This document shows positions 1-62,749 of a stretch of 62,749 nt of DNA, piece by piece; positions within the stretch are counted from its first letter, which is position 1, and every line of letters begins with the position of its first letter. The notes beneath the pieces were generated by a model. That model saw only the letters and a program-made list of their open reading frames with translations. It had not been told where the DNA came from and did no database searches. Position numbers and translations under genes: made by a program. Location: the IMG/VR virus record IMGVR_UViG_3300042520_000420, positions 1 to 62,749 of that record. One strand, written 5' to 3'. This DNA is from a virus. Taxonomy: Duplodnaviria; Caudoviricetes.

Positions 1-25
1 CTTTAAATAGCTGTTTAACTTCTTG

Positions 26-151
26 GTCTGAATACGCTGACCCAAGGGCGTTTACTGAACAAGAAGTTAAACAGCTATTTAAAGAGCAGGGCTACACTGC
101 AAGTCAACAAGAGATAAACAATTTTGTTAACTACATTCTTCAAAACAATAA
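26..151. repeat. Terminal direct repeat, copy 1 (126 bp; circular-assembly overlap)
   Basis: GTCTGAATACGCTGACCC...CAAAACAATAA is identical to 62624-62749, and the reading frame continues across the join. Confidence 0.95.
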
Positions 152-833
152 CACGGTTCAAACAAATTTTGACCCTAGAAAAGACTACGAAACAACGGTT
201 ACGGATATTCTAAACAAACAATATGACCCTCTTGCCACTCTACCTGATGAGATAAAAGCCATCTATAGGGAAATTGGATACGAGCCAACTGACGCAGAAG
301 TTCAACAATTTGTAGGAAGCCTCTCTGAGTCAGAGCAAACCAGCTTGGCTAAAAAGTATGGACTAGGAAAACAGTCTCAAGCCGCTAGAAAACGCAGAAA
401 TCAATACGGTCAGCTTGTGGCTGAAGGTGAGGCCGATCAAGAGCCAAAATCTATCATTGCTCCAACCTCTGATGTCTTCTATTACGGCAAGGAATTTGGA
501 TCAACCCCACAGCAGATCTCAGCGTCTGGTGAAGTCTCTCCATACCGCCCTGTAGACATTTCCACCTTTGGGCCTGACTATGACGCAATGCTGGGATTGC
601 CCAAAGGGACTCTATCAGCTCTGCCAGCAGTGCAGGCGGCGGCGGTTACCCCAGACCAAACTGGGATTGCGCAAGCTCCAAATACAGGCGAAAATAAGCC
701 AACTGTGCCACAAGAGCCTCAGTCAGATGAGAGTATTAAATTTCTTCAGGATCTTCTATCCAAGGATCCAAGCTTGACGGAAGAAGATTTGATGAAAATT
801 TTGCAAGAGCGTAGCAGTGAATTTATTGAGTAA
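27..833 (+). CDS. C-terminal part of a large (about 1284 aa) internal virion/ejection-type protein that starts at 59577 and wraps the circle
   Basis: Frame open from 27 (SEYADPRAFTEQEVKQ...) into track ORF 345-833; in frame with ATG 59577 through the terminal overlap. Confidence 0.8.
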   Translation, partial: SEYADPRAFTEQEVKQLFKEQGYTASQQEINNFVNYILQNNNTVQTNFDPRKDYETTVTDILNKQYDPLATLPDEIKAIYREIGYEPTDAEVQQFVGSLSESEQTSLAKKYGLGKQSQAARKRRNQYGQLVAEGEADQEPKSIIAPTSDVFYYGKEFGSTPQQISASGEVSPYRPVDISTFGPDYDAMLGLPKGTLSALPAVQAAAVTPDQTGIAQAPNTGENKPTVPQEPQSDESIKFLQDLLSKDPSLTEEDLMKILQERSSEFIE

Positions 834-847
834 GAAAAGAGGAAAAT

Positions 848-1591
848 ATGCCTGAAAATTCAAGTTCCTATACAGGTGGAGTAGGAGAAGCTGAGAACGA
901 TCCAGTTCTTACGACTCCCGATACCTCTTTTTTGGGGGATCTTTTGGGAAAAGTAGATCTTGCAAATCTAGATTTTGGCAAGATTGTTGGTGGACTTGGT
1001 GATTTGTTTAAAGACACATCTTCCGCTGGAGTTGGCGGTCAGCTTGCAGGACTTGCTGGAATTGCTGCCTTGTTGAACAAGATTTCTCCGCAAGCTGGCC
1101 CTCAGTTTAGTGGCTACAAGGGCGGAATTCCAACATACACAGCAGAGCGAAGCCAACTCCCCATTCCAACCACAATGCCCAACCCTGCTTATGTACCTCC
1201 TGCGGAGGGTCAAACAACTGCCGTGCCTCAAACGTTGCCACGCCGACCCGGCGCAGGCGGTATAACCTACTTCACTCCAATGACTTACAAAGCCGCTGGT
1301 GGCGGCATATCCTCATTGGGGGATTACTCTGATGGTGGGCGCTTGCTCAAAGGCCCCGGAGATGGTGTATCTGATTCAATTCCAGCAAGAATTGGCAAGA
1401 AGCAAGAGGCTAGATTGGCTGATGGTGAATTTGTTGTACCCGCTCGGATTGTCTCTGAACTTGGTAATGGATCTACCGAAGCTGGCGCTCGTAAGCTTTA
1501 TGCCATGATGGATAGAGTCAAAAAGGCAAGATCTAAGTCAATGAAGAATATTGCCGCTGATTCCAAAGCGGAAAAAATGTTACCAGCATAA
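848..1591 (+). CDS. Virion/ejection protein with a C-terminal GPGDGVSDSIPA...LADGEFVVPA domain
   Basis: The motif resembles the GPGTGTSDSIPA-LSxGEFV domain of many tape-measure/ejection proteins; AGAGG RBS. Confidence 0.6.
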   Translation: MPENSSSYTGGVGEAENDPVLTTPDTSFLGDLLGKVDLANLDFGKIVGGLGDLFKDTSSAGVGGQLAGLAGIAALLNKISPQAGPQFSGYKGGIPTYTAERSQLPIPTTMPNPAYVPPAEGQTTAVPQTLPRRPGAGGITYFTPMTYKAAGGGISSLGDYSDGGRLLKGPGDGVSDSIPARIGKKQEARLADGEFVVPARIVSELGNGSTEAGARKLYAMMDRVKKARSKSMKNIAADSKAEKMLPA

Positions 1592-1600
1592 GGATTAATC

Positions 1601-2425
1601 ATGGCAGAAGTAAAACCCCCTACCTTGCCATCTACTGGCGGCGTTGAATCGTCTACGTTATCTAGTTATGCTGGGCCGTATGTAACCGGTATGCTCGGCA
1701 AGGCGGAGGCATTGACAAATGCCCCGTATCAGACCTATCAAGGCCCATTGACCGCTGGCGAATCAGGCCTTCAGTCAAAGGTGTTTCAGGGCTTGGGCAG
1801 TTTAAACTTCCCCGGACAGCTAGGGCAGACATTTTCATCATCTCAAGCTCCAACTATTGGATCTGATGGTCAGCCTGTTGGTGGTGGAGGTATTGCCTCC
1901 CAGTACATGAATCCATATTTGCAAAGCGTTCTTGCTCCTCAGCTTGCGGAGCTTCAACGTCAAGCAAAGATTCAACAAATGCAAAATGCTGGTACAGCAA
2001 CCAAGATGGGCGCATTTGGAAGCTCAGGGCAAACCCTAATGGACACTGAGTCTCAGCGAAATGCACTTGATCAAATGAGCAAGACAATTGGCACTGGCTA
2101 CTCAAATGCCTACGATAAGGCGCTGGGTCAATTCAATGTTGAGCAAGGTCAGGCTAAGACTCTTGCCGACATGATGACCAAGGCAGGAGAAGAGCAGCGT
2201 GGCATTGAGCAGCAGGGCGTTACCGCAGATTTAAACGAATTCAATGCGCAGCGTGATTACCCACAAAAGATGTTGCAGTTTCAGCAATCTATGTTGCAGG
2301 GCTTGCCAATTTCTACTGTTGCCACTACCCCAAATCAACAAAGTGGATTGGGAAGCCTTACCTCGACAGTTGGCGGCTTGGGTAATTTGATGGAAAGCCT
2401 GAAAAGCCTCGGCATAAAATTTTGA
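1601..2425 (+). CDS. Putative DNA ejection/pilot protein
   Basis: Q/G/A-rich; YMNPYLQSV and GAFGSS motifs typical of podoviral ejection proteins; hydrophobic Gly-rich C-terminus. Confidence 0.55.
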   Translation: MAEVKPPTLPSTGGVESSTLSSYAGPYVTGMLGKAEALTNAPYQTYQGPLTAGESGLQSKVFQGLGSLNFPGQLGQTFSSSQAPTIGSDGQPVGGGGIASQYMNPYLQSVLAPQLAELQRQAKIQQMQNAGTATKMGAFGSSGQTLMDTESQRNALDQMSKTIGTGYSNAYDKALGQFNVEQGQAKTLADMMTKAGEEQRGIEQQGVTADLNEFNAQRDYPQKMLQFQQSMLQGLPISTVATTPNQQSGLGSLTSTVGGLGNLMESLKSLGIKF

Positions 2426-2435
2426 GGGCAAATAA

Positions 2436-4034
2436 ATGAATTTAGTCGCCATCCAAGAGAAATTAAAAGATTTCCCTAACCAAATAATCATGGCCTATGC
2501 CAATGGGCAGAACCCAGAGGTTCCCGCCTATATGGCTCTTGCTGAACTCCAGCGCAGAAAACGTATGCAGCAGGGTTCCAAAGAGATGCCTAAAGAGACT
2601 GTCAAGGATAGGATTGAGCGGGAATCTGTCCAGCAGACAATGCCATCAATGGAGGCCCAACAACCCCAACAACAACCCCAACAAGCCCAACAAGCCCAAC
2701 AAGAAATGCCAGCAATGGCGGCTGGCGGCATTGCCCGCCTACCAGTTGGCGATATGTTCAATTACCGTGATGGCGGTATTGTTGCGTTTTCTCAAGGCGA
2801 TGCTGTTGAGTCCGAGATGTCAGGCTCTACGCCTATGAAGCGTGGCAAGACTAGGGCTGAAGTGCGTGAAGAGCTAGAAAGGGAGCGAGAAGAGAATATG
2901 CGGCGTGTTGCAATGGAGGGGCAGAATCAACGCCCCGTAATGCGCCAAGATCCTCGCATAGCGGGAGTAACTCCCCCAGAAGAAACCGTGCAAGATGCGC
3001 AACCTGCGCCACCGCCTGCCGCTAGACCCATCCCTAGAGTCGCCGCTCCCCAGCAAGCCGGTGGTGTAAACGCATTGCCACGCAGAGACTTGGCTATGGA
3101 TATGTTGAAGAAGTCTCAGGAAATGACAACTCAGCAGGCTGAAATTCCAGAAACATATGAAGCCATCATGGAGCGGGAAAGAAAAAGAAACCCAGCTCTT
3201 AAAAAACCTATTGGTGAAGATTATCAAAAGAAACTTGGAGAACTCTCTGAGTTTGACAAAGAGGCCCGAGGTAAATTTGGTGAGCGTGAGACCGCTAGAG
3301 CTAAAAGAGATTTCTTTGATTCTCTAATTGCAGCAGGCGAAGCAACCCGTGGTGGCGGTGGCATTGGCTCGTTACTGGGTGGGTTTGGCAGAGCATCAAG
3401 CGCCGCAAAAAATGCCGCTGATGAGCGAGCAGCTAGACAAGAAGCCTTGCAGCGTGAGCAAGATTTAAACATGGCTAAGTTGAACTCTGAGATAGAGAAC
3501 TTACGCCGTGCCGAAGCCATTGGCGATGTCAAATCTCAGCAAGAATCTTTGACAAAGATTGCTGACATAAAGAACACCATGAAACAAAATGCAATGATCT
3601 TGCAGGCTCAGGCTACTCAGACTGCCGCCATGATTCGTGGTCAGGATCTGCAAGCTAAAACTGCTCGGGAACAGACTTCCGCTTACCGTAAAAACGAGTT
3701 GTTTGATATTGCAGAGCGCCTAAGATCTCAGTATCCAAAGCTCTCCGAAGAACAGTTGTTACAAAAAGCGCTGCCGTTTACACGGGCTGGTGTTGGTGCA
3801 GAATCAAAGTTAGATGCGGCAACCGAAGCCAGATTAAAGCAACTTGATGTAAAGCGTTTGCTAAATGCTCAGGTTTATGCCAGCGACCCCCAAAAGCTTG
3901 CCGCAGCAAACAAGCCTTTAAATGACGAAGAGGCTAGGATTAGAGGTGGCGCTGGTGGATCTGGTGGTGGAGTTAGATTTAAACTAGATGCAAACGGTGA
4001 TCTTAGAGATGCAAACGGTCGTCTTGTTCAGTGA
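2436..4034 (+). CDS. Putative ejection/internal virion protein (coiled-coil)
   Basis: 532 aa, helical and charged, with MAAGG and YRDGG motifs; lies directly before the giant protein. Confidence 0.55.
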   Translation: MNLVAIQEKLKDFPNQIIMAYANGQNPEVPAYMALAELQRRKRMQQGSKEMPKETVKDRIERESVQQTMPSMEAQQPQQQPQQAQQAQQEMPAMAAGGIARLPVGDMFNYRDGGIVAFSQGDAVESEMSGSTPMKRGKTRAEVREELEREREENMRRVAMEGQNQRPVMRQDPRIAGVTPPEETVQDAQPAPPPAARPIPRVAAPQQAGGVNALPRRDLAMDMLKKSQEMTTQQAEIPETYEAIMERERKRNPALKKPIGEDYQKKLGELSEFDKEARGKFGERETARAKRDFFDSLIAAGEATRGGGGIGSLLGGFGRASSAAKNAADERAARQEALQREQDLNMAKLNSEIENLRRAEAIGDVKSQQESLTKIADIKNTMKQNAMILQAQATQTAAMIRGQDLQAKTAREQTSAYRKNELFDIAERLRSQYPKLSEEQLLQKALPFTRAGVGAESKLDAATEARLKQLDVKRLLNAQVYASDPQKLAAANKPLNDEEARIRGGAGGSGGGVRFKLDANGDLRDANGRLVQ

Positions 4035-4041
4035 GGTTTAA

Positions 4042-7000
4042 ATGACTATCGAAGTCGAGTTAGTTGATGGTCGAATTCTTGAATTTCCTGATGGGACTTC
4101 TCCCGCTGTTATTCAAAGCACAGCCAAAAAGGCTACGCAGGACAAGTATTTTGGTGTCAGCACCGCAGAGCTAAAGGCCGCTCCGTCTGCGCCAATGTCG
4201 TTTGGCGATACAGCAAGAGCTGGTATTGCTGGCTTGACTGGCGCTCTTGGCTCTGCTGTTTCTGCATTTGGTGCAGATACAGCCCCAGCCCAAGGACTGA
4301 GATCTCTGACTGAGTCAATACAGTCTGGCATGACTCCCGAGCGCCTTGAGGAGCAGCGCCGCCGTGATGAGTTGATGCAAAGGTCTGAGAAAGAAGGCCT
4401 TGGCGCTCAAATCTTGGCTGGTGCTGGCGCTGTTGCCGAAGCGCCAATTCAATCAATTGCACAAGGCTTGGGATCATCCATCCCTGCTATTGCCGCAGGC
4501 CTTGCTACCGTGGTTGCTGGCGCTCCTGTAGCCATTGCTGGAGCAGTGGGTCTAGCAGCCCGTGCCATTTTTGGCGCAGTCCAAGGCGCAGGTGAAGCCA
4601 AGAGCGACATCTATTCCAGCGTCAAAGCCAAGCTCATGGAGTCTGGCAAGAATGAAGCCCAAGCTGAAGCTGAAGCCGCAAAGGCTCAAGAGTATGTAAG
4701 TAAAAACCTGCCCGGAATTATTGGTAGCTCTTTGGCTGGTGCAGTTGATGCAGCCACCGGTGTTGAATCTATTGTTGGTAAAGGTGCGTTTAAATCTGCC
4801 GTTAAACCGCTTGAGAAGCCAAGCCTGCTGCGTGAAACGTTTAAACAAGCAGGCAGCGAAGCTTTGCCAGAAGGTCTTCAGGCTGGTGTTGGTCAGGTTA
4901 CCCAGAATGTTGCACTGCAAAACGCAGGATTTGATACATCTACATTTGAAGGTGTAGCGGGGTCGGTTACCCGTGACGCATTGATGGGCGCATTGACCGG
5001 TGGAGCCGTGACTCCACTCCAGATGTCCAGCCTGCGCAGAGACTATGAGCTTGATAAACAGCGCAAGGTTGAAGAAGAAAACCGTGTTTTAGAAGAAAAA
5101 ATTGCAAAGGAAGAGCAAGCCCGTCAAGAGCAGATAATCAAAACCCAAGAAGATCTTGGTTTAAACAGGGAGTTTCCTGCGCTGCCCGCCCCGGCAGAAC
5201 AGATCGAAGAGCCTCCTGTTGCTGTTGATCCTTTAAAGAACCCGCTTGGCAATATTCAAAAGAACGAGATCCCCGAGATCTCTCAAACCATTGATGAGTA
5301 CCGCAAGAATGCCAACCTGCCTCCTCTGAAGGATTATTCTGTTGAAGATCTTGTGGATGCCATGCCCGGAACCGACCCAAGGGGCGAAGAAGGTCTTTTA
5401 AATGAATGGCTTACAGCAAAGACCGGATGGACTAAAGCAGATAAGATGACCGCCCAGCAAGTGCTGGATCAAGCCAAGCTTAAGAAGATTGAAACCAAGA
5501 CCAAGGGATTTGAAGACTTTCTTGCCCGTGTCACCGGTTATAGAGATCTGACAACCATGTCGCAGCCGCAGCTTTTTGCTGCGTTTAAAGCTCTATCTGC
5601 CTTACCTGAATCTGAAACAACTCAGATCCTCCCAGAGGGAACAAACGCCAGCCGCTTCAGCGAAGACCAATACCGCAAAGCATTAGATGGCGTTGACCAA
5701 TTGCTGGATGGCTTGGTGTCTAAGGATGGAAAGCCAATACCTCTTGATCGTGGTCAGGTGATCAAGGAGATCCAACAATACACTGGTCTAACGAAGACTG
5801 AACATGCTGAATCCATTTTGGATGAGGCTATTCGCCTTGGTGACTTAGACTCCGTTAAGACACCTCGTTACCGCATGGTTGACCCAGCCACTGGGCAGCT
5901 TAAGGGCGTAGCCTATGACAACCGCAAGGCTGCTGACGCTGCTGCCAAGCAACGTGGCTACGATGTAAAGCAGATCACTGCCGAGGGCATCACTCCACCA
6001 TCCACCGCTGCCACGCTGCCAGAAGGTTTTGACATCCGCAAGGGCTCGTTTAAAGAGGGTGAAGCCCCAGAGGGCTACTCCGTCATGGCGGGTGATGAGG
6101 CTTTGTATCAGGCAAAAACATCGGAAGAAGCTGCCACCAAGAAAGCCAGCTTTGAGAAAACCCGTGCTGGTATGGCTAACGCCATTGACAATCAGATTGC
6201 CCAGAAGCTCAACTCCGTAGAGCAAAGCCAAAGCCGTTTAAACAAGATGGAGGCTATGGGCGAGGGGCAGACCGACAACTACGCCAAGGCTAGAGGCAAA
6301 CATGCCCAGCTTGAGGAAAGTGTTGCTAAGGATGTCGAGGGTTTGCTTGAAAAGAAAGCCAAGTACGAGAGCCCCATCAGCATTAAGGCGTTTGGCAAGA
6401 AGGCGGTAGGACGCACAGGCTACACAGTCTTTGAGGGAGGGGAGGCAACAGCTACCTACCCAACCCGCACAGCCGCAGAAGAAGCAATTCTTACAGCAAG
6501 ATCAGATGATGAATTAAAGCAACTTACCAAAGACCAAGGCAGGCGTGGTCTGGGCAAGCGAGCCGAAGCCGAGATCCAGCGCAGAGCCGCTCCACCTCCC
6601 ACTGAAGGTAAGAAGGTCTCTGAAGTCTTGGAAGGCATTGAAGAAGAGAAGAGAAAACCAAAGCCCATACCTCCTGAAGTTAAAGCAAACATTGAGAGGC
6701 TTGAGAAGGAACTTCGTCCATTGATGGAGAAGCTCGGTCTGGGCAAGGTGACTTTAAACGTAGTTCAGGATATTGAGAACAACGCAGAAGGTGCGTTCTC
6801 CAAGACCTTGATGCGTATTGCGTTGGATTCGGAAAAACCTGTGCGCACCATGCGCCATGAGTCCATCCACGCATTGAAAGAACTTGGCTTCTTCACGCCT
6901 GCGCAGTGGAACACCCTACAACGCATGGCAAAAGACAAGTGGATCCAGACTTATCTGAAAGATAAGAATGCAATCCACAAAGGTAAATCCATGACACGCT

Positions 7001-10000
7001 TTGATGCGTACATGGATATTTACGGTGGGAATATGGACACTATCATGGAGGAGGCCATCGCTGATGCGTTTGCTGACTTTGATGTAAACAAGGCTCCTCC
7101 CGGTCTCATCACTGCCCTGCTCAACAAAATCCGTGCGTTCTTTGAGGCTTTGCGTAATGCAATGGCTGGCGCTGGATTCCAGACTGCCGATGAAGTCTTT
7201 GGCATGGTTGAGCGTGGTGAGTTGGTGGAGAACCCATCTGCTTGGAAAGCCACACCCGAGGATGAGGAAGAGGCGGCAAGGTACTCTGTCAACAACGGTA
7301 TTGATCCCTACATATCAGGCGGTCAGCTTAATGTGCCAATGGAGTCGGATGGAACAAAGTACTCCATCAAACAGGCTTACACCCCAGAACAAATAGCCAA
7401 GTCGGCGCAAGCAACAAACCGCAAGGGTGAGACAAAGAAAGTCAAGATCCTTAAGAACGATCCAATAACTGGCTTGCCTCTAAACCAAAACGGCACAGTC
7501 ACGCTGTATTACCCAACCGACAACGCTGGCGCACGAGAGCTTGCCAGAACCAAGCGTTTAAAGGGTCACTCACCAACAGCCAATCGCATTTACTTGACCA
7601 ACGAGTCCAGTGCGCCTGCTGTTGCCACAAATCCCGGAATGATTGAGCAACCCTTGGGTGGCGCAAATGTTTTGCTTGAGATTGATCCATCCTTGCTGCA
7701 CGAGCTAGAAGACCGTAAAGATGGGCGCAGAGATTTCTTCATTCCAATTGCGGAAGGCGCAGTGTTTGCCAAGAAGATGAAGAAGACCAAGCTGTTTACA
7801 CTGAACGCTTTGCGTACCAAGGGTTTGCACCCAGACCGCACACTAAATCAGGTAACCAAGATGGTTAACGATGCGGCGGCTAAATGGGCGGCTTCAAATG
7901 CAAAAGACCGCAGTGTCATGGCGAAGCAAGCCAAAGACACATTGCTTGCAGACCACAACATCACCAATCTGTTTGGAGCCAACTCTAAGCTAGAGAAGAC
8001 CAATATAGGTGAGTATGGGCTAACTTACAAAGACAAGAACGTCATGTCCACTGGCCTTGGCTTTGCCTCGGCTCAAAAGATTAATGATGAGCAACGTGCC
8101 ACCACTTGCCCTCAGTCGGGTATTTGTGAAGATCTGTGCCTTGGCGAAACATCAGGGCAGAACAGGCTCTATGGTGGCGAAGGTCAGTGGCGCTCAGGCC
8201 CCCGCTTGTCCCAGTATCTAAAGACAGAGGCCTTGGTTGTTAATCCTGAAGCTTTTGCGATTGCAATGATTAAGCAAATCACATCGTTCCGTAAGGCTGC
8301 TCAGGATTTGGGTTATTACCCAGCCATCCGTTTAAACGTTACATCTGACTTCAATCCAAAAACATTTGAGAACATCATCAACATGTTCCCTGATGTTATG
8401 TTCTATGACTACACCAAGCTAGACACCAAGCCAATCGCTCCCAACCACCACCTGACTTACAGCTCCACTGGAGCTTCTCAGGTTGTTGATGACGACATTG
8501 TTTACAACAAGTTCTCTAATTGGGATCGCATGGTGGACAAGGTTCTACCAAGCGGGCGCAATGTTGCTATGGCCTTTACAAGCCGTAGTGCAATGCCTAA
8601 GTTTGTGATGGATCAGCGCACAGGCAAGAGTTTTGAAGTTTGGAATGGTGATGAGTACGATGCTCGATTCCTTGATCCAGTTAGGAAAGATGGCGATGGC
8701 TGGATTATTGGTCTAACCAACAAGGACAACACTACCAAGCCAGAGGATGCTGCCAAGAAACACAATGGTTTCTTCCTTGACTATGACCCCGAGCGGGATG
8801 GCGACACCCTTGTCATTCAAAATCAAGAAAAACTCAAGACTGGCGCACCTCAGCCAATAACTTTTACCAAGAAGACTGAAAAATTTAGCCTTAGAGATTT
8901 GCCTCCAGAGCCGGGTACTCAGCCAATTCCAAAAGGAATGGTGCGCTTATACCACCAGACAGACTCTGAATCTCTTGCCAATATTTCCAAAGAAGGCTTG
9001 TCTATTAAATATGCCAAGGGTGTCGAAGGCCCCAAAGCTATTTATGCGGGTGAGACTCCTTTCTACGGCCCAGCAGATACAAGGCCAACCGTAGAATTTT
9101 TTGCTCCAAAAAATCAGTGGGACGCTCCTTTTGTTTTGGCTGATGTAAGCCCAAATCAAATCATTGCAGCCCATTACCCTTGGCACAAGCAGGCAAGATA
9201 TTTGGAGGCAGAGCCAGACTCAATGAAGGTTGCGTTGGATGGCGGGTTTGACAACTTGACAGATCCTGACACGGCAACGGCTGTTAAATACATCAAAGAC
9301 AAATACAAAAATCAAAAGCCTGAGAAGTACAGTCTCCGGTCTGCTCCTGAATCTGAAGAGTTTAAACAGTGGTTTGGCGACAGCAAGATTGTTGATTCCA
9401 AAGGCAAGCCCGTATTGCTTTACCACGCCACCAACTTCTCAGAAGAAGACAAGATTGACCAAGAGAACGTCTTCTCTGTGTTTAAAGAGTCTGATGACGG
9501 TAAGCTTGGCGCAGGCATCTACGCCTCATCCCTACCCAAATACGCAGAAAGCTATGGCCCAACTGGCACAGTGATGCCTTTGTACGCCTCCATCAAAAAT
9601 CCTTTGGTCATTAATATGGATGCCGATGGAATTGAGACTGACGCAGATGGCTATCAAAGCGTCACAACCAAGGTTGGTATCAGAGCCAACACTGCGCTTG
9701 AGGGTGTAGCCAAGAAGATACTGGCTAAGAACCCTGACTTCAAAACAGAGAGTAAACGCTATCTCAGAGGCTCAGAGGTTCAAGAGTTATTGGAGATGGG
9801 CGGGTATGACGGCGTTGTTTTAGAAGACAACGAAGGCAACTTTGTAGAGGTCAATGCGTTTAAACCTGAACAGCTTAAGTCGTCCATTGGGAACATTGGG
9901 ACTTACGATGCATCCAACCCAGACATTCGCTTCAGCCTGAAAGAGGCCCCAAATACACCTGAGTTTAAACAGTTCATAAAAGACAGTAAGGTTGTAGATG

Positions 10001-13000
10001 AAAATGGCGACCCACTTGTTGTTTACCATGCAACGGGCAAAAACTTCAACACATTTGATCCAAAAAAACTTGGTCAAAACACTAAAGATGCAACCGCAAA
10101 ATTAGGATTTTTCTTTGCCGGAAACGTAGATGCGGCAGACGAGTTTATGCGTCAGATGACCTACAAAGGTGTGGGCGAATACCAAGCTGGCGCTAATGTA
10201 ATTCCAGCTTACCTTTCCATAAAAAATCCTTTTGAAATTTCATCTGCGAATTTTGGAATGCAAATGACGGCGTTACAAAGAATGCCGCAAACAAAAGCCA
10301 AACAATTCATTGCTGATTTTTTGGTAGACGTTAAAAATGAAGGGTTTGATGGAATAGTAATTAGATCCACAAGAGGTACAGGCACAAGTTTATTTAAAGC
10401 AAAAGAGTTTGGTGCTGACAATTGGGTTGCGTTTGAACCAACTCAGATTAAATCTGCAATTGGTAACGTTGGATCATATGGTCAACGAGCGCCTACAGCG
10501 TCAGAAGCAAAGCAACTTGGTCTTACGCAGAAGAAAGCCGCCGAGCTTCAGGAAAAGGGTGATGTTCGCTTTAGCTTGCGTAAGGCTCCAGATACGCCAG
10601 CGTTTAAACGATTCTTTGCAGGTAGCAAGGTTGTCAACGAGGACGGATCGCCCAAGGTTATGTACCACGGCACAAACAAAGACTTCAATGAGTTTTTGAT
10701 TGCGGAGAAGGCAAATAGAACCGGAATGCCTGATGGCTTCTATTTCACATCAGATGCTGAAGATGCCAGCCGGTATGCAAAAGGCGATGGCGCTAATGTT
10801 ATGCCTGTCTACCTAAGCATCAAGAGTCCATATAACCTTGGTGGAAAGAACAAAATCTCCAAAGAGATGGTCATGCAATTTAGAGATGAGTTGCGTCAAG
10901 ACAACCCCAATCTACCGTTTAGCTGGATACAGGAAAAGGTCAACATCTTTAAGGAAAACACTGCCGCAGGCAGATTCCCATTCCCCAGCATCAGCTTCCC
11001 CACGGCGGCGATGCAAAGAGTTTTTGAGGCGGGTGGGTATGATGGCTTGATTGATGGCAGCAGAGTCTTTGTTGCGTTTAACCCAAGTCAAATTAAATCT
11101 GCTACCGGCAACATTGGAACCTTTGACAAAGAAAGTTCAGATGTTCGTTTCAGCCTGCGTTACAGCCTTGACCCAAGCATTGAAGAGCGTGTAAACGCTA
11201 CAACCACTTCCCGGGAAGAGAAGGGCCACATTGATAGGATGATTGAGGCAATCTCTCCATCCACCTATTCCCGCTTCCGTGCGCAAGCTTTAAACAGGTA
11301 TGACAGGCTCTCTGAGTACGACAAGATGCTTGCCAAGCAAATGGGTGGAGTTGAACTCCTTGCTGATGCGAGTGCGGAAGCTGCCGCCCTGATGTCTGAT
11401 CTTGGTGCTGGCATCACCGCCTCTGTCTTGGGTGTACATGACCGCAACGGTGGCATCCCTGTGTTCCGCAAGGGCGTTACAACGGTGGACGGATCCATCA
11501 AAGGTCCAATCTCCATCTTTGTGCCGCTGGCAAAGCTCAACAACCCCAAGGCCTATCGAGATTACCAATTTTGGTCTGGCGTTAAGCGGGGTCGCCCATT
11601 CATTGGCGCAGGCGGCAAAGAGTTGTTGTTCCAAGAAGGCGACATCAAGCAGGCCGAACTCTTAGAAAAAGAATACAAGGACATGGGTGTCTCCTTTGAT
11701 CAAATCCAAAAGGAATGGATTCAATTCAACAATGGATTGGTTAAATACCTTGTAGATACTGGAGTCTTGTCTGAGAAGCAGGCTGATCTTTTTACTAGGT
11801 ACAGCGACTACGTCCCCTTCTATCGTCAGATGGATGGTGAGAAGACTGTTGGCCCCAACATCTTCCAATCAATCTCGGGCGTTAAACAGCCCAAGAAATA
11901 CAAGGGTGAGACCGAGGCTCCATTGGCTGACTTCCTTGAAACAATTGTGCGCAACACTCAGTCTGCCATTCAGATGGGGGTCAAGAACACTGCCGCTCAA
12001 CGTGCAGTCGGCGTGGCGACCCAAATCCAGATGGCTGAGAAGCTGAAGTACAAGCCTAAGTCAATGATTAATGTTGTTACGGTTTTGGAAAAAGGCCAAG
12101 AGGCCTATTACGAATGCTATGACCATTTGTTTATTGAGTCAGTCAAGAGTTTAAACATCCCAGATCTGCCGTTTATTGGTCTGCTTTCTGCCCCGGCAAA
12201 CCTGCTGCGTAACTTGGTTACCAAAGATCCCGGATTCATGATGGCAAACATGTTGCGTGACTCCTTGTCTGCTTGGGTAACCAGCGGAGCAAAGATGACA
12301 CCTATTGCATCCACTATCGCTAACTTTGGCAAGTCCCTTGCTGGGACTTCTCCAGAGTTCAAGGCGCTTTTAAACGCAGGTATCTTGGGTGGTTACGAGT
12401 TCTCCCAGAACACAGAGCAAAGCGGCAAAACCTTGGCCCAAGCACTGCGTTTAAAGGCGGGGACAGGAAATCTGGGCGACAAAGCCAGCAGCCTGTGGGA
12501 TTTGCTGGAGAAAGGCACAACAGCCTCCGATGCAGCAACAAGGATTGAAGTCTACAAAAGCACCCTTGCCGAGACTGGAAATGAGGCAGAAGCCCTGTTC
12601 CGTTCTCTGGAGGTAATGAACTTCAACAGGAAGGGCAGTTCTGCCGTTATCCGTGTAATGACTGCCGCCATCCCATTCTTGAATGCTCGTATGCAGGGCT
12701 TGGATGTTCTGTACCGTGCTGGCATCAGACCCCTCACGGACAAGCTCTTTTTTGGCAAAGAGCCAACCGAAAGAGAAAAAGAAATCCAACGCATCTTCTT
12801 TGTTCGTGGCATGACCATCACCGCCTTGTCAGCCATGTATTGGTTACTCACACACGATGATGAAGAGTACAAGAAACAAGAGCAGGAAACAAGGGACAAC
12901 AATTGGCTCTTCCCATCTCTTGGCATCAAGATTCCTATTCCATTTGAGGTTGGCGTGATCTTCAAGGTTATCCCTGAGAGGATCATGGCGGCAACGCTAG

Positions 13001-13713
13001 GTGAAGATACGTCCAAGGATTTCACTGAATCAATGATGCGCAATCTGCGCTCTACGTTGGCAATTGATTACTTGCCTCAAACGCTTAAACCAATTGTTGA
13101 AGTATCGTCAAACTTCTCCTTCTTCACCCGCAGACCAATCGTTGGTCAGGGCTTAGATGGGGTGTCCGATCAATTCCAAGTTGGCCCGACTACCAGCATC
13201 ATTGCGGAAAAGATTGGCAAGCAAATTGGCATGTCACCAATGAAAGTTGATCACCTGATCAGTGGATATACAGGCTCGCTGGGAATGTATATGGTAGATG
13301 CGCTTGATGCCATCATGGATATGAACAATGATTCGCCCAAAGCCGCCAAACGCTTTGAGCAAATGCCAGTACTGAAACGTTTCCTTTTGGATCCAGAGGC
13401 CAGAGGAACTGTGTCGGCGTACTACGAAATGAAGAACTCAGTTGATGAGACTGTGCGCACATCCAATCTATTGGAGAGAACAGGCAACTACGAAGAGTGG
13501 GGGCCTTACATGCAGGACAACATCAAGATGCTTTCAACCAAAGATTACATCGCTGATCTTGAGAAGTCCATGAAAGAGTTTAGGGAGATCCAAGTTCTGA
13601 TTAGAAGCTCAAAAATGAATGCAGTCGAAAAGCGGGAGGCCCTTCTAAACATTACCAAGGCTCAAAACGCCCTGACAGCCAACATCCAACTTCTCAAGAA
13701 GAACGTACAGTGA
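4042..13713 (+). CDS. Large polyvalent virion protein: zincin metallopeptidase, ART-like domains, GP88-like domain, 3x ART-PolyVal-like domains, C-terminal LPD38-like domain
   Basis: 3223 aa; RHESIH...EEAIADAF; CPQSGICEDLC...IRLNVTSD...FYDYTK; three YH(A/G)T...G(I/F)(Y/F)...V(M/I)PxYxSIK(N/S)P...G(Y/F)DG repeats; IPFLNARMQG...IPIPFEVG...PIV C-terminus. Confidence 0.8.
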   Translation: MTIEVELVDGRILEFPDGTSPAVIQSTAKKATQDKYFGVSTAELKAAPSAPMSFGDTARAGIAGLTGALGSAVSAFGADTAPAQGLRSLTESIQSGMTPERLEEQRRRDELMQRSEKEGLGAQILAGAGAVAEAPIQSIAQGLGSSIPAIAAGLATVVAGAPVAIAGAVGLAARAIFGAVQGAGEAKSDIYSSVKAKLMESGKNEAQAEAEAAKAQEYVSKNLPGIIGSSLAGAVDAATGVESIVGKGAFKSAVKPLEKPSLLRETFKQAGSEALPEGLQAGVGQVTQNVALQNAGFDTSTFEGVAGSVTRDALMGALTGGAVTPLQMSSLRRDYELDKQRKVEEENRVLEEKIAKEEQARQEQIIKTQEDLGLNREFPALPAPAEQIEEPPVAVDPLKNPLGNIQKNEIPEISQTIDEYRKNANLPPLKDYSVEDLVDAMPGTDPRGEEGLLNEWLTAKTGWTKADKMTAQQVLDQAKLKKIETKTKGFEDFLARVTGYRDLTTMSQPQLFAAFKALSALPESETTQILPEGTNASRFSEDQYRKALDGVDQLLDGLVSKDGKPIPLDRGQVIKEIQQYTGLTKTEHAESILDEAIRLGDLDSVKTPRYRMVDPATGQLKGVAYDNRKAADAAAKQRGYDVKQITAEGITPPSTAATLPEGFDIRKGSFKEGEAPEGYSVMAGDEALYQAKTSEEAATKKASFEKTRAGMANAIDNQIAQKLNSVEQSQSRLNKMEAMGEGQTDNYAKARGKHAQLEESVAKDVEGLLEKKAKYESPISIKAFGKKAVGRTGYTVFEGGEATATYPTRTAAEEAILTARSDDELKQLTKDQGRRGLGKRAEAEIQRRAAPPPTEGKKVSEVLEGIEEEKRKPKPIPPEVKANIERLEKELRPLMEKLGLGKVTLNVVQDIENNAEGAFSKTLMRIALDSEKPVRTMRHESIHALKELGFFTPAQWNTLQRMAKDKWIQTYLKDKNAIHKGKSMTRFDAYMDIYGGNMDTIMEEAIADAFADFDVNKAPPGLITALLNKIRAFFEALRNAMAGAGFQTADEVFGMVERGELVENPSAWKATPEDEEEAARYSVNNGIDPYISGGQLNVPMESDGTKYSIKQAYTPEQIAKSAQATNRKGETKKVKILKNDPITGLPLNQNGTVTLYYPTDNAGARELARTKRLKGHSPTANRIYLTNESSAPAVATNPGMIEQPLGGANVLLEIDPSLLHELEDRKDGRRDFFIPIAEGAVFAKKMKKTKLFTLNALRTKGLHPDRTLNQVTKMVNDAAAKWAASNAKDRSVMAKQAKDTLLADHNITNLFGANSKLEKTNIGEYGLTYKDKNVMSTGLGFASAQKINDEQRATTCPQSGICEDLCLGETSGQNRLYGGEGQWRSGPRLSQYLKTEALVVNPEAFAIAMIKQITSFRKAAQDLGYYPAIRLNVTSDFNPKTFENIINMFPDVMFYDYTKLDTKPIAPNHHLTYSSTGASQVVDDDIVYNKFSNWDRMVDKVLPSGRNVAMAFTSRSAMPKFVMDQRTGKSFEVWNGDEYDARFLDPVRKDGDGWIIGLTNKDNTTKPEDAAKKHNGFFLDYDPERDGDTLVIQNQEKLKTGAPQPITFTKKTEKFSLRDLPPEPGTQPIPKGMVRLYHQTDSESLANISKEGLSIKYAKGVEGPKAIYAGETPFYGPADTRPTVEFFAPKNQWDAPFVLADVSPNQIIAAHYPWHKQARYLEAEPDSMKVALDGGFDNLTDPDTATAVKYIKDKYKNQKPEKYSLRSAPESEEFKQWFGDSKIVDSKGKPVLLYHATNFSEEDKIDQENVFSVFKESDDGKLGAGIYASSLPKYAESYGPTGTVMPLYASIKNPLVINMDADGIETDADGYQSVTTKVGIRANTALEGVAKKILAKNPDFKTESKRYLRGSEVQELLEMGGYDGVVLEDNEGNFVEVNAFKPEQLKSSIGNIGTYDASNPDIRFSLKEAPNTPEFKQFIKDSKVVDENGDPLVVYHATGKNFNTFDPKKLGQNTKDATAKLGFFFAGNVDAADEFMRQMTYKGVGEYQAGANVIPAYLSIKNPFEISSANFGMQMTALQRMPQTKAKQFIADFLVDVKNEGFDGIVIRSTRGTGTSLFKAKEFGADNWVAFEPTQIKSAIGNVGSYGQRAPTASEAKQLGLTQKKAAELQEKGDVRFSLRKAPDTPAFKRFFAGSKVVNEDGSPKVMYHGTNKDFNEFLIAEKANRTGMPDGFYFTSDAEDASRYAKGDGANVMPVYLSIKSPYNLGGKNKISKEMVMQFRDELRQDNPNLPFSWIQEKVNIFKENTAAGRFPFPSISFPTAAMQRVFEAGGYDGLIDGSRVFVAFNPSQIKSATGNIGTFDKESSDVRFSLRYSLDPSIEERVNATTTSREEKGHIDRMIEAISPSTYSRFRAQALNRYDRLSEYDKMLAKQMGGVELLADASAEAAALMSDLGAGITASVLGVHDRNGGIPVFRKGVTTVDGSIKGPISIFVPLAKLNNPKAYRDYQFWSGVKRGRPFIGAGGKELLFQEGDIKQAELLEKEYKDMGVSFDQIQKEWIQFNNGLVKYLVDTGVLSEKQADLFTRYSDYVPFYRQMDGEKTVGPNIFQSISGVKQPKKYKGETEAPLADFLETIVRNTQSAIQMGVKNTAAQRAVGVATQIQMAEKLKYKPKSMINVVTVLEKGQEAYYECYDHLFIESVKSLNIPDLPFIGLLSAPANLLRNLVTKDPGFMMANMLRDSLSAWVTSGAKMTPIASTIANFGKSLAGTSPEFKALLNAGILGGYEFSQNTEQSGKTLAQALRLKAGTGNLGDKASSLWDLLEKGTTASDAATRIEVYKSTLAETGNEAEALFRSLEVMNFNRKGSSAVIRVMTAAIPFLNARMQGLDVLYRAGIRPLTDKLFFGKEPTEREKEIQRIFFVRGMTITALSAMYWLLTHDDEEYKKQEQETRDNNWLFPSLGIKIPIPFEVGVIFKVIPERIMAATLGEDTSKDFTESMMRNLRSTLAIDYLPQTLKPIVEVSSNFSFFTRRPIVGQGLDGVSDQFQVGPTTSIIAEKIGKQIGMSPMKVDHLISGYTGSLGMYMVDALDAIMDMNNDSPKAAKRFEQMPVLKRFLLDPEARGTVSAYYEMKNSVDETVRTSNLLERTGNYEEWGPYMQDNIKMLSTKDYIADLEKSMKEFREIQVLIRSSKMNAVEKREALLNITKAQNALTANIQLLKKNVQ

Positions 13714-13987
13714 TGTGATTGTTTTCAAAAAGCCAGCCTACCGTTCCCCGGTGGGCTGCTTCCCACATGTTTAAACGTTCTTCCCGGGACATATCCCGGC
13801 CTTGATCCAGTTCTGCGTGGCAGGTAAAACATAACGCCGCAATACGATAGTCATGGGCTTTCAGCCCACGGCCTTTGCCGTCCCGCATCTGATTTGAATG
13901 CGCAGCCACCACCGTGCCATCAGAAATATTGCAATGCTGACAGGGAGATAGCCGCACAACCTCAAGTAACTTCTGATTCCTGTACAT
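13694..13987 (-). CDS. DUF1364/DUF968-like Zn-binding HNH-type protein
   Basis: CQHC...VVAAHSN...GKGRGLKAHD...LCFTCH. Confidence 0.65.
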   Translation of the reverse strand: MYRNQKLLEVVRLSPCQHCNISDGTVVAAHSNQMRDGKGRGLKAHDYRIAALCFTCHAELDQGRDMSREERLNMWEAAHRGTVGWLFENNHITVRSS

Positions 13988-14000
13988 TTGTTATTTTAGT

Positions 14001-14168
14001 TCAGTTATGTTTTTCATTTAGCTTCTCCTTTGCATCTCTGCTTTGTTGTAAAAATTTGCGCAACCACTTAGAGCCGCCAATCCTTTTCCATTCCTCATAC
14101 TCGCTTTGGGTTACCCTAACTGCAACTGTTTTTCCTGATTTGGTCAGTTCACTTTTGGGTCTTGGCAT
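14001..14168 (-). CDS. Small ribbon-helix-helix-like protein (not in the ORF track)
   Basis: MPRPKSELTKSGKTVAVRVTQSEYEEWKRIGGSKWLR; AAGGA RBS. Confidence 0.55.
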   Translation of the reverse strand: MPRPKSELTKSGKTVAVRVTQSEYEEWKRIGGSKWLRKFLQQSRDAKEKLNEKHN

Positions 14169-14385
14169 GGCTATCCTTTAGCTCTTGAATCTCTGAAGCA
14201 ACCTCATCGGCGTGAAACAATGTGTCATCTAGTCGTTTAAATCTATCCTCTAAACCCTGAAGAGCTGCAACGTAAGCGGCTTGCCAAACCTCCCATGACC
14301 AACCACCGTCATCTTCAAAAGCCTTTTGACCTATGAAATGGCAGAAATCTTCTTTTATCTTTGTCATGGTTATTTTGCCTCGCAT
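14149..14385 (-). CDS. Hypothetical protein
   Basis: In-operon ORF overlapping its neighbours. Confidence 0.5.
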   Translation of the reverse strand: MRGKITMTKIKEDFCHFIGQKAFEDDGGWSWEVWQAAYVAALQGLEDRFKRLDDTLFHADEVASEIQELKDSHAKTQK

Positions 14386-14555
14386 TTTGTGTAAACAAAA
14401 ACTTGTTTCTTTTCGTCCAACTTATCTCTTGCTCGTTGGCTTGCAAGTTGACCGGCTCGCACACCGCTGGCTACTTGCTTCATTTTTTTGTCAACTGTAA
14501 ACAAACTTGGCCCTTGCCAATCAAATGCTGTCCCTATAGATCTCCGCACAATCAT
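14370..14555 (-). CDS. Hypothetical protein
   Basis: Tightly packed minus-strand ORF. Confidence 0.45.
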   Translation of the reverse strand: MIVRRSIGTAFDWQGPSLFTVDKKMKQVASGVRAGQLASQRARDKLDEKKQVFVYTKCEAK

Positions 14556-14712
14556 GCTTGTCCCCTTCTCTTTTTGTTAAAAATACAAGCTTGCATTTTG
14601 TGCAAGCCCAAGCTGAACCAACCACAACAATGGTCTTTTTATTTGCGTGTGTGCCAATCAGCTTTCCAAAGAATGTTCTTATGCGTTCAAGCATTATTCT
14701 TTCCCCCTCCAA
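14521..14712 (-). CDS. Hypothetical C2H2-like Zn-finger protein
   Basis: CTKC...F...HDC motif. Confidence 0.45.
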   Translation of the reverse strand: MEGERIMLERIRTFFGKLIGTHANKKTIVVVGSAWACTKCKLVFLTKREGDKHDCAEIYRDSI

Positions 14713-14841
14713 ATTCTTATTGCCCTCTTAATTGCGTACCACAAACTTCTACGCATAAGCTTCTTCTTTAACTCCTCGTTCTCCAGCAGTATTTCGCTGT
14801 TGTGCTTGGACATAAGACTCCATGCTTTTTCAATTGCTTCT

Positions 14842-15042
14842 TTATCCATTTTGTTTCCTCCATCTTCTACACAAATCTTTTGCTGCTTTGCTCTTTGGCT
14901 TCCTGTTGCACATTTCGCTTATGGATTTCTCCTTTGCTTGCACCTGTAACTGCCAAGGTGTAATGGGTTTTGGCGGGTCGGGAAATAAACCATTGAAACC
15001 CACTACACCAAGCACTGCGCTGAGAATGAGTTTGTCAATCAT
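14842..15042 (-). CDS. Hypothetical membrane/secreted protein
   Basis: Hydrophobic N-terminus; two Cys. Confidence 0.5.
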   Translation of the reverse strand: MIDKLILSAVLGVVGFNGLFPDPPKPITPWQLQVQAKEKSISEMCNRKPKSKAAKDLCRRWRKQNG

Positions 15043-15157
15043 TTGTAGACAGGCACAACTTCACCACCAAAGTTTTTTTGCACATCCGTAGCCTCCCCCT
15101 CAACCCAAAAAAACTTGGGTTCATGTTTTTCTTTAACCCAAACATATCCGTATGGTT

Positions 15158-15793
15158 TCATGTGTTCTTCTCCTTGATGTCGTAAAACCAGTCATCTCCT
15201 GCGCTCCACTTGCGTGTGCCGTCTACGGTATAAAAATCTTTAGCGGCCTGAAAGTCGGGAAACTTTGTCTCGGCAGGAATTAAGGATTGGTCGTACCAAA
15301 GGCATCTGTTGTTTGGCTGACAAGCAAACTGTCCGTTGTCCAACATGATCCAGTTAAAGGATTTGTGTTCTTCAGCCTGTTCTGTGAACCCAGTATCCAG
15401 CGTCAGCTCATCTGCACAAAAATCTACAGTGAAAAGATAGCGACCAAAATGCCACTCTTTGTCCTTACCAAGAAACTTTACACCAAGATTTCGTAAGCCA
15501 ATCTTTTCGATGATGGTGAATCTGTAACCCATGCAGTCCCACAACTGCAACGTGTCAATAGACAAAGTGCCGCTGTAATCTTCTTGCCAAACATACGCAT
15601 GGATGGGCAGCTTGTCATACAAAGCGCCATACGCTGGCAGCAATGACTCAATGCGAAACACCTGACCACGCAGCGCCTTAAGGCTCACCCAAATGGCTGG
15701 CTCCAACTCGCCGTGACCTTTGGTGTGGTTGTACAAAAACTCACGTTTTACAAAACATTTAATGGGTGGTAACGATGCCACGATGTAGCTCAT
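15158..15793 (-). CDS. Hypothetical phage protein
   Basis: 211 aa with a good RBS; stop/start overlap with both neighbours. Confidence 0.7.
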   Translation of the reverse strand: MSYIVASLPPIKCFVKREFLYNHTKGHGELEPAIWVSLKALRGQVFRIESLLPAYGALYDKLPIHAYVWQEDYSGTLSIDTLQLWDCMGYRFTIIEKIGLRNLGVKFLGKDKEWHFGRYLFTVDFCADELTLDTGFTEQAEEHKSFNWIMLDNGQFACQPNNRCLWYDQSLIPAETKFPDFQAAKDFYTVDGTRKWSAGDDWFYDIKEKNT

Positions 15794-16188
15794 GTGTTCT
15801 TCTCCTTGAGTTTGGCTTCAGTCCAACGCACTGCGTATTCACGATCTCCAGTCGAACATTCTCCAGTTACAGGGTCAACATAGCTTTCCCAACAAGCCTC
15901 GTGAAACTCCTCTGGGGTCAGCCCTACCCATGTGCGCTGTGGTGGGTGGGTGCTGCCATTGGGCCATTGAGCAAAATAAACGGGGCGACCAATTAGGTCT
16001 TCTTTGCCCTCAACCATATGTACAAATTCTTTGACATTTATTTGTTTTAGCTCTTGGCTTTCCATCTTTTCAATGGTCTTCAACAGTTTGCCAATGACTC
16101 TGTAACAGTCGGCATGAAGATTGTTTGCCTCATCGTAGTTGCGAGTGCCGACCCGACACCGCTCCATAATCTGTTCTGCTTTTGTCAT
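15790..16188 (-). CDS. Hypothetical phage protein
   Basis: PPQRTWVGLT...AKLKEKNT C-terminus typical of small phage accessory genes. Confidence 0.6.
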   Translation of the reverse strand: MTKAEQIMERCRVGTRNYDEANNLHADCYRVIGKLLKTIEKMESQELKQINVKEFVHMVEGKEDLIGRPVYFAQWPNGSTHPPQRTWVGLTPEEFHEACWESYVDPVTGECSTGDREYAVRWTEAKLKEKNT

Positions 16189-16475
16189 GCTTGTCCCCTT
16201 TCAGGAGTCCCTTGGCCTCTTGCTCTGATGGCGTTTGCCAAATGGGTTGACGCACCAAAATCTTTCATGATGTGTCCTTTGACTGTTGGGTGTTCTGTGT
16301 CAACACCTGCTTCACACACCCTCGCACAGGCTTCACGTTCTTTGGCGGCAATCAACTTAGCAAAGATTTCCAAAAATCTTTTTGGTACTGGGTTAGCTGT
16401 TTCCTCGGGTGATGGAAGTTCTTTCAGCCATTCTTTGCTGGCTTTGTTTGTTATCCCAATAATGTCTTGTGTCAT
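16185..16475 (-). CDS. Hypothetical phage protein
   Basis: AAKEREACARVCE...ANAIRARG motif. Confidence 0.65.
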   Translation of the reverse strand: MTQDIIGITNKASKEWLKELPSPEETANPVPKRFLEIFAKLIAAKEREACARVCEAGVDTEHPTVKGHIMKDFGASTHLANAIRARGQGTPERGQA

Positions 16476-16687
16476 TACTCCTCCTCTGCGTGTTCAAACA
16501 AGCGTTGCTTCAACCTTTCGATACGGCGACTGTTGTATTCGATAGTGGCATCTGCGTACTCAGCGGCAGTCTCAGCTTCCAACTTGCGCAAGTATGCCTC
16601 TTGCAGTTCTGCGTACACAACTTCGTAGATAGTCTTTGGTCTAAGAATATCCTTGATGTATTTGATTGTGGTTTGCCTGAATGTCAT
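16475..16687 (-). CDS. Hypothetical coiled-coil protein
   Basis: ATG at 16687 with GGAG RBS. Confidence 0.55.
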   Translation of the reverse strand: MTFRQTTIKYIKDILRPKTIYEVVYAELQEAYLRKLEAETAAEYADATIEYNSRRIERLKQRLFEHAEEE

Positions 16688-16815
16688 AGCTTCTCCTCGT
16701 ATGCCCCAAGCGCCGCATTCCACCCCGCCGCCGCAAACTGTTTGGCTATAGGCTCAAGCCAGCGTGTACCAAACTTCCATTCAAAACGATTGCTCCACCA
16801 ATGTTCAAATGTCAT
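16684..16815 (-). CDS. Small hypothetical protein (MTFEHWW...)
   Basis: Fills the gap exactly, with ATGA overlaps at both ends. Confidence 0.5.
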   Translation of the reverse strand: MTFEHWWSNRFEWKFGTRWLEPIAKQFAAAGWNAALGAYEEKL

Positions 16816-17084
16816 AGCTTCTCCTTCAAATAAAACTCCATTGCAATACGGTATGGGTTAAGCATTGGAAGCAAGCGATTGGGTTGGTGTTTTGAGTCAT
16901 CGGAGTAGTAATAGTATTTTGGCTTGCTCTCATCTACGCTGGTAACAACTGTCCCATCAACAACGTGGTGATACCTCGTTTTATCCTCACGAATTGTGTA
17001 GCCCTCTGCCTTTGCCACAGCCAACTTCAATTCAATGCTTCCAATAGGAACATAGTTCTTGATGGTGTCGTCTTTTTCAATCAT
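16812..17084 (-). CDS. Hypothetical protein
   Basis: In-operon ORF with GGAGG RBS. Confidence 0.55.
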   Translation of the reverse strand: MIEKDDTIKNYVPIGSIELKLAVAKAEGYTIREDKTRYHHVVDGTVVTSVDESKPKYYYYSDDSKHQPNRLLPMLNPYRIAMEFYLKEKL

Positions 17085-17257
17085 GCCTCCCTCGCTTTCA
17101 GCATTGCGTCTGCTATTTCGTAAGCCGTCTTTGCAAGCTGTTCGTAGGATGAACCCACGCTTGTTCTTAACATAGCCTTTGCCGCAAAGTAGTCACGCAA
17201 GGTCATGCCGTCTTGATTAAGCAGTCCATCTGGAAACGCTTGTTGTTCATCATTCAT
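17081..17257 (-). CDS. Small phage protein of the GMTLRDYFAAKA family (not in the ORF track)
   Basis: AFP...GMTLRDYFAAKAM...AYEIADAMLKARE. Confidence 0.75.
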   Translation of the reverse strand: MNDEQQAFPDGLLNQDGMTLRDYFAAKAMLRTSVGSSYEQLAKTAYEIADAMLKAREA

Positions 17258-17541
17258 TTCTTCAGCCTCCTGATATAGATTGCAAACGAACTGATGGTGT
17301 CGGGCCCAAAACCTGCCAGCTTCTCAATGTGTTGGGCCACTTCTTCGATGGCATCGTTGCGAATGCCGCCATTCATAATTCTTGTTACATCAGATTGGGT
17401 TTGCTTTTGCATTCCGTCAATGAACCCATTCTCATACCCACGCTGGTACTCCGTAAGGGTATGCACAGCCGCCATCACCGACTCCTTGCGCTGCTTGGCT
17501 TGTCGTTCAATCTCGTTGAATGCTTCATCTTCTTCAGTCAT
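17254..17541 (-). CDS. Hypothetical protein
   Basis: MTEEDEAFNEIER; overlapping stop/start. Confidence 0.55.
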   Translation of the reverse strand: MTEEDEAFNEIERQAKQRKESVMAAVHTLTEYQRGYENGFIDGMQKQTQSDVTRIMNGGIRNDAIEEVAQHIEKLAGFGPDTISSFAIYIRRLKK

Positions 17542-17753
17542 ACCTTCTCCCTTGTAATCTTTGGCTTCCTGCGTAAGACGTACAGCCAATACTTGAATGA
17601 CTTATGCCCCGCTCTCCATGCGCCGATGTTTAAACGTATGGCATACAGGAACACGCCCCACCGATACGCTCGTGCAAGTTCTTTCTGCATTGAAGCCCAA
17701 TCAGCGTAGTTGCCGTTTTTGTATGTGATTCGGTATTTGTACTCAGTCATCAT
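17538..17753 (-). CDS. Hypothetical protein
   Basis: GGAGG RBS; in operon. Confidence 0.5.
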   Translation of the reverse strand: MMTEYKYRITYKNGNYADWASMQKELARAYRWGVFLYAIRLNIGAWRAGHKSFKYWLYVLRRKPKITREKV

Positions 17754-17883
17754 CGCCTCCGTTCTGTGTAGTGAAAATCATCCAGCCAATCATGGCGCAC
17801 ACAAAGACAAACAGAATAGCGCCCAGTGCCAGCATTGCTGTCATTACAAGAATCCCTGCAAGCATTTCAAACATGTCAATCTC

Positions 17884-18084
17884 CTAATCAAAGTTGAGTC
17901 GTTGTGCGGTAATCCAAAAGCCCTTTGCGTTTAAACTCATTTTCTTTTGAAGCATCTCCTCTGATGTAAGACATCTTCTGTCCACCTGAAAGTCTCCTCT
18001 TCGGTGTTTGTCAAAAGCATAGGTGCTGTTGAAATACTGTTTACACGTTTGACATTGGTTGCGGTCTCCTCTAAGAACTATCAT
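17884..18084 (-). CDS. FDxHR-type Zn-binding protein
   Basis: CQTC...FDKHR...RRC. Confidence 0.65.
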   Translation of the reverse strand: MIVLRGDRNQCQTCKQYFNSTYAFDKHRRGDFQVDRRCLTSEEMLQKKMSLNAKGFWITAQRLNFD

Positions 18085-18421
18085 TCTTTCCCTCCGGAAT
18101 CAGTTGCGTTTCAAGGTCTTGCTCCACTTGTTCGGCAAAAGACTTACCCGATGGGAATCTCATCTGCGCCCATTTGCTTGCGGCAACCACTGCAATAGAT
18201 CTTCGGATTCCATCGTTAAAGCCTGCTGTGTATTTGTCTCCAGCAGACAATCTACCGTTAAGGGCTTCCTTAACAATTTGAACCATTGGGACTTTCTTTT
18301 GTCTAGCAAATTTCTTTAGATTTGCGTAGGTTTTTAAATCCAGTCGAGCAAGAAATGGCTTGGTGTTAGAAGGGTTCACGGTTTGATCTCCACGCTTCGT
18401 ATTCTTTGAGCATGTCGTCAA
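18071..18421 (-). CDS. Ribbon-helix-helix-like DNA-binding protein (start uncertain)
   Basis: FLARLDLKTYANLKKFARQKKVPMVQIVKEAL. Confidence 0.5.
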   Translation of the reverse strand: MTTCSKNTKRGDQTVNPSNTKPFLARLDLKTYANLKKFARQKKVPMVQIVKEALNGRLSAGDKYTAGFNDGIRRSIAVVAASKWAQMRFPSGKSFAEQVEQDLETQLIPEGKNDSS

Positions 18422-18758
18422 AGATTTGTTTTGCTATCTCGTTCCCGTGCAGCTCTGTTCTTGATTCAATACCACAGCGTTTACACAACTCTTGTGCTGC
18501 GTAGTCTTCTGAATCGCCGCCTAGAAATTCTTGGAAGTCAAGGTTTCGGCAAAGAATGCCAGCCTGCTTGACTCTGTTGCTATAAGGAGTAGCCGACTCA
18601 TCGTCTTGTATTCTGACAATGGCGCAGGCATACCTTGCCCCAACAAAATCCCGCAGTAACTCCTCGGGGATCTCGTCAGGGTGGAGAGACAGGGTAAGGA
18701 TGTACCCTGTTCTGTCTTGCTTTAAAGCAACCTTTCGGGCTTCAAATTGCAGTGCCAT
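18366..18758 (-). CDS. Hypothetical phage protein
   Basis: CGIESRTEL motif; in operon. Confidence 0.6.
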   Translation of the reverse strand: MALQFEARKVALKQDRTGYILTLSLHPDEIPEELLRDFVGARYACAIVRIQDDESATPYSNRVKQAGILCRNLDFQEFLGGDSEDYAAQELCKRCGIESRTELHGNEIAKQIFDDMLKEYEAWRSNREPF

Positions 18759-19102
18759 CAGTCTTCCAAGTCCAGCTTGTGTTCTAGATAAGAGATGACA
18801 GCCTCGTAGCCCGTTATTTGATGAGCCAAATTTTCTAATTGAATCTCAAGAAACTCAATGCGTTTAAATGCCTTGACTAGCTCGTCACGAGCCACATTCT
18901 GCCCATTGGTTGGTGCTTTGTTTGGCGTTGAGTCTTCAGCAAGTGGAACGTATTTTTGCTTTACTTTTCTTTTGTGGTTGTGCAAAAAAACAGCCGCATA
19001 GCTTTTTTTAAAGCCAAGGCTGTCTATCAAATCCTGTGCCGTGGCATTGGGATTCTTTGCCAAAAAATCTCTACCCGCTTTTGCTAAATTTGTTGGTTTC
19101 AT
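18758..19102 (-). CDS. Hypothetical protein (HTH-like N-terminus, coiled-coil C-terminus)
   Basis: Sequence pattern and gene packing. Confidence 0.5.
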   Translation of the reverse strand: MKPTNLAKAGRDFLAKNPNATAQDLIDSLGFKKSYAAVFLHNHKRKVKQKYVPLAEDSTPNKAPTNGQNVARDELVKAFKRIEFLEIQLENLAHQITGYEAVISYLEHKLDLED

Positions 19103-19111
19103 GGTTGCCCC

Positions 19112-19393
19112 TCAAAATGGAATGTCATCATCGGAAATATCAGCCTTGGGTGGCTGTGCTTGCGCTTTTTCTTCCATGCGCTTGACAGAAAGAGAAAGGT
19201 AGGTGTTTCCATTCTTTGACTTCTTCTTCCATCCGCTGAGTTTGTATATGTGCATACCATTCTCAATAGTTACATTTGCCATATCCTTGGGGTTGATTAC
19301 CACCTCTCCCCAGTAGTCAGGAGATTTGTCTGACTTTTTAGATTGAGCCGCCATCAATCTGCCCGAATCGGGGCGTTGTTCAAATTCACTCAT
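19112..19393 (-). CDS. SSB-like / DUF736-like protein
   Basis: SPDYWG...LSGWKK...YLSLSV with an acidic DDDIPF tail; adjacent to Sak. Confidence 0.65.
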   Translation of the reverse strand: MSEFEQRPDSGRLMAAQSKKSDKSPDYWGEVVINPKDMANVTIENGMHIYKLSGWKKKSKNGNTYLSLSVKRMEEKAQAQPPKADISDDDIPF

Positions 19394-20052
19394 TTTGTTT
19401 CCTCTTCTGTAAATGATTTTTTCTTCTCTGCGAAGCTGTTGCGAACCTGAGCGTATAACTCAGGGTGACTTACTTTTAGCGCATCAAGCTGTCCTTGATT
19501 TGCTTTCCAGTAACTGTTTAAACCACTCTTGTCTTTGCAGATGGCAAGGAACTTGACCATTCCGTCTGCAAACAACTGGGCATTTCCATCTGCTTGGTTA
19601 TCGTTGCCGCCGTAATATTCTTTCTTGATCTCCACATCAGCTTGCGCCTCTTGCGTAACCACTGAAACAACTGCTGTATCTTCCATCGGAAGGTCATCTC
19701 CGCTATATATGTATAAACCGAGTCCGTGTAGAGCCAATGCCTTGGTCATGCAACGCATGATTGCAGTATTAACTTGGAACGCATCAGGAGATTGGATGGG
19801 CTTGTTGCGGTGATCCATCACTGGCAACATACATGTGCGCCCTTGATTGAACATAACAACAGATACCCACACCATACCAGTGCCGTTTACATCCATGTAT
19901 GGCTTCTCACCAAAGGTGTGTACTTGGAATGTTGCTTGGGGGTCGGCCTTTAAAGCTTCTGCCCATGCCCATGCCCATGACAGGTAGGTCAAGCCATTCT
20001 TCTTCTCGGTATGAGCGTTGACGTTGACTCTCAATAGATCAAGCGGCGACAT
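19390..20052 (-). CDS. sak: Sak/Rad52-like single-strand annealing protein (DUF1071)
   Basis: EKKNGLTYLSWAWAW...LPVMDHRN...NTAIMRCMTKALALHGLGLYIY; ATG at 20052 with GGAG RBS. Confidence 0.85.
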   Translation of the reverse strand: MSPLDLLRVNVNAHTEKKNGLTYLSWAWAWAEALKADPQATFQVHTFGEKPYMDVNGTGMVWVSVVMFNQGRTCMLPVMDHRNKPIQSPDAFQVNTAIMRCMTKALALHGLGLYIYSGDDLPMEDTAVVSVVTQEAQADVEIKKEYYGGNDNQADGNAQLFADGMVKFLAICKDKSGLNSYWKANQGQLDALKVSHPELYAQVRNSFAEKKKSFTEEETK

Positions 20053-20905
20053 TGATTTCTCCTTGGTATTGTTCGCACCACTGGGCGACTCCACAGAAGT
20101 TCCCTGTACATCGCTTGGGTTCGCCTTTTCTTGTTTCGACATATCCTTTTTCCTTTTCTGCCAACTCTGTGGCTTCCTCTATCGTTTTAAACACACGGAT
20201 CGCAGTCTTGCGACCCTCCCTCTTCACTGCATAGATGGTTTCTGACTGCCACCTTTCCTCATCGGAGCAGGGTTGCAACTCCTCTCCAAAATCATGTGCC
20301 ATCTTGGCGTTGCGGTGCATCTCCAACCGCTCTCTGATGTATGTCTCTGTGGTCACGGAGTCCCACATTGGAATATCAATGTTTACAATGTTGGCTATGG
20401 GATATCCATCCTTCTTTTCATGGCGACTAAAGTCCCTGATAAAGGCGCAGATCTTCAATCCACAGACCTTCTTGCGCTTGACTGTCTCAACCAACCATTT
20501 GTAGATGTTGAGTTGCTGAACCCACTCCTCTTTGTCCTGCATGACTGCCCACGCAGAAGTGAACTTCCAATCTGTAATGATGACCCCATCAGGGGTCTCT
20601 TGTTGAGCATCAATCTGCCCACTGATGGTGACTCCATCAACATCGTGGAACAGGCGCTCTTCCATCGTCCAGCCCTCGGTAGCGCCCCTCTCCATAACCA
20701 CATGTAGAGCAGAGCCAAGCAACTGCCACAACATGTCAGAGACATCCTGCTCAATCAAATCATCGTATTGTTCCCGCAACCGTCTGACTTTTGGTGGAGA
20801 CATTATCTCGGTAACACTGTACTGAGAAGCCCCTTTGCTGTAGTATTCACGGGATGCCAATGTCATAAGCGGCGCTGGTACATTGAATTTGTTTGTGATT
20901 TTCAT
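20039..20905 (-). CDS. PD-(D/E)XK exonuclease (RecB/Cas4-like)
   Basis: GSALH...ISGQID...ITDWKFT...QLNIY; C-terminal Cys cluster; adjacent to Sak. Confidence 0.75.
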   Translation of the reverse strand: MKITNKFNVPAPLMTLASREYYSKGASQYSVTEIMSPPKVRRLREQYDDLIEQDVSDMLWQLLGSALHVVMERGATEGWTMEERLFHDVDGVTISGQIDAQQETPDGVIITDWKFTSAWAVMQDKEEWVQQLNIYKWLVETVKRKKVCGLKICAFIRDFSRHEKKDGYPIANIVNIDIPMWDSVTTETYIRERLEMHRNAKMAHDFGEELQPCSDEERWQSETIYAVKREGRKTAIRVFKTIEEATELAEKEKGYVETRKGEPKRCTGNFCGVAQWCEQYQGEINVAA

Positions 20906-20924
20906 CTACTCTCCAAAGGTTGTT

Positions 20925-21368
20925 ATGAGTTCGAATTTGTATGATATCAATATCACGGAAGAATTGCAACAGATATCTTTAATTATTTTTGGGGAGCCTG
21001 CAAGCAAGGCCAACTCAAGGAGGGTTGTGAAGTTTGGCAACATGTCCAGACTCATCAAATCGCAGAAAGCCCTGAATTACTCAGAGGCGTTTAAACGGCA
21101 ATGCACACCTCTGGCGGTGTTGATGTCTGGGGATATCCGTATGACTATGTGGATCTATTACGCCAGCCGCAGGCCTGACCTAGACGAGTCTTTGATTCTG
21201 GATCTGCTGCAAGGGGTGGTGTATTTAAACGATAGGCAAGTGAAGGAGAGGCATGTGTACTGGGGGCTGGATCCTGAGAAGCCAAGGGCAGAGATAATCA
21301 TTGAGCAAATCCCACCCGTTTACACCAAAAAGAAGCCCGCACGGAGGCGGGCTAAAGAGGGAGAGTGA
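20925..21368 (+). CDS. rusA: RusA-family Holliday junction resolvase (start uncertain)
   Basis: GEPASKANSRR...RRPDLD...ILDLLQGVVYLNDRQV. Confidence 0.8.
   Translation: MSSNLYDINITEELQQISLIIFGEPASKANSRRVVKFGNMSRLIKSQKALNYSEAFKRQCTPLAVLMSGDIRMTMWIYYASRRPDLDESLILDLLQGVVYLNDRQVKERHVYWGLDPEKPRAEIIIEQIPPVYTKKKPARRRAKEGE
20941..20969 (-). promoter_or_regulatory. Sigma70-like promoter for the recombination/accessory operon
   Basis: Minus-strand TTGCAA-N17-TATCAT, 35 bp upstream of the exonuclease start. Confidence 0.55.
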
Positions 21369-21433
21369 CAACTGCTTGTCGGGGTTAATTGTACGTCATG
21401 TACAAAAAACCCACAAATTTATACATGACCCGC

Positions 21434-21461
21434 TTGACACATATAAAAAATGTGATAGAGT
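21434..21461 (+). promoter_or_regulatory. Sigma70-like promoter
   Basis: TTGACA-N16-TAGAGT with an extended -10 TG. Confidence 0.6.
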
Positions 21462-21466
21462 TTGCT

Positions 21467-21860
21467 CCGTTGGATGTGAGAAACCCAGCAGGCAAGCCGT
21501 TAGATCTGATCCCGACCCCGCATGGGGTGTCAAATGTCCACAAGACAATTTGGTTTCTCACCGGGGTCAGTTCTAACGGCTTTTTTGTTGCCCATTTCAC
21601 TTCAGCCGGACTCCATCCGTAACAAGAGTTCAGCCTGACTGCGTGGAAGAAAAGGGCTACACGGTACGACTTACGTCTAGGGGGCAGTTCCCGAACAATC
21701 CGTGCGACTGGTCGAATCATCAAGTCGAGGGGTCTTGGCTTACGCCAAGCATGATGATGCCGTAAGGCGGGTGAACCTCCTCTCCTACTCCTTTGTTCGC
21801 ACTGGGGTAGGGGGGTCTTTGGGGTGAATTTATCAACAAGCCCCGCAAAGGGGCGTTAAT
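21467..21860 (+). ncRNA. Candidate structured leader/ncRNA upstream of the replication operon
   Basis: Crossing complementary pairs 21476-85/21552-61 and 21494-514/21562-82 followed by T6; several tetraloop hairpins downstream; no credible ORF. Confidence 0.55.
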
Positions 21861-21867
21861 ACAGGGG

Positions 21868-22086
21868 GTGACGATGAAAGAAGAGATAACCAAGCTTTGC
21901 ATGGAAAGCTATGACCAAGGAGTTAAGGATGCAATGGATTCAATACTGATGACCATTGAAGCTTTGTACGATTCAGAAGATCCAACGCCGATGTATCAAA
22001 CAGGATACAACCATGCGCTTAGTCACATAGAAGAATTTATTAAACATCGGGGGAGTAAAAATGAGAATTTATCTAATAGCAAGTAA
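21868..22086 (+). CDS. Hypothetical protein
   Basis: First ORF after the structured leader. Confidence 0.5.
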   Translation: MTMKEEITKLCMESYDQGVKDAMDSILMTIEALYDSEDPTPMYQTGYNHALSHIEEFIKHRGSKNENLSNSK

Positions 22087-22258
22087 CAAGGGGATCCGGC
22101 TTGTCAGGGCTAATCACAGGGCGCAGGCATTGTCCTACGTTGCCTCTCAAGAATTAACTGTTCGTGTCGCCACACAGGATGATTTGGTAAAGTATTTGTC
22201 TGAGGGCAACTCTGTTGAAACGGCTATCCCGCCCAATCAGGGAAAGCTGGATTTGTGA
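22061..22258 (+). CDS. Small hypothetical phage protein
   Basis: RLVRANHRAQALSYVA...VATQDDLV; GGAG RBS. Confidence 0.65.
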   Translation: MRIYLIASNKGIRLVRANHRAQALSYVASQELTVRVATQDDLVKYLSEGNSVETAIPPNQGKLDL

Positions 22259-22695
22259 GGAAGCCGTTCAGTCAAGACATGCATACTGAATATGATGGGG
22301 TTGGTAAATCCCGTGTTGCGGAGCATTTCAAAATCGCATATGGTATTGACTTGGTTGAGCATGAAGACAAATACGCAGTGGATCTTGTTGCGTATAAAGA
22401 TGGAAAGAAATTGGGATATGTAGAGGTTGAGGTGAGGGACTCATGGTCTAGGGATGAGTTTCCATTTGACTCTCTGCATATTCCAGAAAGGAAAGAAAAG
22501 CTTTTAAACAATGACATGAGAACCTATCTTGTGTCTGTTAACAAGCTTGGCACAAAGGCATTCATCTGCGATGCCAATGTGATTTTGAATTCACCCCGCA
22601 TGGAAAAGAACAACAAGTATGTTGAGCATGGCGAGTTGTTCTTCCTTGTTGACCCGTCACGGATAAAGCTGGTAAATCTGAGGAGAGAGAAATGA
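22255..22695 (+). CDS. Putative PD-(D/E)XK-type endonuclease
   Basis: YAVDL...YVEVEVR motif. Confidence 0.5.
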   Translation: MRKPFSQDMHTEYDGVGKSRVAEHFKIAYGIDLVEHEDKYAVDLVAYKDGKKLGYVEVEVRDSWSRDEFPFDSLHIPERKEKLLNNDMRTYLVSVNKLGTKAFICDANVILNSPRMEKNNKYVEHGELFFLVDPSRIKLVNLRREK

Positions 22696-22931
22696 GAGAC
22701 TACAAAAAAGAATATGAAAACTACCAAGGCAAGCCCGAACAAATTAAGAACAGGGCAGAACGAAATGCCGCTCGTGCCAAGTTAAAGAAAAAGGGCGCTC
22801 CAATTGCAGGCAAGGATGTCGCCCATGTCAAAGCGTTATCCAAAGGCGGGACAAACAAGGACGGCGTGAAGATCCAGACGGCAGCCCAGAACCGAAGCTT
22901 TAAACGCAAATCAGACGGCAGCATGAAATGA
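22692..22931 (+). CDS. HNH-like small basic protein
   Basis: RDYKKEY...GKDVAHVKALSKGGTN...NRS (His-Me finger variant). Confidence 0.6.
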   Translation: MRDYKKEYENYQGKPEQIKNRAERNAARAKLKKKGAPIAGKDVAHVKALSKGGTNKDGVKIQTAAQNRSFKRKSDGSMK

Positions 22932-24619
22932 CTCCCGACTTTGTCGATCAATTTCATTTCAACGAATCAACACGGGTAGCCTGCCCTGACTGCTCACCCG
23001 AACGCAGAAAACAAAATTCAAAAGATATGACACTGACCCGTAGACCTGACGGGGCGGTCGTTTATCACTGCCATCACTGCTTCACAAGCGGATCAATACA
23101 ACCACACAAGGAGAGAAAATTGTCTGTCGTTCCCGCACAAACTATCATCAACAACAAACTTCAGCCACATCATTACGCATGGTTGGCTGGTCGAGGAATC
23201 TCCCAGCAGACAGCCGACAAGATGAAGCTCTTTGCTTCTGACAAATATTTTGGTCGTTTAAACAAAACAGCAGACGCAATTGGATTCCCGTACTACCGTA
23301 ATGGGGCTCTCGTATCAGCAAAGTATCGAAGCTTTCCTGAGAAAGACTTTACACAAGAGGCAGGCGGGGCGCATGATTTCTTTGGCATTGATCAGGTGGA
23401 GAAAGGCAAACCCTTAATCATTGTTGAGGGTGAGATAGATTGCCTAACGCTGATGGAGGCAGGGATTGGCAATGTCGTATCAGTTCCAAGCGGCGCACCC
23501 ATCAAAGTGGCAGATGGCAAGGTATCGGCAACGGAAGACAAGAAGTTTGCTTATGTATGGAATGCTCGGGACATCATTGATGCCGCACCTTATGTAATCC
23601 TTGCAACTGACCAAGACACAGCAGGGCAGGCTCTTGCCGAAGAGTTAGCCAGACGCATAGGAAAAGAAAAGTGCCGGGTGGCTAAGTTCGATAAGAAGGA
23701 TTTAAACGAGGTGTTTCTCGATGATGACCCCACACGGACTGGGGAGGAGGCGATCCAAGAGATACTTGACTCGGCGGTGGCGTACCCGATTGCAGGCTTG
23801 AGCGATGCGACAACCTACCAAGATCGTTTAAACGACTTGTATGCGAAGGGTACGGGCAAAGGCTTTAGCACGGGCTACGCCTCCGTTGATAGCGTTTACA
23901 CGGTAGCGCCTGCCCAGTTGACGGTGGTCACAGGATATCCAAGTTCGGGTAAGTCCAACTTTGTTGATCAGGTCATGGTCAACCTTGCGAGGGGCGCTGA
24001 TTGGAAGTTTGCCATATGCTCGTTTGAAAACCAGCCCGAGATCCACATAAGCAGACTCATGGAAATCTACACAAAGAAACGATTCTTTGATGGGCGAGAC
24101 AGGATGACCGATGCCGACAAGGAGAGGGCGTTTAAATTCGTTAACGATCATTTTCTTTTCATCGACACCAATGGCGAAGAACCCAGCACTCTTGAGTCAA
24201 TCCTAGATCGGGCGAGGGTAGCGGTTAAACGCATGGGTGTAAGGGGCTTGGTCATCGACCCCTACAACTACATTGAGTTGGACAAATCAAATAGCACAGA
24301 GACCGAGGCGATCAGCAATATGCTGACCAAGGTGCAGAAGTTTTGTAAAGCACACGATGTACACACATGGTTTATCGCTCACCCATCAAAGATAAATCGG
24401 TCAGGTGTGGAGCAACCACGCCCCGATGGTATGTCGATCAGCGGATCAATGGCATGGTGGGCTAAGACCGACTGCGGCGTGACCGTTCACAGAAAAGATG
24501 ACTACGTTGAAATCGCAGTATGGAAATCAAGGTATCGCTGGGTTGGAACACAAGGCGAAACGACCCTGCTCTATAACAAGACCAGCGGCACATACGAAGA
24601 GAACCTCGACAAGTTCTAA
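22928..24619 (+). CDS. Primase-helicase (T7 gp4/Twinkle type)
   Basis: Zn finger CPDC...CHHC; TOPRIM IVEGEID and ATDQD; Walker A GYPSSGKS; IDPYN; IAHP. Confidence 0.92.
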   Translation: MTPDFVDQFHFNESTRVACPDCSPERRKQNSKDMTLTRRPDGAVVYHCHHCFTSGSIQPHKERKLSVVPAQTIINNKLQPHHYAWLAGRGISQQTADKMKLFASDKYFGRLNKTADAIGFPYYRNGALVSAKYRSFPEKDFTQEAGGAHDFFGIDQVEKGKPLIIVEGEIDCLTLMEAGIGNVVSVPSGAPIKVADGKVSATEDKKFAYVWNARDIIDAAPYVILATDQDTAGQALAEELARRIGKEKCRVAKFDKKDLNEVFLDDDPTRTGEEAIQEILDSAVAYPIAGLSDATTYQDRLNDLYAKGTGKGFSTGYASVDSVYTVAPAQLTVVTGYPSSGKSNFVDQVMVNLARGADWKFAICSFENQPEIHISRLMEIYTKKRFFDGRDRMTDADKERAFKFVNDHFLFIDTNGEEPSTLESILDRARVAVKRMGVRGLVIDPYNYIELDKSNSTETEAISNMLTKVQKFCKAHDVHTWFIAHPSKINRSGVEQPRPDGMSISGSMAWWAKTDCGVTVHRKDDYVEIAVWKSRYRWVGTQGETTLLYNKTSGTYEENLDKF

Positions 24620-24620
24620 T

Positions 24621-24833
24621 CGTTTAAACAAAGCGATGCAGCCAGACGGGAAAAATCTGGCGAGCAGCGGGCTCGCTAGTAATGACCCGTTTAAACACAA
24701 CAGCAGCGTAGCGGCGTAGCATTTAAAATCAGAGAGTAAATTTGGTGGTAGGGAAACGTTTAAACACACAAGCTCATCTGGTGAGCTTCAGGTGGAGTTC
24801 GAGGCGCATAAGAAATCTTATGCACGTTTAAAC
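24621..24833. repeat. Four CGTTTAAAC units at 67-69 bp spacing with hairpin-containing spacers
   Basis: GTTTAAAC at 24622, 24689, 24758 and 24826. Confidence 0.8.
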
Positions 24834-24847
24834 GGTATGCACAAGAC

Positions 24848-24874
24848 AAAAAAATACCCAGCACGAGGCTGGGT
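24848..24874 (-). terminator. Intrinsic terminator of the minus-strand operon
   Basis: ACCCAGC-ACGAG-GCTGGGT stem with a T-tract on the minus strand, just after stop 24881. Confidence 0.6.
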
Positions 24875-24880
24875 TGGCGC

Positions 24881-25120
24881 TCACATATGAGCATGGAAGA
24901 CTGCTCGGGTTAGCTTGTCATAGCGCCCCACAATCCTACGTTGTCGGTCTTTATCCATCCGATACAACTCCCATATTCCAGCGGCATACCGAATGAATTT
25001 CTCATTGGTCTTGATGAATCGCTCGTCATTCTGAAGATCGATAAGGTTGTCATGCTTGTATGCAGTTTTGAGGAATATGGGATCACGGTTAGTTATGGTC
25101 TTGATTGGGCTCATCACCAA
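24881..25120 (-). CDS. Hypothetical protein
   Basis: Last ORF of the minus-strand operon. Confidence 0.5.
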   Translation of the reverse strand: MVMSPIKTITNRDPIFLKTAYKHDNLIDLQNDERFIKTNEKFIRYAAGIWELYRMDKDRQRRIVGRYDKLTRAVFHAHM

Positions 25121-25391
25121 TAAACAATTCAGCGTCCTTGACTGGGATTGCCTTATCGAACACTATCTGTCCAAAGTAATAATGCCCCAGTGCGGCATCG
25201 AGGACATCCCAGTTGATGCCCACCTCTGCATCATGTTTGTCAGCCATGATCTTCAAGACGTTTAAACAATCATTGTCGGTCATGGTGCTTTGATCTGCGC
25301 CCGACTCTTCCATGTACTGGCGTACATCTTCAATGCACCACTCGACACGCAACACCCATTCACCCTCGTTGTTTTGAATTACTTGTGCCAT
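25089..25391 (-). CDS. Hypothetical phage protein
   Basis: WCIEDV...HDAEVGINWDVL motif. Confidence 0.65.
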   Translation of the reverse strand: MAQVIQNNEGEWVLRVEWCIEDVRQYMEESGADQSTMTDNDCLNVLKIMADKHDAEVGINWDVLDAALGHYYFGQIVFDKAIPVKDAELFIGDEPNQDHN

Positions 25392-25558
25392 TATTCAATC
25401 TCCTCTACGTCAACAATTCTCCAGTCACCACTGTCGGCGCTGGTAAAGTTTCCACCGTCCATGCTCCTAGCCAACTCGTAAGCTTGGTCTTTATCTTCTG
25501 CCTCAATCTCGACAAAGCAGGTCTTGGTGTAGTAAGCGGTGATATTATATTTTTTCAT
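25391..25558 (-). CDS. DpnD/PcfM-like small protein (not in the ORF track)
   Basis: MKKYNITAYYTKTCFVEIEAEDKDQAYELA. Confidence 0.5.
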   Translation of the reverse strand: MKKYNITAYYTKTCFVEIEAEDKDQAYELARSMDGGNFTSADSGDWRIVDVEEIE

Positions 25559-25693
25559 CAGTCATCTCCTCTTCCAAATCATCATCGCTGACCTCGTCAA
25601 CCATAATTGATATTACTCGTAAGCCCTCAAAGATTTCGACAACCTCAAAGTCGATACCCGCCTTGTCCAGTGCTTCATACAGTTCATCTGCAG

Positions 25694-25945
25694 TCATTCT
25701 GATTCTCCATTATCTTCACCGTGCGCATTGAATTTATGCGGCACGTTGGTCTCTGACAATACCAAGCCATTGCAATCAAATACAGTGACGGTAAACCATT
25801 CTTCCATTTGACGTATGCACACATACCCGCCATCCTTTGTCACCTCATGGTAGGCTTTGTCGTATACGTCAAAGTTGACAACAACTGAGTCATCATCAAG
25901 TCGATCTGTGTTCATCAAAATTACTTCATGGTCTTGCAGTTTCAT
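25694..25945 (-). CDS. Hypothetical protein
   Basis: GGAG RBS; in operon. Confidence 0.55.
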   Translation of the reverse strand: MKLQDHEVILMNTDRLDDDSVVVNFDVYDKAYHEVTKDGGYVCIRQMEEWFTVTVFDCNGLVLSETNVPHKFNAHGEDNGESE

Positions 25946-26246
25946 TTTCTCTCTCCTTTGTGTTTAAACGTTTATCCAGTCGAATGGATTCTTTGTGTGC
26001 GGCGGCAAGTGCAAGTTCAATGGTTGTATGCGCCGAGAGGTTGACCCACCCCACATTGCGCTTGCGAACAAGCGAAACGATATAGGGGCGTTTGCGATCA
26101 ACATCGACCCATCTACTCAAATTACGCCATGACTGATGTCTGATGTAAATAAAGTCACCGTGCTTGAGGCACTCAAGCCAAGGCGTGGTCACCAGTGAAT
26201 CTTGGAGTGCGCCTGTCGGCATACCCTCACCTAAAAATATCTTCAT
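25926..26246 (-). CDS. Hypothetical protein
   Basis: ATG at 26246 after AGGAG. Confidence 0.5.
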   Translation of the reverse strand: MKIFLGEGMPTGALQDSLVTTPWLECLKHGDFIYIRHQSWRNLSRWVDVDRKRPYIVSLVRKRNVGWVNLSAHTTIELALAAAHKESIRLDKRLNTKERENETARP

Positions 26247-26268
26247 GTTGTCTCTCCTGTTTAAACGG

Positions 26269-26493
26269 TTAATGAATCTCGTCACTTGATGGACGAGTGA
26301 ATTGCTCAAAGTCATATGTCAGCGCACATGACTTGAGGTAGTCCTCTGCCCCGATCTTTGCATCCAATGCAAGATTAGCGGCGACCTTTAGCAGAATCGG
26401 CACAAGCACCTCTGCTGAGAGTTCAACCATGTCGCAACCATCGATCACGGCACGGTAGAACGCTCCAGCACGTTTGACTTCATCTTCATTCAT
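26269..26493 (-). CDS. Hypothetical protein
   Basis: In-operon ORF. Confidence 0.5.
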   Translation of the reverse strand: MNEDEVKRAGAFYRAVIDGCDMVELSAEVLVPILLKVAANLALDAKIGAEDYLKSCALTYDFEQFTRPSSDEIH

Positions 26494-26803
26494 TGGGCAG
26501 GCTCATTCGATTGAAGACGTAGTCAATACCCCTCTTGGCATTGGCATCAAGCCCATGCTTTTTTATGTCCTCAAGCACCATGTACATATCGGGGGCGATG
26601 GCGATCAATTTGGCATTCGCCTGCTGGGTGAGCAGGCTCGACACGTTGCTGGAGCAGTTGGCGACCAGCACCTCACCCTTGGTTGTCTTTGCCCATACGG
26701 TGTTGCCCTTGAGACCAGTACCAAGCTTGCGCTCCCAAAAACCAGCGGTAGTGTGCTTGAACGTGTTGTTGTGGTGCAGTAAGCCAACTATCATGTTTTT
26801 CAT
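26486..26803 (-). CDS. Hypothetical phage protein
   Basis: ANAKLIAIAPDM motif (NARLIAAAP-like family). Confidence 0.6.
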   Translation of the reverse strand: MKNMIVGLLHHNNTFKHTTAGFWERKLGTGLKGNTVWAKTTKGEVLVANCSSNVSSLLTQQANAKLIAIAPDMYMVLEDIKKHGLDANAKRGIDYVFNRMSLPNE

Positions 26804-26819
26804 AAAAGTGTTCTCCATT

Positions 26820-28538
26820 TCATGCCGCCAACTTGATCTGCTTGAATGTTGCAGTGCCAAGATCAGTCACGTTGCTGATCATGATGCCTTGACCATAGGT
26901 GCTGGTAACGTCATTGCAGATGCCGATACCGATTGTGGTGATGCCAAGATTGCGACCAGCGTCAGCCTGTTGCTTGACTGCATTGCGGTTACCGTCACCG
27001 TCAGTGATAACAAAGCAGATCTTGCGCTCTTCACGGCGACCCAGCAACATATTGTGGGCATAGCGCAGGGCAAAGAAGTCATTGGTAGCACCACCATTAC
27101 CAACCGCCTGCAAGAGCGGCAGAGTGCGCTTGTAAGGGGCGCTGAATGGCTTGATGATGGACGCCTCGTCACCGAATGTCAGCACGGCGGTTGACACATT
27201 GGCGGCACTGAGGGTCTCCAGCAAGGCGGCACAAGTCTGCACTGCTGGGCTGATGTTGCTTGCTTTTATGTCATAACCAAACATGGAGTTGGAAACATCC
27301 AACACGATCACCACTGCAGAGTCGATGCCCTCGACCTCTTCACGGCGTTTAAACAGATTGACGTTGCCGATGGGGATTGTCTTCAGTGTGCGAGAGTTGA
27401 TCTTGCCTGCACGTTGGTTGGGGTTGTAGTTGCTGGTATCGCTGTTGTCGAACAGGCGCTTGACTTCAAAGCGCAGGCGAGCAGGCACTGCATTGGTCAA
27501 GGTGATACGCTGATTCATGCCGACATGAGCGCCATCTTTTTTCAGCGATGAATGCTCGGCGTATGTACCGTGCGTTGCTTGACCCTTGGGTGCTTGGTTG
27601 CTGGGCTCGACCAAGACTGCCTGAGTCTTGGAAGTGATGGGCTTGGCAGTGCCTGCATCAGGGGCATCAGCGCCATTGTCGGGGTCACCCTTGGGGTCAC
27701 CCTTACCTTGACCCTGATCGGGGCTTGTAGGGGCATTCTGACCGTCCTCAGAGGCATCACCTTGACCAGCATCACCTTGGGCTTGACCGTCTTGTGGCTG
27801 ACCAGCGTCACCATTTTGGAACTGACCGTCTTGATCACCAGCGTCACCATCTTGGGGTTGATCGGGTTGATCAAGCTTGGGTGCATCGGCGGTCTTGGGC
27901 AGTTGGTTGTAAACCCACTCAGCGATGGCGAGGGTATCGGCGCTGGACTTTGCAACCATTGTGCGTTTAAACGCTTCATCGAATATGGGCTTGAGTCCCA
28001 GTGCGACAGGCACTTTTTGAGTCGCATGGCGGCGGCAGTACACGGCGAGGGCAAAGGGGTATTGGGCGGGGTTAGTCCAATCGACCTTGGCGGCAAGGGC
28101 TTGATCGACCATGTCATCGATCAGAGCGGTCAGCGTGGCAGTGATGTTGCCCAGCAAGTTGGCGGCGATCCCAGCGTGTTCGATGTATGCGTCCTCGACT
28201 GCATTGTGCAGGCGTTGAACGTAACCGATGGATGCTTGCACGTTGAAGTCGGTGTACTTGGAATGAAGCAATTCATGGATGATGAAACCCACATACTTGG
28301 TCATGGTTGCTTGGGTGATCACTGCATCATCTTGAATGTTGGCGACCTTGACCACGCCCTTGGCGTTGACGCAAGCGGTTTGTGTGCCTACGCACCAAAT
28401 CAGGCGTGGGTGTTTCACGCCCAGTGCTTGAGCGGCATGGTGAAAGAACGAGTCGATGGCAGAGCGGAACTGGTAGCCACGCACCGAGCGGCGACCAAGC
28501 ATTTGCTGAATTGTGGTGATGGGTTTAGCGGTTGTCAT
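26820..28538 (-). CDS. CobT-like vWA protein with an N-terminal HExxH domain and acidic low-complexity linker
   Basis: IHELLH...NAVEDAYIE; MIDAS LDVSNSM, GATND, VITDG; start ATG 28538 after GAGG. Confidence 0.8.
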   Translation of the reverse strand: MTTAKPITTIQQMLGRRSVRGYQFRSAIDSFFHHAAQALGVKHPRLIWCVGTQTACVNAKGVVKVANIQDDAVITQATMTKYVGFIIHELLHSKYTDFNVQASIGYVQRLHNAVEDAYIEHAGIAANLLGNITATLTALIDDMVDQALAAKVDWTNPAQYPFALAVYCRRHATQKVPVALGLKPIFDEAFKRTMVAKSSADTLAIAEWVYNQLPKTADAPKLDQPDQPQDGDAGDQDGQFQNGDAGQPQDGQAQGDAGQGDASEDGQNAPTSPDQGQGKGDPKGDPDNGADAPDAGTAKPITSKTQAVLVEPSNQAPKGQATHGTYAEHSSLKKDGAHVGMNQRITLTNAVPARLRFEVKRLFDNSDTSNYNPNQRAGKINSRTLKTIPIGNVNLFKRREEVEGIDSAVVIVLDVSNSMFGYDIKASNISPAVQTCAALLETLSAANVSTAVLTFGDEASIIKPFSAPYKRTLPLLQAVGNGGATNDFFALRYAHNMLLGRREERKICFVITDGDGNRNAVKQQADAGRNLGITTIGIGICNDVTSTYGQGIMISNVTDLGTATFKQIKLAA

Positions 28539-28545
28539 GTTGACC

Positions 28546-29991
28546 TCAGATGTTGTTGGCGATGAATGACTGATCGATGCAAGCTTGCTTGATCGCTTCA
28601 ATGGCGGCGTGGGACTCGGCGGGTTGCTTGGCGACAATGGTTGACTCCCATGCCTCGTTGACGCTCATCATGTCGAGTGAGCGAATGAATGCGAGAACGC
28701 ATCGAATCGATGGGGCATCGACAACATCACCAGTGGCGACCTTGGTGCGAGCGACATGGACTGCTTTAAGAACGTGTCTCGCCAACTCGGGCTTGCAGTT
28801 TGTGTGGTTGACCACTGCCTCGACTTCTTTTTCAAGGGGTAAGAAGTCAAAGTGAACGACTCGGGCAAAGCGATCAACGAGGGATGAATTCATTTGACGA
28901 GTGTCGGCATACCGACCCGAGTCATCACCATTGCCCAGCGTGTTGTCGGCAGTGAAGACCAATACCCCAAGGGCTCGTCTCCACACTGCACCGCCGTAGG
29001 AAACGGCACTGCGAGGCTCTAGGAAGCCATTCAAGGGGGCTAAGTTACCAGCGGCGGCATTGGTGACCTCGTCCAACAGAATGACCGTTGATGGGCTTGT
29101 AAAGGCGGTCAGGAAGTCCCTTGGTTGGAACTGAGTGCCTGTGGTTGGATCGTACCCAGTGTCACCGAGGTAATGGGCAGGCTCAGTGTGCTTTTCAAAG
29201 TTGATGCGAACAAAATTGCGACCAGTGCGAGCGGCAAACTGCTGGGCGGTCATGGTCTTGCCTGTACCCTTGTCACCGCCGAACCATACATTCTCACCAG
29301 TGCGCTGGGATTGAATCAAGTGGCGCAGGATGGTCTCAGTCCAAATGAACGTGTCATCGATGGCGGGTGCGTTGGCGTGATCCCAAATGTCAACTATCAC
29401 AGGCTTGCCCTTGGCATCTCTCAGGTCAATGCCGAATACATCGATGCAGGGCTTGGATGCCACGACAGTGGCGGCGACCAGTGACCCGATAACGTCTTGA
29501 GCCCCAGCGTCCTCGACTGCCTGCTTGAACGGTTTAAACGCATCAGCGACTGCTTGGGTGACTGCAAGGTTGACCGAGGCGGGATCGACCACTGCCTGCT
29601 TGGTGATGGCATCGACTGACTGCTTGAGTTGATCGATGCGACCATTCGCAATGAACAGGGCATCATCCAGTTCTTTAGCCTGCTCATGGTTTTGCTGGGC
29701 GATGGTGACCGAGGTCTTAGCCTGCTTGAGGGCATCAAGGGCGACTGACTCAGCCCGAGATGCGGCTTGGGCGGCGGCATCAACCTTTGCAGTGTCGTGC
29801 GATGCGGCGGCGGGTGCTTGGGCGATGCAGTCATCGATGCTGATTTTGCCTGCCACTACCAAGTCAGCGAGGCGCTCGGCGGCTTGGGCTTTGCTGACTG
29901 CCATGTGGTCAGAGATGTACTTTTTGTAGGCTTGGTTCACTGCCACTGTGGGCAGGGTGAAGATCTTGTCGAAAATGATTTGTCTGCTCAT
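28546..29991 (-). CDS. MoxR/CbbQ/CobS-type AAA+ ATPase
   Basis: GGDKGTGKT, ILLDEV, ADNTLGNGD...Y...NSSLVDRF. Confidence 0.88.
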   Translation of the reverse strand: MSRQIIFDKIFTLPTVAVNQAYKKYISDHMAVSKAQAAERLADLVVAGKISIDDCIAQAPAAASHDTAKVDAAAQAASRAESVALDALKQAKTSVTIAQQNHEQAKELDDALFIANGRIDQLKQSVDAITKQAVVDPASVNLAVTQAVADAFKPFKQAVEDAGAQDVIGSLVAATVVASKPCIDVFGIDLRDAKGKPVIVDIWDHANAPAIDDTFIWTETILRHLIQSQRTGENVWFGGDKGTGKTMTAQQFAARTGRNFVRINFEKHTEPAHYLGDTGYDPTTGTQFQPRDFLTAFTSPSTVILLDEVTNAAAGNLAPLNGFLEPRSAVSYGGAVWRRALGVLVFTADNTLGNGDDSGRYADTRQMNSSLVDRFARVVHFDFLPLEKEVEAVVNHTNCKPELARHVLKAVHVARTKVATGDVVDAPSIRCVLAFIRSLDMMSVNEAWESTIVAKQPAESHAAIEAIKQACIDQSFIANNI

Positions 29992-30000
29992 GATGTTCTT

Positions 30001-30297
30001 TCAGAGTGCGGTTTTTTGAATGGCTGACTTCACTATGCGATTCCAGTCGCTGATCGTGATGGCGGCAGGCAACCAAGTGGGGCGCTTGCGTTGATGGATT
30101 TGCTCTGCCCCGAAAGGCAAAATCACGCCGTTTAAAAGCACCCTAGTGCGAACGTCATAACCCCAGCCCATTGGAGTGCCATAGTCAAACAGTTCGACCC
30201 GCACCTCGTAGGTTTTAAAGTAAGAGTCAGTGGCGTTGATGACTGGGGCGGTGCGAATGACTTGATCCGCCTTGGTCATGTTGATAAAGAATTGCAT
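30001..30297 (-). CDS. Hypothetical protein
   Basis: ORF between the SprT-like and AAA genes. Confidence 0.5.
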   Translation of the reverse strand: MQFFINMTKADQVIRTAPVINATDSYFKTYEVRVELFDYGTPMGWGYDVRTRVLLNGVILPFGAEQIHQRKRPTWLPAAITISDWNRIVKSAIQKTAL

Positions 30298-30307
30298 GGT
30301 CTGCCCC

Positions 30308-30904
30308 TTATGCCAAGATGAATTTTGCGTTGCACATTTCAATGCCATTGGGCATTTTTGTGCCGCACGTTGGCAGACCCTTATCTGCCCAGTGCTGAGT
30401 CAAGCGCACCTTGAATCCACACTTGGGGCAGAGCGCCAACATCATGCGAGTCCCCTGTTTTTTGCGGGTAGTCATGGTCAGAGCGCCATGCGGGTACTCG
30501 CCAAGAGCGGCGATGATTGACCCATATACATCCATGAACTTAAGGTTGCCCTTAGTCGCCTTGTAAGGGGCAGATCCTGCCCCGATTGGGATCAAGTGCA
30601 TGGCATCAGCGACACGCTGGAAGTTCACGCCATGATTCATTGCACCAGCAGTGGCATGGCATAACTCATGCACAAGGGTCTCAAAGATCTGCACAGGGTC
30701 TTCAAGTGTGGGGCTAATGAAGATGTTGAACGAGCCATCGCTCGATGTAGTGTCAGCCCAGCATTCGCCAATAGCACCTGATCGCTTGGCAGTCGAGGGT
30801 AAGCCACAAGCCACTTTGATGGCGAGTGGCAGGGTCTCACCGTAGTGAGTGAACAGTGGGCGCAACTCGCTCACTGCATCTGCTAACCAGTCTTCACGAT
30901 TCAT
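30308..30904 (-). CDS. SprT-like zinc metallopeptidase
   Basis: IFISP...TLVHELCHA...NHGVNF; C-terminal CPKC...C...C. Confidence 0.78.
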   Translation of the reverse strand: MNREDWLADAVSELRPLFTHYGETLPLAIKVACGLPSTAKRSGAIGECWADTTSSDGSFNIFISPTLEDPVQIFETLVHELCHATAGAMNHGVNFQRVADAMHLIPIGAGSAPYKATKGNLKFMDVYGSIIAALGEYPHGALTMTTRKKQGTRMMLALCPKCGFKVRLTQHWADKGLPTCGTKMPNGIEMCNAKFILA

Positions 30905-31321
30905 TTCAGAGTCCTTTTAAACATCACCAATATGGGTGAATCCGCATTTGACCACTCTGATATCAAATGCACAAGAACTATTGATATATGCCTGACTGTA
31001 GTGTGGGGTTATTAGCTGGGTACTGGTGCAAATCGAGGGTCAATTTTGCCTGTTGAAAACAAAAAGCAACATGGCATTTAGAAGCGTTTTAAGGGGGGTA
31101 GAAGGGGGGTCTAGATCAACGAGTGTCTAGGTATCAACCGAGGTCAAAATCGATTCTAGGGGGGTTTTAATCGATTCTAGAGCCATGTATGTTTATACAG
31201 TAACACTTTGCCTAATTATTTAGCACTGGTTCTAGTTTGCTTTGACAATTGATTGATTTTGAGATCTATAGGTTTAGGATTTGACCATACTGATTGTGTG
31301 GGTATGAGTACTTGTGGCATA

Positions 31322-31399
31322 TGTGGACAATTCTGTGGGTAAAGCTGGGTGAAGTGTGTGGATATGTGGATACTGTGGATAACAATAACCTGTGGATAA
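31322..31399 (+). promoter_or_regulatory. Cluster of DnaA-box-like nonamers
   Basis: Perfect TGTGGATAA at 31374 and 31391; one-mismatch copies at 31322, 31334, 31357, 31365; all in the same orientation. Confidence 0.6.
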
Positions 31400-31403
31400 G
31401 TCA

Positions 31404-31458
31404 TTGACAGGGCATTGATGGGCGCTGATAATGCGAACAGTGCTGGTCATGCATACAG
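31404..31458 (+). promoter_or_regulatory. Sigma70-like promoter of terS with a downstream SOS-box-like operator
   Basis: TTGACA-N17-GATAAT (31404-31432); CTGGTCATGCATACAG (CTG-N10-CAG) at 31443-31458. Confidence 0.55.
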
Positions 31459-31504
31459 TGCATGGCTGGGATTATTGTCAATTGTATAAACAGGGTTTAA
31501 ACGC

Positions 31505-32128
31505 ATGAACAAGACTACCAAAGACGAGTACTTGGCGGCGCTGGAGCAAGCTAATCAGGATGATGAGGATTATCAAATTGAGGATGATCAATCGCTGGGT
31601 GAACTGAGCGTAGCGGAACGGTCTGCAATGAGGGCAGATCCACCTAGAGTGCGATTAGATGGTAAGCCTGTAGGGACTGAAGAGCGAAAGAGAATCCAGC
31701 CATTGACGGTAAGCCAAGTGGCTTTCGCCCAAGGGATCATCCAAGGGAAAACATACCGTCAAGCGTACAGGGACGCATACCCGAATGCTCAAGGGTCTGA
31801 TGCGTCAATCACCAGCAGTGCTTACAAGCTAAGTAAGGATCAACGCATTCAAGCAATGGTCACCGAGGCACTGGACGAGACCATCGAACACTTGGCAGAG
31901 GACAGAGCGCATACAGAACGGTATGTGATGAAGAGGTTGTTGGCACTAAGTAAACAGGGCAAGCAAGAGGGCTCCCAATTAAAAGCACTAGAACTACTTG
32001 GTAAGTCAGTGGGTATGTTCATCGACAAGGCAGAGACCAAGCCCGAGGTTGTCACTGCTGACCAACTCAAGCGTGAACTGTCGGGGCATCTCAAGCTACT
32101 GGTCTCCGACAAGCGCAAGACGGTTTAA
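31505..32128 (+). CDS. terS: Terminase small subunit
   Basis: LTVSQVAFAQG...QAYRDAYP...AYKL...KALELLGKSVGMF; lies upstream of terL. Confidence 0.8.
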   Translation: MNKTTKDEYLAALEQANQDDEDYQIEDDQSLGELSVAERSAMRADPPRVRLDGKPVGTEERKRIQPLTVSQVAFAQGIIQGKTYRQAYRDAYPNAQGSDASITSSAYKLSKDQRIQAMVTEALDETIEHLAEDRAHTERYVMKRLLALSKQGKQEGSQLKALELLGKSVGMFIDKAETKPEVVTADQLKRELSGHLKLLVSDKRKTV

Positions 32129-32377
32129 ACGTGGGCGGGGCATCGATGGGAACTATCACCGTGCTGACCCCACCGTACCCGCACCCCCCAGCATAGCCAG
32201 CGACCACCCGCCACCTGTATACGCTGTGCTCCACACCAACATATATGTACCCCCATCAAACACATACAACTGTCTCCATCCCCACTCCCCTCTTTTATGG
32301 GTTTGCAAAACTGAATGTGTGAATTAAAAGGGTGGGGGTATATATATTTTTGAGAAAGCTTGCTCATGTTTAAACGC

Positions 32378-32444
32378 TGTGGATAACTTGTGGATAACGT
32401 GTTGAGATCTAGGTGTTGCAATTGTTCGCACATACGTTTAAACT
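32378..32444 (+). promoter_or_regulatory. Two perfect DnaA boxes and a sigma70-like promoter
   Basis: TGTGGATAA at 32378 and 32389; TTGCAA-N17-TAAACT at 32416-32444. Confidence 0.5.
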
Positions 32445-32463
32445 CAATGCAACGGAGGGCAGC

Positions 32464-32694
32464 ATGACTGAACGGCAGAGGTTGGTATTTGATTTTATTA
32501 AGGCTTACATCAAGATTCATGGGATTGCTCCATCCTATGAGGTAATTGCCAAGGGTTTAAACATGAAGTCCAGAGCCAACATGCACAGGATTGTCCAGAA
32601 GCTCAAAGATGAAGGTCATGTTGAGAAGAGGCCCAAGAAGTTCTATGGGATTAAGTTATTGGATAAGTCGGTAAGGGAGATGGCTGCTTTATGA
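32464..32694 (+). CDS. LexA-like winged-HTH DNA-binding protein lacking the peptidase domain
   Basis: MTERQRLVFDFIKAYIKIHGIAPSYEVIAKGLNMKS...HRIVQKLKDEG; GGAGG RBS. Confidence 0.8.
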   Translation: MTERQRLVFDFIKAYIKIHGIAPSYEVIAKGLNMKSRANMHRIVQKLKDEGHVEKRPKKFYGIKLLDKSVREMAAL

Positions 32695-34187
32695 CTTTAC
32701 TGACAAGGGCAGAAATATCCCAATACTTGGCTGTAGTGGACTCAGTCCCTGAAGCTGAGAGGAATAAGATATTTGCCTTGTTGGAGATGGATAGGGTTGA
32801 GAGGTGCAGGGATTCTTATCTGTTCTTTGTTACCCAGATGTGGCCCGGGTTTATTTCGGGTAAGCACCATCAGATCATGGCAGATGCTTTTGAAAGGGTC
32901 GCTAATGGCGACCTAAAGAGATTGATCATTAATATGCCACCCAGACACACTAAGTCTGAGTTTGCCTCCTACCTGCTTCCTTCTTGGTTCTTGGGTAAGT
33001 TCCCTGAGAAGAAGATCATTCAGACTGCCCACACTGCGGAGTTAGCCGTTGGCTTTGGGCGTAAGGTCAGGAACCTTGTTTCTTCTGAGCATTATGGCAA
33101 GGTGTTTGACACTAAACTGTCCTCCGATTCAAAAGCAGCAGGCAGATGGAACACCCATGTGGGCGGGGATTACTTCGCTATTGGTGTTGGCGGTGCTGTG
33201 ACTGGTAAGGGTGCGGATCTCTTGATCATTGATGACCCGCATTCTGAGCAAGAAGCCAAACAAGGCAACCCTGCGGTGTTTGACAGTGTGTATGAGTGGT
33301 ACACATCCGGCCCTCGTCAGCGTCTACAGCCCGGAGGAGCCATCATTATTGTGATGACCCGCTGGTCTAAAAGAGATCTGACAGGGAAGATCATTAAAAA
33401 CTCGGAAAAAGATGGTGTAAACGACTGGGAAGTCATAGATTTCCCTGCAATCTTGCCCTCTGGAACCCCTTTATGGCCTGCTTTTTGGAAAAAAGAAGAG
33501 CTTGAGGCTCTAAAAGCTGAACTTCCAGTGGCTAAATGGGAGGCCCAGTACCAACAGAACCCCACATCCGAAGAAGGTGCGATTGTTAAGCGGGATCAAT
33601 GGCGAATCTGGGAGAAAGATGAAGCCCCACCTTGTGATTTTATCATCCAAAGCTGGGATACAGCCTTTGAGACCAACAACAGGGCAGATTATTCAGCCTG
33701 TACAACATGGGGAGTCTTTGAACATGCCGACTCCAAAGGAAATATTAAGACCAACATCATCCTTCTTGATGCGTTTAAACGTAGGATGGAGTTTCCTGAA
33801 CTCAAAAAGAAGGCATTTGAGATGTGGAAAGAGTGGGAGCCTGATACTCTGATTGTGGAGAAGCGAGCCGCTGGCGCTCCGCTTATTTATGAGATGAGGA
33901 AGATAGGAATTCCTGTTTCAGAGTATACGCCGCACAAAGGAAACGATAAGATAGCCCGTGTAAACGCAATCTCAGACCTGTTTGCTTCAGGAATTGTCTG
34001 GTGTCCAGACACCAGATGGGCAGATGAAGTCATGGAAGAAATGGCCTCCTTCCCCAACGGCGACCATGATGACTTGGTTGACTCCTCTTCTCAGGCTTTG
34101 ATGCAGTTTAGAAAAGGTGGTTTTGTCTCCATCGACACAGATGAAGAAGATGAGCCAATTTACCGCAGGCGAGTGGAATATTACTAA
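32691..34187 (+). CDS. terL: Terminase large subunit
   Basis: INMPPRHTKS, LIIDDPH, QSWDTA, FPNGDHDDLVDS. Confidence 0.95.
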   Translation: MTLLTRAEISQYLAVVDSVPEAERNKIFALLEMDRVERCRDSYLFFVTQMWPGFISGKHHQIMADAFERVANGDLKRLIINMPPRHTKSEFASYLLPSWFLGKFPEKKIIQTAHTAELAVGFGRKVRNLVSSEHYGKVFDTKLSSDSKAAGRWNTHVGGDYFAIGVGGAVTGKGADLLIIDDPHSEQEAKQGNPAVFDSVYEWYTSGPRQRLQPGGAIIIVMTRWSKRDLTGKIIKNSEKDGVNDWEVIDFPAILPSGTPLWPAFWKKEELEALKAELPVAKWEAQYQQNPTSEEGAIVKRDQWRIWEKDEAPPCDFIIQSWDTAFETNNRADYSACTTWGVFEHADSKGNIKTNIILLDAFKRRMEFPELKKKAFEMWKEWEPDTLIVEKRAAGAPLIYEMRKIGIPVSEYTPHKGNDKIARVNAISDLFASGIVWCPDTRWADEVMEEMASFPNGDHDDLVDSSSQALMQFRKGGFVSIDTDEEDEPIYRRRVEYY

Positions 34188-34195
34188 GGAAGATC

Positions 34196-36586
34196 ATGGC
34201 AACCAATATGGACAAGAGTGTTTATCAGTCTCCCGCAGGAATTGCTGGGTTGGAAGAAGATCCTATTGAGATAGAGATTGAGGATCCTGAGTCTGTCTCT
34301 ATTAGCATGGGTGGGGTAGAGATCATCCTTGAGCCCGGCAAAGAATATGACGGCGATTTTGAGTCCAACCTTGCAGAAGTATTGGATGAGGGAGTCCTTG
34401 CGCAGATTGCCTCTGACCTGTGCGAGTTAGTGGATGCTGACGTTAATTCCCGCAAAGACTGGGCAGAAACCTTTGTCAAAGGCTTGGAAGTGCTGGGTCT
34501 ACAGTATGAAGAGCGCACCCAGCCTTGGAATGGAGCCTGTGGCGTTTATTCAACAATCCTGACAGAAGCTGCCATTCGATTCCAATCAGAGTCCATTATG
34601 GAGACCTTCCCAGCACAAGGCCCAGTAAAGACTCAGATTATTGGCGCAGTTACCAAGATGAAAGAAGAGGCGGCAGAGCGGGTTCGCACTGACATGAACT
34701 ACCGCCTGACCGAGCAAATGCCGGAATACCGCCCAGAACATGAGCGTCTTTTGTATTCTCTTGGATTGGCGGGAGCAGCCTTTAAGAAGGTTTACTATGA
34801 CCCCGCACTTGGTCGGGAGGTGTCAATGTTCATCCCAGCCGAGGATGTCATTGTTCCTTATGGAGCTTCAAATCTGAACAACGCAGAACGTGTTACACAT
34901 GTGATGCGAAAGACAGAGAATGAGATTAAAAAGCTACAGGTAGCAGGCTTTTACAGAGATATTGAGCTTGGCGAGCCAGTCAACATTCTTTCTGATATTG
35001 AAAAGAAAAAGGCAGAACAGCAAGGTTACAAAACCACAGATGACAACCGCTATCAAATCTTTGAAATCCACACAGAACTGGATATTGAAGGCATGGAAGA
35101 TGTTGACGAGGACGGAGAGCCAAGTGGAATCGCCCTGCCTTATGTGGTCACAATTGACCGTGGAACCAATGAGGTTCTGTCTATTTACCGCAACTACAAC
35201 GCAGATGATGATAAAAAACTCAAACGTCAACATTTTGTGGATTACTGCTATGTACCCGGCTTTGGCTTCTACGGCTTAGGTTTAATCCATATTATTGGCG
35301 GGTATGCCCGTGCTGGCACTGCCCTGATTCGTCAATTGGTGGACGCAGGAACTCTTTCTAACCTGCCCGGAGGTCTTAAGTCCCGTGGTATGAGGGTTAA
35401 AGGGGATGACACCCCAATCGCCCCCGGAGAGTTCAGGGATGTGGATGTTCCGTCAGGAACCATCAAAGACAACGTAATGACGTTGCCCTACAAAGAACCC
35501 AGCGCTACATTGCTGACACTGCTCAACCAGATAACTGAAGAAGGCAGACGCTTAGGATCTATCGGGGAAATGAAGATATCTGACATGAGTGCAAATGCAC
35601 CTGTCGGGACAACTCTAGCCCTGTTAGAGCGCCAGCTCAAAACCATGAGTGCTGTACAGGCCCGTGTACATAACTCCATGAAACAGGAGTTTAAACTGCT
35701 CAAGAACATCATCAGGGACTATGCTCCAGATGATTATGAATACGACCCAGAAAGCGGAAATCGCCAAGCAAAGCAGGCAGATTACGACATTGTTGAGGTT
35801 ATCCCTGTCAGCGATCCCAATAGCTCCACAATGGCTCAAAGGATCATGCAGTACCAAGCTGTTATTCAGTTGGCAAGCCAAGCCCCGCAAATCTATGACT
35901 TGCCAAACTTGCACCGCCAAATGATTGAGGTTCTGGGCGTTCGCAATGCTGATAAGTTAATACCCACTTCGGACGATCAAACACCCAAAGATCCTGTTAG
36001 CGAAAACATGGCATTCCTTAATGGGAAGCCAACAAAAGCGTTTATCTACCAAGACCACGATGCTCACATCATGGCGCACCAATCGTTTATGCAGGATCCA
36101 ATGATTGCGGCGACCATTGGTCAAAACCCAATGGCGCAAAAGATTCAAGCATCGGCTATGGCTCACATTGCAGAACACTTGGCGTTTAAATACCGCAAGA
36201 ACGTGGAAGAACAGATTGGCGTTCCAATCCCTGCGCCAGATTCAAAATTGCCAGAAGATGTCGAAGTCGAGTTGTCTCGCTTGGTTGCCCAAGGAGCCGC
36301 ACAGCTTTTACAGGCAAATCAAGCCCAAGCCCAACAGGCTCAGGCTCAACAGCAAGCTCAAGACCCCCTTATCCAAATGCAACAAGCAGAACTACAAATC
36401 AAGCAGGCAGATGTGCAGCGCAAGGCTCAGAAAGACCAGACAGATGCGCAGATTGCGCAAGCCAAGCTACAGCTTGAGGAGCAAAGGCTGCAAGGAACTC
36501 AGCAGATTGAGCAGCAACGAATCCAGTCTCAGGAAAAGCAGGCAAACCAAAAAGTGCAAGTTGATTTGTTTAAACGGAAACAATGA
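34196..36586 (+). CDS. Portal protein
   Basis: 796 aa directly after terL; GAAFKKVYYD, GFYGLGL; Q-rich C-terminal barrel as in P22-like portals. Confidence 0.88.
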   Translation: MATNMDKSVYQSPAGIAGLEEDPIEIEIEDPESVSISMGGVEIILEPGKEYDGDFESNLAEVLDEGVLAQIASDLCELVDADVNSRKDWAETFVKGLEVLGLQYEERTQPWNGACGVYSTILTEAAIRFQSESIMETFPAQGPVKTQIIGAVTKMKEEAAERVRTDMNYRLTEQMPEYRPEHERLLYSLGLAGAAFKKVYYDPALGREVSMFIPAEDVIVPYGASNLNNAERVTHVMRKTENEIKKLQVAGFYRDIELGEPVNILSDIEKKKAEQQGYKTTDDNRYQIFEIHTELDIEGMEDVDEDGEPSGIALPYVVTIDRGTNEVLSIYRNYNADDDKKLKRQHFVDYCYVPGFGFYGLGLIHIIGGYARAGTALIRQLVDAGTLSNLPGGLKSRGMRVKGDDTPIAPGEFRDVDVPSGTIKDNVMTLPYKEPSATLLTLLNQITEEGRRLGSIGEMKISDMSANAPVGTTLALLERQLKTMSAVQARVHNSMKQEFKLLKNIIRDYAPDDYEYDPESGNRQAKQADYDIVEVIPVSDPNSSTMAQRIMQYQAVIQLASQAPQIYDLPNLHRQMIEVLGVRNADKLIPTSDDQTPKDPVSENMAFLNGKPTKAFIYQDHDAHIMAHQSFMQDPMIAATIGQNPMAQKIQASAMAHIAEHLAFKYRKNVEEQIGVPIPAPDSKLPEDVEVELSRLVAQGAAQLLQANQAQAQQAQAQQQAQDPLIQMQQAELQIKQADVQRKAQKDQTDAQIAQAKLQLEEQRLQGTQQIEQQRIQSQEKQANQKVQVDLFKRKQ

Positions 36587-36777
36587 TGAACGAATTGGAA
36601 TATGTTTTAAAACAATTGAAGGAACGAGGCGAAATTGTTTCTGAAAGGATTGGTACGGGCGGAGCTAAAGACTACGCCGAGTATCGAGAGCTGTGCGGGC
36701 AAATTCAGGGTCTACTGTTTGCACAGTCCGTTGTAGTTGACCTTGTTCGAAAAATGGAGAGATACGAAGATGACTGA
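36583..36777 (+). CDS. Conserved small head-module protein
   Basis: DYAEYRELCGQIQGL; between portal and GroES. Confidence 0.65.
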   Translation: MMNELEYVLKQLKERGEIVSERIGTGGAKDYAEYRELCGQIQGLLFAQSVVVDLVRKMERYEDD

Positions 36778-37168
36778 ATTCGATATTCAGGCGGTAGATC
36801 TGTCGGGTATTTTGAATACCTCGGCGGAGGAAAAGGCAAAACAAGTGCCAGATCCAGCAACCTTTTACCTCTTATGTGTTTTACCAGAGGTAGAAGAAGA
36901 GTATGAAAGCGGTCTTGCAAAGGCTGGGCAAACCATGCATTACGAAGAAATACTGTCGCCAGTGTTGTTCGTTGTGAAAATGGGGCCTGATGCGTTTAAA
37001 GACACCAAGCGGTTTCCGTCTGGGCCTTCATGCAAAACTGGGGATTTCGTCCTTGTCCGACCCAATACTGGGACTCGGATCAAGATTCATGGCAAAGAAT
37101 TTCGCCTGATCAACGATGACAGCGTAGAAGCTGTTGTTCAAGATCCTCGTGGAATAACCCGTGCGTAA
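36770..37168 (+). CDS. groES: GroES-like co-chaperonin
   Basis: VVKMGPDA...GDFVL...GTRIKIHGKEFRLINDDSVEAVV. Confidence 0.8.
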   Translation: MTEFDIQAVDLSGILNTSAEEKAKQVPDPATFYLLCVLPEVEEEYESGLAKAGQTMHYEEILSPVLFVVKMGPDAFKDTKRFPSGPSCKTGDFVLVRPNTGTRIKIHGKEFRLINDDSVEAVVQDPRGITRA

Positions 37169-37179
37169 GGGAAAAAATC

Positions 37180-38133
37180 ATGTCCGATAACGAGAAAACT
37201 GAATTTGAATTTCAGGACTCTGAGATTGAGCAGCCAAAACGTGGGCTTCTTATGACCGAACCAGAGCCGGAAATTGAAATTGTTGATGACACGCCTGAAG
37301 ATGATCGTGGGCGAACCCCCATGACATCACCTCCTCAAGAGCCAACCGATGAGGAATTGGAGTCATATTCAAAGCGAGACCGCAACAAAATTCGTGAATT
37401 TACTAAGGGTTATCACGAAGAACGCAGAGCAAAAGAGGCAGCTCTTAGAGAAAAGGAAGAGGCTATTCGCATAGCCCAAACCGTTTTTGAAGAGAATAAG
37501 CGCCTCAAAGGCACTGTAAACACCAGTCAATCTGCTCTATTAGAGCAGGCTAAAAAAGTGGTTGCACAAGAGTTGGAAGAGGCTCGGCGCAAATACAAGT
37601 CAGCCTATGAATCAGGGGACTCCGATGCTTTAGTCCAAGCTCAGGAAGAAATGACCACGGCTAAGATGAAGGTGGAGCGTGTAAACAATTTTAAGCCAGC
37701 CCCTTTACAGGAGCAGGAAAATGTTGTACAAACCAAGCACCTGCAAGCAGAACCCGCTCCAGATCCTAAAGCTGAGAATTGGCGAAAACAAAATTCTTGG
37801 TGGGGATCGGATAAGGAAATGACCAGTTTTGCGCTTGGAGTGCATGACAAGCTGGTTAATGACGAGGGTGTTGATCCTCAAAGTGACGATTACTATTTGC
37901 GCTTAAATGGTAGGTTACGCCAAGTATTCCCAGATAAGTTTGAGTCTGGTGAATCCGATGATTCGAAATCTCATCGCCCTAAATCAAGCGTTGTTGCTTC
38001 TGCAAGCAGAAGTGTTGCGCCCAGAAAAATCACACTTTCCCAGTCAGAAGTCAACATTGCCAAGCGGCTTGGAGTTCCATTGGAACAATATGCTCGTGAG
38101 GTAGCGGTTTTAAGGAGAAATCAAAATGGATGA
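37180..38133 (+). CDS. Putative capsid scaffolding protein
   Basis: Acidic coiled-coil; C-terminal IAKRLGVPLEQYA; upstream of the capsid genes. Confidence 0.7.
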   Translation: MSDNEKTEFEFQDSEIEQPKRGLLMTEPEPEIEIVDDTPEDDRGRTPMTSPPQEPTDEELESYSKRDRNKIREFTKGYHEERRAKEAALREKEEAIRIAQTVFEENKRLKGTVNTSQSALLEQAKKVVAQELEEARRKYKSAYESGDSDALVQAQEEMTTAKMKVERVNNFKPAPLQEQENVVQTKHLQAEPAPDPKAENWRKQNSWWGSDKEMTSFALGVHDKLVNDEGVDPQSDDYYLRLNGRLRQVFPDKFESGESDDSKSHRPKSSVVASASRSVAPRKITLSQSEVNIAKRLGVPLEQYAREVAVLRRNQNG

Positions 38134-38578
38134 TCAAAAACGTGAAAAAAGATCTGTAGAGTCCCGTGAAGCAGAGATGCGCCCCAAACGTTGGATGCCG
38201 CCTCAATTGCTACCTGAACCTGAAAAGGAAGATGGTTGGGATTTCCGTTGGATTCGTATTTCCATGTTAGGAAAAGATGATCCAGTAAATGCTTCTACGA
38301 AATTCCGTGAGGGTTGGGAGCCTGTGAAGGCCATCACCCAACCAAAACTCCGCATGTTAAATAACCCTAACGGGCGTTTTCCAGACGGAATTGAAATTGG
38401 TGGATTGCTTCTTTGCAAAACCCCTGTTGAGTTCACCCGTGACCGTGATGCGTACTTCCAAGAACAGGCAAGAGCGCAGATGGAATCAGTGGACAACAAC
38501 TTTATGCGTGAAAGTGACGCAAGAATGCCTCTTTTCAGTGAGCGGCGTTCTAAGGTCTCATTTGGTAAATCAATCTAA
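38126..38578 (+). CDS. Conserved head-module protein
   Basis: FRWIR...REGWEPV...GGLLLCK. Confidence 0.65.
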   Translation: MDDQKREKRSVESREAEMRPKRWMPPQLLPEPEKEDGWDFRWIRISMLGKDDPVNASTKFREGWEPVKAITQPKLRMLNNPNGRFPDGIEIGGLLLCKTPVEFTRDRDAYFQEQARAQMESVDNNFMRESDARMPLFSERRSKVSFGKSI

Positions 38579-38594
38579 CTTTGGAGCTTAAAAC

Positions 38595-39191
38595 ATGGCT
38601 TACCCCACTGTCTCAGCACCCTACGGTCTAAAGCCTATCAATTCAATTGATGGCAAGCCCTATGCAGGTGCTTTTCGGCAGATTCCCGTTGCAGCCGCAT
38701 TTGGCACTGCTATCTTCTTTGGAGATACAGTACAAATCGACAGCAATGGCTATCTGATTAAATCAACTTCTACCAATGCTGGCACTATTGTTGGCGTTTG
38801 CGTAGGCGGCTCGTATGTCAACTCCAGCGGTCAAACCGTTGAGGGTCAGTACATTCCTGCATCCGTATCAACTACAACCAACTATGCTTATGCGTATGTT
38901 GTAGATGACCAACAAGCCTTGTTCAAAGTAGCCGTTGTTACCTCTGGTACAACTATGGGTACTGCGGCTCGTGCTGATGTTGGCTCTAACGTGGCATTGG
39001 TTCTGAACGCTGGTAGCACTACCACCGGCAATTCAGCCTTTGCTGTAACTTTAACGGGTGCTGGTACTACTGCCACTATCCCAATCCGTGTGATCGATGT
39101 TGTGCCTGAAACCGCTACTGCGGCAGATGCTTTCACCGAGCTGTTGGTGAAAATCAACGCACACCAGTACAACAACACCACTGGTGTTTAA
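38595..39191 (+). CDS. Capsid decoration/minor head protein
   Basis: APYGLKP...IFFGD; T/A/G-rich; directly before the major capsid gene. Confidence 0.65.
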   Translation: MAYPTVSAPYGLKPINSIDGKPYAGAFRQIPVAAAFGTAIFFGDTVQIDSNGYLIKSTSTNAGTIVGVCVGGSYVNSSGQTVEGQYIPASVSTTTNYAYAYVVDDQQALFKVAVVTSGTTMGTAARADVGSNVALVLNAGSTTTGNSAFAVTLTGAGTTATIPIRVIDVVPETATAADAFTELLVKINAHQYNNTTGV

Positions 39192-39201
39192 GGAGTAAGA
39201 A

Positions 39202-40113
39202 ATGGCAATTTCTCGTGCGCAACTACTGAAAGAACTGCTTCCCGGTTTGAACGCTTTGTTTGGCTTGGAATACAAGACTTACGGCGAGCAACACAAAGAG
39301 ATCTACGAAACCGAGACCTCAGAGCGTTCTTTTGAAGAAGAAACCAAGCTGTCAGGCTTTTCTGCTGCACCCGTCAAGAACGAAGGCTCCGCCATCGCTT
39401 ATGACAATGCACAAGAAGCATGGACTGCTCGTTACAACCACGAAACCATCGCAATGGGCTTCTCCATCACTGAAGAAGCTGTGGAAGACAATCTGTATGA
39501 CAGCTTGTCCAGCCGCTATACCAAAGCATTGGCTCGTGCGATGTCTTACACCAAGCAGGTCAAGGCCGCTTTTGTGTTGAACAATGCGTTCACCACTACA
39601 GTGACCTACGGTGACGGCGTTACCTTGTGTAGCACCGCCCACCCCCTGATCTCTGGTGGCACAAACAGCAACCGCCCAACTACTGGCGCTGACTTGAATG
39701 AAACTTCGTTGGAAAACGCTGTCATTCAAATCGCAGGCTGGACAGATGAGCGTGGCTTGCTGATTGCTGCCAAGCCTAAGAAATTGGTTGTGCCTCCCGC
39801 ACTCCAGTTCGTTGCTACTCGTTTGTTGGAAACCGAACTCCGTGTCGGAACAGCTGACAACGACATCAACGCCATTAAGAACAACGGCTCCATCCCCGGC
39901 GGATACACTGTCAATAACTATTTGACAGACACAAACGCTTGGTTCTTGTTGACTGACGTTCCTAACGGTCTGAAGCACTTCATCCGTACCCCCATGTCTA
40001 CCGGCATGGACGGCGACTTTGATACCGGCAACGTCCGTTACAAAGCCCGTGAGCGTTATAGCTTCGGCGTATCTGATCCTTTGGGCATTTTCGGGTCTCC
40101 CGGATCGTCCTAA
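39202..40113 (+). CDS. Major capsid protein
   Basis: MAISRAQLLKELLPGLNALFGLEY...KKLVVPPAL...DFDTGNVRYKARERYSFG; followed by a terminator. Confidence 0.92.
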   Translation: MAISRAQLLKELLPGLNALFGLEYKTYGEQHKEIYETETSERSFEEETKLSGFSAAPVKNEGSAIAYDNAQEAWTARYNHETIAMGFSITEEAVEDNLYDSLSSRYTKALARAMSYTKQVKAAFVLNNAFTTTVTYGDGVTLCSTAHPLISGGTNSNRPTTGADLNETSLENAVIQIAGWTDERGLLIAAKPKKLVVPPALQFVATRLLETELRVGTADNDINAIKNNGSIPGGYTVNNYLTDTNAWFLLTDVPNGLKHFIRTPMSTGMDGDFDTGNVRYKARERYSFGVSDPLGIFGSPGSS

Positions 40114-40120
40114 GCAGCAG

Positions 40121-40149
40121 AAAAAAAGGGGGCTTTGGCTCCCTTTTTT
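40121..40149 (+). terminator. Intrinsic (possibly bidirectional) terminator after the major capsid gene
   Basis: AAAAAAAGGGGGC-TTTG-GCTCCCTTTTTT. Confidence 0.8.
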
Positions 40150-40150
40150 A

Positions 40151-40179
40151 TTGCCATTGTTTAAACAGCATGGTATAAA
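40151..40179 (+). promoter_or_regulatory. Sigma70-like promoter with GTTTAAAC in its spacer
   Basis: TTGCCA-N17-TATAAA with an extended -10 TG. Confidence 0.55.
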
Positions 40180-40188
40180 CAACACATC

Positions 40189-40262
40189 CCGGGGTCATCC
40201 GGTGTATCTGACAGTCCCGGCTGACGACATGCAGACAGATACGCCCCACTTGCATGTAAGGA
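40189..40262 (+). ncRNA. Candidate double-pseudoknot 5' leader RNA
   Basis: Pairs 40189-94/40215-20, 40201-10/40236-45 and 40227-33/40251-57, ending at the RBS AAGGA. Confidence 0.55.
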
Positions 40263-40269
40263 AAAAATC

Positions 40270-40869
40270 ATGGCATTAACCACATTCTCCGGCCCAGTCT
40301 CTTCCCTTAATGGTTTTATCGGTGGTACAGCCGCTAGCCCTATTGTTGAAACCACTGCTGGCAACGTATCTGAGTTTTACGCTACGACCTCAGCCACCAC
40401 TGGCGATACACGTTTGTCGTATAACCGATTGGAATTTACTTCCACCGGTTCTGGCGAAACTTTTCGTGCTTTAACCCGAGTTACGGGTGCAAATGCTGCT
40501 ACAGGCGGCACAATCAACGGTGCGCACATTTCTACTTCAATTAACACAGGCGGCACGATCTCTGGTGCGGCTAACGCTATTCGTGCAACCTTGGGGGGTT
40601 CTGTAGCTACTCCGGGCGGCACTTTGGCTGTTCTGCAGTTGGACACAGATTACTCTGTTAACGCTTCTTTGCCCGGTACAGCTTCGTTTATTCGTGTAAC
40701 GGACAGCGGCGCAAACACAGGGGAGGTTCCTTTGTTGATGAACATTGAAACAGCCCCTGCCGCTACGATTGCGCCCACTGCAAGCAGCGTAACTACTGTG
40801 TCTAAAGCAATCAAAGTGATGATTGGCGGCACTGTGTATTACGTTCCTGCTTACGCTACATTCGCATAA
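40270..40869 (+). CDS. Putative structural (head fibre-like) protein
   Basis: MALTTFSGPVSSLNGF; T/A/G-rich. Confidence 0.6.
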   Translation: MALTTFSGPVSSLNGFIGGTAASPIVETTAGNVSEFYATTSATTGDTRLSYNRLEFTSTGSGETFRALTRVTGANAATGGTINGAHISTSINTGGTISGAANAIRATLGGSVATPGGTLAVLQLDTDYSVNASLPGTASFIRVTDSGANTGEVPLLMNIETAPAATIAPTASSVTTVSKAIKVMIGGTVYYVPAYATFA

Positions 40870-41039
40870 TGCAGATCACCAAGGAATTCTTGGAGACTGA
40901 GATTCGTGACCTTGAGACTGAAGCACAAAAAGCCCAAACCTTTTTAATTCAAGCTCAGGCCACGATCCAAGCGTACAAGATGCTCATAAACAGAATAGAA
41001 GCACCAGAACTGGAGCAGCAAAATGGCGATGCAATATGA
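40869..41039 (+). CDS. Small coiled-coil protein (not in the ORF track)
   Basis: MQITKEFLETEIRDLETEAQKAQ...; TAATG overlap. Confidence 0.6.
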   Translation: MQITKEFLETEIRDLETEAQKAQTFLIQAQATIQAYKMLINRIEAPELEQQNGDAI

Positions 41040-41538
41040 CGTAAAACAAGGACACTTAAACCAAAGCGGGTTTTTTGTGCTTGGACGCAACCGTGTAAAG
41101 GGTGTTTCTTTTTATGGTGGCAGTGGCACTCTTGTATTGTTTGATACAACCACAGCTCCAGTAACTTCAAGTGTTAGTTATGGTCGTAGCAGCACAACCG
41201 TAACAATAACCAAGACAGCCCACGGTTTGTCTACGGGTGCTGTTGTTGGAATTCACTTTGACGGCGGTTCTGGTGGCGCTGCTACTGATGGCAATTACAG
41301 TATTACTAGAGTAGACGCTGATACATTTACGCTAACCGACATCAATACTGGGAATATTACAGGTTCTCCGGCAGCGGTTTATGTTAGCGGCGCAAATCGT
41401 TGGCTGTTAACCTATGAAACGCACTCATCAGATGAGTTCCAGAATGCTCCACTTATTCCCGGCGAAGGTGTATTGGCAGCAAATGGAATTTACGCCTATA
41501 TGAATGCAATTGACGCAGCGCAGATTTACTATGGCTGA
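41023..41538 (+). CDS. Structural protein with a beta-barrel insert
   Basis: TVTITKTAHGLSTG...DGNYSITRVDADTFT; IPGEGVL...GIY. Confidence 0.6.
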   Translation: MAMQYDVKQGHLNQSGFFVLGRNRVKGVSFYGGSGTLVLFDTTTAPVTSSVSYGRSSTTVTITKTAHGLSTGAVVGIHFDGGSGGAATDGNYSITRVDADTFTLTDINTGNITGSPAAVYVSGANRWLLTYETHSSDEFQNAPLIPGEGVLAANGIYAYMNAIDAAQIYYG

Positions 41539-42274
41539 CAAGAGCTTTAACTTAATTGGTCGCAAGCTAATGATTGCGATCCCTTGTTACGATGGCAAAG
41601 TAAACATCAGAACTGCTTTTGCCATTGCTGAACTTGTGCCTAAGTTAGACAAGATGGGTGTACGACTAAGCCTCGTACACATATCTGGTTGCTCAATCAT
41701 TACCAAGGCTCGCAATAAGCTGGTTCGTAACTTCATGGAGTCAGATTGCACAGACTTTTTGTTTGTGGACTCTGATGTTGTGATTAATACGGATGCTGTT
41801 ACTCGCTTGCTTGCGCTGTCATCAGACAAAGATGTTGTGGCTGGATCGTACCCACGCAGATCAAAAGACACCAAATTTTTCTTGGATTTTTATCTAGACG
41901 AAGATGGTCAGTTAGAGTTTGACAATCATGGATTGATGCGTGTTGAAAGTGTTTCCACTGGCTTCATGCTTGTGCGCCGCCATGTGTTTGAACACATGAT
42001 TGAGAAGCATCCTGAGTGGCAATACAAAGGCGATGGTGACGGCGAAACAGAACACGCCATCTTTGACTTTATGATTCTTGATGGTCAATATATTGGCGAA
42101 GACTATGCTTTCTGTTTGAGAGCAAGGACTGAAGGATTTAAGATTTACTTAGATCCTATGATTAGTCTTCCCCATATTGGCACAGAAGAATTTACACGGG
42201 ACTTTGAGAAAGATGTTTTGAGGCCACTTCTTAAGGATCGTTCAAAACCTCAATTGAAAGTTGCAAATGGCTAG
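41531..42274 (+). CDS. GT-A fold glycosyltransferase
   Basis: IAIPCY...ARNKLV...FLFVDSD...TGFMLVRR...GEDYAFC...HIG. Confidence 0.82.
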   Translation: MADKSFNLIGRKLMIAIPCYDGKVNIRTAFAIAELVPKLDKMGVRLSLVHISGCSIITKARNKLVRNFMESDCTDFLFVDSDVVINTDAVTRLLALSSDKDVVAGSYPRRSKDTKFFLDFYLDEDGQLEFDNHGLMRVESVSTGFMLVRRHVFEHMIEKHPEWQYKGDGDGETEHAIFDFMILDGQYIGEDYAFCLRARTEGFKIYLDPMISLPHIGTEEFTRDFEKDVLRPLLKDRSKPQLKVANG

Positions 42275-42578
42275 TCCAGCATGGCAGAGAAAAGAAGGCA
42301 AGAGCGAGAAGGGCGGATTGAACGCCAAAGGGCGAGCCTCTGCCAAGAAACAAGGGATGAATCTGAAGCCTCCACAGCCAGAGGGCGGCAAACGGCGAGA
42401 CTCTTTCTGCGCCCGTATGGAAGGCATGAAGAAGAAATTGACGAGCGAAAAGACCGCCAAGGATCCAGATTCGAGGATTAACAAAAGCCTTCGTGCATGG
42501 AATTGCGCTGATGGCGGATATGTAACTCAAGCCGATGGTTGTGCTACTAAAGGCAAAACGAAGGGTAGGTTTGTTTAA
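42267..42578 (+). CDS. Small basic protein (DUF6321-like) with a C-terminal ADGCATKGKT tag
   Basis: AWQRKEGK...GGLNAKGRAS...RRDSFCARM. Confidence 0.7.
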   Translation: MASPAWQRKEGKSEKGGLNAKGRASAKKQGMNLKPPQPEGGKRRDSFCARMEGMKKKLTSEKTAKDPDSRINKSLRAWNCADGGYVTQADGCATKGKTKGRFV

Positions 42579-43058
42579 ATGGCAAAAATTGGGAAAAAAC
42601 CAACCGATGACCAGCTTCTTGAGGGTGGCGGTGGCGGTGGCGGATATAGCTCTTCCATCAAAGGGACAAAATGGAGCAGTATGCCCTCTTTCAAGGGAAG
42701 CTCCAGCACTTTAGACGACCTTAAAAAATTAACAGCAAAGCCAACCAAGGCAAAAGGCGCTGCAAAGCGAGCCTTTGAGATGGCGCAAGATCGTGCTGTA
42801 AGCCGCACGGTTGCCAGAGGCGCAGGCGCTTCCGCTCTTGCCGCAGGTGCAAAATCTATGACGGGTAAAGATGCCACTGCTTCCGATTCTTCTAAATCAG
42901 ATGATTACGAAGATATGGGTGGCGATGTAAGCTTGGACTATTCAAATCCTACAGGCGTTGCTGGCAGGGGAATGAAGGGCGGCGGTAAAGTCTCTAGCGC
43001 CTCCAAGCGAGCAGATGGTATAGCCCAAAAAGGAAAAACAAAAGGACGGATGTTGTAA
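42579..43058 (+). CDS. Low-complexity protein with a C-terminal RADGIAQKGKT tag
   Basis: Shared C-terminal motif. Confidence 0.65.
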   Translation: MAKIGKKPTDDQLLEGGGGGGGYSSSIKGTKWSSMPSFKGSSSTLDDLKKLTAKPTKAKGAAKRAFEMAQDRAVSRTVARGAGASALAAGAKSMTGKDATASDSSKSDDYEDMGGDVSLDYSNPTGVAGRGMKGGGKVSSASKRADGIAQKGKTKGRML

Positions 43059-43297
43059 TGGACATCAACACCATTTGGTCTGCTGGCTTATCTGTCCTGA
43101 TGGGTGGACTGTGGTTTTTCATTCGTGAAAAATTTGATGAACTAAATCGTTTAAACATATTACTTAACCGAACACGAGAGGAAATAGCCCGTGATTACGC
43201 AACTAACGCAGAAGTGCAAAGAATTACTGACCACATTGACCAGCGTTTTAACAAGCTGGAAGCAAAAATTGACCAACTTATTCAAGCGGGGCGATAA
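43058..43297 (+). CDS. Small membrane-anchored coiled-coil protein
   Basis: N-terminal hydrophobic helix; LLNRTREEIA. Confidence 0.65.
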   Translation: MDINTIWSAGLSVLMGGLWFFIREKFDELNRLNILLNRTREEIARDYATNAEVQRITDHIDQRFNKLEAKIDQLIQAGR

Positions 43298-43299
43298 AG

Positions 43300-43785
43300 A
43301 TGCCCAGCACAAGTAAGAAGCAACACAATTTCATGGCTGCGGTGGCGAACAACCCATCTTTTGCCAAGAAAGTGGGAGTCCCACAGTCTGTGGGTAAAGA
43401 TTTCAGCAAGGCCGACAAAGGCAAAACGTTTAAACAAGGTGGTGACATGAAAGAATCTAAAGCAATGGTTAAAAAAGAAATTGGCTTTATGAAAGCCAAG
43501 GGCGCTCCTAAGTCTATGGTCAAGCATGAGATGGCTGAGATGAAGGGTGCAAAAAAGATGGCTGGCGGCGGTATGCCTATGGTTATGAAAGACGGACAAA
43601 AAGTTCCAGCTTTTGCCGCAGACGGCAAGGGCAAAATGGCTCACGGTGGTGTAGCTAAAAAAATGATGGGTGGCGGTATGGCCTACGCCAAGGGTGGATC
43701 TGCATCTAGTCGTGCTGACGGTATTGCTCGTAAAGGCAAAACCCAAGGTACTCAAGTAAAAATGAATCGTGGCGGTAAATGCTAA
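43300..43785 (+). CDS. K/G/M-rich protein with MxxGG repeats and a RADGIA tag
   Basis: MPSTSKKQHNFMAAVA...; shared motifs. Confidence 0.7.
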   Translation: MPSTSKKQHNFMAAVANNPSFAKKVGVPQSVGKDFSKADKGKTFKQGGDMKESKAMVKKEIGFMKAKGAPKSMVKHEMAEMKGAKKMAGGGMPMVMKDGQKVPAFAADGKGKMAHGGVAKKMMGGGMAYAKGGSASSRADGIARKGKTQGTQVKMNRGGKC

Positions 43786-43795
43786 GAGGTGAATC

Positions 43796-44692
43796 ATGGC
43801 TAAAACTATGAAGAAAAAACGTTTTGACGAAGGCGGAGTCCTTCGGACTCGCTCTGATGATGAGATTGGGGACACCGATCCACGCACTGGTATCGTCACA
43901 CCCGGAAGCTTTGACCGCCGTAGAGCGCAGGGTGAAAAAAATCTTCAGGCCTTTAAGAGCTTTTTTGGCATGGGATCCGCCAAACCAAGTGCTGATGTCG
44001 ATCAAGGGTCTGTGCCTACTGCTTCCACATACTTTGATCGCCGCAGAGAAGCACCGACTCCAGCTCTTGTGTCTCCAGCCGCTGATTCTGCAATGAATCA
44101 AAGTATTCGTGAGGCTATTTCAAAGCGCCCAACCAGCATGTCTCCCAATACTTCTCAGGGTCAAGACCGCTCGGTTACGCCAAGCGTTATACCCTCATCT
44201 CCAGCCAACCCACCTGCTCCTAAGAAAAAGCCACCTACTCCCAAACCGTCAGTCCAGCCATCAAAAGGCGGATCAGGTGGCGGCAGAGGGCCAACAGCTC
44301 AACAGCTACAAGATTACGCCAAACAAAAGGATGCTCAACGTAAGGCTGATTACGACAAAGCAAACAAAGAGGCGGCAACTCCAGCGGGTAAGGCCAAGCG
44401 CAGTGAGCGTGAGAAAGCTGAAGCCATCGTCACTGATACAGATGTAATGCCAATTCCCGGCGGAAGCGCAATATCTGCCGCAGCAAAGCTTGCTAAGAAA
44501 TTGGCTCAAATGGGCAAAAAGGCAAAATCGACAGCTCCTTTTATGAAGGAGATTGGCAACGAGCCTTTGAAGCTTGGGATGAATCGGGGTGGCTCTGTCA
44601 AGAAGATGGCTTCTGGTGGGTTAACCGGAAATGCATCTAAACGTGCTGATGGTATTGCCCAGCGTGGCAGAACCAAATGCAAAACTTATTGA
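43796..44692 (+). CDS. Low-complexity protein with a C-terminal RADGIA tag
   Basis: Shared motifs; GAGG RBS. Confidence 0.65.
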   Translation: MAKTMKKKRFDEGGVLRTRSDDEIGDTDPRTGIVTPGSFDRRRAQGEKNLQAFKSFFGMGSAKPSADVDQGSVPTASTYFDRRREAPTPALVSPAADSAMNQSIREAISKRPTSMSPNTSQGQDRSVTPSVIPSSPANPPAPKKKPPTPKPSVQPSKGGSGGGRGPTAQQLQDYAKQKDAQRKADYDKANKEAATPAGKAKRSEREKAEAIVTDTDVMPIPGGSAISAAAKLAKKLAQMGKKAKSTAPFMKEIGNEPLKLGMNRGGSVKKMASGGLTGNASKRADGIAQRGRTKCKTY

Positions 44693-44700
44693 GGTGAACC

Positions 44701-45105
44701 ATGAAATATGCTTATACTGCGTCCCCCGGAAAAACATCAGACGACAAGTTTGAAATTGAAAAGCTAAAAAAAGGTGAAGCGGAACTTCGTGAAAGCGATG
44801 TACCTAACCGTAAAGCTATGCGTGTCATGCAAGGCAATAGTTTGTCTGGATTTATGAATCCTAAAGCCGGAGCGGGTCGTGGCAAACAAGGCGGCCCTAC
44901 AGCCAAAGAACTTCAAGAAGAGCCAATGACCGCAGGTCAGAAGCAGTCTATGCAAGAAGCAAAAGACGAGGAAGCGTATCAGAAGAGAAAGACTGCGCCC
45001 ACAACCAAGACGGAAATGGGCAAGGCATTTGCTAAAGGCGGCTCGGCTTCCAGCCGTGCAGACGGTATTGCCCAGCGTGGCAAGACTCGTGGGATGATGT
45101 GCTAA
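44701..45105 (+). CDS. Small protein with a C-terminal RADGIA tag
   Basis: FAKGGSASSRADGIAQRGKTRG. Confidence 0.65.
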   Translation: MKYAYTASPGKTSDDKFEIEKLKKGEAELRESDVPNRKAMRVMQGNSLSGFMNPKAGAGRGKQGGPTAKELQEEPMTAGQKQSMQEAKDEEAYQKRKTAPTTKTEMGKAFAKGGSASSRADGIAQRGKTRGMMC

Positions 45106-45395
45106 TGATGCCGAGCAGAGGCATGGGAGCCGTTAATCCCGACAAAATCAAAAAGCCAAGGATCATCCATAAAAAGGATGGGAACTTCCCCGTTGAAGTT
45201 TTTAAAGAGGGCGGAGAAGTAAAGTCTAAGGTAAATGAAGCTGGTAACTACACGAAACCCAGTTTGCGTAAAAAGATTGTGTCTCAGGTCAAGGCGGCGG
45301 CAACTCATGGCACGGGAGCTGGTCAGTGGTCGGCAAGAAAAGCACAGTTGGTGGCAAAGAAATACAAGGCAGCAGGCGGAGGTTACAAAGATTGA
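45105..45395 (+). CDS. Small basic protein
   Basis: NYTKPSLRK...GQWSARKAQL...YKAAGGGY. Confidence 0.65.
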   Translation: MMPSRGMGAVNPDKIKKPRIIHKKDGNFPVEVFKEGGEVKSKVNEAGNYTKPSLRKKIVSQVKAAATHGTGAGQWSARKAQLVAKKYKAAGGGYKD

Positions 45396-45625
45396 AAGCG
45401 CCGCAGACTTCTCTTAAAAACTGGGGCGACCAGAAATGGCGCACTAAGTCGGGGAAGCCTTCGTCAAAAACAGGTGAGAGGTATCTCCCTGAAGCGGCTA
45501 TCAAGTCTTTGTCTCCTGCTGAATATGCTGCGACAACCAAAGCCAAGCGTAAGGGTAAGGCGGCGGGTAAGCAGTTTGTAGCCCAGCCTAAAGGTATTGC
45601 AAAGAAAACAGCAGGATTTAGATAA
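45392..45625 (+). CDS. Small basic protein (DUF5872-like)
   Basis: QTSLKNWGDQKWRTKSGKPS...TGERYLP; TTG start. Confidence 0.65.
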   Translation: MKAPQTSLKNWGDQKWRTKSGKPSSKTGERYLPEAAIKSLSPAEYAATTKAKRKGKAAGKQFVAQPKGIAKKTAGFR

Positions 45626-46560
45626 TGGCATACACCACCGGCACATCAATCTTTGATATGGACTTTACGGAGATCGCCGAAGAATCGTGGGAACGTGCTG
45701 GGCGTGAAATGCGTAGTGGTTATGACTTGCGTACAGCCCGCAGGTCAATGAACCTAATGACCATTGAGTGGCAAAACCGTGGCATTAACATGTGGACAAT
45801 TGAACAGGGAACTATTGACCTTGTTCAGGGTTTAAACACCTACCCGCTTCCTACTGACACGATTGATCTGATGGAGCATGTAATTCGCACCGGTCAGGCA
45901 AATTCTTCTACTCAAGCCGATCTAAGCATTACCCGTATCAGCGTTTCTACCTATGCCACCATTCCAAACAAATTAACCCAAGCAAGACCAATTCAAGTTT
46001 TTATCCAAAGGTTGTCTGGTCAGACCAGTATGACGCAGTTGACCTTGAATGGGTCGATTAACGCCACAGCCACAACTATCACATTAAATTCAACAATTGG
46101 ATTGGCTGCTGCTGGGTACATTCAATTGGACTCAGAGATCATCTATTACCAGTACATCACTGGAAATGTTTTAAATGTCTGCTCTCGTGCGCAAGCAAAT
46201 ACAGTTGCAGCGTCACACACCACTAGCACCTCTGTTTATGTTCCTCAACTTCCTGCTATAACCGTTTGGCCCACGCCTGACGGCTCAACAAGCTACCAAT
46301 TCGTATATTGGCGATTGCGTAGAGTGCAGGACGCTGGTTCAGGCGTAACCACAGCCGACATGAATTTTCGCTTCCTGCCATGCCTTGTAGCTGGCTTGGC
46401 TTACTACATAGCCATGAAAGTGCCAGAGCTTGTGACACGCATGGATATGCTGAAAATGGCATACGAAGAGCAATTCCAATTGGCGGCAGGCGAGGACAGG
46501 GAAAAGGCTTCCAGCTTGTTTGTTCCTCGCCAGCAATTCATTGGTGGAGGATCTCCCTAA
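45625..46560 (+). CDS. Head-tail adaptor/head completion protein
   Basis: TARRSMNL...WQNRGINMWT...WPTPD...RFLPCLVAGLAYY. Confidence 0.7.
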   Translation: MAYTTGTSIFDMDFTEIAEESWERAGREMRSGYDLRTARRSMNLMTIEWQNRGINMWTIEQGTIDLVQGLNTYPLPTDTIDLMEHVIRTGQANSSTQADLSITRISVSTYATIPNKLTQARPIQVFIQRLSGQTSMTQLTLNGSINATATTITLNSTIGLAAAGYIQLDSEIIYYQYITGNVLNVCSRAQANTVAASHTTSTSVYVPQLPAITVWPTPDGSTSYQFVYWRLRRVQDAGSGVTTADMNFRFLPCLVAGLAYYIAMKVPELVTRMDMLKMAYEEQFQLAAGEDREKASSLFVPRQQFIGGGSP

Positions 46561-46976
46561 TGGCTAATATGTTCTCGTCAGGCAAGTTCAGCATTGCAAT
46601 GTGTGACCGTTGTGGTCAGCAGTTCAAGCTGAAGCAGCTTAAGTACGAGGTCATTAAAACCAAGCTTTACCAATTGAAGGTTTGCAGTGAATGCTGGGAT
46701 CCTGATCACCCTCAATTGCAGCTAGGTATGTATCCAGTAGAGGATCCGCAGGCAGTCAGGGAGCCACGCAATGACAGCACATATGTAGCCGCTGGTTTAA
46801 ACGGATTGCAGGATTCGCCTACTGAGGCTGACAATGGATTCCCAACAGGCGGATCACGAGATATTCAATGGGGCTGGTATCCAGTCGGAGGATCCAAGAG
46901 TTTTGATGCGGTTTTAACGCCCAACTACTTGGTTGGAACCGCTGACGTTGGCAATGTAACTGTAAGCATCACTTAG
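46560..46976 (+). CDS. Zn-finger protein of the neck module
   Basis: CDRCG...VCSECWDPDHPQL. Confidence 0.7.
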   Translation: MANMFSSGKFSIAMCDRCGQQFKLKQLKYEVIKTKLYQLKVCSECWDPDHPQLQLGMYPVEDPQAVREPRNDSTYVAAGLNGLQDSPTEADNGFPTGGSRDIQWGWYPVGGSKSFDAVLTPNYLVGTADVGNVTVSIT

Positions 46977-46985
46977 GAGTGGAAA

Positions 46986-47171
46986 ATGAAAAAATCGGAA
47001 GTAAAGCGCATCGCTGATGTTGAAGCTGGCAAGGCTGTCAAAGGCCATGAAAAGTCTATGCACGGTGTAAAAAAGATGGCAAAAGGCGGCAAAACAAACG
47101 AAAATATGCGCATGTATGGTCGTGGCATGGCTAAGGTGATCAATCAACGCACATCTTCAAAGGGTGGCTAA
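46986..47171 (+). CDS. Small basic protein
   Basis: HEKSMHG...MAKGG...GRGMAK. Confidence 0.6.
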   Translation: MKKSEVKRIADVEAGKAVKGHEKSMHGVKKMAKGGKTNENMRMYGRGMAKVINQRTSSKGG

Positions 47172-47172
47172 T

Positions 47173-47442
47173 ATGGCAAAATTCAGCAAAAAGATAATGG
47201 GCAAAGAAGTTGGCGATGCCAGCGTTTACGCCGAGCCTCATACTATGGATGGCAAGCCGCTCACAAAAACACGACAGAAGGATCCAAACATGCTTACAGC
47301 ATTGGAGTCTGGTGTGCGGTCTGCCGCTAAAAGAGTGAGCGATGGAGACCCCGGCGCTGATGATGTAAAGACAACTGGTATCAAGATCCGTGGTACTGGC
47401 GCAGCCACCAAAGGCGTGATGGCTAGAGGCCCAATGGCATGA
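47173..47442 (+). CDS. Small protein with a C-terminal RGTGAATKG motif
   Basis: KTTGIKIRGTGAATKG. Confidence 0.6.
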   Translation: MAKFSKKIMGKEVGDASVYAEPHTMDGKPLTKTRQKDPNMLTALESGVRSAAKRVSDGDPGADDVKTTGIKIRGTGAATKGVMARGPMA

Positions 47443-48092
47443 CTTACAACGAATTGGTCATTGCAGTGAGTGACTACTGTGAGAACACGTTTCCCACGGT
47501 GGACATGAACATAATGATTAAGCAAGCTGAACAGCGTATATATAACACTGTTCAGATAGCGAATCTGCGCAAGAACATGACTGGTACTATTACCGCTGGT
47601 AATCCGTATCTGTCTGCGCCTGATGATTTCTTGTCTGCTTATTCGTTGGCGGTGATTAGTGGAAGCGATTATCTTTATTTGTTGAATAAGGATGTGAACT
47701 TCATGCGTGAGGCGTATCCAAGCACGGCAGCGGCCTATCGTGGCAAGCCTAAGCACTATGCTATTTTTGGCCCACAATCAAATGCCGTTACCGAGTTATC
47801 GTTTCTTCTTGGCCCAACACCAGACACAACGTATTCAGTAGAGCTGCACTTCTACTATTACCCTGAGTCCATTGTTACAGCCAGCACCACTTGGCTTGGG
47901 GATAACTTTGACTCTGCTCTTTTGAATGGAACGATGGTTGAAGCTATTCGCTACATGAAGGGTGAACCAGATATGGTCAAGTTTTACCAAGACATGTATG
48001 TGCAGTCTATTACCTTGCTCAAGAACTTGGGTGATGGCAAGCAACGTGCAGATGCTTATCGTGATGGTCAAGTTCGGATTCAGGTAAATTAA
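47439..48092 (+). CDS. Adaptor/tail tubular A-like protein
   Basis: MTYNEL...AEQRIYN...GKPKHYA...GPTPD...ALLNG. Confidence 0.7.
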   Translation: MTYNELVIAVSDYCENTFPTVDMNIMIKQAEQRIYNTVQIANLRKNMTGTITAGNPYLSAPDDFLSAYSLAVISGSDYLYLLNKDVNFMREAYPSTAAAYRGKPKHYAIFGPQSNAVTELSFLLGPTPDTTYSVELHFYYYPESIVTASTTWLGDNFDSALLNGTMVEAIRYMKGEPDMVKFYQDMYVQSITLLKNLGDGKQRADAYRDGQVRIQVN

Positions 48093-48514
48093 TGTCAATA
48101 GTCCAAACTCAGACAACAAGCTTCAAGGCAGAGCTGTATCAAGGCATTCACGATCTGACAACAGATGTAATAAAAATTGCTTTGTACACAGCTAATGTAA
48201 ATTTAAACGCAGAAACTACTGCTTATTCAGCCACCAACGAAGCAAGTGGCGGCAACTATGTGGCGGGTGGATCTATATTGACACCAATCACGGTGAATAG
48301 CTCAGGATACACGGCGTATGTTGGATTTCCAAATGTGTCGTGGACTGGAGCTATAACTGCAAGATGCGCATTAATCTATAACTCAAGCAAAGCAAACAAG
48401 TCTGTTGCTGTTTTGGATTTTGGGTCAGACAAAGTGTCCACATCGGGCGGTACATTTTTAATCACGATGCCACCAAACACGGCAACAGAAGCACTTATTA
48501 GGAGTTCAAATTGA
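48092..48514 (+). CDS. Tail structural protein
   Basis: TSFKAEL...KIALYT...ALIYNSS...AVLDFG. Confidence 0.65.
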   Translation: MSIVQTQTTSFKAELYQGIHDLTTDVIKIALYTANVNLNAETTAYSATNEASGGNYVAGGSILTPITVNSSGYTAYVGFPNVSWTGAITARCALIYNSSKANKSVAVLDFGSDKVSTSGGTFLITMPPNTATEALIRSSN

Positions 48515-48705
48515 TTGTTACCACTACCAAAGGCGAGATGGATGACTCATTGCTGGAGAAGCGTGAGGGTACTGTGGACAACGATAATGAATTGACCACA
48601 TGGATAGAGTATTGGTTGGAGGGTGAACTTGTCCACCGCTCTGCTCATGTGACCTTAAAGAAACCACTGGCATTCGTTGGTGGCGAAACAGCATCAATTG
48701 GTTAA
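48511..48705 (+). CDS. Small hypothetical protein
   Basis: TTKGEMDDSLLEK...EYWLEGELVHRS. Confidence 0.6.
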   Translation: MIVTTTKGEMDDSLLEKREGTVDNDNELTTWIEYWLEGELVHRSAHVTLKKPLAFVGGETASIG

Positions 48706-48717
48706 AGGAGAAATAAA

Positions 48718-49194
48718 GTGGCAAACACCCAATCAATGTGTACTTCGTTTATGGGCGAGTTGATGACTGCGACTCATAACTTTGGCACTGCACCCATACG
48801 GGCATCAGGCGCTACAGACGCTTTCAAGGCGGCGTTATACCTAGCATCGGCTACCGTAAATGCAGCCACGACTGCGTACACAGTCAGTGGTGAAGTATCT
48901 GGTGCGGGTTATGCGGCTGGAGGTGTGGCGGTGACTATGGCAACCCCTCCAACGGCAACAAACTCTTCGGCAACGGCGGGGGTGGCTTTTGTCACACCTT
49001 CTGCGTCAATCACATACACCACGGTAACTTTGACCACGGCGTTTGATGCGGTGCTGATCTACAACTCAACACAGAGCGATAAGGCTGTCAGCGTCCACAC
49101 GTTTGGTTCACAGACCATTACGGCGGGTACTTTCACTTTGACTATGCCTGCAAACACTACATCAACCGCTTTGCTGCGTTTGGCAACTACTTAA
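48718..49194 (+). CDS. Tail structural protein, paralogous to 48092-48514
   Basis: TSFMGEL...KAALY...LIYNST...HTFG...GTFTLTMP. Confidence 0.65.
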   Translation: MANTQSMCTSFMGELMTATHNFGTAPIRASGATDAFKAALYLASATVNAATTAYTVSGEVSGAGYAAGGVAVTMATPPTATNSSATAGVAFVTPSASITYTTVTLTTAFDAVLIYNSTQSDKAVSVHTFGSQTITAGTFTLTMPANTTSTALLRLATT

Positions 49195-49203
49195 GGGTAG
49201 GTC

Positions 49204-50115
49204 ATGTCTCTCGGCTGGGGCGACAGTACTTGGGGCGCAAACGGCTGGGGCGGCACTCTTGAAGCAACCGGAGATGAAGCAACAGGAGCCGTTGGAACAG
49301 TTGCGCCGGTCATTACTGTTGCATTAAGTGGGGTTCTAGCTTCTGGGAATGTTGGGACTGTTGTTGAGACAAATAACCCAACGGAAGACGGCAATATTGC
49401 TTACGGAAACGTGGGCAACGCCGCACCTGTTCTCACAATTGCTTTAACTGGGACTGCGGCATCGGGTGGGGTCGGGACAGTTACCGTTGCGGAAAGATCG
49501 TTTGCAATTACAGGCGTTGCGGCTTCTGGCGATGCTGGGATAGCGACTCCCAACACAACAATTGCGCTGTTTGGTGTATCGGCAGCGGGATTAGTTGGAA
49601 CGGTAACGGTCGCAGAAAGATCATTGGCCCTTGCCGGGGTGTCAGCTACTGGTGCAGTTGGGGTGATGACCCCCAGTACGTCCGAAGGGGAAGATGGTGA
49701 GGTAGCCTATGGTTTTGCCGGGGATGTAGGGAATGCTCGCACAGTTGCTTTGACAGGTGTCTCTGCCGCTGGTGCAGTAGGTACGGTCATCCACAGCAAA
49801 GATGTTTCCCTCACTGGTAACGTTTCCACTGGGGCTGTTGGATCGGTGGGAGGGAGCGAAAAAGTCTTATCGCTGACAGGCAACCAAGCACAAGGATATG
49901 TTGGAACTCTGATTGCGGTTTATTGGAAGATAATTGACGATAGTCAGACGGCGGATTGGGGGACAATCTCTAACATACAAACGGCTGATTGGTCAAATAT
50001 AGATGACACGCAGGCCGCAAACTGGCAAAATATCAGCAACCCGCAAACTCCCGGCTGGTCGTTGATTGATGATGAACAAACCCCGAATTGGGAAGAAATT
50101 GAGGTAACAACATGA
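49204..50115 (+). CDS. Repetitive tail-associated protein
   Basis: LTGVxAxGxVG repeats; Trp-containing repeats at both ends. Confidence 0.6.
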   Translation: MSLGWGDSTWGANGWGGTLEATGDEATGAVGTVAPVITVALSGVLASGNVGTVVETNNPTEDGNIAYGNVGNAAPVLTIALTGTAASGGVGTVTVAERSFAITGVAASGDAGIATPNTTIALFGVSAAGLVGTVTVAERSLALAGVSATGAVGVMTPSTSEGEDGEVAYGFAGDVGNARTVALTGVSAAGAVGTVIHSKDVSLTGNVSTGAVGSVGGSEKVLSLTGNQAQGYVGTLIAVYWKIIDDSQTADWGTISNIQTADWSNIDDTQAANWQNISNPQTPGWSLIDDEQTPNWEEIEVTT

Positions 50116-53100
50116 CGACAGCATATACATCACTTTTGGGTCTAGCCTTACCCGTTACCGGCGAACTGTCCGGCACATGGGGCGACACGGTAAATAACAG
50201 CATTACCTCGCTGCTCGACTCAGCTATTGCGGGTACTCAAACACTTACAGCCGATACCACGCTGACCACAACCACGGGTGCAGCCAATCAGTCCCGTCAG
50301 GCGATTCTGTTGTGTTCACCGGCCTCAGCGAACATCACCATCACGGCTCCTGCTCAGTCCAAGATTTACACGGTCATCAACACCTCTGCTGTTTACACGG
50401 TGAAGATTCGTGGCGTTGGCCCGACCACAGGCGTGACCTTGGCTGTCAGCGAGTCTGCTGTTGTGGCTTGGAACGGAACAGACTTTATCCGCATCAGCAG
50501 TAATAGTGCCACCACTGGTAACTTTACCGTCAATGGCAATTTGATCGTTACGGGAAACACCACCCTTGGCGATGCCGACACTGACACCATCACCCAAACG
50601 GCTTCTTACGTCACAGGCACTCAGCTTAAATCAGCAAAGACAGCAACCAATACGTTAAACCTTGCCGCTTATGACACAGACGGTGCAGCATACACAAACT
50701 TAATCACATTAACTGCCAGCACTACACCTACGCTTGCGTTGACTTCAACAGGTGTTGGCACGATTAATAATATGTCCATTGGTGCTACGACAGCTTCAAC
50801 TGGTGCATTTACCTCGCTCACAGCATCTACTACTTTGGGTGTGACAGGTATCTCCACCTTAACTGCTGGAGCAGTTGTTGAAGGACTCACAGTAGGCAGA
50901 GGCGCTAGTGCTGTTGCAACCAATACAGTAGTTGGCACAACTGCTTTAGCAGCTAATACGTCAGGCAGTAACAATTCGGCATTTGGAACACAATCACTTC
51001 AAGCAAATACAACTGGAGCAGAAAACTCTGCTTTTGGTCTTTATTCTCTTTTAGGTAATACTACAGGAAGCAACAATTCTGCTTTTGGTCGAGGTGCTTT
51101 GCAAGCAAACACCACCGCCTCCAACAATACTGCTGTAGGTTATCAGTCCCTAACTGCCAATACCACAGGAACTGAAAATAATAGTTTTGGCAACTTAGCG
51201 TTATTTACCAATACAACTGGTTCTCAAAACAATGCTTTTGGTACAGGAACTTTACAAGCCAATACAACTGCAAGTTATAACAATGCGTTTGGAAAGCAAG
51301 CACTTTTAGCCAATACAACAGGTTCAGCAAACTGTGCTTTTGGGCATCAATCGCTTTTGTCTAATACTACTGGAAATACCAATGTAGCTTTTGGTGGCAC
51401 AGACCTAGCTACTGGTGCGGCTTTACAGTTAAACACTACAGGTTCTGCTAATACTGCTATAGGTGCTGGTGCTTTAAAGTCCAACACCACAGCCTCTAAC
51501 AATACTGCTGTTGGGTTTCAAGCGGGGAATGGCAGTACGACTGGTATCAACATAGTAGCCATTGGTTATCAGGCAATGAATGGCGTAAATACAGGCAATT
51601 CAAATAATGCCGTTGGCTACCAAGCATTGTTTGCAAACACCAGCGGCACACAAAATAGTTCCTTTGGCACGCAAAGTTTACTTGCCAATACTACGGGTGG
51701 CTTTAATACAGCACTAGGCAACGAGGCTCTTAAAGCCAACACCACATCCTCTGGCAACACTGCTGTAGGATATCAGGCGGGTTTCAGTCAAACCATAGTA
51801 AGCTCAACATACCCAAGCACATATTTGGGGTATCAAGCTGGCTATACCAACGTAACTGGTGTTGCTAACACTGCTGTTGGCGCTTCTGCTCTTTATGCAA
51901 ATACAGGTGATAACAATACAGGTATTGGACAGGGTGCATTGAGAGCCAATACAACAGCCATTAATAATACAGCGGTTGGTTCTTTTGCTTTAAATGTAAA
52001 CACAACTGGCAATAACAATACATCTGTTGGTCAAGGTGCTTTGCCTACAAATACAACAGGGTCTAGCAACACAGCTATTGGTCAGGCCTCCCTCTTTTCC
52101 AACACCACAGCCGCTAACAATACTGCTGTAGGTTATCAGGCGATGTACAACAACACAGGACAAAGTTCGGATGCCTTTGGCGCACAGGCTTTGTACAGTT
52201 TGACAACTGGCTCACAAAATCAAGCATTTGGTCGTGAGGCTCTTTATTCGACCACCACAGGTAGCAATAACGTAGCTATGGGTCGTTCCGCTCTTCAAGC
52301 CAACACCACAGCCAGCAACAACACTGCTGTGGGCTATCAGTCATTGCTTGCAAACACCACAGCAGGAAACAACACTGCGGTAGGTTTTCAGTCATTGCTT
52401 GCCAACACCACGGGAACTGACCATACTGCTGTTGGTAAAAGCGCTTTGGCTTCAAACACAACTGGTTTATACAATACTGCCGTTGGGTTTAGTGCATTAA
52501 CTTCAAATACAACTGCTTCTCAAAACAACGCATTTGGTTATCAAGCGTTAAATGCAAATACGACTGGGTCTAACAACAATGCTTTCGGCTTGCAAGCCCT
52601 TGCCGCCAACACCACAGGCGCAAGCAACACGGCTTTTGGGCATACAGCACTTACTGCCAACACCACAGGCGCAAGCAACACTGCCATTGGTTTGCAAGCC
52701 TTAGACTCAAACACCACAGCCTCTGCCAACACTGCTGTAGGCACTAACGCTTTAACCGCTGTAACTACGTCTCCATCCAACACCGCCGTAGGTAATGCAG
52801 CACTTGCAAGCGTAACAACAGGTAGTGGCGAAAACGTAGGTATTGGCAATCGTGCAGGTTTCGCTATTACAACAGGCCAACAAAACATCATTATTGGTGA
52901 CAATGCCGCCGCTAGTAGTGCTACTGGTACGTTTTCAGGTGTCGTCATCATTGGAGACAATGCAGGCCTTGTTAACACTGCAAGTGACAACGTATTTATT
53001 GGTATCGTGGCAGGTACGGCAAATACTACTGGTAATAACTTAGTTGCTGTCGGCGCAAATGCTCTTGACGCAAACACTAGCGGGGTAAGCAATACTGGAG

Positions 53101-54026
53101 TTGGCTCAAATTCATTGGGCGCAAACACAACTGGCGGTAGCAACAGTGCCTTGGGTTATCTGTCTTTATTTGCAAACACAACTGGAACAAATAACGCCGC
53201 ATTAGGAAGGTCGGCCTTAGAACAAAATACAACTGGCGCAACCAATACTGCGTTTGGTGCTAACGCTCTTGCCGCTAACACCACAGCATCTAACAACACT
53301 GCTGTAGGTTATCAGGCTTTGGATGCTAACACTACAGGTGATTCTCATGCCGCTGTCGGTGTTAATTCGCTTGGTGCAGTTACTACAGCCACTCATTGCA
53401 CTGCTGTTGGTATTGATTCGGGTGTTGCAGTTACAACTGGAGTAGATAACACTTGCATTGGAAGTAATGCTGGTAATAACATTACAACAGGCGCTCAAAA
53501 TACTTGTGTTGGTCGTCTTGCTAGAACAAGCGCAGTTGGCTCAAATCGCCAAATTGTTATAGGTTATAACTTAACAGGACAGGCTGATTCAAATGTAACT
53601 CTTGGCGCTGACACAGGAAAAATCTACAATGCGTTCACAGTAAATGCTACTTGGACACAAACATCTGATGGACGGATGAAGAAAAACATCCAAGAAGATA
53701 CTCTTGGTTTGTCCTTTATAAATCGTTTAAGACCAGTCAAATACGAATGGAAAGCAAGCAACGAACTTGATAAAGATAACTCATATTATGCGGAAGAAAA
53801 TAAACGCACAACTGGCGTTGTCATGCACGGACTTATTGCTCAAGAAGTCAAGGCGGCTCTTGATGCAGAGGGTGTAGATACTTTTGCTGGTTGGGATATG
53901 GGAGCAGATGGCATACAGGCAATCAGCCGTGAGATGTTTATAAGCCCACTAATCAAAGCAATCCAAGAACAGCAAGCCCTCATCACAGCCCTGACAGCAC
54001 GAATCACCGCACTCGAATCCACTTAA
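50112..54026 (+). CDS. Long tail fibre with 16-aa NTTGxxNTAxGxxAL repeats and a C-terminal intramolecular chaperone (peptidase S74)
   Basis: About 50 tandem repeats; TSDGRMKKNI...LRPVKYEW...GLIAQEV...LIKAIQEQQ. Confidence 0.85.
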   Translation: MTTAYTSLLGLALPVTGELSGTWGDTVNNSITSLLDSAIAGTQTLTADTTLTTTTGAANQSRQAILLCSPASANITITAPAQSKIYTVINTSAVYTVKIRGVGPTTGVTLAVSESAVVAWNGTDFIRISSNSATTGNFTVNGNLIVTGNTTLGDADTDTITQTASYVTGTQLKSAKTATNTLNLAAYDTDGAAYTNLITLTASTTPTLALTSTGVGTINNMSIGATTASTGAFTSLTASTTLGVTGISTLTAGAVVEGLTVGRGASAVATNTVVGTTALAANTSGSNNSAFGTQSLQANTTGAENSAFGLYSLLGNTTGSNNSAFGRGALQANTTASNNTAVGYQSLTANTTGTENNSFGNLALFTNTTGSQNNAFGTGTLQANTTASYNNAFGKQALLANTTGSANCAFGHQSLLSNTTGNTNVAFGGTDLATGAALQLNTTGSANTAIGAGALKSNTTASNNTAVGFQAGNGSTTGINIVAIGYQAMNGVNTGNSNNAVGYQALFANTSGTQNSSFGTQSLLANTTGGFNTALGNEALKANTTSSGNTAVGYQAGFSQTIVSSTYPSTYLGYQAGYTNVTGVANTAVGASALYANTGDNNTGIGQGALRANTTAINNTAVGSFALNVNTTGNNNTSVGQGALPTNTTGSSNTAIGQASLFSNTTAANNTAVGYQAMYNNTGQSSDAFGAQALYSLTTGSQNQAFGREALYSTTTGSNNVAMGRSALQANTTASNNTAVGYQSLLANTTAGNNTAVGFQSLLANTTGTDHTAVGKSALASNTTGLYNTAVGFSALTSNTTASQNNAFGYQALNANTTGSNNNAFGLQALAANTTGASNTAFGHTALTANTTGASNTAIGLQALDSNTTASANTAVGTNALTAVTTSPSNTAVGNAALASVTTGSGENVGIGNRAGFAITTGQQNIIIGDNAAASSATGTFSGVVIIGDNAGLVNTASDNVFIGIVAGTANTTGNNLVAVGANALDANTSGVSNTGVGSNSLGANTTGGSNSALGYLSLFANTTGTNNAALGRSALEQNTTGATNTAFGANALAANTTASNNTAVGYQALDANTTGDSHAAVGVNSLGAVTTATHCTAVGIDSGVAVTTGVDNTCIGSNAGNNITTGAQNTCVGRLARTSAVGSNRQIVIGYNLTGQADSNVTLGADTGKIYNAFTVNATWTQTSDGRMKKNIQEDTLGLSFINRLRPVKYEWKASNELDKDNSYYAEENKRTTGVVMHGLIAQEVKAALDAEGVDTFAGWDMGADGIQAISREMFISPLIKAIQEQQALITALTARITALEST

Positions 54027-54044
54027 CCATAAAGGAGCTTAAAA

Positions 54045-54257
54045 ATGGAAATTGAAATCACAGCAGAACAAATTGCACAGCATTACTCTGCCGCTATGGA
54101 CAGCGTAAACCTCATCAATGCAGGTCAGCCAGAAGGCATGACAGCAGAAGATTGGGCAGATTGCTTGTCACGCAACAAAGAGCATTTGAAGATTATGCTT
54201 GCCAAAGATTTTTGGACAACAGAGAATCTGACTCCATTGCGTACAGCATCAGCATAA
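54045..54257 (+). CDS. Fibre-associated small protein
   Basis: AAMDSVNLI...RNKEHLKIML; AAGGAG RBS. Confidence 0.65.
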   Translation: MEIEITAEQIAQHYSAAMDSVNLINAGQPEGMTAEDWADCLSRNKEHLKIMLAKDFWTTENLTPLRTASA

Positions 54258-54302
54258 GGGGTACTCACCGCTGCCCCATCTCAGCGGTGCTTTGGAGAAA
54301 CC

Positions 54303-54470
54303 ATGAACGACAAAAAAATTGAACTGACCTTGGGTCTGGTGAATGCTGTTTTGCAGTATTTGGGTACACGCCCCTATGCTGAAGTGGCTGACATTATCCA
54401 AGCCATTCGGGAGCAAGCTATTCCCCAAGTGCCAATGCCTGAAGCCAAAGCTGAAGAAGCTGCGGAGTAA
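54303..54470 (+). CDS. Small protein (not in the ORF track)
   Basis: VNAVLQYLGTRPYAEVADII; GGAG RBS. Confidence 0.65.
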   Translation: MNDKKIELTLGLVNAVLQYLGTRPYAEVADIIQAIREQAIPQVPMPEAKAEEAAE

Positions 54471-54472
54471 TC

Positions 54473-55150
54473 ATTGATCCTCTCAGCATTCTTTTTGCCG
54501 CCAATGCTTGTGTCGCTGCTATCAAGCAGGGATGCAAGCTATACAAAGACGCTAAAACGTCTTTCATGGAGATCAAAAAGACTGTTAATGAGGTCGCTGA
54601 GATATATAAGGAAGTTACTGGGTTTTGGAGTAAATTTAGTAACTTCTTCAAGTCCAGCGACAAGCCCGCCCCGACCAAGCCTGTGGCGAAAAAGGAAGCC
54701 TATGTCGCCGTTGACGAAACCCAAGTCATGGCAGACATCGTTGTCCAGCTATCCCAATTTTTCAAACTGCAAGAACAGCTTGCCGATCACATAAGGGAAG
54801 AGGAAGAGAAGAGCAAATCAGTCTACGACCCTGACGCTAATCTGATGGAAGCCGCCCTTAAGCGGGTCATGGCTCAAGACCAGATGGCGTTGCTGGAGAC
54901 TGAGATTAGAGAAGCAATGGTGTACGGCGCTCCTAAAGAGATGGGAGCTTTGTATAGCAAAGTGTTTGATATGCGGGATGTCATTAAGGTAGAGCAGGAC
55001 AAAGCAAGGAAGAAGCGGGATGATGAATCATGGCAACGCAGGGAAGAGGAGCGGCTCCTAAAAGAAAGGCAGGCGTATCTGCTGGCGACTTTCCTATTCC
55101 TCCTATATATGTGGTTGCTCCTCGGCCTCTTGCACAGGATTGGGAAATAG
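54473..55150 (+). CDS. Coiled-coil protein with a C-terminal transmembrane helix; probable ATT start
   Basis: Frame open from 54473 (IDPLSILFAANAC...) behind GGAG; the track uses the internal ATG at 54566. Confidence 0.6.
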   Translation: MDPLSILFAANACVAAIKQGCKLYKDAKTSFMEIKKTVNEVAEIYKEVTGFWSKFSNFFKSSDKPAPTKPVAKKEAYVAVDETQVMADIVVQLSQFFKLQEQLADHIREEEEKSKSVYDPDANLMEAALKRVMAQDQMALLETEIREAMVYGAPKEMGALYSKVFDMRDVIKVEQDKARKKRDDESWQRREEERLLKERQAYLLATFLFLLYMWLLLGLLHRIGK

Positions 55151-55317
55151 TTGTGGGGTGGATTGCAGCTTGTGTTCTTGTAGTATTGTTGCTGCCGCTG
55201 ATTGGAATGCTGTACATGGATGTGCTGCAAACCAAAAAGGAAGCCCAAGCGCAGATTGAGAAGATGGAAAAGTTACGCAGAGAAGTTGAACAACAGAAAC
55301 GTGGGGAAGAAAAATGA
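55030..55317 (+). CDS. Membrane protein (start uncertain)
   Basis: Hydrophobic helix followed by coiled-coil. Confidence 0.45.
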   Translation: MATQGRGAAPKRKAGVSAGDFPIPPIYVVAPRPLAQDWEIVVGWIAACVLVVLLLPLIGMLYMDVLQTKKEAQAQIEKMEKLRREVEQQKRGEEK

Positions 55318-55661
55318 GTGAAGAAAAAATCCAAGCTATGGAAACCAAAAGCGCTTTGGTTGAAAAAATCACATTTGCTTTGTTGCCTCTTTTGTTTTCG
55401 TGCGTGGTCTACCTTATGTCTGCGTTATCTAATTTATCGCATGAAGTGACCATCCTAAACAGCAAAATAAGCTTGGTTGTGACTTCTGACAACAAGCAAG
55501 CCAGCAACACGGGCGCTGAATTGGCAAGAGAAAAGTTGCGTCAAGACTTGGAAAAAGAAATCCAAAAGAACAGGGATGATATTCAAGTCAATCGTTTGCA
55601 CATAGCCATATTGGAAGACAGGGCTGGAATGAAAACTACATTCAAAAGGGAAGATAAATGA
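55314..55661 (+). CDS. Membrane-anchored coiled-coil protein
   Basis: ITFALLPLLFSCVVYLM hydrophobic helix. Confidence 0.6.
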   Translation: MSEEKIQAMETKSALVEKITFALLPLLFSCVVYLMSALSNLSHEVTILNSKISLVVTSDNKQASNTGAELAREKLRQDLEKEIQKNRDDIQVNRLHIAILEDRAGMKTTFKREDK

Positions 55662-56170
55662 TTCCAATAGTCGCATCCCTCCTCGGTAGCCTAGCCGAAA
55701 ACGGCTTAGGGTTACTGTCGTCTGCCATCCAAGCCAAAGGCAAAGAGGTGGTTGAGAAAACACTTGGCGTAAAAATTCCCGATGCTCCTACCGCAGAAGA
55801 TGTCAGCAATTTGCGCCAACTTCAATACGAACACGAAGAGCGTTTGCTTGAACTTGGCATTGAGAAGGCCAAGATGGAGTTGGAAGAGATGAAGGTGCTG
55901 GCGGCAACGGCGCAGAACGAAGATGACAACGTAACAGACCGCTGGCAGTCAGATATGAACAGTGATTCTTGGCTGTCCAAGAACATTCGCCCCATGAGCC
56001 TGATTGCTATTTTCTTTGGTTATTTCCTGTTTGCCATGATGAGCGCCTTTGGTTTAAACGCCAACGAGTCCTACGTCCAGTTGCTTGGGCAGTGGGGGAT
56101 GTTAATCATGGGCGCTTACTTTGGCGGCAGAACCATTGAGAAACTTGCAGAAATGAAAGGCAAAAAATGA
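55658..56170 (+). CDS. Holin (3TM, gene-transfer-agent type)
   Basis: DSWLSKNIRP...GAYFGGRTIEK; adjacent to the endolysin. Confidence 0.75.
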   Translation: MIPIVASLLGSLAENGLGLLSSAIQAKGKEVVEKTLGVKIPDAPTAEDVSNLRQLQYEHEERLLELGIEKAKMELEEMKVLAATAQNEDDNVTDRWQSDMNSDSWLSKNIRPMSLIAIFFGYFLFAMMSAFGLNANESYVQLLGQWGMLIMGAYFGGRTIEKLAEMKGKK

Positions 56171-56508
56171 GTTTAAACACAGAACAAGCTGCGTTTTTGC
56201 TGGACACTTGTAAGCTAATCCAGTACGCTACAGACCAAGGATTCGTGGTGACCGGCGGGGAACTTGCCCGTACTCCCGAACAACAAGCCATTTATTTCAA
56301 GACGGGGCGTTCCAAAACAATGAATTCCATCCATCTAAAGCGGTGCGCCATAGACTTGAATTTTTTCAAGGACGGAAAAATCATTTGGGACAAGGTAATC
56401 CTTGCCCCTCTAGGAGCGTATTGGGAGACTCTGCATCCAAAGAACCGCTGGGGCGGTAACTTTAAGTCTCTTGTTGATTGCCCTCATTTTGAGCGCAATG
56501 TAGGTTAA
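56167..56508 (+). CDS. Endolysin, peptidase M15 (L-Ala-D-Glu peptidase-like)
   Basis: RTPEQQ...SIHLKRCAIDL...WGGNF...DCPHFE. Confidence 0.85.
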   Translation: MSLNTEQAAFLLDTCKLIQYATDQGFVVTGGELARTPEQQAIYFKTGRSKTMNSIHLKRCAIDLNFFKDGKIIWDKVILAPLGAYWETLHPKNRWGGNFKSLVDCPHFERNVG

Positions 56509-56510
56509 AA

Positions 56511-58838
56511 ATGCTCAAGAAAATCCTTCTCAAGCCCGGTGTAAACAAAGAGAACACTCGTTACACAAGTGAGAACGGGTGGTATGACTGCGACAAGATT
56601 CGCTTTCGCCAAGGTACGCCAGAAAAGATAGGCGGTTGGGAGAGAATTTCCTCCAGCACGTTTTTGGGTGTGTGCCGATCTTTGTGGGCTTGGGTGACGC
56701 TGGGTGCGCAACAGTTGCTGGGCGTAGGAACAAACCTCAAGTTCTACATTGAGAATGGCGGTAGTTACTACGACATTACCCCATTAAATCAAACCAACAC
56801 GCTCACAAACCCGTTTGATATGGTGAGCGGTTCCTCCACGGTGACCGTAACTGATGCTAACGGCGGATACTCAAACAACAACTACGTCACATTTACCGGC
56901 TCTTCGGCAAATGGCGGTATTACCTTGTTGGGTGAGTATCTGCTAACAACGGCTTCAGTGGCTAATACTTATACGGTTGTTGCCTCCTCCACAGCAGCCA
57001 TATCAGCAGCTAATCCTGCTGTATTTACCACTCAGTTTAAGTTAGCTAATAACGTAGAGGTAACGTTAACAAGCACAGGAATGTTGCCTAGCCCGTTTGT
57101 GGCAGGCACAACCTACCATGTTGTGTCAACTTCAGGATATACATTTAGCCTTGCTGCCACATCAGGCGGAACGGCAATAAGTACGATTGGATCGATTCAA
57201 TCTGGCATTCATACAGTAACTGCAAAAGCCTCATCTACTGCCGCTGCCGGTGGTGGAACTGTTAGGGCAGCATATCAAATTGCTACTGGCGAAGCATTTG
57301 CCGTAAGTCTTGTTGGTTGGGGCGCTGGTGGCTGGGGGTCAGGAACGTGGGGGATAGGAACAGAATCAACCCAAACATTCCGTCAGTGGAGCCAGAGTAA
57401 CTTTGGGGAAGATTTAATCTTTGGCCCAAAAGGTGATGGCATTTACTACTGGGACGCTTCATTTGGATTGGTTGGCACAACATTTACCGTTACTATTGCA
57501 ACACCTGCGATTTTGTCTACATCCATTACGCTTACGAATGGTATGGTGTTCGTATTAACAACAGATGGCGCTTTGCCTACGGGTTTAAACGTTGGTCAAA
57601 ATTACTACGTCATTAACACTACCGGTACATCTTGTGAGTTATCAGCTACTTATGGCGGCGTTGCTATTAATACATCAGGATCGCAGTCTGGTACACACAA
57701 AATTGCGTCTAGAGCAATTGCTTTAGAGGACTACGGCGGCGCATCAGCTGTGCCTACAGAACAGAATTACTTGCTGGTGTCAGACTCTAGTAGGTTTGTT
57801 TTTGCATTTGGCGCTACGGAGTTTGGTTCATCTACATTTAATCCAATGTTGATTCGCTGGTCAGACCAAGGCGATCCATTTAACTGGACTCCCAGCGCAA
57901 CAGTACAGGCTGGATTTACTTATCTGTCTCACGGCTCTGAGATCGTGACAGCAATACAAGCTCGCCAAGAAATTTTGGTTTGGACTGATTCGTCTTTGTA
58001 TTCGCTTCAATACCAAGGCGCACCCGTTGTTTGGTCTACACAGATTGTGGGCGATAACCTTTCCATTGCAGGAGAAAACGCAGTGGCTTATGCCAACGGC
58101 GTAGCCTATTGGATGGGTGTGGATAAGTTTTATAAATACGATGGTAGGACTCAAACGCAAAACTGCGATCTACGTCAGTATGTTTTTTCGGACATAAACA
58201 AGTCGCAGTTTGCTCAGGTAGTTGCCGGTACAAATGAAGGTTTTAATGAGATTTGGTGGTTCTATTGCTCCGGCACAAGCATCACAATTGATAGCTATGT
58301 AGTGTTTAACTACATGGAGAATCAAGGTCAAGGCGCTTGGTACTACGGGTCTATGGCTCGCACAGCTTGGCTGGACAGTGGATTGAGAGATTATCCAATT
58401 GCAGCCACATACGACTACAACATTGTGAACCATGAGCAGGGTGTTGATGACAACGCTACTGGAACCACCTTGCCTATTGAGGCTTTTATTACTTCTGCCG
58501 AGTTTGATTTGGAGGATGGTGATCGCTTTGGCTTTGTGTGGCGGGTTGTTCCTGACATTACGTTCCGTGGATCCACCGCCGCCAGTCCTCAAGTAACCAT
58601 GTATCTCAAGCCCATGCAGAACTCAGGTTCTGGATATAACGTCCCACCCTCTGTTGGTGGAGAGAATAATGCCACGGTGACAAGAACGGCAATACTTCCA
58701 ATTGAAGAATTTACCGGTCAGATCTACACCCGTGTGCGTGGGCGACAGATTGCTATGGAGGTAAGGTCTACTGCTGCTGGAGTGACTTGGCAGCTTGGCT
58801 CTCCTCGACTTGACATCAAGCAGGATGGCAGACGATGA
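56511..58838 (+). CDS. Tail tubular B / nozzle-like protein
   Basis: 775 aa, beta-rich; RFRQGTPEKIGGW, IRWSDQ, EIWWFY, RVRGRQ. Confidence 0.72.
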   Translation: MLKKILLKPGVNKENTRYTSENGWYDCDKIRFRQGTPEKIGGWERISSSTFLGVCRSLWAWVTLGAQQLLGVGTNLKFYIENGGSYYDITPLNQTNTLTNPFDMVSGSSTVTVTDANGGYSNNNYVTFTGSSANGGITLLGEYLLTTASVANTYTVVASSTAAISAANPAVFTTQFKLANNVEVTLTSTGMLPSPFVAGTTYHVVSTSGYTFSLAATSGGTAISTIGSIQSGIHTVTAKASSTAAAGGGTVRAAYQIATGEAFAVSLVGWGAGGWGSGTWGIGTESTQTFRQWSQSNFGEDLIFGPKGDGIYYWDASFGLVGTTFTVTIATPAILSTSITLTNGMVFVLTTDGALPTGLNVGQNYYVINTTGTSCELSATYGGVAINTSGSQSGTHKIASRAIALEDYGGASAVPTEQNYLLVSDSSRFVFAFGATEFGSSTFNPMLIRWSDQGDPFNWTPSATVQAGFTYLSHGSEIVTAIQARQEILVWTDSSLYSLQYQGAPVVWSTQIVGDNLSIAGENAVAYANGVAYWMGVDKFYKYDGRTQTQNCDLRQYVFSDINKSQFAQVVAGTNEGFNEIWWFYCSGTSITIDSYVVFNYMENQGQGAWYYGSMARTAWLDSGLRDYPIAATYDYNIVNHEQGVDDNATGTTLPIEAFITSAEFDLEDGDRFGFVWRVVPDITFRGSTAASPQVTMYLKPMQNSGSGYNVPPSVGGENNATVTRTAILPIEEFTGQIYTRVRGRQIAMEVRSTAAGVTWQLGSPRLDIKQDGRR

Positions 58839-59185
58839 CCTTACTAGTAACTTCTGACTTTGAAATCAACAGGGTTGCAACGCCAGCATTGCCGTTGGCT
58901 CCGGAGATATATCAGCGCTCTTACCAAGATCAGCTAAACAATGTCTTGCGCCTGTATTTCAATAGAGTAGATAGCATTCTGGGTCAGCTTTCTGCATCTA
59001 CTCAAAGCGTAATTTCAACTACCGTTTACACAGTGGTAACGTTACCAAGTGCCGCTACGTCCGGCGTTGGGGCTAGGTCGTTTGTTTCTGATGCTAACGC
59101 TACAACATTTGCTTCAATTGTTGCTGGTGGCGGGGCTAATCAGGTTCCGGTTTACTCCGATGGAACAAATTGGAGAATTGGGTAA
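58835..59185 (+). CDS. Tail-associated protein
   Basis: PALPLAP...QLNNVLRLYFN...VPVYSDGTNWRIG. Confidence 0.65.
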   Translation: MTLLVTSDFEINRVATPALPLAPEIYQRSYQDQLNNVLRLYFNRVDSILGQLSASTQSVISTTVYTVVTLPSAATSGVGARSFVSDANATTFASIVAGGGANQVPVYSDGTNWRIG

Positions 59186-59187
59186 GC

Positions 59188-59577
59188 ATGGAAAAGTTAA
59201 CTGATTTCAGAATTCTTGAAATAGATGCAAAGCGCAACTCACAAGGAGCAGATGCTCATGAATTACAGGAAATGATAGAACACGCAATAGAGCATCAAAA
59301 CGCAGCTATTGTGAGAGAGGGTGATACATTGATTCTTTACATAGAAGTCAGCGATGGTCATGCCGAGTTCCATTGTTTTAATGCAGATACCGCAGACAAT
59401 TTGGTTGAGAACGTATCTAGGTTTTATGATGTATTGAGGAAAGAGGGATTTAAGACGGCAGAAACAGACTATGACAATCCAAAAATAAACGATTTAATTG
59501 TTCGCACAACCTCGCCAGAAAACGTAACAATTACTGATGGTGTGCATCATACTTATCTTGCAAAGGTGGTGTTGTAA
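59188..59577 (+). CDS. Hypothetical protein
   Basis: In operon; TAATG overlap with the next gene. Confidence 0.6.
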   Translation: MEKLTDFRILEIDAKRNSQGADAHELQEMIEHAIEHQNAAIVREGDTLILYIEVSDGHAEFHCFNADTADNLVENVSRFYDVLRKEGFKTAETDYDNPKINDLIVRTTSPENVTITDGVHHTYLAKVVL

Positions 59578-62500
59578 TGGGATTCGTTAAAAAAACAGTT
59601 GCAAAAGTTGACCCTGTCAAAGTCCTTGCCAAAGTTGATGACGCAATTGTTCAACCTGTTGTTCAGCCAGTTTCAAAAACTTTAGCCAAAGTTGAAGATG
59701 TTGTAAAGGAGGAGATCCTAGCCAAGCCTGCTGGTCAACTTCTTTTAATGGTTGCAATGCCTTATGCGGCATCTTATTTAGCTCCATATATGGTTGCCGC
59801 AGGTGTGCCTGCCGCCTATGCTACAGCAGTAGCCGGTGCTGTTGCGCAAACTACTATTGCTACTGCTTCTGGCGTTCCATTTGATAAGGCTTTGGAGGCT
59901 GGAATTATCAATGTAGCGACTGGCATAGGCGCTGACAAGCTTACGCCCTATGTAAATAATTTTGTAAAAAACCCACAGATTACATCAGCAATTGTTAATG
60001 CATCAACTACTGTTGCCCAAGGCGTTGCGTCAGGTCAGTCGGAAGCTCAAATCAAAGCGGCTTTGAGTGGGTCATTGGCTGGATCAACGGCAGGGATGTT
60101 AAACCTAGTCCCCGGTTACTCTGATTTGCCAGTGCCAGCAAAAAACGTCATTGGCGCTAGTGTCAGAGCGCAACTGCTTGACAAGGATGTTGGTGATGCC
60201 GCCACTCAGTCACTCATCACATCTGGCCTGCAATCAGCCGCAAACGGAGTGGTTGCCTACAACAAGATCAGCAATAAGCTTGGAAGGCCAGCCACAGAGG
60301 ATGAAATTAAGCAATTTGCTCTTTATTCCAATCCATCGCAAGCCAATAAAGACATTGACTCATATATTGATTCTAAATCCGTCACCGAAGATGAGGTAAG
60401 ACAAGCCTTTGCAAAAGAGGGTGTTACCAAATTAACGCCTCAACAAATTGAAAAATATGTAAAAAATGATGTTGACCCAATAAAGCTGCTAGAGGATGCT
60501 CAAAAAGAAGCGGATTCTTTATATACCAATCGTGATGAATTAAAAGAAATATATAAATTCAACCTTGACGACGATCCAACACAAAAAGAGATTGATTCAT
60601 TTGTTGGCAAAACAGAATCAGATGTTTTGGCGGCAATTACAAAAACAAAAGATACCGCTTTTGACATGTATGAAAAAATATATGGCAAGCAGGCGGAATC
60701 CCCTAAAGATGTTTTAGATTTGCTTCAAGACATATCTGATAACCCAGATACAAATTGGGGGGATCTAGACAAAGCCATAGAGGCTCAAAGCGAGATTAAA
60801 CAAAAAGTCACCCGTGGAGAAGCTTATGCTGCCGCTAGAGCGGCATTTGGCCCCAATGCGACATTTGAATGGACTGATCCAAAAACAGGAAAAACAGGCA
60901 CTTACACAACAGAATCAGCTACCGAAAAAGCGGTAAGAGATTCCTCATCTTTAATTACGCAGGCCTCTTCAAACCAAAAGGCTGTTGACTACGTTAAAGA
61001 AAAGCTTGCAAGTAACATCCAAGATCCAAATTTTAACCCTGCTGATTTAAATAAAAAATCAATGCAGAGCTGGGTTGATGCTTACGTCAAGGCCACCCCA
61101 ACCCAACAAGCAGCAATGCTAAAAGGGCAGGATAAGTCCACCTTTACAGTCATCGATACCTTGTTGCGTCAAACACAGCAATACAACCCAACAGGTAGCG
61201 CCGCAGTAACGAAAGATACCGGCGACAAGATAATTGAATCACCAGTTACAAATTACTGGGGCGTTGCAACAACTGGAGCAAACTTAGCTGCCGCAGACTT
61301 AGCCTCCCTTGGTGTGCGTGGTGTTGATATTGTTGGAAAGTCTCTTGGTTACGACTCTAAAACCACTTCAGACATCTTAAAACTTCTTGATGAGGACAAG
61401 GAAACTCAGCTTGGCAAGTTAGTTGGATATGAAAAGGCATCCGCAGGAGGCGTTGCATCTGGAATTACATCTGCCGCAGCTTATTTATCGGGCGGCAAAT
61501 GGGCAAGTGTTGCTGCAAACACGGGCATAGTGGCAAATACCTCATGGATGCAAGGTGAAAAAGCCGGGTTAAGTGTATTAGACAACTCAGCCAGAACTGC
61601 CGTCATGGCAACTATGGAAATGGTCGGGGAAACACTTGGTATTTCCGGCTTGGAAAAAATAATGAAAGGCATCCCCGTTACGGGCGGGGTAGATGCCATG
61701 ATTGATGGGGTAAAAAGGCTTGGCGCTGGCTTAATAACTGAAGAAGCACAAGAGTTGTTGACTACAACTATGCAGTTCACCGCTGACAAGTATGCTAGTT
61801 TTGGTCTTGGAAAAGAATCCACTGTTGAAGATTTTGCTCAGGCCCTTAAGGATACAGTTGTTGCAACAGCAGCAGCAGTTGGGTCTTCTGGAAGCATAGC
61901 AACATCCACAAATAATCTTAACAAAGCCCTTGAGACCGCCGCCACAAGGGATTCCAATTATTTCAACAGCGATGATGCCATTTTATTTAATGACGCAAAT
62001 TTTAAAAATGCAGATTTAATTACAAAGCAAGAAACTTTGCGTGGCACAAGGGATAATATTATTGACGAGCTTTTAAATTCTGGACTAACAGAAGATCAAG
62101 CCACATCTAAAGCCAATCAGGTAATTGGCAAAGAATTTGTCAACACTTCAGAGTTTGAATCCGGCTTAGAAGAAACTGATATTAATCAAGTTATTGGTAA
62201 GAACTCCACAGGTCAAGACATTACTTTGTCTGAATTAATTGGAGCAACAGCTACAGGAACAGAGTTAAGTGGCAATCCCGTTATTGCAGAAAACTTTGCC
62301 CAGCAAGTGTTGGCAATGGAAGATAGCAATGTAAACGATGTCTTTAAAAATGCTGTAGATCCTTATTACATATCAAAAGATGAGGCAAGCAGTATTTTTC
62401 AAGAGTTGGGGTACACGGCCTCAGAGCAAGAATTAAACGACATCATAGGTAGTCGTGTTGAATCACAAACAACAAAATCAACACAAGAAAAATATGACCC

Positions 62501-62749
62501 ACTTGCAGTTTCGGAGGCTGAGGCAAAAGCCGCATTTGCAGCTGAGGGTATATTAAATCCAACGACGCAGGAAATTGCCAACTATATTGGAAATAAAAAC
62601 GAGCAAGAGACCATAAAATCATTGTCTGAATACGCTGACCCAAGGGCGTTTACTGAACAAGAAGTTAAACAGCTATTTAAAGAGCAGGGCTACACTGCAA
62701 GTCAACAAGAGATAAACAATTTTGTTAACTACATTCTTCAAAACAATAA
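59577..62749 (+). CDS. N-terminal part of a large ejection-type protein (continues at the window start to 833)
   Basis: ATG at 59577; no stop found in the portions translated and no terminated ORF in this frame in the track; hydrophobic A/G segments; DP...E...F..G..PT..EI..FVG repeats. Confidence 0.8.
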   Translation, partial: MGFVKKTVAKVDPVKVLAKVDDAIVQPVVQPVSKTLAKVEDVVKEEILAKPAGQLLLMVAMPYAASYLAPYMVAAGVPAAYATAVAGAVAQTTIATASGVPFDKALEAGIINVATGIGADKLTPYVNNFVKNPQITSAIVNASTTVAQGVASGQSEAQIKAALSGSLAGSTAGMLNLVPGYSDLPVPAKNVIGASVRAQLLDKDVGDAATQSLITSGLQSAANGVVAYNKISNKLGRPATEDEIKQFALYSNPSQANKDIDSYIDSKSVTEDEVRQAFAKEGVTKLTPQQIEKYVKNDVDPIKLLEDAQKEADSLYTNRDELKEIYKFNLDDDPTQKEIDSFVGKTESDVLAAITKTKDTAFDMYEKIYGKQAESPKDVLDLLQDISDNPDTNWGDLDKAIEAQSEIKQKVTRGEAYAAARAAFGPNATFEWTDPKTGKTGTYTTESATEKAVRDSSSLITQASSNQKAVDYVKEKLASNIQDPNFNPADLNKKSMQSWVDAYVKATPTQQAAMLKGQDKSTFTVIDTLLRQTQQYNPTGSAAVTKDTGDKIIESPVTNYWGVATTGANLAAADLASLGVRGVDIVGKSLGYDSKTTSDILKLLDEDKETQLGKLVGYEKASAGGVASGITSAAAYLSGGKWASVAANTGIVANTSWMQGEKAGLSVLDNSARTAVMATMEMVGETLGISGLEKIMKGIPVTGGVDAMIDGVKRLGAGLITEEAQELLTTTMQFTADKYASFGLGKESTVEDFAQALKDTVVATAAAVGSSGSIATSTNNLNKALETAATRDSNYFNSDDAILFNDANFKNADLITKQETLRGTRDNIIDELLNSGLTEDQATSKANQVIGKEFVNTSEFESGLEETDINQVIGKNSTGQDITLSELIGATATGTELSGNPVIAENFAQQVLAMEDSNVNDVFKNAVDPYYISKDEASSIFQELGYTASEQELNDIIGSRVESQTTKSTQEKYDPLAVSEAEAKAAFAAEGILNPTTQEIANYIGNKNEQETIKSLSEYADPRAFTEQEVKQLFKEQGYTASQQEINNFVNYILQNN
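62624..62749. repeat. Terminal direct repeat, copy 2
   Basis: Identical to 26-151. Confidence 0.95.

Follow-up and report, generated by a model that had tools for sequence, protein, structure and literature searches.

The window, a complete virus record of 62,749 bases (62.7 kb) from a lake-water phage, contains 43 exact copies of the eight-base palindrome GTTTAAAC (Table 1), which we tentatively interpret as a network of sites for a phage-encoded DNA-binding protein. An earlier note on this DNA had reported 43 copies; our recount gives the same number and includes all 35 coordinates that it listed, the eight unlisted copies starting at 24622, 24689, 24758, 24826, 32368, 32436, 32555 and 40159. 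Its expectation of about 1–2 copies agrees with three null models. Dinucleotide-preserving shuffles (n = 100) yield a mean of 1.13 copies and a maximum of 4, with 0/100 reaching 43; a second-order Markov model predicts 1.1; and 300 synonymous-codon shuffles within the 76-ORF map of the window place 2.05 ± 1.38 copies in ORFs (maximum 6), against 33 observed. TTTAAA is itself enriched, with 93 occurrences in the genome versus 21 expected and 77 versus 24.6 within ORFs, and the excess of the full word survives control for Markov composition, codon bias and TTTAAA frequency. Codon choice shows the pressure for the word: 35 of 89 Leu-Asn pairs are spelled TTA-AAC and 33 of 60 Phe-Lys pairs TTT-AAA, versus ~7.6 and ~18.7 expected from single-codon usage. 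We give practically no credence to the idea that the word has no function and results from composition, codon usage, amino-acid content or a repeat family. A Markov model of maximal order does recover 34.9 of the 43 copies, but it owes this entirely to 7-mer counts that include the word itself. The flanks of the copies carry almost no information, so the copies are not part of a longer repeat, and this reading is rejected by the three null models, by site conservation (90% versus a 34% background) and by the enrichment of relatives across a wide G+C range.

The word is read at the DNA level, as a duplex: copies fall in two reading frames within genes as well as in intergenic DNA, with no orientation bias. 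Twenty copies encode Leu-Asn and 13 Phe-Lys, and one supplies a Val codon and a stop, matching the earlier description of copies on both strands and in different frames; asymmetric variants are distributed evenly relative to gene direction (82 sense, 89 antisense). Ten of the 43 copies lie outside any single ORF, a ~3-fold enrichment given that 7.5% of the genome is non-coding, and several are placed directly 5' of ribosome-binding sites. Copies are spaced unevenly around a mean of ~1.5 kb, with gaps of 9.2, 3.9 and 3.6 kb; the stretch from 46.8 to 56.0 kb has none, and one 9.7 kb gene holds nine.

Table 1 Copies of the word and related features in the window.
Feature	Position	Strand	Context
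GTTTAAAC	1800–1807		ORF 1601–2425(+); L-N
GTTTAAAC	4839–4846		Polyvalent-protein ORF 4042–13713(+); F-K
GTTTAAAC	5159–5166		Same ORF; L-N
GTTTAAAC	6236–6243		Same ORF; L-N
GTTTAAAC	8330–8337		Same ORF; L-N; retained in 84%-identical relative
GTTTAAAC	9360–9367		Same ORF; F-K; retained in 84%-identical relative
GTTTAAAC	9858–9865		Same ORF; F-K; retained in 84%-identical relative
GTTTAAAC	9963–9970		Same ORF; F-K; ATTTAAAC in 84%-identical relative
GTTTAAAC	10602–10609		Same ORF; F-K; retained in 84%-identical relative
GTTTAAAC	12149–12156		Same ORF; L-N; retained in 84%-identical relative
GTTTAAAC	13769–13776		HNH-endonuclease ORF 13694–13987(-); L-N; retained also in G003
GTTTAAAC	17628–17635		ORF 17538–17753(-); L-N
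GTTTAAAC	17929–17936		Zinc-finger ORF 17884–18084(-); L-N; retained in close relative, both flanks altered
GTTTAAAC	19516–19523		Sak annealing-protein ORF 19390–20142(-); L-N
GTTTAAAC	21089–21096		RusA ORF; F-K; retained in G003; ATTTAAAG in G001
GTTTAAAC	23256–23263		Primase/helicase ORF 22928–24619(+); L-N; GTTTAAAT in G001
GTTTAAAC	23826–23833		Primase/helicase ORF; L-N; retained in G003; GTTTAAAT in G001
GTTTAAAC	24622–24629		Intergenic array copy 1; 2 nt past primase/helicase stop; same place in G003, G011
GTTTAAAC	24689–24696		Intergenic array copy 2
GTTTAAAC	24758–24765		Intergenic array copy 3
GTTTAAAC	24826–24833		Intergenic array copy 4
GTTTAAAC	25260–25267		ORF 25089–25391(-); L-N
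GTTTAAAC	25962–25969		3' end of ORF 25926–26246(-); just 5' of ribosome-binding site of ORF 25694–25945(-)
GTTTAAAC	26259–26266		Intergenic; just 5' of ribosome-binding site of ORF 25926–26246(-)
GTTTAAAC	27347–27354		CobT-like vWA ORF 26820–28637(-); F-K; retained in G003
GTTTAAAC	27965–27972		CobT-like vWA ORF 26820–28637(-); F-K
GTTTAAAC	29532–29539		MoxR-like AAA+ ORF 28546–29991(-); F-K
GTTTAAAC	31495–31502		TerS 5' leader; 2 nt 5' of ATG
GTTTAAAC	32123–32130		Provides TerS last codon (GTT, Val) and stop (TAA)
GTTTAAAC	32368–32375		Intergenic; just upstream of DnaA box pair
GTTTAAAC	32436–32443		Overlaps -10 hexamer (TAAACT, 32439–32444) of wHTH-TerL operon promoter; place conserved across lineages
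GTTTAAAC	32555–32562		Within wHTH ORF; L-N
GTTTAAAC	33773–33780		TerL ORF; F-K; TTTAAA core retained in G001, G002, G003
GTTTAAAC	35689–35696		Portal ORF; F-K; lost from both close relatives
GTTTAAAC	36568–36575		Portal ORF end; 7 nt 5' of next ATG
GTTTAAAC	40159–40166		Intergenic; 3' of capsid gene and its T-run
GTTTAAAC	43149–43156		ORF 43058–43297(+); L-N
GTTTAAAC	43428–43435		ORF 43300–43785(+); F-K
GTTTAAAC	45830–45837		Adaptor-like ORF 45625–46560(+); L-N; retained in G003
GTTTAAAC	46795–46802		ORF 46380–46976(+); L-N
GTTTAAAC	56052–56059		ORF 55658–56170(+); L-N
GTTTAAAC	56171–56178		Codons 2–4 of ORF 56167–56508(+)
GTTTAAAC	57583–57590		Virion-protein ORF 56511–58838(+); L-N
Second-ranked variant, 15 copies	3064–59031		15 observed, 1.5 expected
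GTTTACAC starts	3776, 7794, 18039, 18479, 21318, 23894, 50391, 59024	+	
GTGTAAAC starts	3064, 11189, 14389, 33415, 33958, 37679, 56539	+	
LexA-type winged-helix protein (wHTH), 76 aa	32464–32694	+	Pfam LexA_DNA_bind 2.1e-11
Promoter-like site, wHTH-TerL operon	32416–32444	+	TTGCAA, 17 nt, TAAACT; GTTTAAAC over -10
Ribbon-helix-helix (RHH) protein, 102 aa	18074–18379	-	Second candidate reader; PHROG Arc-like 0.006
Zinc-binding protein (FDxHR type), 66 aa	17884–18084	-	Weak candidate; Pfam PF24071 1.3e-6
Small terminase subunit TerS	31505–32128	+	PHROG 51 2.6e-11; flanked by copies at 31495 and 32123
TerS promoter, strong sigma-70-like	31404–31432	+	TTGACA-17-GATAAT; two DnaA boxes 5' of promoter

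The word marks this phage and hundreds of its relatives, which form an extensive clade of uncultivated phages from lakes, and a literature search returned no published account of it. We counted 564 copies in 753 kb from 80 TerL-related loci, in most of which GTTTAAAC is the top 8-mer palindrome; complete genomes carry 37, 39, 39 and 49 copies, and a relative with 57% TerL identity carries 0 in 50 kb. The same word recurs in phages spanning 42–57% G+C, at a clade-wide density of ~0.6–0.8 full sites, or 1.6–3 units (defined below), per kb. In a relative at 84% nucleotide identity, 27 of 30 sites are retained, versus 34.4% of all 8-mers, and a second close relative retains 16 of 18 against a 41% background, the flanks differing around unaltered sites. 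Among more distant genomes, G003 retains 6/16 (background 8.9%), G002 0/13 and G001 0/14; at this distance positions turn over while the copy number stays. This pattern of conservation clearly points to purifying selection that maintains the word. The idea of a positively selected, dispersed cis-signal put forward in the earlier note is thus borne out by an enrichment that outlasts the null models and is common to relatives, by conserved sites and by the lack of frame or strand preference.

Near-matches reveal what is selected. Pooling genomes G000, G002 and G003 against a third-order Markov model, four single-mismatch classes are enriched, namely GTGTAAAC/GTTTACAC (8.3-fold), ATTTAAAC (4.0-fold), GTATAAAC (2.5-fold) and CTTTAAAC (2.2-fold), and the other eight range from 0.3 to 1.4-fold, so that the abundance of one-mismatch copies claimed earlier holds for the former and not for the latter. 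Preference runs G>A>C>T at position 1 and T>G>A at position 3, with T alone at positions 2 and 4, a graded profile of the kind that protein sites usually show. Within the site, the two halves are independent (GG observed/expected of 43/34.9, 37/37.7, 39/38.7 and 49/41.7). The selected unit is YGTTTA(A/C), not the palindrome itself, and GTTTAAAC consists of two units placed back to back, one per strand. Some lineages have edited the word by a single letter. One uses ATTTAAAC, with 34 copies versus two of GTTTAAAC; G012 and G013 carry YGTTTACR instead of the palindrome, with 49 GTTTAC versus 10.2 expected and 66 versus 17.3, respectively, preceded by C or T in 46/49 and 57/66. In G001 and G010, the G preference is lost, G accounting for 19% (31/166) and 29% (40/136) of TTTAAA-flanking bases, and TTTAAA is still enriched (83 and 68 copies). 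Phage avoidance of palindromes, raised in the earlier note, is evident in that several 6-bp palindromes are missing from these genomes and some sublineages have dropped the perfect 8-mer and kept its one-letter variants; the edits in these relatives look as if they allowed escape from a restriction enzyme cutting GTTTAAAC.

In the interpretation that we put forward, with reserve, a sequence-specific phage protein would recognize this short word on double-stranded phage DNA, in any gene, frame or transcription direction, with GTTTAAAC as its symmetric, strongest form and the ~40 copies together forming a genome-wide network. Our favored candidate reader is the wHTH protein, present wherever DNA 5' of TerL is visible: it is found in 78 of 80 TerL loci, the remaining two lacking upstream DNA, and among the first 22 loci listed, 19 have it adjoining or overlapping TerL. 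In the window, an ATGA holds both its stop and the start of TerL, and the two genes are translationally coupled. Four positions of its recognition helix, S..N.HR, are identical in every lineage listed, just as the GTTTA core of the word stays constant. Relatives share the wHTH-TerL promoter (TTGCGA/TTGCAA-17-TAAACT), which is conserved in most of their distinct upstream sequences and often lies 6 nt 5' of the ATG; the word lying across its -10 would correspond to a classic autoregulated operator. In the lineage that uses GTTTAC genome-wide, this promoter has TACACT and the word there reads GTTTACACT, a switch confined to exactly that lineage. Lacking a dimerization domain, the small wHTH may bind as a monomer, one per YGTTTA(A/C) unit, which would account for the independent halves and the tolerated one-sided variants. 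The word may serve to control, from this promoter, the late operon for terminase and structural proteins; in addition, the copies may tag phage DNA for the terminase-linked protein, providing packaging specificity, or alternatively form a titratable pool tying late expression to genome copy number.

Several observations count against this assignment. LexA-type domains usually bind as dimers, to operators of at least 16 bp. A second palindrome, GAACGTTC or a related form, also occurs in the promoters of relatives and could be the true wHTH operator. Of the 43 copies, 33 lie within genes, and it is not obvious what an operator would do there; -35-like partners are about as frequent at the sites as in the background, and the copies are unevenly spread. 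The same wHTH helix, together with an RHH homologue, occurs in G001 and G010 despite their lost G preference, which a single unchanged reader does not easily explain. A clade-restricted RHH dimer is the second candidate reader that we infer. The family is confined to metagenome contigs of ≤62 kb, has a match in 68 of 80 Sak loci and in none of L166–L173, eight outgroup loci that lack the motif, and has a C-terminal domain with a conserved MRFPSGxSF; 13 of 48 members match Pfam RHH_3 (best 2e-9), and a homodimer model scores 0.42 versus 0.00 for the best control. The strand residues predicted to touch bases differ between lineages (F-L-A-R-L, F-M-T-Y-L and F-L-S-Y-L) while the word stays constant, which would count against RHH, and no RHH was found in G013, which is 81% complete. 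The zinc-binding protein is missing from G001, G010, G012 and G013 and present in G007 and locus L147.

Other functions were weighed against a phage-encoded reader. A role as an element of many promoters, a -10-like box for host RNA polymerase or a phage sigma-like factor comparable to TATAAATA of T4 late genes, is very improbable. The word does coincide with the -10 at one conserved promoter, with leaderless ATG spacing in many relatives, and the enrichment outside ORFs and the several copies just 5' of ribosome-binding sites fit such a role. However, -35 partners score 2.44 on average versus 2.49 at random positions, scores ≥4.5 occur in 7.0% versus 5.1% (6 of 86 scored site orientations, close to the background rate), and the T that a -10 needs after the word follows 4 of 43 copies. 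A palindrome is directionless, its asymmetric variants are unoriented to genes, nine copies sit inside one gene, and neither an RNA polymerase nor a sigma gene was recognized in Pfam and/or PHROGs scans of 63 ORF references. Sites of replication or recombination are unlikely, though far less so: the copies could be iteron-like places where the primase/helicase or some initiator loads, favored start points for priming, or targets whose cutting by the conserved HNH nuclease starts recombination-dependent replication through Sak, exonuclease and RusA. This would fit the four-copy array, with copies 67–69 bp apart and hairpins between, whose post-primase copy recurs as a variant in G007; the two copies that flank a perfect DnaA box pair beside a conserved AT-rich GGGGTATATATATTTTT element; and the mean spacing. 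A function required on both strands agrees with the absent orientation bias. The phage encodes a recognizable primase/helicase, SSB-like protein, Sak, exonuclease, RusA and HNH nuclease, and domain scans of its ORFs recognized no DNA polymerase. On the other side, known primase sites of ~3–5 nt need no enrichment, the gaps are uneven, cutting 43 palindromic sites of its own genome would be hazardous, G001 and G002 have no array 3' of the primase gene, and no origin-binding domain was recognized in the primase/helicase.

Two further readings turn on the host. A host protein reading the word, as a recruited factor, as a regulator or defense component titrated by decoy sites on the replicating phage DNA, or through a Chi-like signal that restrains a host exonuclease, is also unlikely and ranks just after replication. 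The constancy of the word across phages of differing G+C could reflect a conserved host factor, DnaA boxes beside late promoters show use of host DNA-binding proteins, and Chi enrichment is known in phages dependent on host recombination, according to PMC3784561. This phage has its own recombination set, a class reported there to avoid Chi, and a profile that is graded and symmetric on its two sides is hard to reconcile with a reader of single strands such as RecBCD. The one candidate host genome, a Burkholderiales MAG with a 5.2 kb contig of 84% TerL identity, linked by binning alone, has 68 copies in 3 Mb versus 110 for the reversed control, and so lacks Chi- or uptake-sequence-like abundance; of the earlier comparison with HIP1, Chi and uptake sequences, the selected dispersed signal stands and, in this one genome, a host-genome-wide word does not. 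The same count weighs against TTTAAA as the target of a DNA methyltransferase, from the host or an unrecognized phage gene, since a repair bias imposed by the host would be expected to leave its trace in the host genome as well. This reading, unlikely but first among the alternatives, would have methylated sites needed, for example for replication or packaging timing, or methylation-dependent biased repair converting near-matches, as proposed for HIP1 (GCGATCGC) in cyanobacteria. Near-matches are instead 2- to 8-fold enriched, selection persists in GTTTACAC, the strongest variant, and in the form of G012/G013 although both break TTTAAA, and, as the earlier note had found, no methyltransferase appears among the 63 ORF references scanned (Pfam and/or PHROGs), covering all but one ORF of at least 190 aa. 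The likeness to HIP1 is nevertheless close. Both are 6-bp palindromes flanked by G...C and enriched to the same order; PMC5861425 gives the over-representation of HIP1 as 15- to 300-fold and describes its conservation inside ORFs as well as between them. One-letter deviations cluster at the first and last letters here, as in HIP1 according to PMC4390886. G001 and G010 keep TTTAAA enriched without its flanks, as some cyanobacteria retain the inner site only, and the sublineages with alternative words resemble alternate HIPs.

The 8-bp palindrome GTTTAAAC, hereafter the word, occurs 43 times in the window, a complete virus record of 62,749 bases, the number that the earlier note had counted by eye, and every position it listed is among these copies. 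Dinucleotide shuffles of the window contain a mean of 1.13 copies, with a maximum of 4 in 100, and a second-order Markov model predicts 1.1, an excess on the scale used for HIP-type words (8-bp palindromes over-represented at least 15-fold genome-wide). The pressure on the word is visible in codon-pair choice: TTA-AAC encodes 35 of the 89 Leu-Asn pairs in the window, where single-codon usage predicts ~7.6, and TTT-AAA encodes 33 of the 60 Phe-Lys pairs (~18.7 expected). Copies inside ORFs use both possible reading frames (L-N, 20; F-K, 13), one copy forms both the final codon and the stop of TerS, and ten lie outside ORFs although non-coding DNA makes up 7.5% of the window. The flanks are nearly information-free, with a weak Y 5' and a weak R 3' among the window copies, so the word is a bare short motif and not part of a longer repeat.

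The word is strongly selected and read as DNA, which upholds the main inference of the earlier note, namely that a dispersed signal is under positive selection at the DNA level. In a relative of 84.4% nucleotide identity, 27 of the 30 copies that can be aligned are intact, against 34.4% of all 8-mers; a second relative retains 16 of 18 copies, against 41% of all 8-mers, and bases flanking unchanged copies do change between close relatives. Conservation above background, within and between ORFs, is a further HIP-type property. At greater distance, word positions turn over and copy number stays level: 6 of 16 copies are retained in the compared genome G003 (8-mer background, 8.9%), none of 13 in G002, and none of 14 in G001, where TTTAAA with altered flanks stands at five of the 14 compared positions. 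Word density is 0.67 per kb in genes common to all three compared relatives and 0.31 per kb in genes without a homologue in those three. This contrast, together with the empty tail-fibre region (see the table), is the pattern expected if copies accumulate slowly in resident DNA. The variant positions listed for the sequencing runs all lie outside word copies, which is weak evidence.

The word is a clade-wide feature. IMG/VR holds at least 445 contigs of the clade by TerL and at least 597 by Sak. Across 80 TerL-centred loci (TerL 77–97% identical), we found 564 word copies in 753 kb, and GTTTAAAC ranks first among 8-mer palindromes in most of these loci; the picture is the same in 80 Sak-centred loci, with G+C spanning 42–57% over the two sets of word-carrying loci. 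Complete relatives have 37, 39, 39 and 49 copies. The lake phage DSL-LC04, whose TerL is 57% identical, has no copy in 50 kb and no enrichment, and eight Sak-related outgroup loci have zero or almost zero copies. Among the sequencing runs listed, 24 DNA runs contain the window sequence, all from lakes or other freshwater and spread over 23 studies; no RNA run does.

Relative to a third-order Markov model, GTTTAAAC is over-represented 16-fold across three genomes, followed by GTTTACAC, the reverse complement of GTGTAAAC (8-fold), ATTTAAAC (4-fold), GTATAAAC (2.5-fold) and CTTTAAAC (2.2-fold), and every other single-letter change of GTTTAAAC lies at or below expectation. This graded profile is that of a protein-binding site, not of an all-or-none restriction site. 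The two halves of the word behave independently, as G...C sites match the half-site prediction in four genomes (observed/expected 43/34.9, 37/37.7, 39/38.7 and 49/41.7). Asymmetric variants have no orientation relative to genes (82 sense, 89 antisense); the word is thus read on duplex DNA, or on both strands equally, and not as RNA. In G012 and G013 combined the counts are 58 sense and 38 antisense.

Natural variants provide the most informative result. The complete 62-kb genome G007 contains 41 RTTTAAAY sites, of which 34 are ATTTAAAC, five ATTTAAAT and two GTTTAAAC; the last is ~6-fold rarer than the 12.3 predicted from half-sites. The IMG/VR locus L147, from a different sublineage, has 17 ATTTAAAC, six ATTTAAAT and no GTTTAAAC. 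Genomes G001 and G010 are enriched in TTTAAA (83 and 68 copies) with loss of the G preference. A different pattern is found in G012, G013, L026 and L027, which are enriched in YGTTTACR and show no TTTAAA enrichment: GTTTAC occurs 49 times in G012 (10.2 expected) and 66 times in G013 (17.3 expected), and the preceding base is C or T at 46 of the 49 and 57 of the 66 sites. TTTAAA itself is found three times in G012 (3.1 expected) and twice in G013 (4.7 expected); with the hexamer neither enriched nor significantly depleted, we do not claim DraI-type avoidance in these two genomes. The outer letters are also replaced in a further sublineage, represented by the 8.5-kb locus L012 (no GTTTAAAC, six ATTTAAAT, six ATTTAAAG). 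The common denominator of the variants is the unit YGTTTA(A/C), and GTTTAAAC is this unit on both strands at once. The density of the unit is alike in nine genomes, at 1.6–3.0 per kb.

Phage genomes are known to shed short palindromes, and GTTTAAAC, TTTAAA and ATTTAAAT are the recognition sites of PmeI, DraI and SwaI, respectively. Several 6-bp palindromes are wholly missing from these genomes: CCTAGG, GTCGAC and CTCGAG from G000, G007 and G013, and CGATCG, TCGCGA and CGTACG from the window, where 4–10 copies of such palindromes are expected. Such loss usually points to restriction pressure on DNA that is not modified, and this classical avoidance stands beside enriched TTTAAA. The reduction of GTTTAAAC in G007 resembles such avoidance, but most of the clade enriches this restriction site ~40-fold, and where GTTTAAAC has been removed it is replaced at similar density by a one-letter variant. 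Removal at full replacement density in G007 and L147 suggests escape from a rare-cutting enzyme, with function preserved by the best allowed variant.

The window encodes a tailed phage, with recognizable TerS, TerL, portal, capsid, adaptor and tail-spike-like proteins, as well as CobS/CobT-like AAA+ and vWA proteins and an SprT-like protein. The polyvalent protein is presumably injected along with the DNA. Pfam and PHROGs scans of 63 ORF references, which covered all but one 198-aa ORF and ~25 small ORFs, found no DNA polymerase, RNA polymerase, sigma factor, integrase, CI-type repressor or methyltransferase; the remark in the earlier note that no methyltransferase gene was recognized thus holds in these scans. 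The nearest cultured relatives are distant (TerL at most 58% identical) and comprise HTVC023P-type pelagiphages and a lake phage. The former are defined, according to PMC9599517, by a PolA gene. The clade of the window seems to rely on a host polymerase together with its own primase/helicase and recombination set.

Positions of the features discussed, in nucleotides of the window
Feature	Position (strand)	Description	Word copies
Polyvalent protein, 3,223 aa	4042-13713	ART-PolyVal ADP-ribosyltransferase, LPD38 and GP88-like domains	9
Zinc-finger protein, 66 aa	17884-18084 (-)		
RHH protein, 102 aa	18074-18379 (-)	Putative ribbon-helix-helix ORF	
Array	from 24622	Intergenic; copies 67-69 bp apart with hairpins between, from 2 nt past the primase/helicase stop	4
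Hairpin AGCTCAYCWGRTGAGCT	24771-24787	Conserved beside word copies in the window, G011 and G002, which are otherwise divergent there	
DnaA boxes TTATCCACA	31374-31399 and 32378-32397 (-)	Two perfect pairs, each just upstream of the -35 of a late promoter (TerS, 31404-31432; wHTH-TerL, 32416-32444)	
Word copies bracketing TerS	31495 and 32123		5 within 1.07 kb there
GGGGTATATATATTTTT element	32335-32351	TerS-wHTH spacer; strongly conserved; preceded by C-runs and a ACGCTCTAATCCACTC-like stretch	
wHTH-TerL promoter-like site	32416-32444, directly 5' of the wHTH gene	TTGCAA-17-TAAACT; word copy 32436 overlaps the -10 TAAACT	
wHTH, 76 aa	32464-32694 (+)	LexA-type winged-helix ORF; stop overlaps the TerL start	
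Glycosyltransferase-like ORF	41504-42274	Weak Pfam matches (E 1e-3 to 1e-2, below cut-offs); among structural genes; common only to the window and G003	
Tail-fibre region	46.8-56.0 kb		0

Most of the distinct sequences upstream of the wHTH gene in relatives have this promoter layout, with a word copy over the -10. The GTTTAC lineage has GTTTACACT at this place; the promoter copy therefore follows the genome-wide word. Many relatives (L022, L029, L053, L068-L075) place the -10 exactly 6 nt 5' of the wHTH ATG, which implies a leaderless transcript; the window differs, its wHTH mRNA having a leader with a GGAGG ribosome-binding site. The genome contains five perfect DnaA boxes where 0.4 are expected; host DnaA may control late transcription, or the boxes may mark an origin. 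The GGGGTATATATATTTTT element is also found in G002, G003, G007, G010, G011 and many L loci despite little shared DNA identity; its candidate roles are pac/cos site, unwinding element and promoter. A word copy occupies the position equivalent to the array start in G003 and G011. The window has no tRNA, tmRNA or Rfam element, the array yields none at E up to 1, and the AGCTCAYCWGRTGAGCT hairpin has no Rfam match.

Two small proteins, both putatively DNA-binding, are candidate readers of the word, the wHTH ranking first and the RHH protein second. The wHTH matches Pfam PF01726 over residues 1–59 with 43.9 bits (gathering cut-off 23.7, E 2.1e-11), and with only 76 residues it is missing the LexA C-terminal protease/dimerization domain. 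It is present in all nine long genomes and in 78 of 80 TerL loci, the remaining two having no upstream DNA. Its recognition helix keeps S..N.HR constant in every lineage, as constant as the GTTTA core. A wHTH without a dimerization domain fits one monomer per unit and independent halves, and a connection with packaging is suggested by the coupling of its gene to TerL. The helix is identical in word-rich and word-poor relatives, with no covariation with the flank change, a result that leaves the wHTH a candidate. Homologues in cultured phages are only 36–40% identical, too distant for a co-occurrence test.

The RHH family, with 79 clusters, all from metagenome contigs of at most 62 kb, is clade-restricted; of 80 Sak loci, 68 have a match, the eight motif-less outgroup loci have none, and we found no homologue in cultured phages. 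RHH dimers are textbook readers of 8-bp palindromes (MetJ). Thirteen of 48 family members match Pfam RHH_3 (best 2e-9) and five match RHH_1; the window protein itself has no Pfam match and a PHROG Arc-like match at 0.006. Its monomer fold has a mean pLDDT of 79.7, and a Foldseek search of this fold against the PDB gave nothing at E ≤0.001 and short local matches to RHH antitoxins at E 5–9. Modelled as a homodimer, the N-terminal 50 residues score 0.42 against 0.00 for the best control; 20 of 30 solved pairs reach the mark, as does 1 of 23 single chains. The predicted dimer has a contact agreement of 92% or more and a pLDDT of 74 or more, and its strand residues 7–13 would pair mutually; the pass may reflect likeness to solved RHH dimers. 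The putative base-contacting strand differs between lineages and the word does not, which counts against the RHH protein, as does the lack of a copy in G013, a genome 81% complete.

The presence of a third, weaker candidate, the zinc-finger protein, shows no consistent link to word type. It is missing in G001 and G010, which lost the G flanks, and present in G007 and L147; it is also missing near L134 (G share 0.65) and in the incomplete G012 and G013, which keep G. A second palindrome lies between the -35 and -10 of the wHTH promoter, with a further copy ~100 bp upstream, in loci L018-L045, L051, L067-L078 and G011. It varies by lineage (GCGAACGTTCGC in many, GAACACTTGTTC in the G003 group, TTGTTCGTACGAACA in L077/L079), as would an operator co-evolving with its repressor. 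This palindrome (GAACGTTC and kin) may belong to the wHTH or the RHH protein, whichever does not read GTTTAAAC.

We tentatively interpret the word, with confidence somewhat short of even, as the genome-wide site set of a phage-encoded DNA-binding protein. The predicted reader would act as an operator-binding protein at the late promoter, and the remaining copies would serve genome-wide as a packaging tag or a titration pool. A compositional origin has practically no chance: when synonymous codons were shuffled within each of 76 ORFs, with every protein and the per-gene codon usage unchanged, 2.05 ± 1.38 copies were expected (maximum 6 in 300) against the 33 inside ORFs, so that the excess reported in the earlier note survives control for codon choice. 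That the word is a promoter box is very improbable; one copy does overlap a -10, and the copies as a set fail as sigma-70 -10 elements. A -35 score of at least 4.5 at 16–18 nt is reached in 6 of 86 site orientations (7.0% vs 5.1% background), the final T of a -10 follows the word in only 4 of 43 copies, and the preference for gene boundaries is weak (8 of 43 within 30 nt vs 10.6% at random).

A methylation-linked role like that of HIP1 is unlikely: the word has the over-representation and conservation of HIP-type sites, and two other HIP-type properties are absent, as the 63 ORF references include no cognate methyltransferase and the record is a virus, not a cellular genome. Replication or recombination sites are a rather unlikely function; the phage does encode a T7-gp4-like primase/helicase, an SSB-like protein, Sak, a PD-(D/E)XK exonuclease, RusA and an HNH nuclease, and close word copies show no regular spacing. 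It is quite unlikely that the word is read by the host or serves as a decoy. A candidate host, a Burkholderiales MAG, is not enriched, with 68 copies in 3 Mb against 110 of a reversed control, which makes a phage-encoded reader the simpler assumption; this single genome is tied to the phage solely by a binned 5.2-kb contig and is weak as a test. The earlier analogy with Chi and uptake sequences, which entails over-representation in the host genome, found no support in this candidate, under the same weak test. A more elaborate, quite unlikely reading treats the word as a viral self tag. The TerL-coupled wHTH would read YGTTTA(A/C) units for both the packaging motor and the late-gene switch. Phage DNA, with a word density ~30 times that of host DNA, would thereby be chosen with no single pac site. 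Hosts would have aimed rare-cutting restriction enzymes at so conserved a palindrome, and at least two sublineages, arguably a third, would have escaped by independently editing one letter per site throughout the genome (GTTTAAAC to ATTTAAAC or GTTTACAC) with the tag still readable.

An abundant lake-phage clade enriches an 8-bp restriction site, the opposite of the usual shedding of palindromes. The system is a testable case of a selected genome-wide DNA word in a virus, with a small genome, two to three small candidate readers and natural 'mutant' lineages that edited the word in different ways. A 60-kb phage with a HIP1-like word may be a far easier system for learning the role of such words. 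A reader linked to the terminase, if confirmed, would represent a new way of selecting DNA for packaging; should rare-cutter restriction lie behind the edits, they would record an arms race around an indispensable sequence; and if the self-tag reading is true, the word would be a viral counterpart of bacterial DNA uptake sequences. The word is also a simple signature for detecting the clade in freshwater metagenomes.

A term search of PMC9599517 on HTVC023P-type phages, supplementary tables excluded, found no mention of palindromes, promoters or TTTAAA. No description of GTTTAAAC abundance in phage genomes was found in the literature searched, where papers combining GTTTAAAC, bacteriophage and motif concern cloning or virology by title. 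KorA and KorB of IncP plasmids have short palindromic operators repeated over a ~60-kb mobile element, with GTTTA half-sites in the KorA operator, and MetJ is an RHH dimer that reads an 8-bp palindrome (met-boxes); these sites number 7–12 and lie near promoters. The phage word may be likened to them as a repeated short palindrome, and we found no ParB, KorA or MetJ homologue in the window. Chi and uptake sequences are likewise short words kept dense by selection so that a protein machine distinguishes DNAs, the principle on which the packaging-tag reading is based. They have a direction and no symmetry, and it is the genome of the cell itself that is enriched in them, whereas the phage word is symmetric, unoriented and enriched in the virus and not in the candidate host.

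The nearest parallels known are the stoperators of mycobacteriophages and HIP1 of cyanobacteria. Stoperators are ~13 bp long, asymmetric, oriented with transcription and mostly intergenic, and occur in temperate phages with an immunity repressor and an integrase. The phage word, in contrast, is 8 bp, symmetric, three quarters in genes and without orientation bias, and scans of the window found neither integrase nor immunity repressor. The likeness lies in site density and in the layout of an operator plus dispersed copies, here with putative binding. In Cluster A mycobacteriophages, as described in PMC9283540, one phage repressor, which binds as a monomer, has many sites across a ~50-kb genome in addition to its promoter operator. 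HIP1, GCGATCGC, is like the phage word a G, a 6-bp palindrome and a C. According to PMC5861425 and PMC4390886, it is over-represented tens- to hundreds-fold, lies within and between genes in every usable frame, is conserved across genomes, deviates mainly in the first and last letters and gives way to other words in certain lineages; the former (PMC5861425, 2018) gives it no known function after 20 years of study. The phage word shares these traits, from over-representation in and between genes to conservation, outer-letter deviations and lineage-specific alternatives. HIP1 belongs to cellular genomes, with methyltransferases for its inner site; the phage word belongs to a virus clade with no recognized methyltransferase and a candidate host that is not enriched, and, unlike HIP1, it is AT-rich and built on an asymmetric 6–7-mer unit that survives breakage of the palindrome.

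Follow-up and report, generated by a model that had tools for sequence, protein, structure and literature searches.

What function could be served by a short peptide that recurs along a single giant phage protein? The window (the whole stretch of 62,749 nucleotides of phage DNA analysed here) also encodes terminase, portal, capsid and tailspike, and its plus-strand run of virion genes ends in one gene, at positions 4042 to 13713, for a protein of 3223 residues plus stop; all features described below lie on the same strand. Self-processing has been proposed for polyvalent proteins, the class to which this one belongs, but to our knowledge it never had a defined site. As set out in the main text of Iyer 2017 (PMC5512222), a polyvalent protein combines 2 to 15 disparate domains, catalytic ones included, in a single polypeptide encoded by a phage or by a conjugative element. 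Here ART-PolyVal (PF18760, 222.7 bits against a gathering threshold of 31.2, in three stretches), GP88 (PF17338, 62.9 bits against 24.4) and LPD38 (PF18857, 117.9 bits against 27) occur together with an HExxH domain; among the Foldseek matches of the ART-PolyVal model are catalytic domains of PARPs and an anti-CRISPR entry, 6kyf. Delivery into the host with the DNA may be presumed by analogy, from the position of the gene at the close of the virion gene run and from phi24B gp47, which passages of bioRxiv 10.64898/2026.04.10.717836 describe as detected in virions by mass spectrometry.

The eight copies of [KR][FY]S[LIV] lie exactly where the sequence-only reading had placed them, beginning at residues 1080 (RYSV), 1106 (KYSI), 1614 (KFSL), 1762 (KYSL), 1963 and 2176 (both RFSL) and 2369/2373 (RFSL and RYSL in tandem, nt 11146/11158). 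Only 0.35 copies are expected, and none of 2000 shuffles of the protein reached eight, the maximum being four. They punctuate a particular stretch of the polypeptide. The N-terminal block (residues 1-870, positions 4042-6651), which has Gly/Ala-rich hydrophobic stretches and no Pfam family, is free of them. It is followed by the HExxH metallopeptidase-like domain (residues 878-1048, 6673-7185) and a "WKAT" mini-module (residues 1065-1105, 7234-7356). Joint 1 (KYSIK, residues 1106-1110, 7357-7371) precedes a module (7372-8880) joining an ART-like fold (about residues 1140-1236) to a GP88 and weakly radical-SAM-like region (about 1270-1590). Between joint 2 (KFSLR, residues 1614-1618, 8881-8895) and joint 3 (KYSLR, residues 1762-1766, 9325-9339) lies the X module (residues 1619-1761, 8896-9324), of cassette family F2, which is non-ART and has no Pfam family. 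Three ART-PolyVal modules then follow (residues 1767-1962, 9340-9927; 1968-2175, 9943-10566; 2181-2368, 10582-11145), separated by joint 4 (RFSLK, residues 1963-1967, 9928-9942) and joint 5 (RFSLR, residues 2176-2180, 10567-10581). Joint 6 (RFSLRYSL, residues 2369-2376, 11146-11169) leads into a motif-free C-terminal LPD38 block (residues 2377-3223, 11170-13710) whose conservation extends to giant virion proteins of podophages.

The proposal that the peptide marks domain boundaries stands for these six joints and fails for RYSV at residue 1080 (7279-7290), which is enclosed within a predicted helix of the mini-module and is kept by no more than 14 of the 114 homologues aligned there; the tandem's second copy, kept in 3 of 79 (the first being conserved), is lineage-specific in the same way. 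Elsewhere the strict motif is widely retained, in 99/119 homologues at residue 1106, 21/36 at 1614, 23/39 at 1762, 54/65 at 1963, 60/79 at 2176 and 58/77 at 2369, and Ser1108 of joint 1 is invariant in 48 sequences. A wider consensus can be written as [KR]-x-S-[LIVM]-[KR], the form in this protein being [KR][FY]S[LI][KR]. In two AF2 models all conserved sites fall in, or within three residues of, coil of pLDDT below 50 between folded cores, as at residues 1095-1113 around joint 1. The features of a self-processing polyprotein, namely a repeated and conserved joint site, exposed linkers and specificity to the polyprotein, are found together here.

That specificity is apparent on several scales. 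No copy occurs in the other ORFs of the window (14,870 residues, scaffold and capsid candidates included), among which there is no recognisable prohead protease, nor a protease family in the head module. P0001 and 120 homologues together hold 397 copies where 35.8 are expected, and 142 new representatives carrying the same HExxH domain hold 221 where 37 are expected; of these 221, the sequence upstream of the first HExxH (107,087 residues) accounts for 3 and that downstream (241,957 residues) for 218. Counts of the general motif over 42 complete representatives are 133 in the module region against 11.1 expected, 1 in the N block against 4.1 and 1 in the C block against 6.7; the Poisson p-values of these regional counts are only indicative because the sequences are related, and the N-block depletion is not significant by itself. 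Identical motifs are borne by unrelated modules. A part of the motif could nevertheless belong to the ART domain itself, since the tail at the C-terminus of ART-PolyVal domains (GNxGxF...PDI[RT][FY]S) is an old and widely distributed element that occurs also where the polypeptide has no HExxH (the Dfl-JY45 protein, P0145, P0236 and P0238). The cultured relatives PTXU04 gp25, Vibrio 1.232.O gp28 and Pag-Yong1 have no copies, and an HExxH is likewise lacking in two of them.

The HExxH domain is of a kind matched by 1409 representative clusters at E<=0.001. Its HESIH sequence (residues 939-943, nt 6856-6870) and a conserved downstream EEAIAD (nt 7048-7065) both lie within predicted helices, and across 48 aligned sequences there is no variation at H939, E940, H943, E1003 or E1004, an arrangement of HExxH on a helix with a downstream, potentially metal-binding Glu that suggests a zincin-like MPTase. 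It is the invariant HExxH and the downstream Glu that lead us to call the domain a putative peptidase. Modelled by AF2 as part of a longer chain, residues 878-1048 are all-helical, with confidence that is high in this stretch (pLDDT 55-93); a zincin core would have a three-stranded sheet preceding the HExxH helix, and VIA-align and Foldseek with this domain model returned unspecific helical matches and no zincin. A phmmer search of the PDB gave nothing relevant, the best Pfam peptidase model was Tox-MPTase4 below its cut-off (E=0.085, 13.2 bits against 25), and none of 15 representatives matched a peptidase family at this domain, a clade that has no Pfam model. The nearest named clusters in the Atlas are LPD23 (0.95), LPD1 (0.90) and MuF_C (0.84), which we regard as leads only.

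The description of the protein as a string of cassettes was borne out by its homologues. When 178 inter-motif pieces from 68 of them were grouped at >=70% reciprocal coverage they fell into 25 module families, differing among homologues in order and in number, from zero modules (P0119) up to many, and many of the ART modules are paralogues. Breakpoints also fall where they had been predicted to fall, with 187 of 302 HSP ends lying within 15 residues of a motif (null expectation 6.7%). The further suggestion that linker DNA itself serves as a recombination junction found no support. The pattern GAYRTTCGYTTYAGCYTG does match the sites at all three ART tails (GACATTCGCTTCAGCCTG, GATGTTCGCTTTAGCTTG and GATGTTCGTTTCAGCCTG) as had been claimed, but linker copies share no more than 8-9 exact bases, and the nucleotides of the motif are conserved no further than coding demands. 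In the clearest recent exchange, involving the core of the second ART-PolyVal module (nt 9985-10554) and the lineage of locus L009, a block of about 90-100% nucleotide identity ends just before the motif, the codons of which differ from those of L009 at 8 of 10 third positions. Cassette exchange breaks near joints, in our reading because only joint-to-joint recombinants would retain working modules and with no guidance from motif DNA.

Natural swaps of modules between families provide the strongest evidence, in these comparisons, that the motif is specific to the polyprotein. The core of the third ART-PolyVal module recurs (159 of 204 residues identical, 78%) in an unrelated polyvalent family, represented by L011 and L012, that has no [KR]xS[LIVM] motif. 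There the core is bounded on both sides by [FI]L.NV and adjoins a HEL[TA]H domain, alignable to that of the window in its HExxH helix alone. Similarly, the X module is found at 54-72% identity in at least five further groupings, each with its own motif on both flanks: [AM]FS[QR]K, AKLSV, VSLDAM.LALLNVPKMA.GG, FM[PS]AK and SEQFSRA, the last occurring seven times in P0399, always downstream of the HExxH of that protein. The two flanks of an X module share at least four of five residues in 9 of 21 proteins (6.6% of shuffles). When one and the same module sits in another family, whose HExxH domain is a different one, the type of motif follows that polyprotein and its HExxH, a correlation between motif and HExxH types that is confounded by shared descent.

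We consider the motif to be a recognition site specific to the polyprotein, most likely cut by the metallopeptidase in cis, and assign this reading a probability of roughly one half. Comparative data favour cleavage by the HExxH domain in cis because the motif is private to the protein, lies almost exclusively downstream of HExxH and switches with the family. Under this model a virion-associated polyprotein would comprise the N block, the HExxH domain, a variable string of enzyme modules (the ART-like/GP88 module, the X module and the three ART-PolyVal modules) and the conserved LPD38 block, each joint of the variable string presenting [KR]-x-S-[LIVM]-[KR] in a flexible linker. The metallopeptidase domain of the protein would cut at these motifs, and each module would be set free as an effector of its own, either in the course of packaging or ejection or afterwards. 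Zincins usually prefer a hydrophobic residue at P1', so the bond S|L may be the scissile one.

Cleavage of this sort has a precedent in prediction: MPTase domains are proposed in the main text of Iyer 2017 (PMC5512222) to process polyvalent proteins into functional units. According to the same text, transfer of N4 vRNAP, ArdC and TraC1 takes place without processing, although all three have MPTase domains; such intact carriers tell against cleavage and lend some weight to a rather unlikely reading in which the motif is never cut and acts as a docking or packing signal (for capsid interior, DNA, portal or chaperone) or as a modification site, for example for ADP-ribosylation of its Arg or Ser by the ART domains of the protein. 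Any recognised linear motif would be conserved, exposed and family-specific, and the ancient link between the tail and ART-PolyVal would permit an ART-related role. Members that have no ART (P0015, P0119 and P0120) nevertheless retain the motif, and in the IRE[SA]R lineage Ala may replace its Ser, which argues against modification of that residue. No candidate partner bears a matching feature, and the sites occur only between modules and are scarce in the N and C blocks. This is the distribution expected if the presence of a site within a domain did harm, as that of a cut site would.

If the motif is cut, the protease might be another one, from the host after ejection or an unrecognised one of the phage, leaving the HExxH domain to act on cell wall or proteins of the host. 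We think this improbable, although the fold of the domain is unconfirmed as a zincin, related tails occur in the HExxH-free proteins, and a peptidoglycan-degrading role is proposed for the analogous peptidase domain of phi24B gp47 in passages of bioRxiv 10.64898/2026.04.10.717836 that make no mention of fragments. Against it, the motif is confined to one ORF, in contrast to prohead-protease sites, and a module that is itself unchanged bears a different motif in another polyprotein family. A conserved host protease could hardly account for this last point unless the hosts varied in parallel with the families. It is more improbable still that the motif is a functionless scar or adapter, inherited with duplicating and recombining modules and conserved through shared ancestry of the joints. 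Many ART modules are indeed paralogous, and the serine codons that joints share are mostly of the AGY type (6/8 for the window, 6/8 for L008, 6/7 for L009 and 3/5 for L010, compared with 31% over the gene), pointing to common descent of the joints. However, the peptide has persisted while the surrounding modules diverged to about 25-35% identity and its own synonymous sites became saturated, it is shared by unrelated modules, and the motif of the recipient family replaces that of the donor after a module has moved.

Beyond recognition and cutting of the motif in this protein, a broader conception can be put forward tentatively, at somewhat less than even likelihood: a "punctuation code" in which the metallopeptidase embedded in each polyvalent family is matched to a short joint motif peculiar to that family ([KR]xSL[KR] here; [AM]FS[QR]K, SEQFSRA, [FI]LxNV and FM[PS]AK in other families) and enzyme modules pass freely between families, to be re-punctuated on arrival. 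Relative to the main text of PMC5512222, two observations appear to be new: that the punctuation is particular to each family, and that it switches with the host polyprotein. Polyvalent proteins are widespread, and a conserved, family-specific joint motif offers both a cheap and concrete test of self-processing and a means to delimit effector modules of unknown nature in metagenomic phage proteins; the natural swaps, for their part, show injected phage toolkits being rebuilt module by module. Should cleavage prove true, a set of naturally orthogonal protease/site pairs would be at hand, and should the code hold, thousands of injected effectors would have their true boundaries marked by the motifs, and every pairing of peptidase and motif would constitute an orthogonal, sequence-specific protease system.

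Among known systems, the internal proteins and Alt of T4 (with their capsid-targeting sequence) and the inner-body proteins of phiKZ are packaged effectors with a short consensus site. In those phages the same site occurs in scaffold and capsid proteins and is served by a separate prohead protease. A prohead-protease substrate of the T4 type was rejected for the present protein on the differences already given, the lack of motif copies in other ORFs and of a recognisable protease gene. Phage P1 DdrB, as cited in PMC5512222, is of polyvalent type with a C-terminal MPTase and is reportedly processed before packaging, but in a single event, with no repeated joint motif described there. phi24B gp47 (bioRxiv 10.64898/2026.04.10.717836) and the DarB-like protein of Bcep22/JC1 (PMC9144972) share, in the portions of those reports concerned, the LPD38 C block, a length of 2800-4600 residues and a place in the virion module; they carry other modules (methylase/helicase, LPD1/LPD5, MuF-C). 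Closest in composition are the polyvalent proteins of Iyer (PMC5512222), likewise giant polypeptides with an HExxH peptidase-like domain, ART-PolyVal and LPD38, encoded among virion genes; the main text of that article describes no joint or cleavage motif and uses the word "linker" 0 times.

In principle the protein also resembles the polyproteins that RNA viruses of eukaryotes make, with which it has no domains in common and whose protease is of another class. In those polyproteins the protease is present in cis, every joint between domains bears a conserved short site, and that site is avoided elsewhere. The analogy to polyvalent proteins was drawn in Iyer 2017 (main text, PMC5512222). The RNA virus polyprotein, however, delivers a fixed replication set, whereas the phage string, with a cleavage that is at present predicted, is composed of swappable accessory enzymes.

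The short motif [KR][FY]S[LIV] that separates the modules of P0001, the 3223-aa polyvalent protein of the window (4042-13713, + strand, the last of a run of + strand genes), is a real feature. It occurs at aa 1080, 1106, 1614, 1762, 1963, 2176, 2369 and 2373, matching exactly, in nucleotide coordinates, the positions listed in the sequence-only reading, and none of 2000 shuffles of P0001 reached eight copies (mean 0.35); the DNA pattern proposed alongside it fits the three joints at ART tails. From a single search came 120 homologues, 1787-4259 aa long, which together with P0001 hold 397 copies against 35.8 expected by composition, and 272 distinct contexts yield the extended consensus D-[IV]-[RK]-[YF]-S-L-[RK], with a basic residue at position +4 in 207. 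Among aligned homologues, the strict motif is present in 99/119 at aa 1106, 54/65 at aa 1963, 60/79 at aa 2176 and 58/77 at aa 2369; in 21/36 at aa 1614 and 23/39 at aa 1762, where a relaxed pattern fits 32/36 and 36/39, respectively; and in only 14/114 at aa 1080 and 3/79 at aa 2373. Other lineages display R[KR]SLR, K[PA]SLR and similar joint forms, and the motif is therefore written more generally as [KR]-x-S-[LIVM]-[KR]. A first impression of a concerted Y/F-to-L change in the homologue P0029 was weakened by the occurrence of L and M at that position in many lineages. The joint Ser is encoded by AGC or AGT at 6/8 joints in the window and at 6/8, 6/7 and 3/5 in the compared loci L008, L009 and L010, a total of 21/28 against 31% of Ser codons gene-wide; this dominance suggests that the joints share ancestry and that their Ser has been continuously retained.

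Pfam assigns to P0001 a GP88 domain (aa 1344-1551), three stretches of ART-PolyVal (aa ~1766-2369) and a C-terminal LPD38 (aa 2940-3110), and the HESIH sequence lies at aa 939-943; NCBIfam returned no family for the full-length protein, and blastn of window nt 6000-12000 against cultured phages gave no match. The N-terminal block contains long Gly/Ala-rich hydrophobic stretches (window 4200-4950, aa ~55-300) which, read from sequence, look membrane-active, as would be expected of an ejection protein. Elsewhere in the window, two genes on the - strand, one with a ferredoxin-family PHROG match (15158-15793; E 3e-74) and one whose 605-aa product matches a PHROG of cobalamin-biosynthesis type (26820-28637), are possible auxiliary metabolic genes.

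In two AF2 models, built from alignments of 48 and 39 sequences and with mean pLDDT of 71.5 (aa 841-1620) and 67.9 (aa 1600-2400), every conserved motif site falls in, or within 3 residues of, coil of pLDDT below 50 between confident cores. The proposal that the motif marks domain boundaries thus holds for the conserved sites but fails for RYSV at aa 1080, which is inside a helix. Homology breakpoints also cluster near the linkers, in the kind of comparison that the sequence-only reading suggested: when P0001 was aligned to its homologues by BLAST (HSPs of at least 40% identity over at least 100 aa, with ends at protein termini ignored), 187 of 302 HSP ends were within 15 aa of a motif, compared with 6.7% for random positions. 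Splitting the variable region at each motif copy in the 68 of 120 homologues where both conserved anchors could be located, and keeping pieces of at least 60 aa, gave 178 pieces in 25 families at 70% or greater reciprocal coverage (ART-PolyVal with 115, the X module with 14, a third family with 9, and 22 smaller families). The number and order of modules vary widely, with none in P0119 and one in P0120. P0001 is, as had been supposed, a cassette string in which the motif serves as punctuation.

Modules also occur in other polyproteins, where the punctuation differs. The core of ART module 3 shares 159/204 aa, and 80-82% of its DNA sequence over nt 10603-11102, with a module in L011 (1-5555) and L012 (1-6979), two loci encoding a different giant protein family (with ORFs no shorter than 1851 and 2326 aa) in which no [KR]xS[LIVM] motif is found at all. 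There [FI]L[FLE]NV, present in 2 and 3 copies against ~0.4 expected, stands at either end of the ART module, which adjoins a HEL[TA]H domain that can be aligned with the window's domain in its HExxH helix only. The non-ART X module recurs at 54-72% identity in further groupings, which are our own and rest on flanks and HExxH sequence, each with its own motif on both sides: [AM]FS[QR]K in P0384-P0392, whose HExxH is HE[ML]VH (three copies in each of four proteins checked); AKLSV in P0393; VSLDAM.LALLNVPKMA.GG, a 25-residue repeat, in P0397; FM[PS]AK in P0398; and SEQFSR[AT] in P0399, with seven copies, all downstream of its own HExxH. In a blunt test, the two flanking 5-mers were compared for identity in 21 proteins: 9 matched at 4/5 or more (6.6% of shuffled flanks), 3 of these at 5/5 (0.05% of shuffled flanks), the remaining 12 matching by residue class only. 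The ART3 and X-module swaps argue that the motif belongs to the host polyprotein, and not to the module; the sole enzyme varying in cis with it is the HExxH domain.

Modules have indeed been exchanged, and recently so. Locus L009 carries a copy of the ART module 2 core (aa 1982-2171) that is ~90-100% identical in DNA to the window, with third positions identical at 7-10/10 in most blocks (5-10/10 over all), while its flanks are at most 70% identical and the neighbouring modules differ. The identity begins ~15 codons past the upstream motif and stops just before the downstream GD[VI]RFSL, where 16/30 nt and 2/10 third positions agree. The additional claim that the linker doubles as a recombination junction did not survive these data: the longest exact DNA match between joints of the window is 8-9 nt, and the L009 block excludes the motif; DNA-directed recombination at that sequence is therefore rejected. 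Breakpoints are placed near the joints, without motif DNA as the crossover substrate, and selection for intact modules accounts better for this pattern.

What, then, reads the motif? Besides P0001, the window encodes the two terminase subunits (small and large), a portal, a major capsid protein, an SU10-type adaptor, a tailspike, a primase/helicase and an exonuclease, and no prohead protease was detected among its genes. The motif has 0 copies in the other ORFs of the window (14,870 aa); being private to the polyvalent protein within this phage, it speaks against processing by a head protease in the style of T4 or phiKZ, a route rejected for this lack of copies elsewhere. Autoproteolysis with the conserved Ser as nucleophile, on the Nup98/SEA-like model, is likewise rejected, because the IRE[SA]R lineage has Ala in place of Ser at some of its sites and because the preceding residue varies among F, Y, L, M, K, P and A. 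The ART-PolyVal tail 'GNxGxF...PDI[RT][FY]S' is ancient, occurring also in Pseudomonas phage F116 p60, in Dolichospermum phage Dfl-JY45 and in many proteins whose chain lacks an HExxH, so that some of the motif may have originated as an ART feature; the stand-alone ART P0198 ends in '...PDITK'. The motif is retained in ART-free members, and it is absent from the cultured relatives that share the LPD38 block only (PTXU04, Vibrio 1.232.O and Pag-Yong1).

The motif was also mapped relative to the HExxH domain. Domains of this type are widespread, with 1409 representative clusters matching at E<=0.001 and 141 at E<=1e-30, and LPD38 accompanies it at the C-terminus in 13/15 representatives scanned. 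Among the matches listed (150 of 1409), 142 new representatives hold 221 strict motifs against 37 expected, with 3 copies in 107,087 aa upstream of the first HExxH and 218 in 241,957 aa downstream, the N-block depletion of the strict motif taken alone not being significant. In 42 complete representatives, the general motif was counted 133 times in the module region (11.1 expected), 5 times in the 50 residues before the peptidase core (0.5), and once each in the N block (4.1) and C block (6.7). One representative, P0253 (4460 aa), has four HExxH-domain-matching stretches, a long helix-turn-helix array and no strict motif. Residues H939, E940, H943, E1003 and E1004 do not vary among the 48 sequences aligned. 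No curated peptidase model reached threshold (best, Tox-MPTase4, E=0.085); with the aa 841-1620 model, a Foldseek search of PDB found nothing at E<=0.001, and VIA-align (wide, model residues 35-205) yielded unspecific helical matches only; phmmer against PDB gave a single irrelevant match (E=1.1); and none of these three listed a zincin. We therefore term the domain metallopeptidase-like, by its motifs. When the domain (residues 30-225 of alignment A1) was modelled together with a joint peptide of 40 residues (346-385 of alignment A2), the predicted complex scored 0.01 (mark 0.32), had no controls, and is evidence neither way. Overall, the motif is very probably functional; we put the probability that it is a processing site, the likeliest role, at roughly 0.6, and that the protein's own HExxH domain would cut it, as the sequence-only reading proposed, we consider an even bet.

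Between the peptidase and the first conserved joint lies a conserved mini-module of ~40 residues, 'WKAT...NGIxPYxSxGQL' (window 7234-7356, aa 1065-1105), with joint motifs on both sides in several lineages, e.g. P0035, P0036, P0037 and P0079; if the joints are cut, it would be freed as a small peptide. Fold matches of the modules are weak (VIA-align Z below 8). For the GP88 region (aa ~1270-1590, window ~7850-8810) the best are radical-SAM enzymes (4fhc, Z 5.9; 3c8f, Z 5.5); a Cys cluster, C-x5-C-x3-C, is conserved here, and Gp37/Gp68-like is the annotation given to related phage genes. N-terminal of it, aa ~1140-1236 (window ~7460-7750) weakly match ART folds (3aq3, Agrobacterium 6b, Z 5.7; 7zhl, Rhs TreTu, Z 4.9; diphtheria toxin, Z 4.1), which makes this a fourth, unannotated region of ART-like fold.

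Self-processing of such proteins has been put forward previously (Iyer et al. 2017, PMC5512222), and that work also describes some MPTase-bearing proteins as delivered uncut. The joint motif was not found in the literature searched, including the accessible portions of PMC5512222, whose supplementary alignments, outside the search, may show the ART tail; nor were its family-specific variants or evidence of natural swaps, and the accessible text of PMC12002296 and PMC10386132 contains nothing on cleavage. Among solved structures, the top Foldseek row for the aa 1600-2400 model is chain 9k3a_B of the cyanophage A4 pre-ejectosome (E 5e-4, with a high rmsd of 15.7), followed by PARP catalytic domains and an anti-CRISPR entry, 6kyf; the available part of the pre-ejectosome paper makes no mention of ADP-ribosyltransferases. 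As the best match, 9k3a_B hints that solved podophage ejection complexes may contain modules related to the ART modules of P0001.

Follow-up and report, generated by a model that had tools for sequence, protein, structure and literature searches.

A parallel is found in bacteriophage T4, where a capsid-targeting sequence is carried by hypervariable internal proteins. The same logic may apply to the window analysed here, a stretch of 62,749 bp which represents the complete 62.7-kb genome of an HTVC023P-like podovirus (CheckV 100%), although here, unlike in the T4 system, the tag is at the C-terminus and there is no obvious processing protease. In the model podoviruses T7 and P22 the ejection-protein genes follow the tail genes, and genes located between capsid and adaptor more often encode decoration or completion proteins. 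The phage of the window is abundant in freshwater, and its tagged genes form a hypervariable island (42267-47442 in the window) flanked by the capsid gene and the adaptor genes, located in the late structural operon and not among the early genes.

Organisation of the island

The upstream anchor of the island is the gene for the 303 aa major capsid protein (39202..40113, + strand; Pfam Phage_capsid_4 1.4e-13, Mu-like_gpT, PHROG major head protein), which is unusually conserved in this lineage, with 77-94% identity in tag-bearing relatives versus 36-85% for the portal, the scaffold-like p317 and the adaptors. In the relative DSL-LC04 an annotated 'cement protein' directly follows the capsid gene. 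The 3' end of a glycosyltransferase-like gene (41504..42274, +; phrog_1574 4.3e-37, weak GT2-type Pfam matches under the cut-off) overlaps the start of the first tagged ORF, and as this gene was found in only 17/48 relatives spanning the island, the tag is independent of it. The downstream anchor is adaptor-like protein 1 (45625..46560, +; Pfam SU10_adaptor 1e-9), which adjoins the tags in relatives, with adaptor-like protein 2 located at 47439..48092 (+; Pfam SU10_adaptor 2.2e-19). Internal promoter or terminator signals in the island did not exceed the shuffle background.

The untagged ORF g (43058..43297, +; phrog_462/7885 about 9e-6), encoding 79 aa with a hydrophobic N-terminus and a coiled coil, is kept inside the island with orthologues in L015, L018, L120 and DSL-LC04, and the metagenome protein P0241 consists of a g-like N-terminus fused to the tag. 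The small, basic ORF h (45099..45395, +; phrog_17747 2.7e-24) contains an N-terminal ..SRGMGA.. motif resembling the class-2 tags described below, plus a ..FKEGGEV.. motif; its relatives begin with M..SRGMGA[IVM], and in DSL-LC04 the N-terminal motif takes the forms MAGRGMGCATRGG and MASRGMG. ORF i (45392..45625, +; phrog_14910 4.3e-36; probable start TTG 45392) is small, basic, conserved and untagged, with relatives beginning MKAPQ.., and is similar at the nucleotide level to HMO-2011-type phages, where it is found outside the head module.

Five unrelated proteins with a common tail

The initial annotation had described five near-adjacent ORFs with dissimilar bodies and the same terminal peptide, and this was confirmed. 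The adjacent ORFs A to E, all on the + strand at 42267-45105, share a C-terminal module of ~29 residues with the consensus [MYF][KA][KS]GG-x-V-SSAS-x-RADG[IC]A-x-[RK]GKT[RK]G[RK]M[VC]. When the 62,749-bp window was translated in six frames and searched with A[DG]G[ICAVL]A.[KR]G, exactly five sites appeared, which are the tag ORFs, and with [KR]T added these five compare with 0 in 400 shuffles (200 mononucleotide and 200 trinucleotide-block) and an analytic expectation of 3.7e-5. Full-length paralogy, named beforehand as a finding that would refute the proposal, does not apply, since no pair of the five bodies matched in blastp at E<1e-3, and only the tails were aligned by MAFFT. A GG precedes the tag in each of the five, as had been noted for an xxGG motif. 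As a correction, the tag of ORF C is not strictly terminal.

ORF A (42267..42578, +; ATG 42267, listed in the ORF list from TTG 42261; tail ..YVTQADGCATKGKTKGRFV) consists of a DUF6321 domain (residues 13-80, Pfam 1.4e-18, 67.7 bits with a cut-off of 28.5) with the tag appended at about 42507-42575 (ADGGYVTQADGCATKGKTKGRFV, with a core Cys). Its orthologues in relatives are untagged and end in ..RAWNC, and at the nucleotide level the homology with the closest relative extends only as far as 42505, just 5' of the tag. ORF B (42579..43058, +; 159 aa; tail ..SSASKRADGIAQKGKTKGRML) has a canonical tag without Cys (42969-43055), gave no Pfam, PHROG or NCBIfam match and is predicted to be disordered (ESM Atlas model, pLDDT 0.50, pTM 0.20); its N-terminal MAKIGKKPTDDQLLEGGG module is attached to other bodies in metagenome relatives. 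ORF C (43300..43785, +; tail ..SASSRADGIARKGKTQGTQVKMNRGGKC) combines a conserved N-terminal three-helix domain, a disordered linker and the tag, which is trailed by a 13-residue extension, ..VKMxxGGKC, seen in a recurrent subclass (tag with extension 43684-43782). Residues 1-45 match phrog_16759 (3.5e-21), AF2 predicts helices at 6-38 (pLDDT 75-91) with pLDDT 39-53 in the tag region, and the N-terminal domain recurs in uncharacterised jumbo-phage proteins.

The low-complexity ORF D (43796..44692, +; 298 aa; tail ..NASKRADGIAQRGRTKCKTY; tag 44603-44689, Cys at -4) has no family match in Pfam, PHROG or NCBIfam, and has KKKRFDEGG at its N-terminus, a form of the N-terminal [KR][YF]x[ED]GG motif that was found in 15/150 and 8/78 tagged proteins. 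ORF E (44701..45105, +; 134 aa; tail ..SASSRADGIAQRGKTRGMMC; tag 45016-45102, C-terminal Cys) is predicted to be disordered, with an AF2 model (50-row alignment) of mean pLDDT 53.5 and pTM 0.15, no residue >=70 and a tag without secondary structure, and in metagenomes its C-terminal half is joined to no fewer than five different N-termini. All five proteins are basic (pI 9.7-10.3), and together with the low-pLDDT models this agrees with the earlier description of the passengers as diverse, basic and disordered.

The tag is conserved as a peptide and not as DNA. In the 16-codon tag cores, the same codon was used at identical residues in 3/13 positions for B-C, 4/13 each for B-D and B-E, 5/13 for C-E, 7/12 for D-E and 8/10 for C-D, and the longest exact nucleotide match between the tag ORFs in the window is the previously noted 19-mer at 44651/45064, with the rest being <=12 nt. 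The codons at conserved residues mostly differ, and both the reported divergence at synonymous sites and the suggestion that the peptide rather than the DNA is under selection were upheld. G22, G27 and T29 are invariant in the tag alignment, with K28 at >=90% and several positions 94-100% conserved, in figures that come from the best 150 matches and are inflated by this ranking. The tag has a net charge of +5, and φ-x-x-GG was present in 146/150 tagged proteins, often repeated and also at the very N-terminus (MKKxKRYxEGG). A tag usually contains a single Cys, whose alternative positions are mutually exclusive (only at core -12 in 57 tags, only within the last five residues in 36, at both in 2 and at neither in 45; Fisher 1.6e-8), while Cys makes up 0.0-0.1% of the bodies; this sequence pattern suggests that the tag adopts a defined bound conformation.

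The tag is a portable module

The tag is joined as a portable module to unrelated bodies. The profile survey for variable fusions, which had been proposed as a check, gave 8,626 cluster representatives at E<=1e-3, of which 2,149 also passed E<=1e-10, with the tag mostly C-terminal, and GKT was located exactly 5 residues before the C-terminus in 140/150 of the best tail-profile matches. The bodies of 70 tagged proteins, drawn from closely related phages (35 sources with capsids >=84% identical), formed 33 unrelated clusters, the largest of which is that of ORF C (16/70). The closest relative (L120), with a glycosyltransferase gene that is 90.8% identical at the nucleotide level, has four tagged genes and shares only the C-type with the window. 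Portability, as first proposed, also follows from DUF6321 being tagged in the window and untagged in relatives, and from the presence of tags in tandem and at N-termini. Proteins of 33-48 aa consisting only or nearly only of the tag were also found (P0136, P0126, P0147, P0163), some of which may be truncated gene calls.

The tagged 'passengers' are not enzymes and lack recognisable folded domains: only 1/150 had a Pfam match, and this is probably a chimeric call, none of four long tagged proteins had precomputed Pfam domains, and Pfam detected no Ig-like or other adhesin domains among the 150. The bodies are predicted to be disordered and are net positive in 117/143 and net negative in 11/143, with a small charge (median +0.03 to +0.05 per residue).

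Distribution of the tag

All 78 tag ORFs identified with a strict regular expression in 81 scanned sources are on the capsid strand, and wherever a locus covers the whole stretch from capsid to adaptor (48 loci), its tags are all inside the gap or just past adaptor 1. With a broadened expression the tag was found in 44/48 spanning loci, the other four having visibly related tails, and there were 1-5 tagged proteins per locus; practically all genomes of the lineage bear the tag. The IMG/VR loci newly recovered through the tag all (77/77) contained this capsid (77-94% identity) and/or adaptor 1 (43-83%). A search of 185,579 species genomes matched 21 loci, all on MAG contigs, of which 15 had the same structural genes and the other six were contigs of 1.0-8.6 kb; the taxonomy of the MAG bins was inconsistent and no host link emerges. 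Every tag locus with enough context thus has capsid or adaptor genes of the lineage of the window, a restriction based on the best 80 loci per scan, so that more divergent tags elsewhere could be missed. The tag was absent from the stretch scanned in Caulobacter phage RW and Alcaligenes phage QDWS535 (capsids 41-48% identical). A tblastn search of 50,697 phage records with a 45-aa tail returned nothing, although Planktothrix phage Pag-Yong1 bears a tag (tagged protein UMO75986.1 in Planktothrix phage Pag-Yong1 / Synechococcus phage MinM2). The motif strings did not occur in the literature searched, and neither the tag nor the capsid protein had a sequence match among solved structures.

A related second class of tags, ..[VI]RGxG[IAC]Ax[KRQ]G.., is shared by relatives and Pelagibacter phage HTVC023P, and retains GxxxxG without K-T. 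It includes tails ending ..KVRGAGIAxxGVRPCKMV in five relatives (L040, L048, L059, L060, L069) and those of HTVC023P gp32 and gp51 (..RGVGAAIRGHKFIGVK and ..RGGGAAVRGMGFKGVF). The RGTGAATKG variant of the initial annotation does exist and is of class 2, but it forms the C-terminus (..IKIRGTGAATKGVMARGPMA) of the basic, 92 aa ORF F at 47164..47442 (+), and not of an ORF at 47173. The preceding 61 aa ORF j (46986..47171, +) is an orthologue of a 62-aa family with an N-terminal tag, reading MAYTRSADGIAKKGKTEG..GGKTNADMKxMGRNLAKIAAQKRG in nine loci; in the window the tag has decayed to ..KRIADVEAGKAVKGHEK..GGKTNENMRMYGRGMAKV.

Possible functions of the tag

We tentatively favour, at somewhat less than even confidence, the reading that the tag is a docking peptide by which fast-turnover disordered proteins are tethered to a conserved part of the virion. 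The module would be a short linear motif, disordered alone and folding upon binding, with which the predicted disorder of the tagged proteins is consistent. It would dock any fused body onto one conserved particle component of the lineage, candidates being the procapsid or capsid, the portal barrel or another head-proximal protein, and a fast-changing disordered repertoire could in this way become incorporated in the virion or placed on its surface. On this reading the tagged proteins would be virion components, inside or outside the head, and the partner of the tag would be found there. We count in its favour the selection at the peptide level, the portability, the large number of tagged proteins with a fixed distance to the C-terminus, the structural gene context, the restriction to one lineage and the exclusive Cys positions; against it stand the lack of folded domains in the passengers, the tag-only proteins and the gene order of T7 and P22 given above.

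It is unlikely, but worth weighing, that the module is itself an effector, in which G-x4-G-K-T with flanking Arg/Lys clamps proteins on DNA as a phosphate or nucleic-acid anchor, making the family DNA-associated counter-ion or condensing proteins that are co-packaged or on replicating DNA, without a protein receptor. Short P-loop-like peptides can bind phosphate, the invariant G22, G27 and T29 with K28 follow the Walker-A pattern GxxxxGK[ST], tag, bodies and window proteins are positively charged as given above, and tag-only and double-tag mini-proteins are readily understood if the tag does the work itself. However, the Walker lysine is broken in the variants RGRT (ORF D) and KGHT, class-2 tails lack K-T, the motif is neither preceded by a hydrophobic strand nor followed by a helix, with the protein ending 5 residues on and AF2 giving no secondary structure at the tag, and the body charge is slight. 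Generic DNA binding also leaves the invariant Asp, the Ser-Ser-Ala-Ser, the fixed C-terminal distance and the restriction to a single capsid lineage unexplained. Anchoring outside the capsid, where the bodies would form disordered, mildly cationic and variable 'hair' affecting adsorption, aggregation or stability, differs from the docking reading in topology only and appears rather improbable. The position between capsid or accessory genes and adaptor is the usual site of decoration and cement genes (compare DSL-LC04), surface exposure would account for the hypervariable bodies, the very high capsid conservation fits a many-copy receptor common to 1-5 competing tagged proteins, and double tags could bridge adjacent subunits; against this, exposed disordered polypeptides would be protease-sensitive, and adhesin domains, Ig-like or other, are absent.

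About equally improbable is a host-directed linear motif whose docking partner is a hub of the host, for example a chaperonin or an unfoldase/protease adaptor reading basic C-termini with a hydrophobic end, for modulation or processing. The free basic-basic-hydrophobic-hydrophobic C-terminus is strongly constrained (140/150), as in C-terminal recognition signals such as the MuA-type ClpX signal. A GroES homologue is among the core genes of the lineage (PMC9599517), and the GroES loop of the window (SGLAKAGQT) superficially resembles DGIAQRGKT. This likeness fails across relatives (consensus ESG[LI]-φ-K-[AS]-x-Q-T), with a hydrophobic residue at the invariant Ala of the tag and no conserved second Gly, while the tag follows the phage structural lineage, no host link emerges from the taxonomically inconsistent bins, and the tag genes are late and not early. 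Very improbable is a processing or modification signal, with a protease site after the GG of φ-x-x-G-G or with SSAS as a sequon for the adjacent glycosyltransferase. The frequency of φ-x-x-GG (146/150), its repetition and its N-terminal occurrence are reminiscent of GG-directed viral core-protein processing, as by the adenovirus protease with its basic, Cys-containing pVIc peptide, and the start of ORF A lies within the glycosyltransferase-like gene. Nevertheless, Peptidase_S78, S77, C48, C39, C5 and ClpP gave no match at E<=1 in this complete genome, 27/44 tag-bearing loci do not have the glycosyltransferase, and a cleavage site alone needs no ~20 conserved downstream residues.

As with the docking reading preferred here, the initial annotation had proposed an address tag for virion cargo, and overall this interpretation was partly supported. 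As only 1/150 tagged proteins has a Pfam match and tag-only mini-proteins exist, 'cargo loading' may be a misleading description, and the tag itself may be the working part. The position in the structural operon and the co-occurrence with one capsid/adaptor lineage were counted as supporting the earlier reading.

Five unrelated proteins of the window carry the same C-terminal peptide

The five neighbouring plus-strand genes designated ORFs A-E (42267-45105) and their tails stand exactly as the initial annotation described them, and a regular expression for the tag core matched the six-frame translation of the window at these five places only, compared with no match in 400 shuffles and an expectation of 3.7e-5. 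The tag lies at the C-terminal end of all five proteins, but in ORF C it is not terminal as such, since a 13-residue extension follows it, while the tail annotated as a variant belongs to ORF F (47164-47442). The bodies (the proteins minus the tag) are dissimilar as claimed: they could not be aligned, no pair gave a blastp match at E<1e-3, and full-length paralogy of the five unrelated bodies is absent. Divergence was also found at the DNA level, where codons mostly differ at identical tag residues (3/13 identical between ORFs B and C); the 19-nt identity between 44651 and 45064 is genuine, and every other shared word is at most 12 nt long. Thus conservation is at the level of the peptide, and a recent DNA duplication is not the source of the tails.

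Composition of the tag

The module is 29 residues long, as defined from 140 independent cluster representatives. Read from the N- to the C-terminal end, with percentages of these 140 tails which are inflated because the 150 proteins used are top-scoring hits, it starts with K (49), then M (48), Y (29) or F (14), then K (46) or A (44), and K (58) or S (34), followed by G (96), G (99), K (50) or S (35), and V (95). The middle reads S (90), S (99), A (99), S (100) and K (69) or S (21), the core R (100), A (94), D (100), G (100), I (59) or C (41), A (98), Q (66) and R (66) or K (34), and the end G (100), K (99), T (100), R (58) or K (42), G (99), R (59) or K (40), M (73) and V (54) or C (26), after which the chain terminates. 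Precisely five residues follow the GKT triplet, up to the C-terminus, in 140 of the 150 best hits and in 43 of 78 tagged ORFs from related loci, and most of the other related-locus tags carry a recurrent ..VKMxxGGxC extension, as does ORF C.

The bodies are nearly free of cysteine (0.0-0.1%) and the tag usually contains exactly one, either at the I/C position of the core or within the last five residues. The two sites exclude each other (both in 2 tails, core only in 57, tail only in 36 and none in 45; Fisher p = 1.6e-8, a value inflated by shared ancestry, although the pattern runs across unrelated bodies), with the same trend in two further sets, and four of the five window tags have one cysteine. 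This one-cysteine rule may point to a bound tag of fixed geometry, with the two cysteine sites next to each other and, perhaps, a latch that is covalent or formed through a metal. Single conserved cysteines are also present in the portal protein (C115, 69/69), the head-region protein p150 (C97, 100/103) and the GroES-like protein (C99, 91/91), and the capsid protein has none; a role for the portal, p150 or GroES residue as disulfide partner of the tag is suggestive only.

A second tail class, ..[VI]RGxG[IAC]A..G.., replaces or joins the first in some relatives and is also found in gp32 and gp51 of phage HTVC023P and in ORF F, with a related ..RGMG[AC].. motif at the N-terminus in phage DSL-LC04 and in window ORF h (45099-45395). 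Many proteins of the island, the hypervariable genes between the capsid and adaptor genes, have another motif at their extreme N-terminus, [KR]-[YF]-x-[ED/K]-G-G-x-V (43796-43850 in the window, and in relatives; examples are MKKxKRYxEGG and MRRYYKSGG), which in some relatives is also present on untagged DUF6321 proteins.

The tagged bodies are variable and predicted to be disordered

Only one of the 150 best tagged proteins had a Pfam match, and the composition of the bodies is that of disordered proteins (K 12%, A 11%, G 9%, E 8%, with W, H and C at about 0). Net charge was positive in 117 of 143 bodies and negative in 11, and the tagged proteins of the window have a pI of 9.7-10.3. Structure models agree with predicted disorder of the bodies: the ESM Atlas model of ORF B has a pLDDT of 0.50 and a pTM of 0.20, the AF2 model of ORF E has a mean pLDDT of 53.5 with zero residues at or above 70, and in ORF C the only confident part is an N-terminal three-helix domain (residues 6-38, pLDDT 75-91), with the tag at a pLDDT below 55 and without secondary structure. 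This N-terminal domain recurs in uncharacterised jumbo-phage proteins, and a Foldseek search of the ORF C model against viral models returned uncharacterised proteins only. Tags on long proteins gave four matches among 18 candidates, none with a Pfam domain, which is weak evidence. The idea that the bodies are membrane proteins was rejected, as TM-like segments occur in 4/150 and 0/78 bodies. While the annotation of a portable tag on basic, disordered bodies was thus borne out, the proposed cargo seems to be disordered polypeptide and not a set of functional passengers.

Portability is apparent from the clustering of 70 bodies from 35 sources into 33 unrelated clusters. When the last 45 residues of ORF E were used as query in a word-index search, 2,340 of 2,590 candidate proteins scored E<=10, and the 120 matches listed share the C-terminal half of ORF E with at least five different N-termini, one of which is that of ORF B. 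The suggested profile survey was made with 43 distinct tails (alignment A2) against 1.84 billion cluster representatives, and returned 8,626 with diverse bodies at E<=1e-3 and 2,149 at E<=1e-10; with clusters defined at 50% identity, the tag marks a very large unannotated protein family. A tblastn search of 50,697 phage records with a 45-aa tail gave no match at E<=1, which reflects the insensitivity of that search, because the regular expression did find the tag in Planktothrix phage Pag-Yong1 (the tagged protein of Pag-Yong1 / Synechococcus phage MinM2 is UMO75986.1, 308 aa). Proteins with two tags and proteins consisting of little else also occur among the metagenome proteins (P0121-P0126, P0136, P0147), while N-terminal copies of the tag are confined to a minor 62-aa family, of which window ORF j (46986-47171) is a decayed member.

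The boundaries of the tag can also be followed in individual genes. ORF A matches the DUF6321 domain at residues 13-80 (67.7 bits against a cut-off of 28.5, E = 1.4e-18), with the tag falling outside the domain, and untagged DUF6321 orthologues of ORF A in relatives end in ..RAWNC. Nucleotide homology to the closest relative (locus L120) ends at 42505, just 5' of the tag of ORF A, and resumes at 42996, at the start of the tag of ORF B. Since homology blocks start or stop at the edges of tag-coding DNA (42505 and 42996; 8792-9586 in L120), the tag boundaries coincide with recombination junctions of a cassette-like island.

In the loci sampled, the tag belongs to one phage lineage and one genomic location

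The window, 62,749 bp and identical in extent to the record, is a complete virus genome (CheckV completeness 100%) with an HK97-type major capsid protein (39202-40113, Pfam Phage_capsid_4 match) and two SU10-type adaptor paralogues (45625-46560 and 47439-48092). The capsid protein is 74% identical to those of Planktothrix phage Pag-Yong1 and Synechococcus phage MinM2, 66% to those of Pelagibacter phages HTVC023P and HTVC027P and lake phage DSL-LC04, and 58% to those of Roseobacter phages CRP-901 and CRP-902, and the window has its head-gene order (portal, GroES, three unknown genes, capsid) in common with these phages. On the basis of these identities and this gene order, the phage is a freshwater member of the HTVC023P-like group, a group described as among the most abundant in the ocean (PMC10149686). 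The lineage is also present in very high abundance in metagenomes, with at least 8,000 variants of the capsid protein among metagenome proteins (90% clustering, E<=1e-10) and more than 600 matching IMG/VR stretches. A second search for capsid-protein homologues added only relatives of at least 91% identity, which made the alignment no deeper.

In the 81 sources scanned, all 78 ORFs with a strict match to the tag are on the capsid strand, and in the 48 loci which span capsid to adaptor 1 (seven of which had been chosen for tag presence) all tags are within that gap, which is 1.3-7.8 kb long, or just past adaptor 1. Strict tags per gap number zero in 12 loci, one in 7, two in 20, three in 7, and four and five in one locus each, the window being the maximum; L120 has four tagged genes and shares just the C-type one with the window. 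A broadened regular expression detected the tag in 44/48 spanning loci, and as the other four show visibly related tails, the tag system looks universal in the lineage. Retrieval by tag alone yielded 77 new IMG/VR loci, all with this capsid (77-94% identity) and/or adaptor 1. The tag matched no more than 21 loci among 185,579 species genomes, all on MAG contigs with mutually inconsistent taxonomy; 15 of these carry the same structural genes and the remaining six are contigs of 1.0-8.6 kb, and we read them as mis-binned phage contigs. The scanned stretch of phages with capsids of 41-48% identity contained no tag.

Within tag-bearing relatives, identities are 77-94% for the capsid, 60-81% for the portal, 36-72% for the head-region protein p317 and 43-83% for the adaptors. 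The portal, p317, GroES and adaptor proteins (34196-38133 and 45625-48092) are together only 36-85% identical, against the 77-94% of the capsid protein, which is thus under unusually strong constraint.

Comparison with known systems

We found no prior description of the tag in Pfam, PHROGs, NCBIfam, PDB or the literature searched. No Pfam, PHROG or NCBIfam model covers it, and neither the capsid protein nor the tag profile had a relevant sequence match in the PDB, where the only hits were designed 'Bagel' repeats on the KxxGG part. In the literature searched, no paper was found with RADGIA, GKTKGR, ADGIAQRGKT, RGKTRG or KGKTKG in a biological sense, nor a proteomics paper for Pag-Yong1, MinM2 or HTVC023P, and none was found to mention DUF6321 or DUF3008.

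By analogy, the tag would act as an address at the protein terminus, as the T4 CTS and the encapsulin peptides do, yet it is a member of neither family. The CTS of T4 is N-terminal, has the scaffolding core as its target and is cut off by the gp21 protease. As with the hypervariable internal proteins IPI-III of T-even phages, small, basic and unrelated bodies have only a short terminal peptide in common, the peptide is portable and the locus changes rapidly from one close relative to the next. In contrast to the CTS, the tag is C-terminal with a fixed five-residue end (140/150); the T4 internal proteins are folded inhibitors, whereas the bodies here are predicted to be disordered and the loading of the tag into virions is putative. 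Also unlike T4, the complete genome has no detectable prohead protease family (no matches to Peptidase_S77, PF03420, or S78, PF04586, at E<=1). Portability of the T4 CTS, which loads foreign proteins, is described in PMC3012670.

Encapsulin cargo-loading peptides are likewise short C-terminal peptides on diverse proteins, and they bind the luminal face of an HK97-fold shell protein; the window capsid protein, a putative partner of the tag, matches Phage_capsid_4. The encapsulin cargo-peptide consensus is of the Gly/Ser/Leu type, which the tag does not resemble, and encapsulin cargo consists of folded enzymes (ferritin-like, peroxidase), whereas the tagged bodies are without domains. The coat-binding helix-turn-helix of P22-type scaffolding proteins is a further parallel, being a basic conserved C-terminal element on a variable, mostly unstructured head-module protein, but the tag is not predicted to be helical and is present on 1-5 different proteins per genome, and the window has a protein of this kind of its own, with a conserved C-terminus, in p317 (37180-38133). 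Homology of the tag to this C-terminus (VVASASRS vs VSSASKR) was rejected, as most relatives read VVAPATRS. Adenovirus pVIc is a basic C-terminal peptide with a single functional cysteine, in a system with GG-directed processing of core proteins; the tag too is basic and C-terminal and usually has a single cysteine, and both systems have hydrophobic-x-x-GG motifs in basic disordered proteins, but no cysteine protease of the adenain or any other type could be detected, the hydrophobic residue stands in another register and one third of tags lack the cysteine.

Possible roles of the tag

Any explanation has to account for a peptide of about 29 residues which is disordered on its own yet under very strong purifying selection, fixed in place relative to a free C-terminus while the bodies change almost without limit, present in 1-5 copies per genome and sometimes twice per chain, encoded in a late structural operon and, as far as sampled, found with only one capsid/adaptor lineage. 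The simplest account, to which we give somewhat less than an even chance, is that the tag would be a docking peptide which folds on binding one conserved virion component, with the disordered bodies incorporated as a consequence. Candidate receptors include the capsid protein with its high conservation, the portal through its long Gln-rich extension at the C-terminus, p150 or the portal with their invariant single cysteine, and the acidic conserved N-terminus of p317. Of these, the capsid protein alone (alignment A4, 85 rows) was modelled in complex with a 34-residue tail (A2, 43 rows), without controls, and the ipSAE values of 0.00 and 0.00 weigh neither for nor against binding. External decoration of the particle, as 'hair', is a topological variant of docking which we consider improbable.

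The invariant residues spell the Walker A pattern GxxxxGK[ST] (G22, G27 and T29 invariant and K28 at least 90% in 43 tails, 99-100% in 140 tails), and this pattern and the charge would fit a tag that is itself a phosphate or DNA anchor, which is nevertheless rather unlikely given variants lacking the lysine (RGRT, KGHT), the lineage restriction and the missing P-loop context. The residues before the motif are SSASKRAD, AF2 predicts no secondary structure for the tag, there are no flanking strand and helix and no Walker B motif, and the chain ends five residues past the threonine. With no NTPase Pfam match in the window ORFs or the 150 best tagged proteins, a P-loop NTPase was rejected as a match of pattern only. 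A host-directed C-terminal motif is about as improbable as external decoration: its resemblance to the GroES mobile loop was lost on comparison across relatives, and mimicry of that loop was rejected after comparing loops in ~90 of them. Least probable, and by some distance, is a processing or glycosylation signal, since searches of the genome for six peptidase families were all negative and the adjacent glycosyltransferase is not co-inherited with the tag, being present in only 17 of the 48 spanning loci, on which ground a sequon for this enzyme was rejected.

Docking to a virion component would make the tag system a new form of terminal-peptide docking of variable virion-module proteins, with a function that is putative from sequence, and the island a new instance of hypervariable, terminally tagged virion proteins outside T4. 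The more specific scenario, in which one of the most abundant freshwater phage lineages would rely on a naturally modular tag at the C-terminus for capsid loading, possibly with a one-cysteine latch, and would so package or display disordered proteins as a repertoire shaped by an arms race, seems unlikely, though less so than the anchor reading. If true, it would provide a podovirus counterpart of the T4 CTS and internal-protein system, a family of protein dark matter with over 8,000 clusters, and a ready 29-residue handle for directing foreign polypeptides to HK97-fold capsids, a potential tool in the form of a compact natural capsid-loading tag. The tag would also make the role of disordered proteins in phage particles testable, be it charge management, ejection or counter-defence. 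If DNA or a host hub is bound instead, the tag would still be a strikingly conserved short linear motif with a one-cysteine rule which needs explaining.

Other genes of the window

The window further encodes a primase/helicase, a large terminase, a 796-aa portal, a 1,304-aa tail spike-like protein and a weak GroES homologue. The latter, a Cpn10-like gene within the head module (36737-37168), scored 17.9 bits in Pfam, below the cut-off of 21.1, but is annotated as co-chaperonin in all cultured relatives, with Cys99 invariant; GroES is listed as one of 13 core genes of the HTVC023P-like group in PMC9599517. The adjacent 317-aa p317 is scaffolding-protein-like: its acidic N-terminal motif (..EIVDDTP..D) and its C-terminus (..VVAPATRS..IAKRLGVPLE.YAKQVA..) are conserved, and the part between them is helical and charged. 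It matched phrog_28737 only. Between the two adaptor paralogues, the 138-aa p138 (46560-46976) has four cysteines (CxxC..CxxC) which are invariant in 110-111 of 111 relatives, and is likely to be a zinc ribbon in the head-tail joining region. The small basic proteins of ORFs h and i (45099-45625; phrog_17747 and phrog_14910) have relatives, recognisable in the nucleotide sequence, in HMO-2011-type and Roseobacter CRP phages, where they are upstream of the terminase and not in the head-tail gap (6258-6844 and 8380-8619 in HMO-2011, locus L001).

The 247-aa Gly-rich protein at 848-1591, named as candidate tag partner in the initial annotation, had no PHROG match, and its C-terminal stretch reads ..GDGVSDSIPARIG..LADGEFVVPARIVSELGNGSTEAGARKLYAMMDRV... 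The giant 3,223-aa ORF (4042-13713) matched only PHROGs of unknown function (phrog_21376, 9854 and 18222) and may be a large virion or ejected protein. Finally, two minus-strand ORFs (605 and 481 aa, 26820-29991) match PHROGs annotated as cobalamin/porphyrin biosynthesis (CobT/CobS-like ATPase) auxiliary genes, and the G+C content at these ORFs locally reaches 0.53-0.55.
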